From positions 8,871,611 to 8,935,610 of the forward strand of contig NC_057751.1 of assembly GCF_004010195.1 (NCBI RefSeq): DNA of 64,000 nucleotides, read 5' to 3'. The notes beneath the pieces were generated by a model. That model saw nothing but the letters and a program-made list of their open reading frames with translations. It made no database searches and was not told the origin of the DNA. The stretch is from Chiloscyllium plagiosum. Its lineage: Eukaryota. This document shows, piece by piece, positions 1-64,000 of the stretch. A program made the position numbers and the translations under genes. The first letter of the stretch is position 1. Each line of letters begins with the position of its first letter.

Positions 1-187
1 ATCACATTCATTTCCAAATAATTCATGTCATGCATCAGCTGAACCTTCCAAACCATTTGCTATCCTCGAGAAATGGCAACTGCAGACAGATAAATCCACC
101 AGCAAAACTGAAACTCACTTGAATATACCAACATAACATCCATACAAAGTGCAGACAGCAACAAAAGCCAGGGATTTCCGGAAGGTT

Positions 188-204
188 GGGGGGGGGGGGG
201 GGGG
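188..204. repeat. poly-G run (17 nt) in PPP2R2A intron 2
   Basis: Direct read. Confidence 0.9.
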
Positions 205-266
205 TGCAGCAGGAAAGAGAGAGAGAGAATATCTTCGGGAAATATAAATATTTTGCTTTGTTTTAC

Positions 267-344
267 CTTCTGCAACATCGTCATCTATAGCTCCTTTCAC
301 CTGAGAGAAACACCACTGAATGTCATTGCCACCACTTCCAACTC
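267..344 (-). CDS. PPP2R2A: PP2A B55-alpha, coding exon 2 ([G]VGSGGNDIQWCFSQVKGAIDDDVAE)
   Basis: Boundaries are ttcattcag|GAG...GAAG|gtaaaa. NDIQWCFSQVKGA.DDDVAE is the B55 N-terminus. DIQW and DDD fit alpha better than delta (DFQW, DED), and EBF2 is adjacent. The gene runs off the left end of the window. Confidence 0.92.
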
Positions 345-767
345 CTGAATGAATGGAGAGGGGGGAAAAAATTAATAAAATATGCATTGAATTTTTAAAA
401 ATAAAAATTGCACAGACGGTGTGCGGGGGGGGTGGTAAGTGGAAGAAACTGAAAAACCTTTCCAGCTTCACACAGAAGCTGGCTCCTATGTTTTTTTTTA
501 AATCAACAAACTCCAAGAATTATAAATTATTATCTAAACTGTTTAAAGCTTAAAACCCTCCCAGGTGCAACCCTGCCCTTTTTCTTCAGTCTGTGGAGCA
601 ATGAGTTCAACACTCAGAACCATAGGCCTTGAAGGCGGGAGGGAGAGAAAAAAAATAGGCTTTAAATTTGAAAACAAATCCAGAACCAAGGGACTGGCGA
701 GGGCACAGAGAACGCTCAGCCCAGCTTCCGTCCCTCCTGTTTTTTTTTGTCCGGCTTCCATCCTCAC

Positions 768-774
768 CTGCCAT
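768..774 (-). CDS. PPP2R2A: PP2A regulatory subunit B55-alpha, coding exon 1 (ATGGCAG)
   Basis: Minus strand reads tccgccATGGCAG|gtgagg: strong Kozak context, canonical donor, 7-nt first coding exon inside a CpG island, in frame with the next exon. Confidence 0.9.
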
Positions 775-1030
775 GGCGGAACCGGCTGGAAATGGAGGTA
801 GCCGGCGTTAGCGCGGTGCCCAAGGATGTGGCCGAAGCTGCAGGCGAACAGGCCGGGCTGCACTAAGCTGAGGATGGCGGCGGATTGGCTTCGGATTGCG
901 CTGCTGTACCCTCCCCCGCTCTCCGAGCCCTTCAAAATGGCGACGCGCCCGCCCCGGCCATCTTCCAATGACGTCACCACATCGGGACGGGAGGGGAAGC
1001 AGAGCCGGAGCAAAGGGGGCGGGGCCACAG
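775..1030 (-). promoter_or_regulatory. PPP2R2A CpG-island 5'UTR/promoter
   Basis: CpG-dense. Perfect CRE TGACGTCA at 969-976 abutting CCAAT at 965-969, YY1-like CAAAATGGCG at 933-942, GC box GGGGCGGGGC at about 1016-1025. Confidence 0.75.
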
Positions 1031-1079
1031 TCAGCAGCTCTCAAACTCTGCAAACACTCCCCACTGTCTGCATGAAATC

Positions 1080-1220
1080 GGGATGTGGAGGTGCCTGTGC
1101 TGGACTGGGGTGGTCACAAGTTAAAAATCACACAACACCAGGTTCTCGTCCATCAGGTTTATTTGGAAGCTTCCAACTAAACCTGTTGGACTATAACCTG
1201 GTACTGTGTGATTTCTAACT
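1080..1220. mobile_element. Fold-back mini-element, family C (putative PLE-derived)
   Basis: Imperfect inverted repeat 1119-1220 centred on GGAAGCTTCC, unpaired tail 1080-1118, 12-bp TSD CTGCATGAAATC at 1068-1079 and 1219-1230. Confidence 0.8.
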
Positions 1221-1611
1221 GCATGAAATCAAGCATTCCAACATGGGCAGCAATCATTTTACAACTGGCTTCTGAAATCGTTCTGACAAGGTATCTAACT
1301 GGCATTCCATCCCATTGAGTTCGTTGCTGGCTGTCCATCCGGTAAGGCTTATAGTTAAAACTTTTCACCTTTCCTCATCTACAGGTCCATGATCTCTGTG
1401 AGCTCCTCTGAACTTATCGCCTTCTGCAATGTTTGCACTCTCATGCTGAACTCTTACACATCCCTAATTTTAATGACTCTCGCACCAGCTGCCGTGTTTT
1501 CAGTTGCCTAAGCCAAAACTCTGTCATGTCTTCCCGAAACCCCCTTTCCCGCAGACAAACTCTCCACAATACCGACCTCTTCAATCGAGCTTTTGTCATT
1601 TGAACAAATGA

Positions 1612-2080
1612 CAATGTCTGGATCAGTGGTGCTGGAAGAGCACAGCAATTCAGGCAGCATCCGACGAGCAGCAAAATCGACGTTTCGGGCAAAAGCCCTT
1701 CATCAGGAATAAAGGCAGAGAGCCTGAAGTATGGAGAGATAAGCTAGCGGAGGGTGAGGGTGGGGAGAAAGTAGCATAGAGTACAATAGGTTGAAGTAAT
1801 CTGGAGTCTGTACTGTTTGTCCTGTTCGGTCCGAACTCTGCTGGTTTAAAGGTGGTCCGGAGTCCGAGTGGGATGAGTTGGTTACGGAGGTATGCGCTGA
1901 GGAAGCAAATGTGGCTGTGATAGCGGGTTTGTTCACGACATGGTTGAAGAGCTTCAGGGCAGAGGAGATGACCTGGGAGTTGCAGTGGGAGAGGGACTTT
2001 GAGATTTTTGTAGAGAGAGGAGGAAAACTTCTTCAAGGCAGGCATCCTTGCAAGAGGATTCGCAGTAGGGTTAAAATTCA
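1612..2080 (-). mobile_element. Internally deleted Penelope-like element (5' ORF remnant fused to 3' end with hammerhead core)
   Basis: Remnant HSHICFLSAYLRNQLIPLGLR resembles PLE N-termini. The 3' end matches the family-A hairpin arms and contains CTGATGAAGGGCTTTTGCCCGAAACGTC (1706-1679). Confidence 0.7.
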
Positions 2081-2204
2081 AGGCAGATGTCTGCTGAGCT
2101 GATGCACAATTTTGGTTGACCACGCTCCATTACGACCTGACGTTGCTCGAAAAGTGTATTATACATGCAAGTTATTGTCTATGTTTAATGAGCTTTGAGT
2201 GTTT

Positions 2205-2560
2205 CACAACAACTTGCATTGGTATGACATCTCTTGAAATGTATATCAAGAACTTAATGTAAATGACAGCCAGTTTGTGCACAGCAACCAACCACAAATT
2301 AGCAAATAATCTGTTTTTATAATGTTGGTTGAGCGATCAATGTTACTCACGATACTTGGAAGATCATCCTTTTTCTTCTTCAATGTATGGTCCTGAGATA
2401 TCTTATGTCAAGCTGATTGGGGATTGTGTATGTCAGTTTGTCATTGTACCCAAAGGACAGAACTCCACTGTACTGCCCCAGAGTTTGAACCTACATTTTT
2501 ATCCTCAATTCTGAAACACTCAGAAGTGAAGGTGCAATCCAGTGAACCATAGTTGACACA
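2205..2560 (-). mobile_element. Old DeuSINE-like (SacSINE1/AmnSINE-type) copy
   Basis: Degenerate match to a recalled shark Deu-domain SINE consensus, with tail caacaacttgcatt and head remnant near 2515-2560. Confidence 0.5.
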
Positions 2561-3161
2561 TTATGGTGGATGACATTTGGACATCCTATGAAAGGTATGG
2601 CTCTCCCCTCAACTCTTCATACAGAAACACAATCAGTGGGATGAAAATTTGGAATTTACAACTGACCATCCTTTAAGAATCGAAGTCAAACATTATGCAG
2701 CAGGAGACTTTTCAACTTAAGAGGGCTTCACTATTGATGATGGCACATGATTCTAACAAAACATACATTGTGAGGGGCAGCAGCCACCATGGCTGCCACT
2801 TGTATAATTCAACCCAAATGTCATTATTAACATTCTCACTTACAAAGATTGTTGATTTAAGTTCAATTGTATCCAGGTTGGCACTACAGGATGAAGAGTG
2901 TGCTGAAAGTCTCATGTTTTGGGTGAGATATTTAGCGGAGGTCCAATCTGCCTATTAGATACATGTAGAATATCCAACGGCATATTTGAAGATGATCAGG
3001 ACTTTTCCTCCTGTTTTTTCATCAATCAGTTGGTTACGTTATGACACTCCTTCAGACAGGAGAGATCTGAACCAGGGCCATTTGGACCAAAGGTAGGAAC
3101 ACTGTGCCAGTGAATCACAAGAGTCCCTTTTACTCCAGAGACCTGGATAATCATCAACCAC

Positions 3162-3380
3162 TAAGATACTAAGGGGCAACTTTTTCACGCAAAAGGTGGT
3201 GCGTGTTTGGAATGAGCTCCCAGAAGAAGTGGTGGAGAATGGTACAATTGCAACATTTAAAAATTTAGAGAGATGCACACCAAGTACTGGCAAATGGGAA
3301 TAGATTAAGATATCTGGTCAGCCTGGGCAAGTTGGACTGAAGCGTTTGTTTTGTTGCTGTACATCTCTATGACTCTATGA
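3162..3380 (+). mobile_element. CR1 LINE 3' end
   Basis: GGGCAACTTTTTCACGCA...GTGGTGCGTGTTTGGAATGAGCT and a (CTCTATGA)n-type tail, same as the other CR1 copies. Confidence 0.85.
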
Positions 3381-4560
3381 AATTGAAAAGCTTAAGTTTT
3401 AGAGGATACTTAGGTTAAAAAAAACCTAACAAAATGAAAAAAAAATTATTTCTACTGGTGCGGAGATGTACTCATTTTTAGAAGTTAGTGAAACTATTTG
3501 GTGTAGTCAAGAAATTCATTAGTTTCAGCTGGAGTCAGTTATGACTGTGGTAATCAATTTAATTCTCATTTGGAGACAAAGGAGAGATCAGGAGAAACAA
3601 AGAGATGTGAGGTTATGAAACAACTGGTTGCAGGAAGAAGCAGCATAAACTCTTAAAGTGCCTGAAAGACAAAGTGGATAAATACAGTATTTAACTGAGA
3701 AGAAGGTACAATGCTTTGGAGGCAGGGCAGGTTAGGTTTCTCTTACTGCTGTAAACATGTTGGGCTAAATGGCCCTTTTCCATACTGAATACTTCTTTGA
3801 TTGTGAGTCAAGGCAAGAATGGCAAAACGGTTTTCTCTCTCAACTTCATAGTGCCTGCAGTGAGCAATCTAAGAGATGTAATTGTTCAGTTGAAATGTTT
3901 AAACAAAGGCTCTACTCTTGATTTGACTTGCACTTTCTGCAAGCATAAAAAAATCCTATCCCACATTATTCATTTCAACTTTGGAAAATAATCCTCTACC
4001 AAGAAAAAAAAGAAACTCCTATTACTATGGTCCAATCACATTTTTCTTGTAAGTCATCATAGTTCTAATACAGATGAGGTCTTCAACATGAAAAGATCCA
4101 TTTTCTTCAGGGTGGTAATCTTGTCAAGAAAGAATTGTCGCTGAATGATCACTCACCACAAAAATGCAGCAGCCTCACTTTTTCGTATATTTGAAGCGGG
4201 TTAAACCCATCTTCTTACAGGTTGCGAATGACAGAAGAGAGATGGCATCTGAAGATGAGAGGGTGGAAGAGAACATTGCCTCCAATTGGCAGGGGAGGCT
4301 AGAAAGTCCTCCTGGTCAGTACCAATGGAAGAAGAATAAGTCATGACAGGATAAAGTTCAATGACAACAACTTCCCAACTCCTGGAAATAACCTTGGGAT
4401 CCTGGGAACAGCATCCCAACGTGAGGCATTATATTCAAAACAGGAATGAAGAATAAATGTCAGGGACAAAAACAAACATCTCAAAGACAGCACAGCATAT
4501 AAAGAGACAACATCCTCAGGACAATGAAAAATTCCTATAATTCAAGCCCTATGATTACTT

Positions 4561-4877
4561 GGGGCAGCACAGTGGCTCAGTGGTTAGCACTGCTGCCTTT
4601 CAGGGCCAGAGGCCTGGGTTCAATTCTGTGTGGAGTTTGCCTATTCTCTCCGTCTGCGTGGATTCCTCCCAAGATCCAATGATGTGCAGGTTAAGTGGAC
4701 TGGCCATGCGAAATTGCCTGTAGTATCAACAGATGGACAGGCTAGGTGGATTAGCCGTGGTAAATGCAGGGTTTATGGGAACTGGATGGGTCTGGACAGG
4801 ATTCCACTTCAGAGGACCGGTGTGGACTCAATGGGTCGAATAACCTGCTTCCTTACTGTAGGGATTCTGCAATTCTC
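4561..4877 (+). mobile_element. HE1-like V-SINE
   Basis: tRNA-like head with A box TGGCTCAGTGG and B box GGTTCAATTC, V-domain GTGTGGAGTTTGC, CR1-like 3' end. Confidence 0.85.
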
Positions 4878-6539
4878 ACTTTCGTGACATCAACCATAGC
4901 CGTCAAGTGAGATTGTCTCCATTTGTTCTGCCCATCAGGTTAGGTTGCTTCATACCCACAAAATGTTCCATGTATGCTCATTTATATCCTGATTGCATTC
5001 CTAAGTTAATTAGAAGGAGTGTCAGATACAGCAAGACTGAACAATATCCTCATAGATTGTAGTTAGTAGGAAAATAAGAGACTCTGACGTACAATCTGTA
5101 AAATAATATTCTGATCTGACAGTCACATAAGTCCTTTGAATTACGGAGGTAGGGTCTGCCATTGCACTTAGGTTGACCTGAATCCCATCAGTCTCCAATT
5201 CATTCCTTCTGCTCCGTTTCTTCTTGACTGTGTCTCGTGATGAGTCGCAATTGAATGAGGGCAGAGAGTGGATTCTGAGCAATCTGCTGATTTAGGAACA
5301 TTCTCAATGGAATCGCGAAATTGAGAAGTACTGATTGTTTTTTGTAAAACTCTGAACGAATCAAATAAATGGACGGCACTAGTCACGGTCCTTTGAGCCT
5401 CTCACACCTCTCAGATAAGACGCCTGCACTCAAGTCTTTCCTACTCCACAGCTGTACAATAAAATCCATTAACCGGTTGATTAGAAAATATTTAAACCAC
5501 AGTCAACTCATTCACCTTTCCTAAAACAGCAGAACCAGGAGACCCAGCTCGCACTGAAACAAAGAATTTAACACCACTCCAAGCAAGGAGTGTCTCAGTG
5601 AGCAAAAGGTGTCTGTATAGAATAGGATCACAGAAAATAATGGTAATAGTCATTAATGATTGATTCCCTTGCAGGTTTGATGGATTTCTTTTCCAAAATA
5701 ATATTTTGGGAAATTATTATATGTGCAATTTGAAATGTGACGAGTGGCAAGTATGGCAAGCTTATACAGAAAAGATTACTGTGGACTGATATTTCCCAAA
5801 GGTCTCCAATGGGGCTTTTCTTTGCCTTATTCCTGGGCCTATTCGGATTAATTGATAGAGATTGATTGTCCATTGAGCCAGCAACTCCATTAACCTTGTA
5901 CCCAACACAATCATGAATGGCCTTGGTATGTGTTCACCTTGGCATTGTTCTGATCCAGCTTCAGCAATGCTTTTGCCCATCTTGAAGGTCTTGTTTGGTA
6001 TTTTATTTTAGATTCCTACTTTGATTTTACAAGACTTCTGCAAATAATCCAAAAATAATCAGACACGTAGAATACATAACTAACTCAGTGGAGGAAGATC
6101 ACAAAAAGTTTTGATTGAAAAAAAAACAGGACATCAAAAACAATGTCTGATAATGCTCTAACTTGCCCCCCAAAGTAGTTGGTAAGGATAAAAGAGATTA
6201 AATTTTCAGGATCAAATAGTCTAATCTTGTGCTGCGTTGTGGTACTGAAAATACCCAGAATGGCCATTCAAAATAATGGATGGTGCACGACATGACACAT
6301 ATATCATTTCAGCAGGCTTAAATATTGATCACAATTTCTTTACAAATAAACAGAAATATAGAAACCAAAGCAATATGAAAGAGTATAACATGAAAGAGTC
6401 CTGGAATTGGCCAATTCAGGTAGTCATTTCATAAAACTGTAGTCTTGCAGAGAAAAAAAAGCTACTTTGGATAAACAGGTGAACTTTCTTAAGCACACAT
6501 TTTGCAAGTTGAGATACTGCACACAAGGCATCAGCAACA

Positions 6540-6754
6540 GGAGAAAGTGAGGACTACAGCTGCTGGAGATCAGAGTTGAGAGTGTGATGCTGGAAAAGCA
6601 CAGCAGGTCAGGCAGCATCTGAGGAGCAGGAGAGTCGACATTTCGGGCCGCAGAATGCACCATTCCCCCTGATGAACAGTTTATGCCCGAAACTTTGATT
6701 CTCCTGCTCCTCGGATGCTGCCTGACCTGCTGTGCTTCTCCAGCACCACACTCT
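6540..6754. mobile_element. Fold-back mini-element, family A (PLE 3'-end derived)
   Basis: Inverted arms, 36-nt tail 6540-6575, 16-bp TSD CAAGGCATCAGCAACA at 6524-6539 and 6755-6770, degenerate CTGATGA...CCCGAAAC. Confidence 0.85.
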
Positions 6755-7541
6755 CAAGGCATCAGCAACACTTGTTTGTAAAATGTGGGTACCTTTGCCA
6801 GGACAAAAGCCCTCCTTTCATACAAATCAGTTTCTTCTGAAGCACAAGAGGAATGTCACGAGTTTTGAGACACCAACAGCTGAAGACACACAGGCTTCCC
6901 TCTCAGCTTTCCATTCACAGCAGAAACCTGATCTCTGTCCACTCTAACATTTCAGACTTGTTATTCCAACTACCAAAAGGACGACTGAGCTAAATTATTT
7001 TGAAAAAGCATCCTTTATTCTTCTCTCTCACTGTGTTCCAATTCCTCTTTTAAAACTGAAGGATTCTCCAATTGAGGTGGCTTTGAGTATCTCAGGCCAA
7101 AATACTTAATGTTGCCTGCAGATGGACTTTCCGAAATTGTTACATTGACTTTCTGTAATACATTCCCCATAAAAATGTTTCCAAATTAGCATCAGAATTC
7201 ATACAAATGGAACAACGTGGAAGAACTACACTATCAGTCATCATCAATTTTTACTTGATTGTGACTGAGATCTCCTTGCTGGCTCCTGTTTGTTTGCTAC
7301 TCAGTTCAATTGTATCACATCCGAAGCCCAAGTGGGCCAATCCAAAATGTCCTCCAATCTGCTGCAGTGAAAGTTTGTCTTCCACTCTCACCTGGGCCAC
7401 ACCATGCATCTTGCACATGCAGCCTGAGTCATGTTCAAGCCCTACCTCACTTGAAACAAACAGAGAACACTGTGGGACAGACAATTTGCTTCACAATCAT
7501 ATCTGGACATTTTCAGTTTGACAAGGTGAAATTTCAAATGA

Positions 7542-7757
7542 GTTTAGGTCATAGTGGTGCTGGAAAAGCACAGCAGGTCAGCCAGCATCCGAGGAGCAGG
7601 AAAATCGACGTTTCGGGCAAAAGCCCACCATCATTTTTCCTGAGGAAGGGCTTTTGCCTGAAAAGTCGATTTTCCTGCTCCTCGGATGCTGTGCTTTTCC
7701 AGCACCACTCTCATCTAAACTCTGGTTTCCAGCATCTGCAGTCCTCACTTTTGCCTA
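7542..7757. mobile_element. Fold-back mini-element, family A
   Basis: Inverted arms, 35-nt tail 7723-7757, 14-bp TSD GAAATTTCAAATGA at 7528-7541 and 7758-7771. Confidence 0.85.
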
Positions 7758-8084
7758 GAAATTTCAAATGATACAGGACAGAAAGTTGGCAATGGGAGAA
7801 CTGATTAACAAAGACTGTTGTTTAACTTCATCATGCAAAGAGGTACAAATAGTTCCTTGTCTTCATCTGTCAATGAAAGTTCCCACCAATGTTTTCACAG
7901 AAAGACTTGGTTGGCAGGGCAAAGCGAGTGTACTCCAACAACAAAATGGGATTGAAATAGTAGATTCAAGATGCTGATGATGCCTTTGACGAGATCTGGT
8001 ACATCCAGTGGCCAAAGGGGCTGGCTGAAACAACTGGGACCTCTACATTCAGAATACCACGAAATTAAGGAGCTTAATGACTCC

Positions 8085-8885
8085 TGTCGAAGTGATGTCA
8101 TTCTTCATCTGTAAGGATACTAGTGATAGTGGGTCATGTCTTTTGGTGCTCACGTATCTTGGGTCTGAAAATGAGGTGAATTGTTTGTTTGGGTTTGTTG
8201 CTGAGAAATTGGAGGACTGTGTTCTCAGCAACAAACCCAAACAAGCAGACAAAACACATCCAGAAACCCTAGCCACCCTTCCCTACATCAATACATCTCA
8301 GAAATGATTGCCAAACTACTCAGACCTCTTGGTATCATGGTAGCTCACAAACCCACGAACACACTAATACAGCAGCTCACGAACGTGAAAGATCCTATAC
8401 AGATAACAAGCAAAACTAAGCTAACATCATTTCCAAAATACCATACAAAAGCTGTAACAATCAGTTGGACAAACAGGCAGAAAACTAGCCATCAAGATAA
8501 AAGAACATCAACTAGCCACAAAAAGACATGACCCACTTTCACTACTATCCTTACATACAGATGAGGAAGGACACCACTTCGACTGGGGCGACATCCGAGG
8601 ACAAGCCAAACAGAGACACGCACAAAAATTCTGAGAAGTATGGCATTCCAACTGGAACTCTAACAACCAACACATTGACTTGGACCCCATTGACCAATCT
8701 CTGAGAAAAAGGACAGGAAATGATGTCACCACGGGAAATGATGTCACCGACCCAAGGGAACCTCAACATAAAAATAGAAAGCAGGTCACTAAGACCAGTG
8801 CTTCACTGGAGGCTCACTCCAGCTCAGCGAGCAAACTTACATCCAGAACCTCAACCTGAGCTATAAATCTTCTCAAAACTCACTA
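8085..8885 (+). mobile_element. Penelope-like element 3' fragment (family B) with inverted 5' pieces
   Basis: Decayed GIY-YIG-type region (GGACAAACAGGCAGAAAACTAGCC = GQTGRKLA). About 8087-8147 is an inverted copy of about 8517-8584. The end CAGCTCAGCGAGCAAAC...CTTCTCAAAACT matches the 46569 hairpin. Confidence 0.75.
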
Positions 8886-11800
8886 AGTTCACATCACATT
8901 CAGCAAATCTCGGTCATTTTTTGCGAATGTCAATAAATATGAATTCAGTTTAAAACAAACAACAGCATCTTTCTGACATGAAACTTGTCATTATGCGTTC
9001 GTGCATATCGTTTACCTGAGTTTTACTGGATTATGTCAATACTTAAATTGGGATTCACTCCTCTGACCACTCAGTGGGTGAGCAGACCTGGAATGTGCGG
9101 CGTCCATTCAAAAGTGACAGCAGTTCTTTAGAACAATACCCTTAACCTTTGTACTTGCTAACTTCTATCTACTCCTAGTTCAGGTGCAACTCAATTTTAA
9201 AACTTCTTTCCTTATTTTTAAATCCCTCATAGTCTCATCTCTGGAATCACCTCTTTGTCACCTTTTGATCATTCTTGGTTTTAGTCACCGTTGCTCTGGC
9301 CCTAACCTCCCAAAGACTCTCTGCCTCTCTACCCTTCATTCATGTTCTTTTTATGTGGGGTGGTATCAGATTGTGTTTGAAAGTTGCAAAGTTTTTACAT
9401 ATTTGAATAAAGACAGAAATAGACACACACACGCACTTTGATGTGTCCATGTGGAGTGATGCTAAAGTCATATGAGTTTCCCTGTGCAAAGGAAGGGGAA
9501 TAGCAATGAGAGTGGAAAATCAATGATCATTTCATGATCCAACTACTTCTGCAAAAGTGAGTGAATATTAAAAGGAAACTGAACACTGATTCTTAGGGAC
9601 AGATTGTTCACCAAAGATCAGTTTGGTCGACACTCATGTCGGAACAGTAGACATGATACATATGTGTCTATGAACCGAAGAGGACAAAGCAGAAGAGAAA
9701 AATACAAAGCATAAGTTTCCAAGACAGTTGAAGAACAACGGTTTGGAGATCATCTTTCTTAGAACAGGAAAGCATGATAAATCACAAAACACAAGACTTC
9801 AGATTCTGTTCAGCAAAATATTGTTTTGTCTCTCAAGTTGACTTGCATTTCCTGTTTTCCCTCTCTCATAGCCTTCATTGGTGCAACCTACACAGGTGAA
9901 GACCGAGGAAAAAATTGAAAGAGGAGGTTAGCATCAGCCAACTCACCCTTAAAAAGACACATCGTTGTTTCTGCTTTAACAAACGAATTTCCTCAACAAG
10001 ATCCCATAAACCTTGCCAATAAAAATGGCACATCAACCAGCCCTTCACCTGAGCAGTGTTCTTCTGGGACAGCAAGGTTGCTGGATATGTTGCCAGACTC
10101 AAAACAAGTCTTTTTCACTTCAATTACATATTTCACCGTATGTACAGCAGAGACCTAATCAACAGAACTCCGTTCCAAACCAATCTCCTCTCACTCTTTA
10201 TGCGTCCACATTAATATATTCTGTTCCTTTCTCCATCATGTATTCAGCTGACTTGTCCTTAAATGCACCTTTACACATTCATTTCACTCTGGGTTTTTTT
10301 TTCTCTCGAAGTACATAGTGAATGTATTTGGGACTCCCTTCTATTTAAAACTCTGAGTGCTGGTCTTGATTGCAAATGGAAATATCTTCATAGAAGCATG
10401 TCAAACCTACTCATAACCCTGCTTCTTCTGTTTTATGAAGCAAAGAACCCAAGCCTAAACTGGATTTCCTTATGGATATCACTTCTTATATATGATTCAT
10501 TGTTTGCCTGTAGTCTAATCTGACTTCTGATGAGTTGGTAACTGTAGTATGATTCAGAACAGAGTTTCAACTCACAGTTTCCATCATTGCAAGTTAGTGA
10601 AAGCCCTGATCAGCTAAAATTCCTATCCTTCCTCCCAAACAAAAACTTCCGTGTATCCACTTAATCTGAATCACCTATAAGCCACCCAATACCTCCCTAC
10701 CGTACAGTGAAATAGCCTGTCAATAGTCAATGTCTTGACTCACACGTGAAGAACAGCCACGTACTGGAAGATGCTGTTCGAACTGCACTCGAGCAAGAAT
10801 CCATACCTTCAGAAAAGGAGAGAAGACATTTGAAGGTAATTACATTACACACATTTATATAAAGTCAGACAATAAATATTTTCTTTGAAGCATGTTGCAT
10901 GGTCACACCTGATGTATAAGTAAAATGAACCTCTTTACCTTATGCCAAACCCATTTACAGAAAATCCCTCCAGATAGGCATCACTAATCCATACTTATGT
11001 TATGGATGCTTTGGAATATTGCCTGCATGCTGAATTAGCATAAAAGGATAAAACCGTTCACTGTTCAACAGGTTTACAGCAGGACAAGGAGGCTTATCAA
11101 ATGTCAGCCTCTGTTGATGGGCTAATTTGAATTTAGCTGTTGAACGAAGGAAAAGAAAGAGAAAAAAAACTGATGGATTGGAAGAGTCAGGATAGATATT
11201 GGTATGAAATTGAACAAGAAAGTCATCATCTGCAGCATTCCTCTGCTCTGTTCTGGATCTAGGTCTATCCTTTGTGCATTAGTCCATGTGTTTGGGAAGA
11301 TGGACACATTGTGGTAATCCAGAGACACAGGTTAATGTACTGAGAAGATGAGTTCAAATTCCACCATGTAGAACTCAAATTCAAGAAATAAATCAGGAAG
11401 TGAAAGTTTGTTTCAGTACTGACAAGGTGATCATCGATTGCCATTAAAGCCTTTCTGGAAGGAAATCTGCCCTTCACACTTGAACTGAATGATTCTAAAT
11501 CACATGATTCTAAAACCACCAAAATATGATTTGTTCTTAACTAACCTCAGAATGGTCTATCAAACCACACAGTTCAAGTGTCAATCGGATATGTAACAAA
11601 TGCTAGCCTTTCATTCATTTATCCAAATCTCTTCAAAGAATACATAAATAAAAAGCCCATCTGCAACACAACAAGACTCGGAAGTCAGCCTGCAGTCCAA
11701 ATCAAGCAAATCATGTGCAATGTTGTGCCCCTTTCATGGAGAATCATTGCCACAAGGCAGCAGGGTGAACTGCTGGACCATGAATAGGTTAACATTAACA

Positions 11801-12148
11801 TCCAAATTGTTCCTAAAATTTCACTGGGTTCTGCAATGTGTCTCACACAAGGACCTCAAGGTACAAAGGCAAAAACTAGGCAGTCAATGATTGCTCAACT
11901 CTTCATAATTCCTTGCCTCCCTGACCAAACCAGGCAGAGAGTTGCAAATCTGAGTTTGCATCAAGTGTGAACCCGGCACAGTACAAACCCAGAGTGAGGA
12001 TCAGCAGGTCAGCAGAGTGACAAAACCCATGCGTATGACATTGGCGTTTACAATGCAATTCAGTGGAACATAATGCAGACCTTAAGGAAAAAGAAAATAT
12101 CTTATGAGGCGAAGATTGGTTCAATGCTTAAAGGTAACTTATTCCTAC

Positions 12149-12154
12149 TTTATT
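12149..12154 (-). terminator. Candidate TMEM230 polyadenylation signal AATAAA
   Basis: TTTATT on the plus strand about 545 nt past the stop codon. Cleavage site not verifiable from sequence. Confidence 0.45.
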
Positions 12155-12696
12155 GGATATTTATGACATTCCAAGGAAACACCTGTGTTCGAAGTACCCT
12201 GTCCCATTTACTTGAAACAAATGAATAAAAGTCTGGCTCAACAGTTTCAATAGATTTTACTGATGTTGGAGAAACAATGTAGTATCTTCTTGCTAACGGT
12301 CATACTGATGGGGTGAGATTTCAGATTCTTGGGCTGGTGCCCCATGTTGCAGTGCTGATGCTGCACAAACTTAATTCTAGTTGGGAGCCTGCCTGCTCCA
12401 GCAGAAACTCACCAGTCCATGATCACCATATTGGTAACAATTTTTCTGGATGAAGGAACAACTTGGAAAACCCATTAAAAACTGAGATTTTGAAGTATTG
12501 ACAGTCAAAGTCTCAAATATAGATATGATTAGCAGGAGAATGAACCTGGCCCTTGTAAACCACATTATTGTTACACAGCTGGAATTCCATTTGGTGCAGT
12601 TGAGCCATTAGGAAAGAGTGCTGTCAAATACTATTCATTACAAACAGCCTTGGAGCAGACTGCATACATCTGTTAGTCAAAGGAAGAGAACAGTGT

Positions 12697-12837
12697 TCAG
12701 TCATCAAAGTCTGGGATGTCATCATAGGAGTAGCCTCTGTATCCTCTTGAGGCATAGTATGCAATCCGAAGATGGTAAAAGCCAGGAAGGAAAACCAGGA
12801 TTCCGATGATCAGCACTGGCCAGGTTGTGTCACTGTA
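12697..12837 (-). CDS. TMEM230: TMEM230 last coding exon ([46 protein letters not shown])
   Basis: Acceptor ttgtcttccag|TAC, 141 nt ending in TGA. The C-terminus is nearly identical to recalled vertebrate TMEM230. Confidence 0.97.
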
Positions 12838-13177
12838 CTGGAAGACAAAAAAATGGAATCACTGATTTTCTTTTTGTAAAAGCAAAGGCACTTCCTGTCC
12901 ATTAGAATAGAGGATTTCTTCACTGAGGCGGATGATGTTCTCTGAACTGGAAGGCTCTGATTTCAAATCCAACCCATAATGATTACAATTAAAGTCTCTG
13001 GTTGTTGGTTTAAAGTAACCTACTAAAATTGAATAGACAGACAGACAGACAATCTCCAATAATTCATGTTCTGACTGTGCATATGTTTCAAAGACAAAGC
13101 TGCTTTTAATTCAGCAATTAGCAATTTTATTCTGGACACAAATCGAAAATGGATGGCATAACAAACATGTTACTCAC

Positions 13178-13300
13178 CGAACTGTTGATGTATCCAGTCA
13201 GCAGCAGAGCACCAATAGTAATCAGCAATGAGCCAATCACAAACAAGATGATTGCAAGTGCAATTGCTTTGTATGGAACTTTCGTTGGAAGTTTCTTAAA
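13178..13300 (-). CDS. TMEM230: TMEM230 coding exon 2 ([41 protein letters not shown])
   Basis: cttcccgcag|TTT...TCG|gtgagt, 123 nt, phase 0/0, first transmembrane helix. Confidence 0.97.
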
Positions 13301-13609
13301 CTGCGGGAAGGATAAAATAAATAATTAAAATTCGTTGATCACTTTGGACGAATTCTATAATAAGGGCACTACTTAAGTGCGTGCTATTGCATTTCACAAA
13401 CCATAAATTATCCAATAGCGCACAAACTTCTTTCTGTGAGTGTTTTTCAAATATATGTTATTGGTTTTGTTATGTACATTGAGATTGTCATCAGGTCATC
13501 AAAGATACAAAATAAATCCATCTTTTCTTGCATCATGACTCAATATTTGCTTTTATAATCTTGTGAGATCCTCCTCTTATGAGGGCACCAACTGTTTGTT
13601 TTTAAGTTT

Positions 13610-15670
13610 CACGGGGACTGTGACCGTCACTGGCTGGGCCAGCATTTACTAGTTACCCTCAAAAAGGTGGTTATGACCTGCCTTCTTGAGGCAATGCAAT
13701 ACATGTGCTGTAGGTAGCCAAAATTTCAGGATTTTGACTCGGTAACAGTGAAAGATCAGGAATATATTTCCAAGTGTAGGTGGCTTGAAGGGATCTTGCA
13801 GATGGTCATATTCCTGTTTACCTGCTGTCCTAGTTCTTCGATATGAGTATTGGGAGGGGGGCAGGTTTGGTTTGGAAGGGTCTGTGTCAGGATCTGTAGG
13901 GAATTTCTGCAACATATTTTGTGTATAGTACGCAACTGAGCGTCGGTGGTTAAGGGAGTGGATGCTTACAAATGTGCTGCCAAGCAAGTGGGCTAGTTTG
14001 TCTTGGGTGGCGTCAAGCTTCTTGAGTATTGTTGGAGCTGCACACATCCAGCTAAGTGGGAGTATTCTGTCACACACCTGACTAATGGCGAGGCCTTGGG
14101 GAATCACGATGGGAGTTAACCACTGTAAAATTTCTAGCTGCTGACCTGCTCCTGTAGCCACTGTATTCATACAGCAAGTCCAGTCGAGTTTCCAGTCAAT
14201 AATGGAGTTGATATCAGATTGCTTATCGGGGATTCGGTGATGGTGACACCAAGGTTGAATGTCAAGGGGTGGTGACCAGGTTGTGTGTTATTGGACAACG
14301 TTACTGCCTGACATTTTTGTGGCATAAATCTCACTTGTCACTTATCAGTGCAAACTTAAATTTTGTTTAGGCCATGTTCAAATGCAACTTGGACTGCTTC
14401 AGTATCTGAGAAGCCGCAAATGGTGCTGAACATTGTACAATTATCACACAAACATACCCACTTCTGACATCATGATGGAAGAAAGGTCATCGATAAAGCA
14501 GTTGAAGATTACTGGGCCTATGACACTACCGCGTGGAACTATTGCAGAGACGTTCTGGGGCTCAGATGACTGACCTCTAACCAGCACAACTATCTATGTG
14601 TCAGATATGACTTCAACCACTGGAGACTTTCCCAATTCCCATTTACTCCAGCTTTGCTTGTGCTCCTTGGTGACAAACTCAGTCGAGTGCAGGTGACCTG
14701 TCAAGGGCTGTCATTCTCACCTCAGCTCTTCTGTCCATTTCTGAATCAAGGATGTCATGAGCTCAGAGGCTGAGTGCCCCTAGCAAAACCCAAACTGGGT
14801 GTCAGTGAGCAGGTTGTGGCTGAGCAGGTGCTGCTCAATAGCACTGTTTATGATACCTTCCATCACTTTACTTATCATCAAGAGGAGACTGCTGGGGCAG
14901 TGGCTGGCCAGATTAGATTTCTCCTGCTTTGTGCACTAGACATACCTGGGCAATTTGGCACATTGTCAGGTCAATGCCAATGTTGTAGCTGTCCTGGAAC
15001 AGCTTGGCCAAAGGTGTGGCAGGTTCTGGACCTATTGTCAGGACCCATAGCCTTTACAGTACCTCCACCCGTTTCTTAATAGTGTGAACCGAAATAGCTG
15101 AAGACTGGCATATGTGATGCCCAGGACCACTGGAGGAGAGTGAGCTGGATCATGGACTTGACCTATCTGACTGAAGATTGTAGCAAATGATTCATTCTTT
15201 TCTTTAGTTGTGGGAGTGCTTAGTTCTATCAGTTGCTGGTTCTGGTGTTTGGCATGCAAGTCATCTGTTTGGTAGCTTCACCAAGTTGACATTTCAGTTT
15301 TTGCTATGCCTGATGCTGCACTCTCCATTGAGCCAGAGTTGATGCCCTGGTTTGATGGGGATATGTTGGCCCAAGAGACTGTAGATTGTGCTTGTGCCCG
15401 ATTTTACAGCTATTGATGGTCCACAGTGCCTGATAGATGCCTCGTCTTGAGTTGCTAAATCTGTTGGAAGTCTGCCCCATTTAACGTGGTCAGAGTGCCA
15501 CACAACACAATGGAGGATATTCTCAATAAGAAGGTAGGACTTGGTCTCCAAAAGGACTGTTACTGTCACTCTTACCAATTACCGTCATGAACAGACGCAT
15601 CTGCAGCCTGCAGATTGGTAAAGGTGCAACTTCCACAGACCCAGTCTAGCAACGATACAACGATGCTGTC
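13610..15670 (-). mobile_element. Decayed non-LTR retrotransposon (second CR1/L2-group family), RT and 3' end
   Basis: Remnant ...LPLSWMCAAPTILKKLDATQDKLAHLL. The same family occurs at about 21000-22490 and 33310-34020. Confidence 0.7.
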
Positions 15671-18040
15671 AAGCAAAGTCAGGAACAGCATAAAAGTAAA
15701 AGTTTACAATATGGAGAAGATGAGTGGGAAGCCAGAGGATTGGGAAGTTTAAAAAACCAGCGGAGTATAACAATAAAAGCAATAAGTGGGGAGATGATGA
15801 AATATGAAGGTAAGCTAGCTCATAATATAGAAGAACATACCGATTTTTTAGATGTCTCAAAAGCTAAGACTTGACACTGAAGCAATGGAAAATGAGGCTG
15901 GAGAAATAGGAATGGGATACAAGGAAATGACACAGGAACTCAATAGGACCTTGGTTGCAGTTATCACGTTGGAAGACACCAGTAGCAGACCAGAACGTCA
16001 AAAATGTCAGGAGGCAGAAAGAAGTGCAGTGGCCATGACTAAGGAGAAGGTGCTGGGGAGGCTGAAAAGTCTGAAGGTGAATAAATAACCAGCAGATGGA
16101 CAATACTCAAGAAGACAGCTGAGGAAATTGTAGAGGCATTGGTGGTGATCTTTCAGGAATCACTAAAGACAGGGAGGGTCCCAGAGAACAATCAAATGGC
16201 TAATGTAACACCCCTATTTAACAAGTGATGGAAACAAAAGACAGGAAATTATAGGACATTTCATTTGAACTCGGGTGAGTTTGCAGAGTGCATGGATATG
16301 CTGAGCTTCGTCCAGCGGAGGTTAGACCTGACACATTTGTTAGAATGCTTTGAGGTGGTAATGAGCAATTTACACAAAAGAGAGCTGGTAGATGTGATCT
16401 GTTTGGATTTGCAGAAGGCCTTTGACAAGTGGTGCTCAGAAGGCTGCTAAATAAGCTGAGAGCACATGGCAAAGTACTGGCATGGACAAAGGATTGGCTG
16501 ACTGGCAGAAGGCAAAGTGAGGATAAAACATTTTTCAGGATGGTAGGTGGTGACAAGTGAATTTCCATAGGGGTCAATGTTTTGACCACATCTGTTCACG
16601 TTATACATTAATAATCTGGACAAAGGAATTGAGAGCATTGTTGCGAGGTTTGCAGATGATATAAAGATAGCTGAAATGACACATTGTACTGAGAAAGTGG
16701 AGAGGCTGCAGAAGTATTCAGCTTGGTTAACATAGTGGGCACGAACGTGGTACTTGGAATACAGTGTAGGAAACTATGAGGTTACGTACTTTGGTCAGAT
16801 GAAGAGAGGCATAGACTATTTTCTAAATGGGAAAGACTTCGGAAATCTGAAGCACAAAGGGACTTGGGATTCAGGATTCTCTTAAGATTAACATGCAGAT
16901 TAAATTGACAATTACGATGTTAGCATTCATTGCTAGAGTGCAAGAATACAAGAGCAGAGATGTACTACTGAGGCTGTATCTGGTTGTTTTCAGACTGCAT
17001 TTGCAACATTGAGAGCTATTATGGGCCCCATATCGATGGAAGGATGTACTGGAGTTGAGCAGACCCAGAAGAGGTTTACAACAATGATCCCAGGGATGAA
17101 GTGCTTGTCATATGAAGAGCAGTCGAGGACTCCACGTGCTTACTCGATGGAATTTAGAAAGATGGGGATGGGAAACTCATTGAAACTTACAGGACACGGA
17201 CAGGTCTTGATGGAATGGCTGAGCAAACACTGCGACCTGAAGACACAGTCTCAGAATGAAGGGGCAACTCTTTACAACTGTGGAAGAATTTGACCAAAAT
17301 TGACATAAAACTGTGTAGAGGCCATCTTGTCACAAAGCAATTTTTGTAGTAAGATTTTAGCCTGCTAGTCATAGTACTGTCTGAGCCCTGGCTGAGGAAT
17401 TCTGTTTTGATAGCCTGATCTTGCAGTGACAGGCTGCCTCTGCTCCTCAGTGCCATTAGACAGCGCTATTTCAAAGAATGATGTTTTATTTCTCTCTATC
17501 CCTTATCGGTTGTCCCAGCCGAGCTGAACCTACAGTATAAGATCATATTCAGTTTTGTAGACATTTAGAAATGTAGGTTCGGACAATGTATGGGAACCTT
17601 ACGACTAGCCCAGGTTACGTTACTAATGGGCAGTGGGCTTGTATTTTACGATGTCACTTGTAACATTGTGTATTTCATTGAAATACATCGGACTTTGTTC
17701 TGAACGAAGATATATTCCCTATAGCCATGATAAAGCTAGTTAATTGCTCAAGGTATTGTCTCCTGACTATATTGTTTTAACCGATTCAGCCAAGATTTAT
17801 TTTTCCCAACAACAACTGAGATGAGAAGGAATTTCCTCAGCCAGAATGTGGTGAGTCTATGTAACTCATTGCCAAAGAAGGCTGTGGAAGCCAAGTCACT
17901 GAGTGTATTTAAGACATTTCTAGACAGATTCTTGATTGGTCAGGGGATCAAGGGTTGTGGTGAGGAGGCAGGACAATGAGGGTGAGAAACTTGATGGGCT
18001 GAATGGCCCAATTCTGCTCCTATTTTTTATGGTTCTAATG
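15670..18040 (+). mobile_element. CR1 ORF2 fragment split by a solo LTR
   Basis: RT remnants (VDVICLDLQKAFDK, FADD). The 3' end resumes at 17812. Confidence 0.85.
17279..17811. mobile_element. Solo LTR (533 bp)
   Basis: TG...CA termini (TGTGGAA...TTCCCAACA) and 5-bp TSD ACAAC at 17274-17278 and 17812-17816. Removing it restores the CR1 sequence TTTACAACTGAGATG. Confidence 0.75.
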
Positions 18041-19134
18041 ATCTGTCCATTTTCAGATGGACCAGCTCCATCAGTAGGAGGTTTCTGAGCCTATGTTTAA
18101 AGTGGGGTCCCACGTCAAGTCCTTTCCAGCCATCTCCAGCCAGCTCTACTGGGTCTGTTCTGCCAGCAGGACAGGATATATCCGGGGACATTAATGGAGG
18201 TGGCTGTGTCTGGTACACTGTCAAATATGACACTCTCTGTCAAATATGAGTCTGAGTAGTCTGTGAGATTGCTCTCCAAACTTTGGCACAAGCCCCTACA
18301 TGTTAGGAAGGAGGATTCTGCAGAGTCAACACAGCTGTTTTTGCTATTATTGTTTCTGGTGCCCAAATTCTTGTCTGGTGGTCGTCCGGTTTCATGTCTT
18401 TGTTGAGACTTTGTAGTGTTTGATCAAACTGAATGGCTTGCTAGTCCATTTCAGAGGGGAGTTGAGAGTCAATCATATTGCTATGGCTCTGGAGTCATGT
18501 GTCGACCAAACATGAGGATGGCAGATTTCCTTCCCTGATATGAGTGAATCAGATGAGATTTCCTGATGATCGACAATGATTTTATCATCTTCAGTACATT
18601 CTTAACTCCAGATATTTTAGTGAATTCAAATTCCATTATCTGTCACGATGGGATTCAAACCCAGGTCCCAAAAACATTCTGCAATTATTGTCCAGCAATA
18701 GTACCAGCAGGTCCTGTTGCTCAAGTTCTTACTCATCCCACACTTCATTTAAGTTTTCATTCTTATGGGTGAGCTCAGTCTAGTGTGGGGAGGCTACTTA
18801 ACTGTCCAAGCCCTGAAAGCATGGCAAATCCTCCCAGCTCTCATGTCCACCTTGAGTAAATGCCACTGTGCAATAAGCTGGAGCCAAGGCTGACTATTAT
18901 TTAAATGTGCATCAGAAAGGCTCAATATGTCTCTCATCAAGATCAACTGCTTTCCCATCAATCAAACAACAAACCAGCAATACTCCTCAGGGACAGAGTC
19001 GAAAGTGTTTCTGTCAAATATATTGCTGGCCAGTCAGAGTTTTAAGGGGATATAACCCATGTGTATAATGTACAGAAAAGGAGCTTACGATTACTTCAAT
19101 GGACAATACTCAAGAATCGGTGTCAGGAACTAAC

Positions 19135-19233
19135 CTGCAGGTCGATGTAACCTTCGTCGCTGTTTGCAAGCTTGGAGTACTTCACTTTACTGCTGGAGCC
19201 CCCAGCAGCGGCGTTGTTCCGCGAAGGCATCAT
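19135..19233 (-). CDS. TMEM230: TMEM230 coding exon 1 ([33 protein letters not shown])
   Basis: gtgttATGATG...CTGCAG|gttagt, 99 nt. The three exons give 33+41+46 = 120 aa, the length of the canonical short TMEM230. Confidence 0.97.
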
Positions 19234-19377
19234 AACACAGTTTGTCAACAACTAGAACGAGATAAGGGCACTGTGAAGACCACGAAGACAGACCGAGAGA
19301 TTTGCAAAGAAAAAACGCAGACCTGTGCGACGTGCAAGTGCGTCTGGCATCTCCCCTCCACACTGAGGGAAAAGGCC

Positions 19378-19381
<4 letters not shown>

Positions 19382-19408
<27 letters not shown>
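19382..19408. repeat. (TG)13 microsatellite
   Basis: Direct read. Confidence 0.95.
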
Positions 19409-19414
<6 letters not shown>

Positions 19415-19748
19415 ATTGGTGAGGGGTGGGGGATTCAGGCCAAAGTGATCCTGGATAAAGATCCAAAGCAGCCATTTCGTACAGAAGGATTCCCGGGGGC
19501 AACAATGGCATTTACCGTCTTCATTCCACCCCCCCCAAAGTGCGGCGTTGGAATTTCAGCCTGAACCTTGGCCTTTAACTGTCTCGGGGGGACCAGAAGC
19601 TGTCACACACCCCCCAAACTAACAGGGCTGGACCCAACAAACAACATCTAACAAGCACGGGGAAAAAAAAAAGTGGTGTCCGGGAGGTAGGTCTGAACCG
19701 CTTTGGAAAAGTCCCCCCACCCCCCGGACGCGATTCGGCCGCCGTTAC

Positions 19749-19870
19749 CTGTGAACTGGATCCATCTTCTCCTCACAACTACCTGCTTCCTGTCCGTCCG
19801 TCACAAGCCTCCGCCCCCCGCACTAACGGCCGCAACCATCATTCCGCCCCGAACAAACGTTCCCACCTTC
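19749..19870 (-). promoter_or_regulatory. TMEM230: TMEM230 CpG promoter and probable non-coding first exon
   Basis: Donor CACAG|gtaacg at 19749/19748, ETS-like ACAGGAAG near 19790, GC boxes near 19811 and 19844, CpG-rich. Confidence 0.65.
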
Positions 19871-20999
19871 TTCCCAGCACTTCGTTCGCCTCACCCCCAT
19901 CATGACATGTCTCGTTTCCTCCTCCCATCAGGAAAACACATCAGTTTGGACACAACGCCAAGAGATTGCTATGACTCAGGTTTCTGGTGACAAATTTAGA
20001 AAAATAAAAGGATTACCCTCGTTTGTGGCTGCATCAGAAACTGTTTTCATCATGCTGATGAAAAACCCACAAGGAAATCCTAATTTGCACATGAGGGGAA
20101 CCGATTATCTGTTACATGTTGACTTCCAGACTCTGAATTCCCATGAGGACTATTCTTTTGAATTTTTGAGATTCTCCTCAATCCCAAGAATTAATATTTC
20201 ACACAGCAAAGTTCAGTTGTATTGTTTTCCTCTCTCTCACATATTTCATATGTTAAGGACAGAGGTGCTGTTTCAAGTCCCCAGCACAGATCTTAAGAAG
20301 ATAAGTCTACAGCTTGGAGTTTAAAAGCCTGAGCATAACTCATCCGAGTGCATTAGTTGCTGGAATCCAATAATGCAAGAATTTATAATTGTTTCTGTTT
20401 ATGCTGCTACAAGTGCTTAAGTTTGCTTTCTGAAAAATGTCAAGAGGCTTTCAGTGTAGTTGGCAATGTTTCTGGTTTTGCCCTGCCAGGAAGATTCAGA
20501 GCAGATCCCTGTATTGGCTGGGCAAGACAAATGGGGAACACTGTGAGTAAGTTTAAGTTTGGGGACATATATTCCTTTGAGGAATATGTAAAATTATGAG
20601 AGCTGCTCATCAACTGGACAGTTTATTTTTTTCAACATTGAAGACGCAGTTGGTGTGAACAACAGTTAAGCCTGTGTTTCACACTTGATGGAAGAATCTT
20701 ATTTGTCTGTGTGATCTTTCTGTTCACAAGGCCGCCTTCTGCAAAATACACCCATTTCTCCAGGGAGGACCACTCAACTGTTCCAGCTACTCTGCTTAGT
20801 GCCTTCCCTGCTGGTTGGTGACGCAAGAGGGGGTGCTTTTCAATTGCAGATTTTAATTGAAATTTTTTTATTCAGTTGAAATCACATTTAAACTTTCCAG
20901 ACTTACACTTTCCATAAAGAGCTTTGCCTTGGTTCAGAGGAATGAGTTCTGAAAAAAAACAATTTATAAATGTCTTTTGTTGTGGAACAGGTTTGGGGA

Positions 21000-22490
21000 A
21001 ATTAGATATTAATGTGATGAAGCCACGACAAAGGAGACCCATGCAGGACAATATTCTGGGGATATGTGTTTGAATCCACTCCAGCAGATGATGGAAGATG
21101 ATGTGGAAAATTGCCAAGACATTTCCTGTCCACAAAGCGCAGGAAATTTCCAAACTGGCCAATGAACGGCAGGTCAGTCTACTCTTTGTTATCAACAAAG
21201 TAATGGAAAGAGGCATTAACAATGCCATCAACTGGAATTTGCTGAAGAATAACTTGCTCACTGGTGCTCTATTTGCATTTTGTTAGTCCTACTTAATTCA
21301 CACAGCCTTGGACCAACTGCTCTTAACATCAAAGCAAAATTTGACCAAGGATGACATGAAGGAATACTAGCACAACTAGATTAAATGGGAATCAGGGAAA
21401 ACTGTCAGCTGGTTGCAGTCATATTTAGCATAAAGGAAAATGGTTGTGGTTGTTGGAGGTTGGTCATCTCAGCTCCAAGATATCTCTCCAAGAGTTCCTC
21501 ATGGAAATGTCCTTAGTCCTACCGTCTTCAGCTGCTTCATCGGTGACCTTTCTTCCATTATAACATCAAAGGTGGGTATGTTTGATGATTGTATAATGTT
21601 CAGCACCATTTAGGCCTCCTGAGATGTTGAAATCTCCAAATGTAGCGAGGCCTGTATGACATCTAGGCTTGGTGTGACAGTCTGTGTCTGTATGTAGCAA
21701 GATCTAAACAATATTTAGGGTTGAACTCATAATTGGCAAGTCACATTCATGCTACAAAATTACAATCTTCAACAAAAGAGAATCTAGTGATCACCCTCTG
21801 GCCTAATACCGTCAAAATTAGCCTTTCTCCAATTTAGAAATTCAACTTTTAGATCTGGTCTATCCTTTTCCATCACAATTTTAACTGAACTAGCCACATG
21901 GACACTGTGGATATGAGAGCAGAACCACAGCCATCTCAGGTGCAAAAGGAGAACTATCATGTCTGCACCGCCTCTTCAAATGACCATCACTACCCAGTGC
22001 CAATCTCTTGCTTTTTCCTATGTCTTTGCATATTATTTCTATACAAATTCCAGTACCCTATTTGCAGAGCAGATAAGACACTGAGAATTATGGAGCAAGT
22101 AACTCAACTTCTCACAAATCAAGCCTGACCATCATTTATGAGGTACACGTCAGGAATGTGATGGAATATTCACCCACCTGGATGAATGCAGCTACAATAC
22201 TCAAGGAGATTAAAAGCATTCGAAACAAAACAATTCACTTAATTGTCCTTCAACAATCACTTCCTCCACTACTGTCAAACATGCACTGCAACAATTCTGC
22301 TGTGCTCCTTTGGTGGCCCCTCCAAACTTGCAATCTCGACGCCTAGAAGGACAAGGTCAGCAAATACATGGAAACTACCACCTGCAAATTCCCATCCAAT
22401 TCACACACTTAGAAATTGGAGCTGTTCCTTCACTGACAATGGCTTAAAATCCTGGAAGTCCCTTCATAACAGCACTGTGAATACAACAAG
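21000..22490 (+). mobile_element. Decayed CR1/L2-group LINE (same family as 13610-15670)
   Basis: Remnant VRNVMEYSPTWMNAA; GVPQGSVLGP-like remnant near 21490-21530. Confidence 0.65.
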
Positions 22491-22872
22491 GTATAAATTC
22501 AAATAATTCAGTTTAAGGGAGAGCAACTTCAGTCTCAAAACCAGTCTCCTCAATTTAAAAAAGAGCAATTACAGAAGTACAAAAAGAGTTATCTGAAGTG
22601 AGGTAAGAAAATAGACGAAGGGCTGAGACTAACTGTCAGTACAGGAACAGTGACAGACATTCATATAGACATTTCACGTTGCTCAGCAAAAAATTATTCT
22701 GGTCAAAAAGAAGACTTTGAAGAGAAGGATGAATCACCTGTGGATAACAAAAATAGAGAGTTTTTGATTAAAATTGCGGCACACACAGCAGCGAAAACTT
22801 ATGTTCTTTGGGACCAATACCAGATGACTGAAAGCTAAAAAAAGAGAAAATTGCTTCAGAAAGTAAATTTAG

Positions 22873-24520
22873 TTGAAGACAAAAAAACTGCAGATGCTGG
22901 AATGCAATGTAGACAAGCAGAAGGCTGGAAGAACACAGCAGAGCCAGGCAGCATCAGGAGGTTGAGAAGTCAACGTCTCAGGTGTAACCCGTATTCAGGA
23001 GTAGGGATGGGTGTAAGGGGAGTTGCAGATAAAGGTGGGGAGGGGGTGGGGGTGGGGGAGGGTTATGGATGGGAGAAGGTTGGAGTGGTGGGGCAGTGAT
23101 AGGTGAACACAGGTGGAGGGTACGACCTGATTGGTCAATGGGAGAAATGAGTCCAGTTGGTAGCTGGAAGGAAGGGTCGCTTAGAGGAATGGAAGCGGGG
23201 AGAGGAACTGAAAAGGGAGTTGGGGGATGGGAAGGGAGGTTATTTGGAATTGGAGAACTCAAGGGACTGCATGGTGGCTCAGTAGTTAGCATTGCTGCCT
23301 CACAGCGTCAGGGACCTGAGTTCAATTCCCGTCTCCACACTGTCTGTGTGGAGTTCACACACTCTCTCTGTGTCTGTGTAGGTTTCCTCCAGGTGCTCTG
23401 GTTTTCTCCCACAGTCCAAAGATATGCAGGTTAGGTGAATTGCCCAAAGTGTTAGGTGCATTGGTCAGAGGGAAATGGGTTTGGGTTCGTTACTCTTCGG
23501 AAGGTTGGTGTGGACTTATTGAGCTGAATGGCCTGTTTCCACATGTAGATAATCTAATCTAATGACATCAATGTTGAGACCTCCGGCTGAAGGCTGCCCA
23601 GCCAGAAGATGAGGTGTTGTTCCTGCATTTGCAGTCTGAATTGCTGTGGCAATGGAGGAGATGGAGGATGGTCAAGACCCCACACCAAGAACATCTTCCC
23701 CTCAACCCCTCTCTGCCTTCACCAATCCTTGGTTTGTGCCAGTCTCCCCACCAAACCACCCTCCCCAACACCCCCCGAGTCCCTCCCGATACCTTCCCCG
23801 CAACCATAAAAGATGCAAACCCAGCACACCACACCCGTCATCTCCATCCTCAAACAGGGCCTCAAACAGTCCTTCCAAATGAGACAGAGGTTCACCTGTC
23901 TGTCCTCTAACTTAGTTTACTGTATCTGGTGTTCCTGATGTGGTCTTCTCTACATCGGTGAGACCAAAAGTAAACTCAGGGCACGCTTTGCCGAACACCT
24001 CAGCCAGGCCCGTGGGGCCAACCTGACGCCCAGTCACCTCCCATTTTAAATCCCTGTCCCACTCCCTTTCCAACATGACCATCCTTGGTCTCCATTGCAA
24101 CAACAAATCAAACTGCAAATTGGAGGAACAACACCTCATTTTCCAGCTGGGACAGCCTGGAGGACTCAACATTGAGTTTCTCAAATTTCAAATAACTTCA
24201 CTTCCCATCCCCGACTCCCTTTCCAACCGCTCCCCCTCCCTTCCATTCCTCTAACTGACCCTTCCTTCCAGCTACCAAACGGATTCATTTCTCCCATTGA
24301 CCAACCAGGTCGTACCCTCTACCTGTGTTTACCTATCACTGCCCCACCCACTCCGCCCCTCTCCCCATCCATAACCCTCCCCACACCCTCCTCCCCTTTA
24401 TCTGCAGCTCCCCTTACACCCATCCCCCAGTCACGAAGACGTGTTACACCCAAAACATTGACATCTCCACCTCCTGATGCTGCCTGGCTTGCTGTGTTCT
24501 TCCAGCCTCCTGCTTTTTTA
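22873..24520 (+). mobile_element. Penelope-like element (Neptune-type GIY-YIG C-terminus) with long inverted terminal copy
   Basis: About 23890-24000 encodes FTCLSSNLVYCIWCS*CGLLYIGETKSKLRARFAEHL. The segment 22915-23675 (excluding the nested SINE) is an inverted copy of about 24075-24515. Degenerate TSD GAAAGTAAATT at 22859-22869 and 24522-24532. Confidence 0.85.
23263..23567 (+). mobile_element. HE1-like V-SINE nested in the PLE
   Basis: A/B boxes, V-domain, (AATCT)n tail; interrupts the inverted arm. Confidence 0.85.
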
Positions 24521-24639
24521 GGAAAGTAAATTAGCAAGAAGCATAAAAAATAGATTGTAGCTTACAAGGTGTGGACTTGTTGGGCCGAAGGGCCTGTTTC
24601 CACACTGTAAGTAAAGTAATCATAAATGCAAGACTTTAA

Positions 24640-24908
24640 GGGGTGGCACAGTGACTCAGTGGTTAGCACTGCTGCCTCACAGCACCAGGGTCCCAGGTTC
24701 AATTCCAGCCTTTGGTGACTGTCTGTGTGGAGTTTGCACATTGTCCCTGTTTCTGCGTGGGTTGCCTCCCACAGATGTGCAGGTCAGGTGAATTGGCAAC
24801 GCTAATAGGTACATTAGTCAGAGGGAAATGGGAGTCGGTGGGTTACTCTTCGGAGGGTCAGTGTGGACTTGATGGGCCGAAGGGCCTGTTTCCAGACTGC
24901 AGGGAATT
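24640..24908 (+). mobile_element. HE1-like V-SINE
   Basis: GGGTGGCACAGTGACTCAGTGGTTAGCACTGCTGCC head, B box, V-domain. Confidence 0.85.
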
Positions 24909-25689
24909 TTTAAAAAAATCTCTGCTCAGTAGCAAGCCACTGAGTGCCGATGATATCCCAAACTGTAAACACATTTTGTGGTTTTCCCGTTGAAGAATAC
25001 ATAACGGCAGGGGTTTAAAAGGCATTTTCAACTATGCTGGAATGGACAAGTAGAACTGAATGCTGTTTTATACACCAGCCTGTATTTGAGCATTGGACTG
25101 CTGTGAAGGTCATGTCATAAAGCTTTCTCCTGGTCTCCCTGTGTTGCAGGTTAATGAAAATGCTTTCTCATTCTGAGTGTTGCAAAATAAATTAAAAGGG
25201 AATCCAGACAAAGAAATTTCCATCAATCTATGAAGAAGAGAATCTCAAAACTCATCTGTTCAACTGCCAGTCAACACAACTAATGCAACCAATAAGGCTG
25301 CAACATCATCTTATCTGTATGTTATGTTAAATTCAGAAATGATCAGTACAACCTTTTTCACTTTTAACATTTTGGACTCACCTCTTATTTATGACCTATG
25401 CGTATCTGTATTGCATTATCAATTTTCTTCACGTTTCAGAAATAATAAACTCGGTCTTTGTTAAATCAATAAAGCCAGGCTAAATTTGCTCCTTTTAAAG
25501 TTTAAGTTCATTTTATCAACAAATTATAAAATTTTAATTTTTACTTTTCACTTAACTTGAAGTTAACCCTGTTGCAATCAGCCATGGGATGGTTGAATAA
25601 AGAAGGGGAGCTATTTCATCTTTCCTTACCTGATTTGGTGTATCCTGTCTGAAAGCACAATGGATTGAGGAACATCACCCAGGATCTTG

Positions 25690-26790
25690 ATATAACAAGA
25701 GTGATTATGAGAAAACAGTGGCAGCCAACAGAAAGGAAAATCCCAAATTTTTCTGCAGGCATATCAATTGTAAAAGATAGTAAAAGGAGCAATGGGGCTG
25801 ATTCAGGGCCAAAGGATGGATTTACAGATGGGAGTAAGAGGCAAGACTGAGAGTTACGTTGATATTTTGCATCTGCCTTGATCAAGGAGGTAGATGCTAC
25901 ATCAGCCATGGTGACATAGGAAGAGATTTTATCACTCAAAGGGTTCAAAATTGATAAGGTGCAAATGTTGGATAGGCTATTGATAATTAAACTTGATAAT
26001 GCACCAGTACCGAATGAAACGCATCCAAGGACATTGAAGGCAGTCACAGAGGAAATTGCAGGGGCACTCATCACAATATTTCAGTTTTCCTTAGAATTAG
26101 GGGAGACACCAGGGGACTGGAAATTTGCAGACGTTACGAGCTATTCAAAAAGGTAGTAAAAATAAGTCGCGCAATTACAGTCCAGCCAGTTTGATTTCAG
26201 TGGTGCAGAAGCTCCAATAAATAATTATTTATACACTTAATGGTAAAGTCCTCAGGAGTGTTGCTGAACAAAGAGACCTTGGAGTGCAGGTTCGTAGCTC
26301 CTTGAAAGTGGAGTCGCACGTAGATAGGATCGTGAAGAAGTATGCTTTCCTTTATTGGTCAGAGTATTGAGTACAGGAGTTTGGAGTACAGGAGTTTGGA
26401 GGTCATGTTGCAGCCAACCAGATATCCTAAATTAACCTAGTCCCATTTGCCAGCACTTGGCCCATATCCCTCTAAACCCTTCTTATTCATATACCTTTTA
26501 AATGTTGTGATTGTACCAGCCTCCACCACTACCTCTGGCTGCTCATTCTAGACATGCATCACCCGCTGCATGAAAAAGTTGTCCCTTAGGTCTCTTTCAA
26601 ATCTTTTCCTCTCACCCTAAACCTATGCCCTCTGGTTCTGGACTCCCCCAACCTGGCGAAAAAATCTTATCTATTTACCCTATCCATGCCCCTCATGATT
26701 TTATAAACCTCGAGAAGGTCACCCCCCAGCCTCTAACCCTCCAGGGAAAACAACCCCAGCCTATTCAGCCTCTCCCTATAGCTCAAACCT
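25690..26790. mobile_element. Stacked CR1 fragments, including an inverted 3' piece at 26414-26790
   Basis: Plus-strand ORF2 remnants (THPRTLK, PGDWKFADVT) followed by a minus-strand CR1 3' segment. Confidence 0.75.
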
Positions 26791-29700
26791 ATAGCTTGTC
26801 CTGAGATATTTTGTTGACCTATATTCAGGGTGAGCTTGCCAATTGGATACATAATTGGCTTAATTGAACATTCTGGGTAATCGAAGATGGAGGATGGGAA
26901 AACTTTCTGGCTATAACAGGGTGCTCCTTTTTTGAGGTATTTTAGATGTTGGCAGTGATTTCCTCGAATTCCAGGAGCAGCAATTACTGTTGCAATTGTT
27001 TTGGAACGCTGAAAAAAAGTCAAATCAACAGCACGTTTAAAAGGGAGAAAGACAGACAAAGGCAGCAAGCACATGGTCTGTAAGGGAGAGAGAGAACGAA
27101 ACCCACACTGCTAACTGACGCAGCAGTGAATTTGCAAAGTTACTGCCTTTGCTGTTTGAATTCATGTATCGCTGGACATCGGAGTGTGTCTAGGAAAACT
27201 TAACAAACAGAGAAATTCACAACTGATCTTGGAAGAACCTGTTTGGGAGAGGTCACAGCATAGAAACAGATAAATAAATAGTTTAAGTATAGCCTTGCTG
27301 CAAATCTACTATAGTGAGTCCAATGGGTTCTTTCTTGATTTTATGTGTTTTATTGGGATATGTCTCTTGATTAATTTTTTAAAAATATAAGCCATAAGTA
27401 TAAGTTAGGCTGGACCAGTGTTTTATAGAGCAATAACATGGTGTTATTTTCTGGGTCTGTCGATTGGAAGGAGAATAATGGCCTTTAGTAGAGTGACATG
27501 CTCTTCTTGGCAGATGTGGGAGTTTTGGGAGAGTTTAAGGGTGACTGGGGATTATATCTGCAATAAATGTCATTGGTTGCGATACTGTCATGTCGAATGG
27601 ATCAGTTGTATCGACAGTGAGAGGTAATGAGAAATCAGAGTGGTGTGTTGCCTCCCTGGTGCTCGGATCAAAGATGTCTCAGAGAGGGTGCAGAATGTTC
27701 TCAAAGGGGAGAGGGACCAGCAGGAGGTCATTGTACATATCAGTACCAACAACATAGGAAGGGAAAGGTTGAGATTCTGAAGGGAGAATATAGAAAGCTG
27801 GGCAGGAGCTTAAAAAGGAAATCCTCGAGGGTAGTAATATCTGGATTACTCCCGGTGCTATGAGCTAGTGAGGGTAGGAGTACGAGGATACAGCAAATGA
27901 ATGTGTAGCTGAAGAGCTGGTGTATGGGAGATGGATTCATATTTTTGGATCATTGGAATCTCTTTTCAGGGAGAAGTGACCTGTACAAGAAGGATGGATT
28001 GGACCAGAATTTGAAAGGGACTAATATATTGGCAGGGAGATTTGCAAGAGTTGCTCGGGAGAATTTAAACTAGTAAGGCTGGGGGTGGCAGGGGGTTTGG
28101 GGGGGTGACCCAGGGAGATAGTGAGGAAAGAGATCAATCTAAGACTGTTACAGTTGGGAAAGGGAACAAATCAAACAATCAGGAAAGGCAGGAACAAAGC
28201 AGAGAACAAGGTGGGACTGATAAATTAAACTGCATTTATTTCAATGCAAGAAGCCTAACAGGGAAGGCAGATGAACTTAGAGCATGGTTAGGAATGTGGG
28301 AGTGGGATATCATAGCAATTGCAGAAATGTGGTTCAGGGATGGACAGGACTGGTAGTTTAGTGTTCCAAGATACAAATGCTATCGGAAGGATAGAAAGGG
28401 AAGCAAGAGAGATGGGGGAGTGGGGTTTTTGATAAGGGACAGCATTTCATCTGTACTGAGGGAGGATATTCCCGGAGGTACATCCAGGGAGGTTATTTGG
28501 GTGGAACTGAGAAATAAGAAAAGGATGATCACCTTTTTGGGATGGTATTATAGACCCCCCCTAGTAGTCAGCAGGAAATTGAGAAACAAATTTGTAAGGA
28601 GATTTCAGTTATCTGTAAGAATAATAGGGTGGTTATGGTAGGGGACATTAACTTTCCAAACATAGACTGGGACTGCCATAATGTTAAGAGTTTAGGTGGA
28701 GAAGATTTTGTTAAGAGTGTACAAGAACATTTTTTGAGTCAGTACGTAGATGTACCTACTAGAAGAGGTACAAAATGTGACCAACTCTTGGGAAATAAGA
28801 TCGGGCAGGTGACTGAGGTGACAGTGGAGGAGTACTTTGGGGCAAGTGACCATAATTCTATTAGCTTTCAAATAGCGATGGAAAAGGATAGAACAGATCG
28901 AACAGCTGAAGTTCTCAAGTGGACAAGGCTAATTTTGATGGTATTAGGCAAGAACTTTCAAAAGCTGACTGGGGACAGATATCTCCAGGTAAAGGGACGG
29001 CTGGAAAATGGGAAGTCTTCAGAAATGAGATAACGAGAGTCCAGAGACAGTATATTCCTGTTCGGGTGAAAGGAAGGGCTGGTAGGTGTAGGGAATGCTG
29101 GATGACTGGAGAACTTGTGGGTTTGGTTGAGAAAAAAGAAGTATATGTCAGATATACACAGGAAAGATTGAGTGAATCCTTAGAAGTGTATAAAGGCAGT
29201 AGGAGTATACTTAAGAGAGCAATCAAGAGGGCAAAAAGGGGACATGAGATAGCTTTGGCAAATATGGTTATGGAGAATCCAAAGGATTTTTACAAATACA
29301 TTAAGGACAAAGGGGTAACTAGGGAGCGAATAGGGCTCCTCAAAGATCAGTAAAGCAGCGTTTGTGTGAAGCCGCAGGAGATGGGGGAGATACTGAATGA
29401 TTTACTGTGGAGAAGGACATGGAAGATGTGGAATGTGGGGAAATAGATGGCGCCATATTAAAAACCGTCCATTGAGGAGGAGGTGCTGGATGTCTTGAAA
29501 TGCATAAAGGTGGATAAATCCCCAGGACGTGATCAGGTGTACCCTAGAACTCTGTGAGAAACTAGGGAAGTGATTGTCAGGCCCCTTGCTGAGATATTTG
29601 TATCATCAATAGACCCAGGTGAGGTGCCAGAAGACTGGAAGTTGGCTAACGTGGTGCCACTGTTTAAGAAGGGTACTAAGGACAAGCCAGGGAACTATAG

Positions 29701-31232
29701 ACCAGTGAGCCTGACACTAGTGGTGGGCAAGGTGTTGGAGGGAATCCTGAGGTGAAAAATATATTGCTGGAAAAGCGCAGCAGGTCAGGCAGCATCCAAG
29801 GAGCAGGAGAATCGACATTTCGGGCATAAGCCCTTCTTCAGGACCTGCCTGACCTGCTGCGCTTTTCCAGCAACACATTTTTCAGCTCTGATCTCCAGCA
29901 TCTGCAGTCCTCACTTTCTCCTAGGGAATCCTGAGGGACAGGATGTCCATGTATTTCAAACGGCAAGGACTGATTAGAATTATTGACATGGCTTTGTGTG
30001 AGGGAAATCATGTCTCACAAACTTGATTGAGTTTTTTGAAAAAGTAACAAAGAGGATTGATGAGGGCAGAGCGGCAGACGTGATCTATATGGACTTCAGT
30101 AAGGCGTCGACAAGGTTCCCCATGGGAGACTGATTCGAAAGGTTAGATCTCATGGAATACAGGGAGAACTAGCCATTTGGATACAGAACTGGCTCAAAGG
30201 TAGAAGACAGAGGGTGGTGGTGGAGGATTGTTTTTCAGGCTGGAGACTTGTGACCAATGGAGTGCCACAAGGATCAGTGCTGGGTACACTACTTTTCATC
30301 ATTTATATAAATGATTTCGATGTGAGCATAAGAGGTACAGTTAGTAAGTTTGCAGATGAAGGTCACCTAAGATTACAATAGGATCTTGATCAGATGGGCC
30401 AACGGGCTGAGAAGTGGCAGATGAAGTTTAATTCTGATAAATGCGAGGTACTGCATTTTGGGAAAGCAAATCTTAGCAGGACTTATACACTTAATGGTAG
30501 GGAGTCCTCGGGAGTGTGGCTGAACAAAGAGACCTTGGAGTGCAGGTTCATAGTTCCTTGAAAGTGGAGTTGCAGGTAAATAGGATATTGAAGAAGGCTT
30601 TTGGTATGCTTTCCTTTATTGGTTAAAGTATTGAGTATAGGCGTTCAGAGGTCATGTTGCAGCTGTACAGGACATTGGTTAGGCCACTGTTGGAATATTG
30701 CATGCAATTCTGGTCTCCTTCCTATCGGAAGGACGTTGTGAAATTTGAAAGGGTTCAGAAAAGATTGACAAGGATGTTGCCATAGTTGGAGGATTTGAGC
30801 TATAGGGAGAGGCTGAACAGTCTCGGGCTGTTTTCCCTGGAGCATTGAAGGCTGATGGGTGATCTCATAGAGGTTTATAAAATCATGAGGGGCATGGATA
30901 GGATAAATAGACAGTCTTTTCCCTGGGGTGGGGAGTCCAGAACTAGACGGCATAGGTTAGGGTGTGAGGGAAAAGATATAAAAGGGACATAAGGGGCAAC
31001 TTTTTCACAAAGAGGGTTGTGCATGTGTGGAATGGGCTGCTAGAGGAAGTGGTGGAGACTGGCACAATTGCAACAATAAAAAGGCATCTGGAAGGGTATA
31101 TGAATAGGAAGGGTTTCGAGGTATATCAGCCAAGTCTGGCAAGTGGGAGTAGATTAGGCTGGGATACCTGGTCGGCATGGATGAGTTGGACCGAAGGGTC
31201 TATTTCCGTGCTTACATCTCTATGACTCTACG
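26790..31232 (+). mobile_element. Near full-length decayed CR1 LINE
   Basis: ORF1 zinc-finger remnant (VTCSSWQMWE...YICNKC) and esterase-like remnant. APE endonuclease motifs (YFNARS, YYRPP, VGDINFP, SDHN). RT motifs (PGNYRPVSLT, GVPQGSVLG, FADE). CTCTATGACTCT tail. Many frameshifts and stops. Confidence 0.9.
29753..29922. mobile_element. Fold-back mini-element, family A, inside CR1
   Basis: 14-bp TSD AGGGAATCCTGAGG at 29739-29752 and 29923-29936, 38-nt tail. Confidence 0.88.
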
Positions 31233-31243
31233 AGACAGAGGGT

Positions 31244-31546
31244 TTTAGATTCAGATTAGATTACAGTGTGGAAACAGGCCCTTCGGCCCAACAAGTCCAC
31301 ACCGACCCGCCGAAGCGAAACCCACCCATACCCCTAAACTAACACTACAGGCAATTTAGCATGGCCAATTCACCTGACCTGCACATCTTTGGACTGTGGG
31401 AGGAAACCGGAGCACCCGAAGGAAACCCACGCAGACACAGGGAGAACGTGCAAACTCCACACAGTCAGTCGCCTGAGGCGGGAATTGAACCCGGGTCTCT
31501 AGCACTGTGAGGCAGCAGTGCTAACCACTGTGCCACCGTGCCGCCC
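31244..31546 (-). mobile_element. Well-preserved HE1-like V-SINE
   Basis: Intact A box TGGCACAGTGG and B box GGTTCAATTCC, V-domain, (AATCT)n tail; short GGGTT duplication in the CR1 host. Confidence 0.92.
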
Positions 31547-32840
31547 ACGGGTTATAGTGGAGGGTTGCTTTTTGGACTGGAGGCCTGTCACCAGCGATGT
31601 TCTGCAGAGATCGGTTCTGGGTCCTCTTTTGTTTGTCATTTATGTGAATGATTTGGATGAGAATTCAGAAGGCATGGGTAGTAGGTTTGTGGATGACACT
31701 AAAATTGGTGTCACAGCAGACAGTGACGGATTACAAAAGGATTTTGATCAAATGTGCCAGTGGGCTAAAAAATGGCAGAGGGAGTCCAATCTGGATAAAT
31801 GCAACGTATTGCATTTTCATACAACAAACAAGGGTAGGGCTTATACAATTAATGGTAAGGCCTTGTGCAGTGTTGTAGAACACAGGGATTTGGGGGGTGT
31901 GGAATGAACTTCCTCAGGAAGTGGTAGATGCAGGTACAATTACAATGTTTCAAAGACATTTGTTTAGATACATGAATAGGAAATGTTTGGAGGGTTATGG
32001 GCCTTGAGCAGACAGGTGGGACTAGTTTAGTTTGCGATTATGTGCAACTTGGACTGGTTGGACTGAAGGGTCTGCTTCCACGCTGTATGAGTCTATGACT
32101 ATATGAGATCGAGGGACAACTTCAAAATGGGCACATGCTATGAAATTTGGAAATAATGTAAACTGGAACAATAATGTTAAACTCCAAAATGAAATGAACA
32201 ATGTGGCAGATGAGCAGATCAGTGGCAGATAAAGTTCAATGTGGAGAAGTGTGAGAGGATGAACATGGAAGAAATATAAAATAAGGGGTAGAATACTTGC
32301 AGAAAACACTTGTTAGACCATAGTGGCAGTATTATGGATAGTTTTGGGTGCCATCTTGTACAAAGGATGTGAATGCTCTTAAGAGAATGCAAAAGCGTTA
32401 TACAAGAATGGTTCCACTGATGAGAAACCAGTTATGAGGATAGATTAGAGAGGTTAGGATTGTGCTCCTTGGAGAGATAACTCAAAAGAGAACTGATCGA
32501 CCTTATCAAGATAGGAAGAAACTATAACTGCACATAAAGGATCAAGAACTAAAGGTCACTGACTTAAAACAATTTGCAAATTACCAAATGTGATATAAGA
32601 AAAAATATTTTTTTACACAACAAATGGTTCAAGTCTGGAACGCATTGCCTGGTTGTGTGGTGGAGGCAGAGTCTACTCAGGCATTCACAAGGTTGATTAT
32701 TTAAATAGAAACAATGCACAAGAATATGGTGGAAAGTCAGGCAAACAGAACCAAGTCATCGTGCTGGTTGGAGAGACAGTGTGGTCGTGATGGGCTTAAT
32801 GGCTTCCTTCTGTGCCATGATAGCTCTGTGATTGTTTTGA
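31547..32840 (+). mobile_element. CR1 RT and 3' fragments
   Basis: SVLGPLLFVIYVNDLD...FVDDTKIG and two CR1 3' ends. Confidence 0.8.
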
Positions 32841-32961
32841 TATAGTACGGCAGATGCAAAAGGGCTGGAAAATAAACTGAGGCAAACAAAGTTTAACCCT
32901 GTACTACATCCATGTGACCCCCATCATCAGGTCAGATGGTAGTTTGTCAATAATTGCACAT

Positions 32962-33295
32962 AGATTCCACAGTGTGGAAGCATACCCTTTGGCCCACCAA
33001 GTCCACACCGACCCTCCAAAATGTATCCCATCCACTCCCCCCGACCATATCCATGTAACCCTAAATTACCCATGGGTAATCCACCTGACTTATACATCCC
33101 TGGACACTATGGGCAACTTAGCAGGGGCCAATCCATTTAACCTGCACATGTTTGGATTGTGGGAGGAAACCAGAGCACCTGGAGGAAAACCATGTTGACA
33201 CAGAGAGAACGTTCAAACTCCACATTGACAGTCAGTCAAGGATGGAATCAAACCCAGGTCCCTCGTGCTGGGGACTGAGCCACCATGCCACCCCA
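32962..33295 (-). mobile_element. HE1-like V-SINE
   Basis: Reverse-complement V-domain (CAAACTCCACA) and head. Confidence 0.8.
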
Positions 33296-33309
33296 CAACT
33301 TTTCAGATC

Positions 33310-34020
33310 ATGAAGCAGACCATGTCCAAATGCAACAAGGCCGAGACAATATCCGGGTTTGGGCTGACAAGTTGCAAATCACACCTGTGCCACACAATAC
33401 CCAGGCAATGACCATCTTCAGCAAGAGACAATCTCACCACTGCCTTTGGACATTCAGTGGTGTTATCCTCACTGAATTCCCCCACTATCTACATCCCAGA
33501 GGTCACCACTGATCAAAAACTGACTGGACTCACCATATAAAATACTGTGACCACAAGAGCAGATCAAAGGCTCGGAATCCTGCAGCAAGTAACTCACCTC
33601 TTAACTCCCCAAAGTCTGTCCACATTCTAGAAAGCAAGCCAATACCCACCCACTTTGCCTGCATGATTGCAGCTACCACAAAACTCACCAAGCCTGACAT
33701 CATCCAGGACAAGACGCAACATCCGCAATCACATGAATTCATCCATCCTCCACTCTGCTCAGTTGCAGTACACAAGATGCATCGCAGAAATTCAGCAAGG
33801 CTCCTCAGACGGCGCCTTTCAAACCCACGGTCTATTCCATGCAGAAGGACAAGACTGCAGATGCTGTACATGGAAACATTATCACCTGCAATTTCACCAA
33901 CAAACCACTCACCATCCTGACTTGGAAATATGTCACCGTTCTTTCAATGTCTCTGGATCAAAATCCTAACTTTCTTCCTCACAGCATTGTGGGTCGACCA
34001 ACAGTAGCTCAAGGGCAGCA
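33310..34020 (+). mobile_element. CR1/L2-group LINE 3' fragment
   Basis: Same family as 13610-15670 (AAPTTLKKLDTIQDK-like). Confidence 0.7.
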
Positions 34021-37000
34021 GACATTTTTTTAAAAATCAGACTTAACTTCATGGGTTTGCAGTGTAGTGTTCTATTTGTTCCTTAATCATCTCGTACAGG
34101 TTGAATGGTGTTCCACGTGTCATCTGTGATTTAATATTCCTAATGTCGAAAGAGAAAGGTTATCAGGATTCTCAGCAATGATCGTAACAGTGATAAAACT
34201 TTGAAACTACTGGCCTTAAACGCTTCGGGATATTCCAAGGTAGTGTAAGAAGTTGGAAAATTGCAAGTCTCTTTTTCATGATGGGACGCACATCTGTGGG
34301 TGAAGATTGCACGCATGAACTCCAAAATTAAACGCCAGAAAATACTCACAACATCGGAGCAGCACTGGGCAGCTCCAAGCTCTGGAAAAACTGCGGCCAC
34401 GCTCGAACAAAGCCCACGCTTGAAGAAAACGGACACTGGATTGAAATTACCTGAGGGCAACACCAGAGCAAGAAGCATCATTTGCGAGAGGAGGACGGAT
34501 GCCAGTGTTGGAAGAAACACCATTGAACAAATAGACGCAGATCGCTGCCACAGCGTGGCGCTGTTCACCCTCGCAGTCAGTGCGCTGCTATTTTCCATCG
34601 CCTCCTGTGGGCTTCGGGAGGTGCACATCTGCTGAACAAAGAAGCCGAGACGCGAGTTGACTTTGATTTGAGGGCAGAGTTAACCCATGGTGTAATATTG
34701 CCTGCAAAAGCGCCAGGAAAAGTCAATGAAGTGAAAGCACTAATTAGAGTGGCGCTAAATCACCGTACATGAGGGTATTGAGTTTAGAAAACTCAGCGTA
34801 CTGCCTGAGCTGCAGGTGTGTATTTCAATGTATGTTTATTAATTTGTGAACCAGTCTCCTATGTCTTTCTGGCTATCTATTAATTCGTGCATCGTCTTTG
34901 TCAAGGAAATGTTCGTGGTGCTTCAATGTTTGAAACTCTACCTCAATCGTAACAGCGGGTATACGGGGCGGTAAAACTGAGCCCTGTTCGGTGCTGCTAA
35001 TTTGTGATAGTTGTGCCGTTAAACTTGTTTGATTACGGCTGGCAGAAAGATTGAAAATCAACCTGAGTTCGGGGCGCAGGGGTGTTGTTTGACGTTGGTG
35101 AGGGTGGTGAAAGTGGGTGGGAGAATGAAATTGACAAGTCGAATTTGAGAGGAGTGTAACACAAGAGGGGTCTTTAAAAAAAAGGTGCTTCAATAAATGT
35201 GTGTGATGTCGATTACATGAATCTTAACAAAGTGAGTGTTGATTCCAAGACGAATATAATGTAAGGCAGAATATTCATAAAAACGTCGGCGGTTGAAATC
35301 ACAACAGAAAATAGACAAGACGTTACGGCCCTTAAAAAATCATAATTGGGAAACAAATGCCTTTTATTTGAACAAACGAAATTACTCGCAGGTAATTCAA
35401 TGTATTGGGATATGTTTTCTCCGGAGTGTGGAATCCTCGGGCACGTATAGATTGTGAGGACCGTAAATACGGACTTTTGCTGTCGGTATCATTATGGCCA
35501 ATGAGGTAGGGGTGATAAATGTAGGTGGGGGGGCGGGAAGGTGAGGTCGGTTTGTAAACTTTGAATCTTCGATGTGCAACAGCAAAATATAACATGCATT
35601 TTACGAATAATTGCCGAATAAATAAATACTTCATTGACGGATTCAGTGAGTTCAAAAACTGTGTGCGATGAAACTTCGCCTCAGGCTGTGACATAATCGT
35701 ATCAAGGACGGCAGGGGGTCCAATTATCCTGCACAGTTTTAATATTCAGCTTCTTATGGGATATAAACTGCTGCCTGCTAATTGTGAGAGTGCATGTAAA
35801 TACATAATGATTATTGAGTGGGAATGATTCAATCAATCTGTTTATCGACACCACCACCCCACCCCCTCCCATCCCACCGCCTACCGTCTGCTCACCGCCT
35901 GTATGTGTTAAACCCGAAGTAAATCGTTGGTTCCAACTAAAATCGTGCATTTTATTTGCCTTCCTACCTGGAGCAATTTTTAAAAAAAAATCATCAGGTC
36001 AACACTTCATCGGATTAGAACAGTTGTATCTGAAGGTTAGGGAACCAAATGTAGCACAAAAATAAGGTGTGAAAGCCGAGATCGGAGAGACTGCAGCAAG
36101 CATTTTGAATTCGTTGATTATTGTTGATAGTGTATGTGACTGTGTAGCTCTTGCGACTGAGAGTGTACTTAGTTTCTCCTCTCGATTTCAAAAACCTCGC
36201 AGAACCGACTTCACCAAAGTGTCTGAGAATTTTGAAGGCGGCCAAGATGGGCTGACACGAGAAACGAAACGGACTGAGTACAAGTTAATACAGAAGACTT
36301 CAGGTGGGGGGGGGGGTGCAGTGGGGTTAGGGGGCGAAAGCGATCTGGACTCGGCAAGTCCATCAATACAGAAAAATAAACAAACTCTGAATAGAATTGT
36401 CACACTTTGGCTGGGGGCGCTGCGCGGTGTATCTCCCCATGTCAGTTGTTAAATTATTGTGATGTTAATTGATATTACATGAAAAATCTCGAGCAACTGT
36501 CAAACTGGACACGGTACTGAGGAAACTTGTGTCAGTTTAATCCATGTAATGGTACGTTCTGATGCATGTTCGGTTCTTCCTCCTCAATGCTGAACAAGAG
36601 TTTCAAGCTGATAGGTTTAATTACTGCATCATCCATTTTAACAAGCTGTGGAACACTTCATTTGATCTTGGTTCACAATGTGCCATGTTATACTCTGCCG
36701 CTAATCCGTACAGCTATCAAACACGTTATCGTGTGAAATCCTCGATCACTGCACGATGCATTAATTGACAAAATTGGCCAAAGGACCAGGCTCCGGCCGC
36801 CAAGGGCAAAACGAGTCAGACGCAAAATCAAACCTTGAGTCGCAAACAACAAAACTGAGTTTTCAAAGTCTGGAGATTTTAGATGTAAAAGTGAAAATAG
36901 TCTGTGAGAAAACAGCGCGAGAGGCTTAGCAACATACTTTAGGAGTATAAATAATTTACATGCATATATAAAATATGTGCATGTGTGATATTGAGATTGA

Positions 37001-39699
37001 CCAAATTAACATACTGTGGAAAACAGTTTTCTCACTGTCAAAAGACAACACAGTATATTTAAACAGATATCTAGAACTCGCACCATACATCTGGTCTAGA
37101 TCATTGTTATCTGGATCTTTGAACAGTTTGCCTGTGGCAGCTGGCTGGGCCTAGCCAGGGTGACAGTGTTCTGACCCGGCTGAATGCTCGCTGTCCTCGG
37201 GCAATTGCCCGCAGACAGACGCTCCCTTCAGACCTGGGGCCCTGGCACACGCCTTCCTATTGTCCTCCGGGCCTCACACTTCGCAGCAACGGCAAGATTT
37301 CAATAAGGGCAGGAAGGGGACGGGGAGGGAGGGACGGAGTCGATTAGCATTCTCCACACCCACGGCACAAACAGACAAATCCCATTGAAAACCGCCTTCA
37401 GATGGCGGCATTTTAACTATTATTTAAACAATGACGAAATTCAACTGATTACTTTCAAGCAGATTACTCACCACTTGCTCGCAGCTGTCATGTTGTTGGA
37501 CTTCACTCCAATGTCTGATCTCACAAATATTGTACTCATCAACCAGATCTAACTGAACAATTGTATCCGGATCAAAGCAAGGAAGAATCGTTCAACAAAA
37601 TTGTCGAATTGCAATAAACTAAATATTACAGATGACAAATGGGTCATGACTATTTGGAATAATTAGGACTGTCACCATTTCGAATAAGCTTATCCATTTC
37701 GGATTTCGGAGCCAAAAAAAAAATCACATTTAATTTGCAGGTCAGAGTGTAATTCCTCAACATCTTTTTACCCCTACCAAATGAATTTGCTTTATTTTCA
37801 AAACAAAGCAACCAATTCGTGATTCTCTGGGAAATACAACAGGGCAACAACTTAAATGGTTGAAAAGTTACTTTCCAACACGGATTCAATTTGTTGAATG
37901 GTGTGTTTGGTGTTTGTAAACACCGGGTAAACAGGGCAAGGAATTCACGCCGCAGTTGTATGTCAGGATTTGGGGAAATTATCATCCTTGAATTTCCTCT
38001 GTTTTTACACTGGAACATTGTGGACTCCAGACAGCTTTCCACCACGTTTTATCTAGATTCGTTCAATCAGAAATCGTTAATCTATCCTGTGATTATATAA
38101 ATTCGGTTATTACTGAGAGAAAAATAAATCAGTCTTGGGAATTCCCTCGCCGTTTTAATTGTTATGGTGCTGAAATATGAATCTATTTTCACAAAAAAAA
38201 AATGAAAATCAGTTCAAAACATCATTAGAAACAAACTCAACGTTGAAGGCGAATAGATCCGTTTTAGGCTCGTCCCCGTGCTCCTCTTGGGTGACCACGT
38301 CTTTCACTCAATTAGTTGACTTCCGTCAAAAAAACATTGTCTCGATCTGTCCCTTTAAGAGATCTTGGTGACAGCTGAGGGTCGCTCCGGCAGATGGTCT
38401 GTGAGCGGAGTTTCATTGTTCCCCATTAAATCTGTTTGCATACCAAGCGTCTCCCCCGCCAACCTCCCCGCTCCCCAACCCTCCCCGCCCCCAGTCTTTG
38501 GACGTCTCCCGTTCCCTTTAGGAAAAACCAGTAAAAGGGAAGCGGCCAAACTGAAAAAACAAACCCCCGGCAAAGATAGAGTCACTTCCCAGTGCAACAG
38601 TTACATTCAAATGTTAACGAACAGAGCCGTCAAAATAAATACATCAGATGGAAGCGATCGGATGTCGCGGTAACTTGATCCCATCTCTGTTGTACAAACC
38701 TCAGGTTCAAGTTTGGACTGATGCGTGGGAATCGCGACAAACGATTTTGCTGATTCTTTCCCCGAGTAACAGACTCACATCGATCACAGACACCGAGCCG
38801 ATTGCTCGTCCGTGGCCTGAATTGGACCCAGTCAATGATTCAACATCGGAGCAAAGCTCTTCTGAAAAACGCAGCATTTCTCTTCGGGGTTTGCTCGAGT
38901 TAAAACGTTTTTCTGCCCAACGTGTAGAAAACGACACAAATAGTCGAATATTTGGAAATTAAATTTTCAGTGAAAAGTTGATTCGAGTTTATTACATTGA
39001 CGAATTTCAATGTATGACAACTTTTCAATGGGTTACAATAATTAATGTGTCAAAAGTCAGGGAAGTTAATATTTAAAATAACCAAAGAACTGCGGATGCT
39101 GCAATCTGAAACAAAAATAGATATTGCTGGCGAAACTCAGCAGGTCTGACAGCACCTGTGCAGAGAAAGCAGAGTCCAGTGACCCTTGTTCAAAAGAGAC
39201 CACACCTGACCTTCCATTCCAGCTTTAAATGACGATAAAGTATCAATAATCACTGAATTTAAATATAGCACATTGAGAAAGTCAGTGTAATCATAAAGGA
39301 TATATAACGCTTGATGATTATAACGTTCAATATGTATTTAAAAAGATTAAAGTGGATGGTTGTGGGCGGAAAAGAATTTACAAAATACGCAGTGCCCCAA
39401 CAACGTAAACCTGGTTTGGGAAGGGGTTGTTTTCATCGGAAACTTCGGCGGTAATTCTTAGAAAAGCTTTCCTTGGAGGTTGCTTTTGATTTTGTGAAGT
39501 CTTACATGGGCAGGGCGAGGTGAAAGGAGTTCAATGTCAGGCTGAAATCGGCGGCAAAACATTTTACACAACTGAATCGGGGCCAGGTCTGTATTGACAT
39601 CAACTAAATGATTTTCGCATCAATCGATGAGTCAGAAGGCCGCCGTGGTGGAACAGAGAGTGAATTACAAGATTAAGAGCAACTAACCCCAATGGAATA

Positions 39700-40520
39700 G
39701 TTACCCCGGGAGATATAGAAAGAAAAGATAGACGAGAATAAATTTGGATGCAGTGTAACTCACGTGAGTGTCAGTGCATGAGACAAAACACACCGAGAAA
39801 GAAGAAATCACAAAAACAAAATGAGATACAATGGTGTTTACGGAGAAAAAGACTGATGGAGATAGAGATTTTTTAAAAAAAAAATTGAATGTCAATTTAA
39901 CAGTAACAGGTCCGGAGAGAGAAACAACGAAATAAAAAGTGGCACAGAGAAGGACAAAGACAGATCGTGACAGAGACAGGGACAAGGAGCGACAGTGTCA
40001 AACAGTTACACCGAGATTAACAGAAATGGAGAGTAATACAGAATAACAGAGACATTGGCAGGAAACAAGAGGGACAGTGACTTCAGAAAGAGGGAATAGG
40101 ATATATATATACTGACAGGAACAGAAGGAAACGACGAAAGAGAGACAGGAGAACAATGACTGATGCAGGCAGAGTGACAGGGATAGAGAGATCTGGTGAC
40201 ACTAGTCGAATAAGCGGGGGAGGGGAATGCAGGGACACAGAGAGAGTTGTCCACTTGAGTGACGCAAAAAAGTAGTGACAGGTAAAAGTGACAGAGGCAG
40301 AGATGTAGACAGATGGAAAGTAACACAAGGGTGACAGAGACAGAGTGACAAGAGCTTAGAGGGAGACATGGGCACTGAATTGCGGATACATTAATGCAGT
40401 AGGAATGGCAAGAACAAGCGCAGAGCTCGGAGAGAAAGTAGCAGGAACAGAGATTTTAAAAAAGGAACCGAGACAGAAAGACAACTAATGAACGAGAAAG
40501 AAATTGATGAATTGAGAGTG
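39700..40520 (+). repeat. Purine-rich low-complexity tract (GACAGA/GAGA-like degenerate repeats)
   Basis: Strong A/G skew with recurring gacag/gtgaca units. Confidence 0.7.
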
Positions 40521-40639
40521 CATGACCTCCCCAACAGACACGCGCACACAATGGATTATAACACCCCCAAACACTATATCAATCAGCGTGAATCTTTGAA
40601 TTTAGACTGTTTTAACTGACTTTCTACATTCCATCCCTA

Positions 40640-41275
40640 TATTATGGTAATAACATGCCTCCTATTGGTAACAGCTGGGAGAAAGGCGTGCATAAATCAC
40701 ATACTTTATCCAATCTGAAACTCGCCAACACTGATCCAGAAAGCAGAAATGTCGTCGAGACTCCTTCTCCACGCCCCCCGAGCTGTCAGTTAGTGCTGCG
40801 GCCCTCCCGCAGTGGGAATCATTCATTAGAGTCAGGACTTTGCGGAATGGAGCTATAGATGTCAGAGCCGGTGAGCGACTCCGAGGCCTCTCACCTCTGC
40901 ATCTCCATCGCCCTGGATTAAGGGCACTTTCTATTTGTGCGCGGATCAATGTCTCCCCCGTCTTCGGCAAGCAGATGAGGCTTGTTAGCCCGTGATCGAT
41001 TCCTCGATGGTTTTCTGCTTGAAGGATGACAACACCCAGAGGAGAATAAATCTCCAAAAAAACTTCACTGTTAACCGCCTCAGCGAACTCTGTGACACTG
41101 GAGATCTTTTTAAAAACAACTTCTAACCAAATCTGTGCAACTTGGTGTGAGAGAGAGTGGCATAGCGCTTTCTACTCTGGGATTTTTTTTTCACTCAAGA
41201 AGGATTCTGCTATCGTCCATTTTTAGATCTCTGTTCTTTTGAAAACGGAGTTCTAATTCTGAACTATTATTTTAA
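40640..41275 (+). promoter_or_regulatory. EBF2: EBF2 proximal promoter/5'UTR
   Basis: CpG-rich, with ATTGG near 40664, CCAAT near 40710 and a GC-rich element near 40772, immediately upstream of the ATG. TSS not determinable. Confidence 0.55.
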
Positions 41276-41406
41276 ATGTTTGGGATTCAGGACCACTTAC
41301 CGAGAGGAGCTGATATCAAGGACAAATCGACTGGGAGTGGAATGGACGCTGTTCGATCTTGGGTCCGGACCGTAGGGGTGGTGGCTGCTAATGTCGCGGC
41401 ACAGAG
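41276..41406 (+). CDS. EBF2: EBF2/COE2 coding exon 1 ([43 protein letters not shown])
   Basis: MFGIQD...VRSWVR.VGVV.ANVAAQ matches EBF2; 131 nt; donor AG|gtacgg. Confidence 0.95.
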
Positions 41407-43132
41407 GTACGGTAAACAACAAACTAAAGTAAAACTACACGGCAGGTTGATTATACATTCAAATAATCTTTGTTTTGGCTGACCACCACACTAAACTCCA
41501 ACACCCTACCTCCCTCGCACGGCTGAGAAACCCCCTAACAGCTCATGGGCAGCCCAAAATAAACGAAACGCAATTCCTTTCAGTTTTCGACATTTTAAAT
41601 CCAACAGACAAAAAAAAATACTGAAGGACCAATATTAGAATTTAGTTTGTGTTTGTTGTGGGACCTGAAACAAGAGGGGGAGTTGTTGTTATTGGTGATG
41701 GTGGGAGGGGGGGTGCGTGCGGGGGGCGTGGGAGTTGGTGAGACAATTAATTTTATGGAACAAGGCAGCGACAATTCTGCTTGTCCCTCCAGTACAACAG
41801 TCATCTCCAGGTGTACCGAGGAGATATTTCATTAAACTGTTGTACCAGATGTTCAATGATAGGTTAAAATGGGAGAGGCAATCGCGCGCTCTTTAACATT
41901 GACCGCACGGGTTTTTTTTATAAAAAAAAGAGGACAAAAGGCAAATTTGAAATTATTGGCTCGAATCTTTGGGCAAGGTTTGCTGAATATCCCTCCCAGG
42001 TGTAACAGGATCCAAGGACCTCAAAGCGCACTGACGATATTTTGAAAGAGCCGCAACTTGAGCCAGGCGGAATTGACAATCTCTTAAGATGCTGTTTTAG
42101 GAACTCAACGAATCATTATATCTACACTCAATCCAAAACAATCACCTGCACTTTGTAGCAACACTACTTTAAGTCGTTTTTTTTTGGTAAGGTTAAAATA
42201 AGTACAAATCTTAGGACCTTCAGTAATATTTTTAAAAAGCTGATTAAGTTTTTTTAAAAATCTCCTGGCCGAGTTCATAATTTGAAGAGGTTTGGCTCCA
42301 GCACGCACAGTTTCTCCTTTTCTCCAATTGGTCAATTTGAAATGAAATTCACTTCTTGAAAAGTCAAATATTTTTTCAATAAAACCCAACAACAACATGA
42401 GATGGAGAATTCAGTCATACGCACCCGTCCGGTGTGCAGGATGACGCGGAATTATTTTCCCCACTCGCTAAACGTTCCCTCAGCGACTCAATTCCCTTCA
42501 CTCTCAGTTACTGTGCAAGAATCGCTGACGGCTCCAAATTATCCATCTTCTGTTCATGCCCTCTCCGTTCAAACTGACTGTCAATCATGTTCTGAGAGGA
42601 TTTTTCTGATCTTAATATTCTAAAATTAAATAACGTTGCGTCCTTTGCTTTTTTGGACAGAAACGTTCTATGTTTCCGATTTCCTTTAACTTCCAGAGAT
42701 ACTTCTGTTGAATGATAAAACAATTCCTCTTTATATCTTTTTATTGCCAGCATTGTAAATTGGTTGTGGTGCACTTATGTTCTCTGGCCTGTTCATCATT
42801 TCACATGAAAAGACTGCAATTGTGTGTGTGGTAAATGTCGGGAGTGAATAATAGCGCGGATGTAAGTTTCTAAACGACACATACTTAAATTGCCAGTGCG
42901 TGAAACACACAAAATTTCAATTTTAAACCAATCAATTGGAGAAACAGATTCTGACAAAACACGTTTCTCTGTTTTTTTCCTTTCATATGAAGTTGCCAAA
43001 TAGGCGACAGACCTCCGATTCCGCCACGCATTTTGTTTATTTCATTTGTATCCTTGTTAGAGGGAACGGGGTTTATTCTGTGGCATGAAGTTGGCCGTGA
43101 GGCTATACATGCGCACCTCAACAGATAAATGA

Positions 43133-43426
<294 letters not shown>

Positions 43427-44578
43427 TAGTTGCCAATAACTTGTGTTGCACCCTCAGTGTGGTCATGGGTGAAACGTGTATTTTCTCAATTTTTAGAAAG
43501 CGGGCTGTTTCACAGGCTAAATATTTCCGTGTGTGTTCCTTGTTAAATAAACCACCTGCACATTCCAGGTTTGCGCGCTCAACAGCATACTTCTTCCGCC
43601 TGAAGGAAATCAAAATAGTTACGTCCAATAAATGGCCTTTCTTAAGTGTTAAATCTTCGAGAACATAACCTTGTCTCAAATTCCAACTGTGATCAAAAGA
43701 ACAATAGAGCTGCTCGCCAAAGAGTGTTCAATCACAGAACGGAATCCAAGTTTAAAACGAGGAATTCACTCAAGAACGCGCTCCACATCTTTGCATCACA
43801 GTCTGCATTTGAGATGTTATCGATCGGTTCTCAGATCACAGAGTCTGATCCGCTCCACGGTGTCGAGCGAGAATGCCGGTCTGGGAACACACCCGGTTCA
43901 AGGAGACTTGACTCACGGGAGTTTTACACCGCTCCAAGTTGAATTTCACAGTGACCCACGGCCAGAATTGCCAGTGGACGTCCGGCTGGACATATTCTAA
44001 CGTTAAGAGTCTTTCACCTGATGGCGTTATCCCAAAATAAACAGAGGCAGAGTGAGCTCTTGCTTCTTGAACATACGAAAGAATTTGTAACTTTTCAGAG
44101 AACATGATCTGCTGAAATTGGGCCGGAAACAAAAGTTTCAATTTTCAACCTTGGGCATTATGTTGGGGTTAAACGGTCAAACTCTGTCCTGTGATTTCCC
44201 AATTTCAGAGTATTTTGACCAACTTTACTTTCGTAGACAATCATCGCTGCTCATCCTGGTCAGTTTCGCGTCCGTTAAACGCCCATTTAAAAAGATTGCA
44301 ACTCTTTTGCGAATAATAGTCACTCACCAGCCCCCTCCCGGAATTTCAAAAGCCACGCTAGAATTTGAAATGTTTTACATTGAATCTCAGGGTCGACAGG
44401 GGAAGTGGTGACGATCATATGTTGTTGCACTCAAAGGTTTAACCTCAGTCGATTTTCAAGTCTTAAATCTTGCAAGTGCTGCCGATTAATTAACTTTGTA
44501 ACTGCGGTGACGGTTTCCCTTAAAACGTTACAGACCAAGGAAAACGTGAACATCTAAATGATGTTAAATCTTTTTCAG

Positions 44579-44642
44579 GAGCCGGGAAACGACAAAACTA
44601 ACAATGGGACACATTACAAGCTGCAGCTGCTCTACAGTAATG
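44579..44642 (+). CDS. EBF2: EBF2 exon 3 (EPGNDKTNNGTHYKLQLLYSN)
   Basis: tttttcag|GAG...AATG|gtaagt; 64 nt; NNGTHYK is EBF2-type. Confidence 0.97.
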
Positions 44643-45922
44643 GTAAGTCCGTCCCGAAAATCGTGCAATTAGCCAGCGCAAGGAGGTCATCCGTCTCTGT
44701 TAAATCGCGACAATATAAAATATCTGGGGCGATTGCTTGTATTTGGCCCCAGTTCTTCCGAACGCAGTACTGAGCGCGAATGGTAAAGACAGGAATGGAA
44801 GAAAATGGAACAAACCATGTTAACCCCGGTCTGCAACTCCTGTAACCCGTACTGTTTATTGACATCAACTATTTCAAAACATAAAAATTCAAATTATTTA
44901 CAACTCTGCCCAATCATTCAATTGAATATACATTTAATCTCATTGCAGTGACTGGTCGGGCGAAATTTAAACTCGTTCAAAACCTACCTACTGCAAAAAG
45001 TTAAAATCGGCTCCAACTTTCCGACTTTGTGTGTGCATAGGTCGGTTCTGGAAAGGCTAACTTTCAGCCGTTCATTAATGAAACTAACGGGGGGAGGGGA
45101 AGTTCCCGCTTGCTTCACGCACACAGGCTGAAAGGGATTACTATTTCCTTACAACACCGAGAGCACCCTAGAAATAGACTGCAGAAAATCAGGGACAGTC
45201 GTCAATCCATTAGAATAACCCTTAGCAGCGTGTTTTATTCAAAAATAATAACGCCTGCTTCAGCCGACTTGTTTTAACCAAATACTCCATCTCATCAACT
45301 AGACAAAGGAGAGCTACTGAACATGACCTATTTGGATTTCAAAAAGGCCTTTCGCAGAAAGCTGTGAAATAAGATCAGATTCCATGGTGCTCGGGGCAAA
45401 ATACTGACGTGGATGGAGGACTGGCTGACTGACAGAAGGCAGAGAGTTGGGATAAAGGGGTCTTTTTTCAAGACAGCAGCCGGTGACAAGTGGAATTCCG
45501 CAGGGGTCAGTGTTGGGAGCACAACCATTCACCTGGTACATCTGGGCGAAGGAAGTAAGGGCATTGTTGCTAAACTTGCAGATAGGCGGAGAGACAGGAA
45601 GTGTTGAGGGGGCCAGAGACTGTGGAAAGACTTGGACAGGCTCGGAGAGTGAGCAAAGTAGTGGGAGAGGGAATACAATGTGGGAAAGTGTGAGGTCATG
45701 TCGAAGAATGGATGCAAAGACTATTTTCGAAATGAAAGGTTTTGGAAATCTGAAGCACAAAGGAACTCGAGAGTCTTAATTCAGAACTCTCTTCAAGTTA
45801 ACTTGATGTTCAGTTGGCAGTTAGAGAGCAAATGCAGTGTTAGCATTCATTTTGAGGGGCAGAATACAATAGCAGGGGTGTACTGCTGATGCTGTGTAAG
45901 GTCTGGTCAGACTGTATTTATA

Positions 45923-46106
45923 GAGATAAAGTGAGGACTGCAGATGCTGGAGATCAGAGCTGAAAATGTGTTGCTGGAAAAGCGCAGCAGGTCAGGCAGC
46001 ATCCAAGGAACAGGAGAATCGACGTTTCGGGCATAAGCCCTTCTTCAGGAATTCTCCTGTTCCTTGGATGCTGCCTGACCTGCTGCGCTTTTCCAGCAAC
46101 ACATTT
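45923..46106. mobile_element. Fold-back mini-element, family A, with intact hammerhead core on the minus strand
   Basis: 16-bp TSD TCAGACTGTATTTATA at 45907-45922 and 46107-46122, 37-nt tail, core at 46048-46021. Confidence 0.9.
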
Positions 46107-46568
46107 TCAGACTGTATTTATAATATTGTGAGCATTTTTGGGACCTGTCTCTGTGGAAGGATATGCTGGCCCTGAAGGGAGTCCAGAGGAGGTTCACAAA
46201 AATAATCCCAAAATTGTAGAGGAGCTTGTTGTATGAGGAAGGTTAAAGACAGGATCTGTACTCAATGAGTTCAGAAGCATGGGTGGGAATGAGGTGGGAT
46301 GGGCGGGGGTGGCGGAGCTCATTGGAATTTACAAAATACTGAGAGGACTGGACAGCGTGGACGTGGAGAAGATGTTTCCACTAATGGGAGAGACTAAGAT
46401 CCGAGGGCACAGCCTCACAGTGAAGGGATAGAACTGAGATGAGGAGGAACTTCTTCAGACAGAGGGTGGCAAACCCGTGGAATTCATTGCTGCAATTGGC
46501 TGTGGGAGACCAAGTCATTGAGAGTATGTAAGATAGAGATGGATTGGTTCTTGATGAGTGAGGGAATG

Positions 46569-46692
46569 GAGTTTTGAGAAGATTTGTAGCTCAGGTTGAG
46601 GTTCTGGATGCAGGCTTGCTCGCTGAGCTGGAAGGTTCGTTTTCAAACGTTTGAAAACGAAACTTCCAGCTCAGCGAGCAAGCCTGCATTCA
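46569..46692. mobile_element. Fold-back mini-element, family B
   Basis: Near-perfect palindrome 46605-46692 centred on AAACGTTT, 36-nt tail, degenerate 11-bp TSD (AGTGAGGGAAT / AGTACGGGAAT). Its sequence is the 3' end of the PLE at 8085-8885. Confidence 0.8.
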
Positions 46693-47455
46693 GTACGGGA
46701 ATCGAAAGTTACTGGGAGAAGGCAGGATGGGGTTGAGAAACATATCAGCCACGGTCGAAGGACGAGCAGACTTGATGGGCTGAGTGGCCTGATTCTGCTC
46801 CGACATCTTAGGGTGTTACGGCGACATTTCAAAATAGGTCATCCTTTTGAGTTCTTTTTTTTTCTCAATTATTAGCCTGAGATCTTGTGAAGGATTAGGA
46901 ACTATATGGCATGACATAGGCACAGTCTGAGTAATTTCTTCTCTCAGAGGGCAGTGAATCTGCGTAATTCTTCACTATAGTGGGCTGGAGAGGCTGCGTT
47001 ATTCAGTACAGTGAAGACAACATTTTCGACAAATTTTGAACCAGTCAGGGAACCAAGAGTGAAAATGTGAAAATCAATGGAGAAAAAGCAAGGGGAGTTG
47101 GGGGTTATCGGTTCAACTATAATCTCAGTAACTCGATGGGTTGGATGGCCTACTTCTAGTCCCCCACCTTATTGACTGCAGGGGAGAGAGTCACTGAACA
47201 AATTAGTAACACATACAGTGGTGATTTTATGAAGCTCTGGTTCACACAAACATTGGTCATGGCCACGAAAAATAAATAAAGCGGAGATAAACTACTAGTG
47301 GCTATTCGAGATACAGTTGAACTCTGATTATTCACAACAACGAACATGTCGGGGTGACAACACTGCAACCTGTTCTCTGTCTGGTCAATTGCAAGTGTAT
47401 TAAGAAAAGCGAAAAGCAAAAGGTTTCTTGTTGCTGATGTTTTGCTTTTGTGCAG

Positions 47456-47511
47456 GTATGCGGACGGAACAAGACCTGTACGTGCGACTCATCGATTCAG
47501 TGACCAAGCAG
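47456..47511 (+). CDS. EBF2: EBF2 exon 4 (GMRTEQDLYVRLIDSVTKQ)
   Basis: tgtgcag|GT...CAG|gtacaa; 56 nt; in frame. Confidence 0.97.
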
Positions 47512-47974
47512 GTACAAAGATTGATTGCTTCCCCCCGATATTATCAATGACAAAGAGCATTGCACAAAACCCGCCAATTTCTTCCAAAACCACTATCCTG
47601 AAAGCAATATAAATGAAAGCGACGTGAAAAGTCAGCGGTGCAAGGCCGTGTCGAACCATTTGTTACGATTAAACGCACTGTCATCATAGTATTATGCAGA
47701 CAACAGATCTCATGGATCACATGTGTGCACCAGAAGTTCTTAGCCATTGAGTATTGACATGGAAAGCAAGTGTTACTGATATTCTAGCAGGGTGGGATCT
47801 AAGCAGCATGCATTGTAGACGCTTGGCGTGCGATCTTGAATCCTGCGAGTAAATGAGCATTTCAGGATAAATTATGATTTACAAGCCGAAAACATGCCAT
47901 TCTTGACGATACTTCAGTGCTTACTGGTGACAAATTTGCTTGCGAGAATCAGGCTAAGCTGTGTGCTCGAATAA

Positions 47975-48240
47975 AGGCAAAAGATGGTGGACACTGGAAA
48001 CCTGAGACAAAGGGAAAACGCCAGAGAAACCCGACAAGTCTGGCAGCAGCAGTGGAGGGTGAGACAGCGTTGATGTTTCGAGTCCAGTATGAGTCTGAAG
48101 TATAAAGTACTAGACTCATTCGGTGTTGGGGGATACATTCTGAAGAGAATGCTAGATTCCAAACTTTAAATCCGTTTCTCTCTCCGCGGAGGCTGCCATA
48201 CCCGCGGAGTTTCTCCAGCATTTTCTCTGTGTGTTTCAAC
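47975..48240. mobile_element. Old fold-back element related to family A
   Basis: Degenerate inverted arms (AGAGAAACCCGACAAGTCTGGCAGC / GCTGCCATACCCGCGGAGTTTCTC). Confidence 0.55.
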
Positions 48241-48549
48241 TGAATGCTCCCGCCCTCAAACATCCCATTGACAGTCTCGCTTTTTATTGTGTGGGCATTT
48301 CATTTTCTGCCATGTTGAATCCACATCCCCAAAATGCTGGGGTTCTGGATGACGACTCCAATTTTATTTCCACTACACGATGCCCCCGCACTCCATTGAC
48401 AATCTGGCCAGGAAAGGGAATGAAGGACACAGTTATCAGCAGGTGCAGAACTTCACACCAATTGCAGACCTGACTTGGAAAAGAGGGAGTAAATCTAGGG
48501 GAGAAAATGTCGTCCATTGTATTGTACAAGGATAGTCAAGGATAAGTGT

Positions 48550-48765
48550 TGAGAGTGTAGTGCTGGAAAAGCACAACAGGTCAGGCAGCATCCGAGGAAC
48601 AGGAAAATCGATGTTTCGGGCCAAAGCCCTTCAGCCCTGATGAAGGGCTCCGGCCCGGAACGTCGATTTTCCTGCTCCTCGGATGTTGCCTGATTTGCTG
48701 TGCTTTTCCAGCAACACACTGTCAACCCTGATCTCCAGCATCTGCAGAACTCACTGTCTCCCATG
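48550..48765. mobile_element. Fold-back mini-element, family A
   Basis: Inverted arms; plus-strand core CTGATGAAGGGCTCCGGCCCGGAACGTC at 48637-48664; partial TSD ATAAGTGT. Confidence 0.85.
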
Positions 48766-48832
48766 ACAAATAAGTGTGGTGACCTGGCTAATATGCTGAG
48801 GTGAACTGTAAATTACCAATATGCTAACGGGA

Positions 48833-49362
48833 GTTATAAAATCATGGGGGGCATGGATAGGATAAATAGACAAAGTCTTTTCCCTGGGGTGAGGGAGTCC
48901 AGAACGAGAGCCGAAAATGTGTTGCTGGAAAAGCGCAGCAGGTCAGGCAGCATCCAAGGAGCAGGAGAATCGATGTTTCGGGCATGAGCCAATGTGTTGC
49001 TTTTCCAGCAACACATTTTCGGCTCTGATCTCCAGCATCTGCAGTCCTCACCTTTTTCCAGAACGAGAGGGCATAGGTTTAGGCTGAGAGGGGAAAGATA
49101 TAAAAGAGACCTAAGAGGCAACTTCTTCACACAGAGAGTGGTATGTGTATGGAATGAGCTGCCAGAGGAAGTGGTGGAGGCTAGTACAATTGCAACATTT
49201 AAAAGGCATCTGGATGGGTAAAGAATAGGAAGGGTTTGGAGGGATATGGGCCGGGTGCTGGCAAGTGGGACTAGATTGGGTTTGGATATCTGGTTGGCAT
49301 GGACAAGTTGGACTGAAGGGTCTGTAGCCGTGCTGTACATCTCTATTACTCTATGACTCTAT
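48833..49362 (+). mobile_element. CR1 3' end containing a family-A hairpin (48911-49056)
   Basis: 13-bp TSD TCCAGAACGAGAG at 48898-48910 and 49057-49069; CR1 tail CTCTATGACTCTAT. Confidence 0.88.
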
Positions 49363-49929
49363 AAAAGCAAAAAATATGTGGATGGAGGAAATCTGAAATA
49401 AAAATTAAAAACAACTGAAAATTCTCAGTCAGTCAGGAGAGAGAAATAAAGACAACATTTGAGATTGGTGACCTTTCACCAGAACGACAAATACATATTT
49501 CATTTATAAAGTATATTGAGCTGATACTTGCTCACACATTTCATGGTCATTTGTATGAAGTCATCCCAGCAATGCATATATGGTTGGTCTTCCTAATTTG
49601 TTCATTTATTTGATGAGTTTTTGCACTGAAGGAATGGAAAGAATATCCATTTTCACCCAAGTCACGTAAATGTCAATTAATCAAATACAGAATGCTTTAT
49701 CACAGATATTCCCTCTCTGCCTCAACAATGCCCAAATCACTAAGCACAAATCGTCCCTCGAACCCCTGTGTGAATTTCTTTCAATTTTCATGCCAGACGT
49801 GCCTGAAGCCACTGAGTCAGTTTACGCTTTATGATGTTGGGTCACATTCATGAGCTGTGACTCCCCCAAAACATGTTTCACTTGGGAGTCTAAGAGCCAA
49901 CAATCAGAAGAAATCTTATTTCGCTTGGG

Positions 49930-50043
49930 GATGAGCAGAGTTGACAGCAAAAGGAAATTTTCATCCGATCAGTCTGGGCCGAATTGAAACCCAAGTCTCA
50001 GAGGTGAAAGGATAGTGTCTAACCCAATGCACCAGCTCGTCCC
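49930..50043 (-). mobile_element. Old tRNA-derived SINE head
   Basis: A-box-like TGGTGCATTGG, then CCTTTCACCTCT, then B-box-like GGTTTCAATTC. Confidence 0.5.
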
Positions 50044-50710
50044 TTAAGTGTTCAATACATTTAACAGCTGTGCACAATATCCCCTGACGCCAACCAAGAA
50101 AAAGTTCTGTCAGGCTGTTCAAGGGAACTGTATACTACGAAGTGTAAATTACTCATCCATATAGTTACTCAAATTTGAAGTAGTACCTAATTTTTACTTT
50201 ATTAAGAGCACATATCTAAGCAGTTGCATTGTGACTTTATAAGCCATGGTCAGACCTTATTTGGTCAAAAACTATTTGAAAAGATGCTATTGGCAGAAGA
50301 GGCCATAAAAGTAGACAATCACGATTCAACCAGCTATCAGGATACTTAAGTTCATATGATGCTCAGTAATTGGATCACTGTTCTTTGGAAAAGTGAATTT
50401 AAATGTTAAAGAAGAAAAGGGAATTGCCAAATTTGTTAACTGCTCTGAAAACTCAAATATCAGGGGCATGTTCTGTGGAAAAATGCTAAAGGATAATTTT
50501 AAGTATGGAAAAAGTGATCAGGAAAACCCTGCCCAACAGACATGATGAGATGTATTTCTGGAGAGAGAAAGACTTGAAGTATCTGTTGGGGTGATGGTTT
50601 GGGGGGTGTGCTGGTTTCATGTTAAGCCCAAATAATTTTTCTTGTTCTTAACTTTCTTTAAGTTCCAAATGTTTTAGAGATTATCAACCTTACTCTAACT
50701 TTCATTACAG

Positions 50711-50784
50711 CCAATTGTCTACGAGGGTCAAAATAAAAACCCAGAAATGTGCCGGGTACTTCTCACACATGAAGTGATGTGCAG
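50711..50784 (+). CDS. EBF2: EBF2 exon 5 (PIVYEGQNKNPEMCRVLLTHEVMC)
   Basis: cattacag|CCA...GCAG|gtaagg; 74 nt; GQNKN and THEVMC are EBF2-type. Exon 6 was not seen in the window. Confidence 0.97.
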
Positions 50785-52059
50785 GTAAGGAAAACTCATT
50801 GGCAAATCAACCATGCCTTGTCTTGTACTTCAGTTGAAGCATGGTTATAGACTGACCCCGTAATGAAGAATGACTCTGGATCGATACGCGAGACACAAAC
50901 ATCACATTTAAGTTCAGCATCCTACTGTTTTATTGTATTGAATCTGTCTTGGGAATGGTTCAACATTGTGGACCAACTACAATGCTGTTAAATTGAAAGC
51001 TTGATTGAGAGAGAAAAAACCTTTAAAACAATCTGAGTTTGATATTTTTGCTAGGTGTTTTAGGGCTGATTTATTAAAGTGAGGGGACGTCATTTCAGGG
51101 CTCATCGGAGAAATGGCAATATTCCACAATGGACTTTGCAATTTATGATCCTGTACTCCAAATGGCTTACTGCTAACCCAAGAGCAAAGTGAAAGCTGGA
51201 GCTGATTGACATTGGTATCTTTGTTTGTTTCCCTGGAGTCATTTGAACCACTTATTCAGTACTGATGAGAATCTAAAGCTGATGCCCAATTTGATCCTGC
51301 CAGTTCCTGCTAACAGAGCTACGTCAAAATGATGTCACAATTCTGTCTTCACTAATCCAGAAAGAAAGATCATGGTAGTGAATCAATTCAACATTATCTT
51401 GAAGTGATTTCAGAACTAACTTTTGTTTCTGTAGAACATCATCACAATAGTCAAATGAGCCCTGCCTTACAGATAGCATCATCGTCTACTGTTCGAGTTC
51501 CCTGCATGCAGGGACAATGTAAACATGTGAAACTCTTAAACTTTCCTTTGTCATTCTACTGATTTTCAAAGTTGAAGCTTTTTAATCATCTCACGATTTG
51601 TTCCAAACGCACATTGTGTTTCTTTTTTTCTCTGCCATTTTGTGGATAATATCACAGATCTTGAATGCACAAGTCTTTCTAACTTCCATCTAAGTTTCTC
51701 CATCTGCCAGTTTTGGAATTCCTCTGTGTTTCTGCAGTTATCAATATCAAACTGAGAAACAGGTAATATTGTGGTGTAACAGAGCCAACTGTAGAAGGAG
51801 GTGTCAGTTCAATCACTCACTTGAACTGAATTAGCTGGAGTAACTGTGGTGCTATCATTGGGCTATGGAGTGGAACAAAGATCTGCTCGGACACCACAAA
51901 TGTCAGAAGATATAATCTACAATCTGTCCTTTGTGTCTTTAATTCCCCGTTAATGCAAATCTCGTCAAATTCAACACATGGTGACCAAATCAGATGACCT
52001 CTATTCTAAAAACCATTGGAAAGAAGGCTGTATGTTATCCTGATGAGGCATTGAGATAT

Positions 52060-53955
52060 TGAGGCTTTGACCAGAAAAAGGAGGTATGGCTCAGGTACAG
52101 GCAGCTGGAATCAAGGGAATCCCTGGAAGTATATAGGGGGATACTGAAGAAGGAAATCAGGAGGTCAAGAAGGGGGCATGAGATAGCTTTGGCTGAGAAG
52201 ATTAGGGTGAATCCGAAGAGGTTCTTTAAGTATATTAAAGGAAAAAGAATAACTAGAGAGAGAATTGGACCCCTCAGGGACCAAAAAAGTGTAAAACTGC
52301 AAAAGATGGGTGAAGCCCTCAATGAATATTTCTCCTCTGTGCAGTGCAGAAAGACATGAAGATTTGGGAACTTGGAGAAGTTAGTGGTGATATCTTGGGG
52401 ACTGTCCATATCACAGTAGAGGTGTTGTTGGAAGTATTATAATGTATGAAGGTGGATAAATCCACTGGTCCTAACCAGATATATTCAAGAACACCGCAAC
52501 AGGATGGAAAAGAGATTGCCGGGGCCCTGGCTCATATTTTTGCATCATCATTAGCCATGGGTGAAGTCCTGGAAGACTGGAAGGTAGTGAAAGTAGTGCC
52601 CTTATTCAAGAAGGGCTGCAAAGACAAACCTGGGAAGTATAGACTAGTAAGCTTAACATCAGTGGTAGGTAAGTTACTTGAGAAGATTCTGAGATAAGAT
52701 ACACATGCATTTGGAAAGACAGGATTTGATTAGGAATAGTCAGCATGGCTTTGTGTATGGGGGATCATGCCTTACAAATTTGTTAAGAGTTCTTTGATGA
52801 AATGAACAGGAAGGTTGACGAGGGCAGGGCATAGTCTATCTGGATTTCCGTTAGGCCTTTGATTAAGTTCGATGTGGTAGGCTGCTCTGGAAGGTTATCC
52901 AGGGGGAGCTGGCAAATTGGATACACAATTGGTTTGATGGTAGGAAGCAAAGGGTAATAGTGGAAGGATGCTTGCTGGAATGGAGGTCTGTGACTAGTGG
53001 AGTGCCTCAGGGGTCGGAACTGGGCCCATTGCTGTTTGTTATCGAAATCAATGATTTGGATGAAAATGTTCAAGGCATGATTCATCAGTTTGCAGATGAC
53101 AATAAAATAGGAGGTATCGTGGATAATGAAGAAGGTTATCAGAAATTGCAGCAGGACTTTGATCAGCTGGGGAAGTGGGCTGAGAAATGGCAAATGGAGT
53201 TTAATACAGCTAAGTGTGAGGTCTTGCAATTTGGAAAGTTGGAGTTACATGGTGAAGGGCCTTTAGGAGTGTAGTGGAATAGAGGGACCTTGGAGTTCAG
53301 GTACGCAGTTGTCTGAAAGTGGAATCAGAGGGCTTTTGGCACACTGGTTTCATCAGTCAGGGCATTGAGTCTAGAAGTTGGAAAGTTATGTTGCAGTTAT
53401 ACAGGACATTGGTGAGTATTGGAGTACTTGGAGTATTGTGTTTCATTTTGGTCATCTTCCTATTGGAAGGATGTTGTTAAACTGAAAAGAGTGCAAAAGA
53501 AATTTATAAGGAGGTTGCCAGAACTCAAGGGTCTGAGTTGTAGGGACAGGCTGGACAAGTCAGGACTTTGCTCTTTGGAGCGTAAGAGACTGAAAGTGTA
53601 TAAGGTAATGAGAGGCATGGATAAGATGAATGCACTCAGTCTTTTCCCCAGCATTGGGGAATCAAGGATGTGACGGCTTCAGTTTAAGATTAAAGGAGAA
53701 AGAATAAAGGGGAACCTGAGGGACAACTTTTTTTTACAGAGGGTGGTATGCATATGGAATGAGCTGCCAGTGGAAGTGGTTGAGGTGTGTTCATTAACAA
53801 CATTTAAAAGGCACTTGGACAAATACAGGGACAGAAAAGGTTCAGAAGAATATGGGCCAAGTGCAGTGAAATGAGGTTAGTGTTGATGGACATTATGGTC
53901 AGCATGGAACAGCCTGGGCCAAAGGGCCTGTCTCTGTGTTGTAGGACTCTATGAT
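52060..53955 (+). mobile_element. CR1 ORF2 3' half
   Basis: KPGKYRLVSLTSVVGKLLE, GVPQGSELGP, FADDNKIGG, CR1 tail. Confidence 0.9.
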
Positions 53956-56900
53956 GGCTCAGTTATGAAATAGAATCAGCTTGTCTGATGTTGAGCTACA
54001 CAATTTTGAAAGTGCCCCACTGTAATCCATGCTGAATCAGTCGATTTTGGATGAGGCATCAATGTAGGCATGATCATACTGGCATCAGTCCTCAAATCCA
54101 CTGAGAAAGCAATTCATCTTGGGTTCCTCCTCCTAATCACTGTCTATTAATTCCTGCTGAATGTGCAAGTGTACGTGTTCTCAGGAGTCATTAAGTGGAG
54201 AATCAGGCTTGGTCATAATGGGTGCTGGAAGCAGATTTGTAAATGAAGGTAGTTTAGATTCACATTAGAAGAGCAACCACTTGGGCGAGACATCACAGGT
54301 GTGGAAAGGTACACCTCTTCTCAACAAAACACTGGGAGCAAACTTCAGAAAAACAAATACAAAGGGCAAAGTGTATTCTTGGAATCAAGAAAACACAAGT
54401 GAATATTACGCCACACCTCCACTGTGCCCCCACAGCTACACATCAGGTCATATTGTGAAAATCAAAAATTATAATTCACAGGTGCAAAACAACACATAAC
54501 AATGGGAGGCAGTGTTGCAGAACTTATTGGTGGCATGTCATTGCCAGTCAGGTGTTATGCGCCCAAAGAACAAACACAGCAACGTCTATTCTCCAGGGGA
54601 GGACCTGTGTCAGATGCTGTGAGGCAGACTGGTGTCTGAAATTCACATTTGGTTTGGATCCAGGATGACATTTCACAGAGCTTTCACTTCCCCATTTGTC
54701 AGAAGGACCGTTTCAGTTTCACAATACAATGTGCAACACATTTTTTAGGAGGGTCCACAACACGCTGACCAATTTTTTGTATTTATTCATGGGATGTGGG
54801 CATCACTGACATGCTATCATTTATTGCCCATCTTGAACAGTCCAGAGGGCAGTTAGGAGTCAGCCACATTGCTGTGAACATGGAGTCACATGTAGGCCAG
54901 ACCAGGTTAGCATAGTGGATTTCCAACCGTGGAGGACAATAATAAACCAGTTTTACAGCAATTGACAGGGCAAATATAGTTACCATGAGAGTGGTGTTTT
55001 AATTTCCTGAGATTTTTGTTCAATCCACATTTCACCATCTGCCACAGTGGTATTTGAATCCATGTCCCTAGAACATTAGTCTGAAGTCTGGATTACTTGC
55101 CCAGTGTCATTAACATGGCACCACCATTTCCATCAGTTGTCACCTCAAAGTTCGATGGATGCCTTCTGGCAAAATCTTCACTGCCTCTGTGTATTATTTG
55201 ACTATGTGTATTGTTTTGTTACTTCTAGACTTTGGGCATAAGCATCTTTCCATAGTTCAGGGCAGTGTCTGGCTGGCACTCCAGTACTGAGGTGCTGCAT
55301 CATTAGTGTGTCATCCTTCAGATGAAATGTTGACCCAAAGCTCTGTCTGCTTGGTGCAATAGTTCAGATGAAATGGTAAATTCCCACAACATGATTTAAA
55401 GAGCAGCAACATGTTCTTTTGGTAAAGTGGCCAATATTCTTCACTGAACTGACATCACCAAAGCAGTCACCAAACCTTAATGTGGAGTTTGTGCAGCTTT
55501 GATGTTTGCAGTGCGAGAATCATCGAGGTTCACAGCACAGAAAATGGCCCTGCTGCCCATTGAGTCCGTATCAGGTAAAAACAACCACCTAAATATTTTA
55601 ATCTCATTTGCAAATTGGCAATTGCATTTCCTAACATCACAACATCTGTTGTGTTTAAAGATGAAACACTGTCAGAAGTATGTTAAGGTGGTTCTGAGGG
55701 ATATTGTAAGGAGGTACAGATTTTTTTTTTAAATAAGGTATGACTGTGGGGTGTACCATTTGATTTGCACTGATAATGAAATGGCAGGGACTAAGAAATG
55801 GCATGAGGTTGAGTCCCTGACTATTGCATACTGGTTTTAGTGGCTAAACCTTCAAAAAGGGGCGAATTTGGTACAAATTTGTCACCCAAAACAGGTGAGA
55901 GCTTCCTTTACATACTTCAAGCAGGGACGGGGGTTGTACCACTTTCAGGATTGCAGTGATTTTGGTCAGTGATGCTGCATTAAACCCATGGGAATCTGGT
56001 GGGAAGGGAGGCCTTGGGTGCACTGCAGGTTAGACGGTCCTTTAAGAGGTTTCCAGAACTTCCACTTAAGTATTTCAGGCCACTTGTGGAACTTCTTCTT
56101 TGTTTTACATTCAGTGTCAAATTATAGCATTTATTCAAATTTATCTCCGCTGTACCCCATGTTTTATTTATTGCATTAGAGAATTGACTATCACTGATCT
56201 TCCAACCTTATGTGCTGAAATGGAAGACTAAGTTGCATCAGACTGGGCAGGCTGTTTGAGAAAAAATTGAATTTAGTTTGAGGGGTGTCCCCTTTAGTTT
56301 GAGAGATATCCTATGATCAAGCTCTACAGTTTCAAACAAGGAGTGGTCCTGGACTCCACCACTTCTTGTCTGGTGATCTCCTCTCCTTCATTTTGGCCCA
56401 CTTCTTCTTAATCTCCAACCCAACTGGCCATGGCAAAGAATCCTGATGGGTTTGAGATCAAGCAAACCCTCAACAGAAATTAATGAGAACTTCTGTTCTC
56501 TTTTTTTTGACACTCTTTAAAATCTTTTCCATCTCTATGAATAAGTCTTACACAAGTTCTTCAAATGAATGAAAATTGAGTTCCAAATGTCAGCTCTAAT
56601 TCAATGGCCATAGAGACATATTTGCAAATCCCATAAACAATGTCAATATTCCAGTACTGTTCAGAGAGGGAGTTTTGGACTTTTACAGGTAAATTGTTTG
56701 GAATGAGATGTTCAACTGAGGCCAATTTTGTCCTTTCAGGTGAATGTAAAAGTGCAGAAAACGGGAAAGTGGAGGGCAACAAAAAAGGAGGAGAAAGGAT
56801 GATGGGAAGAGGTTTGGGAAAAATGGAAATCAGGATTTCTGGGTAAAGAGGAGAAGTGCTATACGCAGCTAATCGTTGTTCCTGCTATACATGTCCAGCC

Positions 56901-57394
56901 TGTTTCTCACACACCAAATATGCCCAATTAAAAATAGAATATGGGAAATGGGTATAAGGTCTTATTGTAATTTGGTAGTTCCCTACCTCTGAGCCACGCT
57001 CAAGTCCCACTTGCCCCAGAGATGTGTCACGGTGTATACGAACAGGGTGATTAAAGATGTGTTCAGAAGATTGGTGGCTGCACGCTATCAGACTAGAGGT
57101 TGCTAGTCCTCAGTACCAGAATACAGGAGTAGTAAAGGCAATTCCCCGAGAGACCACATATTTGTCTTCCTACCTTCTTCGAATAGATTCAGTGTTATGA
57201 CTGAAGTGGTTTGGGACAATGTAGGATCAGCTCTAACCCTGTGCTCTACCTGTCCTGGGACCATTTGATAGGGCCTGTGTAGACAGGACTTTACTTTCAG
57301 TTTAAAAAAGTAGCGAAAGTTTTAACATTCAGATTAAGATAGTGGAGGGGGCTTTACTCCAACATTGCCCATAAAATTATCTACTGCTCTGTCG

Positions 57395-58515
57395 TCATCG
57401 TTGTCTACATGGATTTTAGTAAAGCTTTGACATGGTTCTGTATGGTAGACTAATTCGTAAAGTTAGATCACATGGGATTCAGGGAGAGCTTGATGGTAGG
57501 AGACAGAAGATGGTGGTTGAGGGTATTTTTTTTGGACTGGCCTGTGACCAGTGGTATTCCACAGTGGGCGGAGCTGAGTCCACTTTTGTTTGTCATTTAC
57601 ATAATCCATTTGATAAAGAATTTCGGAAGCAAGTAAGTTTGTCAATGACACCAAATTGGTAGTATAATAGACAGTGAGAAAGGTTATCTGAGGGATCTTG
57701 ATCATTAGGGGCAATGGGCTGAGGAGTAGCAGGTGAAGTTTAATTTGGATAAATATGTGCGATAGCATTTTGATAAAACAAACAAGGCCAGGACTTGGAC
57801 AATTTCTGGTAGGGCCCTGGGTAGTGTTGTTGAACAGAGAGACCTATGGGTTCAGGTACACAGTTCTTTGAAAGTTGCATCACAGGTAGACGGGGTGATT
57901 AAAAAGGCATTTAGCACGCTTGCCTTCATTGAATAGACCATGGAGTATATTAACTGGAATGTCAAGAGGCTGTGCTGTATGTTGATGAGGCCATTTTTGA
58001 AATACAGTTCTAGTTGCCCTTCGATGGAAAGGGCATCATTAAATTGGAGAGGATCCAGAAAAGATTTACCAGGATATTGCTGGGACTGGTGAGTTTGAGT
58101 TGTAGGATAGGTTGGATAGGCTGAGACTTTTTACTGGAATGTAGGAAGTTGAGGGGTGACCTTGCAGAGGCTTGTAAAATCATGAGGGACATAGATAAGG
58201 TGAATAGCAAATGTCTTTTCCTCAAGGTGCGGGAATTCAAAACTAGAAAGCATGTTTTTGAAGTGAGAGGAGAAAGATCTGAAAGGGACCTGGGGGTAAT
58301 TTTTTCACACTCAGAGTGGTTCATATAGAGAATGAACTGCCAGAGGAAGTGGTAGATGCAGGTACAGTTACAACATGTAAAAGACATTTGGATAAGTACA
58401 TGAATCATAAAGGTTTAGACGGGCATGGTCCAAACACAGACAAGTTGGACTATTTAGTTGATAAGGATGAGTTGGACCAAAGAGTCTGCTTTTGTGCTGC
58501 ATGACTCAATGACTG
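57395..58515 (+). mobile_element. CR1 RT/3' end
   Basis: YMDFSKAFD-type motif and CR1 3' end. Confidence 0.85.
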
Positions 58516-58654
58516 TTTGTCTCCCTTTTCAAATCTTCTGTAATGTTCCAGATGTGTGTCCATTTGGTTTGTTACCCTTCTGTCTTCTACAGAAGAAAAA
58601 CTGAGCCTTTTCAGCCTGTGTATGAAAGTAAGTAACCACAGGCTGAATCATTTT

Positions 58655-58978
58655 GTTGGGACATGGGACAACACATCCACCTTAGGACAACCCAAACAGA
58701 GAGACGCATGAGAATTCCTAGAAGTATGGCATTCCAACCAGAACTCTATCAACAAACACATCGAGTTAGGCCCCATCTACCACCCCGTGAGAAAAAGAAC
58801 AGGAAATGACATCACCACAGTAAATGACATCACCACAGGAAATACCATTACCAACCCAAAGAAACCCAAACATATAAATAGAAAGTAGGAATCATGTACA
58901 CAAGATGTTACCTAGTAGGATAACAAAATGTCTCGAAATGAACTTCCCAACTTCCCAGTGAGCAAACCTACATCCAGA
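58655..58978 (+). mobile_element. PLE family-B 3' fragment
   Basis: Matches 8580-8860 (GCATTCCAACC...AAATGACATCACCAC repeats). Confidence 0.75.
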
Positions 58979-61900
58979 GTGCAGAATATTCTCAAAGGGG
59001 AGTGGGACCAGCAGGAGGTTGTTGTACACATTGGAAATAACTACACAGGAAGGAAAAAGGCCAAGATTCTGAAGGGAGAACATAGGAAGTTAGGCACAAA
59101 TTGAAAAAGGAGGTCCTTGACGGGAGCAATACCTGGATTGCTCCAAGTGAGGGTAGGTTTATGAGGATAGAGCAAATGAATGAGTGGCTGAGGAGCTAGT
59201 GCAGGGGAGGAGGGTTCACATATTTGGATCATTGGAATCTCTTCTGGGGTAGACGTCACCTGTATAAGAAGGACAGATTGCACCTGAATTAGAAAGATAC
59301 ACTTGCAGGGAGATTTGCTCAAGCTGCTTGGGAGTATTTAAACTAGTGAGGTTGGGGGGAGGGGCGCCAGGGAAATAGTGAGGAAATTGATGAGTCTGAG
59401 ACTGATATAGTTGGGAAATGGAACAAATCAGTCAGGGAAGGCAGGAACAAAGCAGACAAATGAGGTCAGACTGATAAGTTAAACTGCATTTATTTCAAAT
59501 GCAAGAGGCCTAACAGGGAAGGCAGATGAACTCAGGGTATGGTTAGGAACATGGGATCAAGATATCTTAGCAGTTACAGAGACATGGCTCAGGGACGGAC
59601 AGGACGGGCAGCTTAATGTTTCAGAATACAAATGCTGTTGGAAGGTCAGAGAGGGGGGCAGGAGAGGAGGGGGTGTGGTGTTTTTGATAAGGAATAACAT
59701 TACCACAGTACTTCAGGAGGATATTCCTGGGAATACATCCGGGGAAGTTATTTGTATGAAACTGAGAAATAAGAAAGGGATGATTACTTTATTGGGATTG
59801 TACTATAGACCCCTCGATAGTCAGCAGGAAATTGAGAAACAAATTTGTAAGGAGATCTCAGTTATTTGTAAGAATAATAGGGTGGTTATGGTAGGGGATT
59901 TTAACTTTCCAAACATAGACTGGGACTGCCATAGTGTTAAGGGTTTAGATGGAGAGGAATTTGTTAAGAGTGTACAAGAAATTTTTCTGTTTCAGTATGC
60001 GGATGTACCTACGAGAGGAGGTGCAAAACTTGACCTACTCTTGGGAAATAAGGCAGGGCAGGTGACTGAGGTGTCAGTGGGCGAGCACGTTAGGACCAGC
60101 GACCATAATTCTAAAATAGTAATGGAAAAAGATAGACAGGATCTTAAGTTCTAAATTGGAGGAAGGCCACTTTTGACGGTATTAGGTAAGAACTTTCAAC
60201 GGTTGATTAGGGGCAGATGTTTGCAGGTAAAGGGAAGGCTGGAAAATGGGAAGTCTTCATAAATGAAATAGTGAGAGTCCACAAACAAGGATGTTCCTGT
60301 TAGGGTGAAAGGCAAGGCTGGTAAGTGCAGAGAATGCTGGATGATGAGAGAAATTGAGATCTTGGCCAAGAAAAAGATATTTCAGGTATGGACAGGAGGG
60401 ATTGAGTGAAGAGTATAAAGGCAGGAGGAATATACTTAAGAGGGCAATCAGGAGGGCAAAAAGGGGACATGAGATAGCTTTGGCAAATAGGGTTAAGGAG
60501 AATCCAAAAGGGATTTTATAAATACATTAAAGGACAAAAGGCTAACTAGGGAGAAAATAGGACCCTTCAAAGATCAGCAAGGCAGCCGATATGTGGATCC
60601 ACAGGAGATGGGGGAGACACTAAACTGCATCAATGTTTACTATGGAGAAGGAAATGGAAAATGCAGGAGGTGGGGAAATAGATATTGAAAAATGTCCATA
60701 TTACAGGGGAGGAGGTGCATAAAGGACGGATAAATCCCCAGGACCTGATCAGGTGTACCCGAGAACTCTATGGGAAGCGAGGGAAGTGATTGCTGGGCCT
60801 CTTGCTGAGATATTTGTATCATCGATAGTCACAGGTAAGGTGCCAGAAGACTGAAGGTTGGCTAACATGGTACCACTGTTTAAGAAGGGTAGTAAGGACA
60901 AGCCAGGGAATTATAGGCCAGTGAGACTGACGTCAGTAGTGAGCAAGTTGTTGGAAGGAATCCTGAGGGACAGGATGTGCATGTATTTGGAAAGGCAAGG
61001 ACTGATTAGGGATCGTCAACATGGCTTTGTGCATGGGAAATCAGGTCTCACAAACTTGATTGAGTTTTTTGAAAAAGTAACAAAGGAGGATTGATGAGGG
61101 CTGAGTAGTGGACGTGATCAATATGGACTTCAATAAGACGTTCAACAAGATTCCTCATGGTAGACTGGTGAGCAAGGTTAGATCGCATGGAATACAGGGA
61201 GAACTAACCATTTGGATACACAAGTGGCTCAAAATGTAGGAGAAAGTGAGGACTGCAGATGCTGGAGATCAGAGCTGAAAATGGGTTGCTGGAAAAGCGC
61301 AGCAGGTCAGGCAGCATCCAAGGAGCAAGAGAATCGATGTTTTGGGCATGAGCCTGAAGAAGGACTCATGCCCGAAATGTCGATTCTCCTGCTCATTGGA
61401 TGCTGCCTGACCTGCTGCGCTTTTCCAGCAACACATTTTCAGCTCAAAATGTAGAAGACAGAGGATTGCTTTTCAGACTGGAGGCCTGTGACCAGTGGTG
61501 TGCCTCAAGGATCAGTGCACTGCTTTTTGTCATTGATATAAACAATTTGGGTGTGAACATAGGAGGTACAGTTAGTAAGTTTGCAGATGACACCAAAATT
61601 GGAGGTGTAGTGAACAACGAAGAAGGTTACCTCAGAGTACAATGGGATCTTGACCAGATGGGCCAATGGGCCAAGGAGTGGCAGATGGAGTTTAATTTAG
61701 ATAAATGTGAGGTACTGCATTTTAGAAAGGCATATCAGGGCAAGACTTACCATCAAGTGTATAAGGTCCTTGGGCAAGTTGCTAAACAAAGACACCTTGG
61801 AGTGTCGGTTCATTAGAGTGGAGTCTCAGATAGATAGGACAGTGAAGAAGGCATTTAGCATGCCTTCCTTTATTGGTTAGAGCATTGATTATTGGAGTTG

Positions 61901-62440
61901 GGAGGTCATGTTGTGGCTGTAGAGACATTGGTTTGGCCATTTCTGGAATATTGTGAGCAATTCTGGTCTCCCATCTATAGGAAGGAAGTTGTGAAACTTC
62001 AAAGGGCTCAGAAAACATTTACAAGGATGTTGCCAGGGTTGGAGGGTTTGAGCTATAGGGAGATGCTGAATAAGCTGGGACTGTTTTCCCTGTAGCATTA
62101 GAGGCTTACAGAGGTTTATAAAATGATGAGGGGTATGGATAGGGTAAATAGAAAAGTTCTTTTCCCAGGGTTGGGGGAGTCCAGAACTAGAGGACATAGG
62201 TTTAGGGTAAGAGGGGAAAGATTTATTATGGATTGAAGGGGCAACTTTTCACTCAGAGGGTGGTGGGTGTATGGAATGAACTGCCGGAGGAAGTGGAGGA
62301 GATTGGTACAATTACAACATTTAGAGGGATATGTGCCAAGTGCTGGCAAATAGGCCTAGGTTAATTTTGGACATCTGGTTGGCATGGACCAGTTAGACTG
62401 AAGGGTCTGCTCCCATGTTTTACATCTCGATGACTCTATA
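58979..62440 (+). mobile_element. Long decayed CR1 (ORF1 C-terminus plus ORF2) containing a family-A hairpin (61240-61441)
   Basis: APE motifs (YYRP, VGDFNFP, SDHN) and RT motifs (PGNYRPV, FADDTKIGG). Hairpin TSD GCTCAAAATGTAG at 61227-61239 and 61442-61454. Confidence 0.9.
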
Positions 62441-62620
62441 TATTAGGTGGATTGGCCATGCAAAATTGTCCATAGTGTCCAGGCATGCGCAGGCGAGATA
62501 GATTAGCCAAGGGGAAGGCAGGGTTTCAGGGATGAGGTGGGGGAGTGGGTCTAGGTGGGATATTCTTCAGAGAGTCAGCGTGAAGTTGTTGAACTGAATG
62601 GCTTGTTTCCGCATTGCAGG
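62441..62620 (+). mobile_element. HE1-like SINE 3' half
   Basis: TTAGGTGGATTGGCCATGC...GGCTTGTTTCC. Confidence 0.7.
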
Positions 62621-62703
62621 AAGTCAATGAACTGCTAACTGATGCCACGTAAGTTTACTTTGACAGACCACATGGCTCTGCAAATGATGCAGCTTCTGGG
62701 GAG

Positions 62704-63480
62704 AATTGAATTGAATTGAATTGATTGTTACGTGTACTGAGGCACAGTGAAAAGCTTTGTTTTGCGAGCAATACAGGCAGATCACATAATTAAGTAGCAT
62801 AGATAAGTAAATAATAGGTAAACAGCAGCAAAAACACAGGTACAGGCGAATGCTCAGAGTTTGAGAGTCTATTCCGTATTCGAACAAGAGTAGGGTAGAA
62901 ACTGTTTCGAAACCGGCTGGTGCATGTGCTCAGGCTTCTTTTCCTTCTCTCTGATGGTAGAAATTGTCGAAAAACATTGTCAGGGTGGGATGGATTTTTG
63001 AGAACGCTGGCAGTCTTTCTTTGACAGCGGGCCTGGTAGATGGATTCTATGGATGGGAGGTTGGCCTTTGAGATTGTCCGGGCTGAGTTTACCACTCTCT
63101 GTAACAGTCTCTGATCTTGAATGGTACAGTTTCCATACCAGGTAGTGATACATCCAGACAGAATGCTCTCGATGGGACACCTGTAAAAGTTGGCAAGAGT
63201 ATCCGTCATGCAAAATTTCCTCAGCTGCCTGAGGAAGCAGGGAAGTTGTTGAGCCTTTGTAACCAGTGCTTCCATGTGAAGAGTCCAAGAAAGCTTGTTG
63301 TGGATGACCACTCCCAGGAGCTTGACACTTTCCACTTGTTCCACCTGTGTGCTGTTAATGTGCTTGAGTAACATCCCGCTGAAAGTCAATAATGAGTTCC
63401 TTGGTTTTGCTGGCATTGAGAACTGGATTGTTCTCAGTGCACCATTTTTCCAGGTCTTCTGTCGTCTGTTTCGTCACCAT
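62704..63480 (-). mobile_element. Rex1/Babar-type LINE 3' portion
   Basis: ORF remnant VESVKLLGV...LSWTLH...FYRCPIESILSGCITTWYGNC...LQRVVNSA...RFRNSFYP and an (TTCAA)n tail. Confidence 0.8.
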
Positions 63481-64000
63481 CTGAGATTTTCCCTCAAATC
63501 TTGGGTGGTCACGTGTGACTGGGCAGGTGTCCTCCAGTACAACCTCAGAAGCCAGAACAGCCTTGCTCTGCTATGATGGTAGTTGAACAAAGCAGGCTGC
63601 AAGTAGCAATATGAAATGGGATAATGCATTTGTAACTGTTGCATACTCACTGAGCAGGAATTCTGAGAAGAGCTAAGGAGGTGATGATGAAATATTAGAC
63701 ACAGTGAGAAAGCTTTACAAGTGATGTGGTGAGATATCTGGGAAGGAAAGTATACTGTTTGTTTGTCAAGATGTCTAAATCCTCTATCATCAATGGTGGG
63801 GGTGCAGGAAGAACACACGAGAAGAGATTTCAGAGGTAATGAGCCCAAAAGCACTTTGGCCGGAAGGCTGAACAAAAACTTGTGAACATAGATGAGGATT
63901 ATGAAATGCTTACGTGTCAGGGAAAAGGAGCAAGGCAAAGGGTGTTTCATAATGAAAAGACTTTCTTCAGTTATATACTCTTTTGAGAATACAAGAATGT

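Follow-up and report, generated by a model that had tools for sequence, protein, structure and literature searches.

The stretch of Chiloscyllium plagiosum DNA analyzed here (64,000 nucleotides, referred to as the window) raises the question of what the short inverted repeats scattered through it are and how they came about. The original prediction had described at least nine fold-back insertions with, where measured, an unpaired tail on one arm, most of them flanked by exact 12-16 bp target-site duplications (TSDs). All nine were found; each copy is real, their lengths range from 130 to 215 bp, and seven of the nine have such exact TSDs (Table 1). In these seven copies, the one-sided tail measures 34-41 nt from the maximal TSD to the end of the short arm. 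As shown below, these stubs belong to a known kind of jumping gene, the Penelope-like retrotransposons (PLEs).

Table 1. Hairpin stubs and related insertions in the window (pLTR, pseudo-LTR; hammerheads are predicted).
Feature	Position	Strand	Details
Family C hairpin stub	1080..1218	-	tail arm left; arms 1119-1169/1170-1220; exact 12-bp TSD 1068-1079/1219-1230
Family A (older subfamily) tail-less insertion	1621..2086	-	ORF N-terminal piece joined to hammerhead-bearing pLTR end; TSD exact over a 7-bp core
Family A hairpin stub	6540..6754	-	centre with 19-nt filler; exact 16-bp TSD 6524-6539/6755-6770
Family A hairpin stub	7542..7757	+	exact 14-bp TSD 7528-7541/7758-7771
Family B longer copy	8083..8886	+	GIY-YIG-region remnant and internal inverted piece; TSD unclear
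A-related lineage, inverted insertion of 1.65 kb	22870..24521	-	left, tail arm, interrupted by another repeat at ~23263-23567; right, longer tail-less arm; TSD 22859-22869/24522-24532
Broken GIY-YIG endonuclease segment in tail-less arm	23810..24049	+	PF01541, E 4.5e-6, 27.3 bits, above cut-off (translation with X at stop)
Family A hairpin stub	29753..29922	+	tail-less arm longer at centre; exact 14-bp TSD 29739-29752/29923-29936
Family A hairpin stub	45923..46106	-	perfect 60-nt stem; exact 16-bp TSD 45907-45922/46107-46122
Minimal type-I hammerhead core, tail arm of 45923 copy	46021..46052	-	sequence pattern; first base of tail arm is the pile-up A, 4 nt ahead of the core (46052)
Family B hairpin stub	46568..46696	-	fold at hammerhead stem III palindrome; TSD decayed, exact over a 6-bp core only
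Older family A hairpin stub	48550..48762	+	imperfect TSD, 8-bp exact core, 10/15 positions matching
Family A hairpin stub	48911..49056	+	tail-less arm longer; 8-nt filler; exact 13-bp TSD 48898-48910/49057-49069
Young family A hairpin stub	61240..61441	-	exact 13-bp TSD 61227-61239/61442-61454

The stubs fall into three families, A, B, and C, and comparisons among these gave similarity scores of 15-23 against shuffle maxima of 21-26, none above the shuffled controls, in agreement with the statement that they share no obvious sequence. At a distance of 111-129 nt from the tail end, all three carry a putative minimal hammerhead core, which had escaped the original prediction and was recognized by inspection from the pattern CTGAnGA, stem II, GAAA, and a short palindrome. 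Rfam did not detect the hammerhead and returned just sub-threshold miRNA-type matches; with such weak matches, the stubs are prone to misannotation as MITEs or microRNA hairpins.

Judged by sequence, all three families are hammerhead-bearing ends of PLEs with a GIY-YIG endonuclease (EN). The A-related copy at 22873 contains an EN segment scoring above the PF01541 cut-off, and a family B relative gave an E-value of 5e-4, below the curated cut-off. Family C ends lie downstream of the EN C-terminus at 12 of 12 loci, with a pairwise match (E 3e-15) to a protein containing reverse transcriptase (RT) and GIY-YIG, and Pfam matched none of three family C endonuclease pieces. A partial RT-EN stretch that adjoins an A end returned nothing from Pfam or from a PDB sequence search; all five of its scanned homologues have RVT_1 plus GIY-YIG. 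The motif CxxxxCKxC, which we take to be a zinc-finger-like RT-EN linker and a Neptune trait, precedes EN in A and C and is absent from the B stretch read. The junction at which the pLTR end continues into the ORF's beginning was present in 45 exact copies in young A, a count that concerns family A only. No intact full RT-EN ORF was seen in the long copies, which consist partly of unreadable letters, and open frames of 1,100-1,360 aa were rejected as intact ORFs because they span such letters.

Longer insertions of the window had been described as Penelope-like elements with 3' ends that match families A and B. The 1.6-kb GIY-YIG copy, thought to have the same layout, does have inverted arms and an 11-bp exact TSD, but it represents a related yet distinct lineage (86/110 positions identical to family A), and its tail arm is interrupted. 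The segment at 8085-8885 matches family B as proposed, but its inverted part starts away from the tail-less site and it has no convincing TSD. The segment at 1612-2085 is not an RT/EN 3' end; it consists of a tail-less pLTR end joined to an N-terminal piece of the ORF.

Of 66 classifiable TSD-flanked pairs, 64 combined one tail arm with one tail-less arm; when pairs were not filtered for TSDs, this applied to 106 of 139, with 13 being tail-less twice, 6 having the tail twice, and 14 unclassified. Tails were 28-42 nt long in 53 clean elements, TSDs varied between 11 and 16 bp, and neither the TSDs nor the target sites had a strong consensus. In 836 kb, we counted 72 inverted pairs, and 25 of the 37 TSD-flanked ones did not exceed 250 bp. 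A MITE or other DNA transposon was rejected, as symmetric terminal inverted repeats and a fixed short TSD were both absent. The asymmetric ends and variable TSDs thus bear out that the hairpins are not DNA-transposon MITEs, and the PLE linkage together with the tail/tail-less layout bears out that they are minimal PLE integration products.

The hairpins are head-to-head pairs of short copies of PLE ends, probably made anew at each site from both nicked strands, starting at two RNA sites about 35 nt apart, with many of the copies likely running off the cap. The GIY-YIG nuclease would make a staggered double nick, and both nicks would serve as primers for reverse transcription at these two sites, which would be fixed and internal to the RNA. 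Both starts would fall in the 5' pLTR-ORF junction, only about 95 and 130 nt away from the cap, which would keep each cDNA short. Many cDNAs likely reach the capped 5' end of the mRNA of the element itself and run off there, and the two cDNA 3' ends would be trimmed and then joined by microhomology or short filler, which would produce the variable centre. At the centre, the tail arm was longer in 33 of 86 pairs, the tail-less arm in 47, and neither in 6; as either arm may be longer, two separate cDNAs are indicated. The arms of one copy resembled each other more than those of other copies (median 0.96 vs 0.88, n=33, p=2e-6).

With respect to the outer ends, it had been proposed that the second end is primed by microhomology about 35 nt from the RNA 3' end. 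The start of the tail-less arm does lie some 35 nt upstream of the tail end and shows modest microhomology, but the RNA does not have its 3' end at the tail end, because the template continues into the ORF. Also, the tail-less site by itself starts simple TSD-flanked insertions and is therefore not only a second end. The predicted overlap of the short arm with the TSD was 2, 3, 2, 0, 4, 4, and 4 nt in the seven TSD-bearing window copies; 2-4 nt thus holds for six of them, but there was none at 29753, and just 26 of the 53 clean elements had at least 2 nt. The overlap with the target averaged 1.72 nt at the tail-less end against a null of 0.71 nt (n=53). At the tail end, a crude test of the full set of 53 gave no excess (1.02 vs 1.02), which had suggested microhomology at the tail-less end only, and this idea was discarded when removal of noisy ends gave 1.5 vs 0.92 nt (n=42). 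As the tail end is then in excess as well, the overlap is no peculiarity of the short arm, and both outer ends have 1-4 nt of overlap above chance.

The opposite, 5' ends of the arms form a pile-up on an initiator-like A, which precedes the hammerhead core by 4 nt in family A and by 8 nt in family C. Of 48 pairs of family A, 35 had the end of the longer arm at -10..+3 relative to the core, and loose ends of RNA reads coincided with the pile-up places; in family B, the pile-up was weak (6/17 at -25..-12). At these ends, a G often precedes the element: among non-templated junctions of family A, 4,426 of 7,369 had an untemplated G, as did 59 of the first 100 in family C, where 26% was expected in both (G counts cover families A and C). 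Control positions (G in 1/13, and in 29/100 with 29% expected) demonstrated that the neighbouring position is not enriched. The extra G was strongest in copies extending into the ORF (9/10), and none of the inspected G-junctions (25 of A, 20 of C) continued into an upstream pLTR. In accessible portions of work on L1 and SVA, an untemplated G is taken as cap copying (PMC4859970). The fixed A with its preceding G likely marks the capped start of the element RNA, and as the extra G is the known cap-copying signature, many stubs likely arose as copies that ran off at the 5' end of the mRNA. In this way, a probable transcription start was located from DNA alone. The pile-up at an A with excess untemplated G in PLE stubs is new here; our literature search, which left most subscription papers, Repbase, and Dfam outside its scope, returned nothing on PLE stubs with a cap mark and nothing on these families in cartilaginous fish.

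It was in principle possible that the same two-primer insertions were made on long, 3'-pLTR-primed templates, with the pile-up caused by a structural stall or an uncapped cut before the hammerhead and the G by terminal transferase activity of the RT or a repair preference. Several observations would suit this reading, which we nevertheless regard as rather unlikely. Most arms pass the site: 73% of the young-A arms that reach the pile-up base go on upstream with a templated C, so that run-off accounts for a large minority there, and arms that end further downstream may simply be truncated in the ordinary way. The arm ends around the pile-up are spread over -5..+3, and in about half of the A junctions read by eye (13 of 25), the G also belongs to the target or the partner arm, with a clean single untemplated G in just 6. 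In poly(A) single-cell reads, there was no spot where many molecules begin; of two raw-read RNA runs, one yielded 2,113 reads, which represented both strands and were for the most part read-through of stubs in the genome, and the other none. However, the G excess is restricted to a single position, which is a pyrimidine-A step in each of the two unrelated families, and its strength in the ORF-containing copies also argues against a stall. The predicted hammerhead cleavage site had no peak (1,068 at +28 vs 597 at +27 and 1,140 at +30, a rough comparison as the patterns are unequal in degeneracy), and hammerhead cleavage was rejected as the origin of the arm ends.

Fold-back of a single cDNA is a far less probable origin, in which a tail-bearing cDNA would self-prime at a palindrome, copy back, and stop 35 nt short, akin to an idea found in the accessible part of PMC3846280. 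The hairpins 1080 and 46569 fold at perfect palindromes, variants are common to both arms, and 31 of 86 centres have an overlap of 1-5 nt, which would suit such a process. Yet by this route the tail arm would always have to extend further at the centre, whereas the tail-less arm often exceeds it, by up to kilobases, and the tail-less site also begins insertions alone. Fold-back is thus largely refuted as a general route and may hold for symmetric centres.

Finally, it is hardly conceivable that the hairpins form an autonomously spreading hairpin-SINE class, as originally considered possible, or a MITE-like one, in which transcription or excision of a master hairpin would be followed by its re-insertion as a whole: exact centres do recur at other loci (21 genome-wide matches for the 45923 copy and 4 for a second tested centre), one centre type was found three times among the 48 A pairs, and hairpins are present in RNA reads as strand-switch joints, but the 21 copies had the tail on the long arm (8), the short arm (12), or both (1), differed in their outer ends, and spanned at least four subfamilies with diagnostic changes in both arms. 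The identical centres therefore had independent origins. Moreover, outer ends are generally fixed and centres variable, the reverse of what a master predicts, and neither the asymmetric ends nor the variable TSDs fit. For the two centres tested, this class is refuted, as is a SINE-like unit from a master with a fixed interior; the hairpins were likely assembled anew at each landing.

Two-start priming from both nicks, the mechanism we favour, would agree with in vitro work on an anole PLE. In target-primed reverse transcription by Anolis Poseidon PAc, as described in the accessible part of the report, both strands are cut and extended, two internal RT starts bound the tail, the first 172 nt of the ORF are required, and a dimer is predicted (PMC11167929). 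Hammerhead cleavage is dispensable there, in line with the missing peak at the cut site here. PAc needs no homology and favours AT-rich ATT sites, whereas the stubs are enriched in short overlaps and have no strong consensus, and that part of the report does not discuss inverted products or cap run-off (PMC11167929). With some 10^5 natural junctions, a single genome supports in vivo the priming of both strands at two fixed sites of the RNA.

Minus-strand strong-stop DNA of LTR elements is a short cDNA that starts near the RNA 5' end and runs to the cap. We tentatively suggest that PLEs might make a target-primed counterpart, starting at the 5'-proximal tail sites, running to the cap, and jumping to the RNA 3' end; a successful jump would regenerate the pseudo-LTR, and stubs would arise when both primers ran off and were joined. 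Unlike LTR strong-stop DNA, the stubs involve no tRNA primer and no integrase, and strand transfer is a proposal only. A hint comes from 7 of 30 ORF-junction loci, where an ORF stub of 65-207 nt is followed by a second unit starting at -2..-6, some with an extra G, as expected of mis-aimed jumps. No obvious mechanism of pseudo-LTR regeneration is known (PMC2377424), and accessible parts of two reports acknowledge the PLE transposition cycle as an open problem (PMC8557442, PMC11167929). If the proposal is true, hundreds of thousands of hairpin stubs are joined run-off events, and it is testable in the existing in vitro system.

The layout itself, an inverted copy with a one-sided tail, has been published for EN+ PLE insertions (Pen2a_Av, PMC3846280; Figure 2 legend of PMC8557442). 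As far as the accessible portions of these reports go, the head-to-head inverted pLTR, the 30-40 bp tail at one end, the TSD, the pLTR hammerhead, and the GIY-YIG partner are the same; here, in difference, the ORF-less minimal form is very abundant, tail is nearly always paired with tail-less arm, and 5' ends fall at one base with an extra G. LINE-1 twin priming, according to the available text of PMC12016303, likewise yields two opposed cDNAs from two target strands with a variable centre, but here there is no poly(A), and the same stretch is copied twice from fixed internal starts 35 nt apart; half of all loci here are inverted, compared with ~20% of L1s. Non-LTR retrozymes and dispersed minimal hammerheads, in the accessible parts of the sources, are also non-coding, hammerhead-bearing, and pLTR-derived, but retrozymes consist of units repeated in tandem, head to tail, and are believed to propagate, whereas the stubs are head-to-head and one-off (10.64898/2026.07.22.740005; PMC4209133). 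Opposite-strand minimal hammerhead pairs 100-700 bp apart have been described as probably truncated PLEs (PMC4209133, accessible part). A non-LTR retrozyme was rejected for the window, where the units stand head-to-head and form no tandem arrays. Short two-unit tandems occur outside the window.

All nine hairpins (inverted pairs of short Penelope-like element (PLE) ends) of the original prediction were found in the window, and the three end families A, B, and C proved unrelated at the DNA level, as had been claimed. Exact TSDs of 12-16 bp, ascribed to most hairpins, were present in seven, whereas hairpin 46569 had a 6-bp core and 48550 an 8-bp core only; the tail was confined to one arm as described and measured 34-41 nt (31-39 nt in the prediction). 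The 22873 copy, an inverted insertion, is a cousin of family A (86/110 identical) and contains a GIY-YIG segment above the Pfam cut-off. Next to an A end lies an RT-EN stretch for which the retrieved proteins carry RVT_1 and GIY-YIG (5/5 scanned). Family B is linked to a weaker GIY-YIG match than that of the 22873 copy, and an endonuclease C-terminus precedes C ends in 12 of 12 loci, which had been picked by that C-terminus. The GIY-YIG and RT-EN linkage bears out the predicted PLE origin. A minimal hammerhead core, overlooked in the prediction, was recognized by inspection in each of A, B, and C at 111-129 nt from the tail end; an Rfam search matched no hammerhead in these families. The hairpin observation is real and of an ordinary kind: published work already describes an inverted truncated PLE copy with a one-sided 30-40 bp tail (PMC3846280, PMC8557442) and hammerhead pairs on opposite strands (PMC4209133).

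Six blocks of the 3.56-Gb genome (864 kb, 836 kb readable, one block around the window) were sampled, and targeted loci were added. The blocks contained 72 inverted pairs, alongside 84 arms that lacked a partner; by rough extrapolation, the inverted pairs would number ~3 x 10^5 genome-wide. In size, 25 of their 37 TSD-flanked pairs were ≤250 bp, with the remainder graded up to 1.6 kb, and the identical layout was also seen with 3.7-kb arms. Identical centres (arm junctions) did recur at different loci, as the proposal of an autonomously spreading hairpin class had envisaged: that of 45923 was found 21 times genome-wide and that of 29753 four times. However, the 21 copies carried the tail on the long arm (8), the short arm (12), or both (1; L203, the sole exception, with a duplicated hammerhead region), their outer ends ranged from -30 to -38, and they represented no fewer than four subfamilies, whose diagnostic changes were found in both arms. 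Copies of the 29753 type, four in all, were split two and two, and arms were more similar within a copy than between copies. These repeated centres reflect a hot spot and not a spreading unit, so that this part of the prediction was wrong.

A tail arm was paired with a tail-less arm, which starts ~35 nt inside, in 64 of 66 classifiable TSD-flanked pairs, and in 106 of 139 pairs without the TSD filter, which 68 passed. Among 86 close pairs, 47 had the tail-less arm as the longer one at the centre and 33 the tail arm. A longer tail-less arm could not come from one cDNA snapping back on itself. TSDs of the clean set (53 of 71 TSD-bearing elements; 18 dropped for short TSDs or noisy ends) were 11-16 bp long with family modes of 14, 13, and 12. 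Here, the tail-less end overlapped the TSD by 1.72 nt versus 0.71 in a shuffled-target null, with ≥2 nt in 26/53 versus 9.1 expected. For the tail end, the overlap was 1.5 versus 0.92 (p=0.0025) once 11 noisy ends were removed, and showed no excess before this removal. An anole enzyme cuts both strands and extends them, starting at two internal positions that delimit the tail (PMC11167929); these findings fit such a two-site, two-strand extension. As the sense arm of L014 continues into the ORF (see table), RT can also start further downstream than at the two main sites.

In 35 of 48 family A pairs, the longer arm terminates between -10 and +3 relative to the hammerhead core. Simple insertions also begin in this region, and RNA reads have their loose ends at this stop site and at the tail and tail-less ends. 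Arm ends did not accumulate where the hammerhead would cut, and no RNA start was directly observed. A genome-wide count gave 27,107 young-A arms extending to the A at -4; the base that follows is the templated C in 19,738, G in 4,426, and A or T in 2,943; G thus constitutes 60% of the non-templated bases versus 26% expected. One base downstream, G occurred in 1/13 among the matches listed. In family C, 1,154 junctions at the A at -8 were non-templated and 6,068 templated; among the first 100 non-templated ones, G stood before this A in 59, against 29/100 at the neighbouring base, which is the chance expectation. In 45 copies running from -4 into the ORF, the preceding base was C (35), G (9), or other (1). 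As none of the G-junctions read continued into an upstream pseudo-LTR (pLTR; 0/25 distinct A, 0/20 C), the G is not a subfamily variant. Sorted by eye, the 25 A junctions comprised 6 with a single untemplated G, 6 with G at a filler end, and 13 with G common to target or partner. Matches to the pLTR-ORF junction were 12 forward and 33 reverse, an imbalance that may stem from withheld stretches. The family A site conforms to the initiator motif YYANWYY. The new contribution is that the G excess is restricted to one position. Untemplated G at full-length 5' ends of L1 and SVA is an accepted sign of cap copying (PMC4859970), and the transcription start of D. virilis Penelope lies inside the pLTR, at an initiator (PMC2377424).

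The mRNA likely starts just upstream of the hammerhead, with the protein likely bound to the 5' pLTR-ORF junction. Nicks staggered by 11-16 bp then likely prime two cDNAs, at one site ~95 nt and another ~130 nt from the cap. Both cDNAs likely run off or halt early and are then trimmed and joined, a joining step that we infer. Longer arms probably stem either from a priming event in the 3' pLTR or from a jump that follows run-off. Among 30 ORF-junction loci, 7 have a second unit that starts at -2 to -6 after a short ORF stub, which is compatible with mis-aimed jumps and also with internal deletion; other loci have plain microhomology deletions. The ~300-bp two-unit tandems are candidates for mis-aimed template jumps or non-autonomous derivatives. 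Our bold reading, offered as a proposal, is that the pseudo-LTR arises by a strong-stop-and-jump route.

The older, near-full-length A copies at L171-L190 have their truncation point within the ORF start and terminate at the tail or tail-less site; the inverted arm of L171 consists of the tail alone. Several hairpin stubs are nested in decayed LINE copies, so that sister copies can serve as empty sites for comparison.

Further features in the window and at targeted loci
Feature	Position	Remark
GC-rich promoter-like stretch	900-1050	with CpGs; immediately left of the 1080 stub
Short interspersed repeat	23263-23567	lies within the 22873 element, interrupting its tail arm
Further copy of this repeat	4561-4860	
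Further copy of this repeat	24638-24900	
Further copy of this repeat	31245-31546	
Further copy of this repeat	32969-33270	
Decayed LINE copy	16371-18033	AP-endonuclease/RT-like
Decayed LINE copy	27685-31230	AP-endonuclease/RT-like
Decayed LINE copy	45300-46814	AP-endonuclease/RT-like
Decayed LINE copy	52141-53954	AP-endonuclease/RT-like
Decayed LINE copy	57404-58514	AP-endonuclease/RT-like
Decayed LINE copy	58976-62439	AP-endonuclease/RT-like
Decayed family B end	58680-58980	additional to the predicted hairpins
Inverted insertion	L014:4012-5306	sense arm passes through the tail, ~290 nt into the ORF, then 13-bp TSD
Two-unit tandems	L300, L301, L304, L309, L316, L318, L322	two hammerhead units separated by a 65-207 nt ORF stub; TSDs flank those checked
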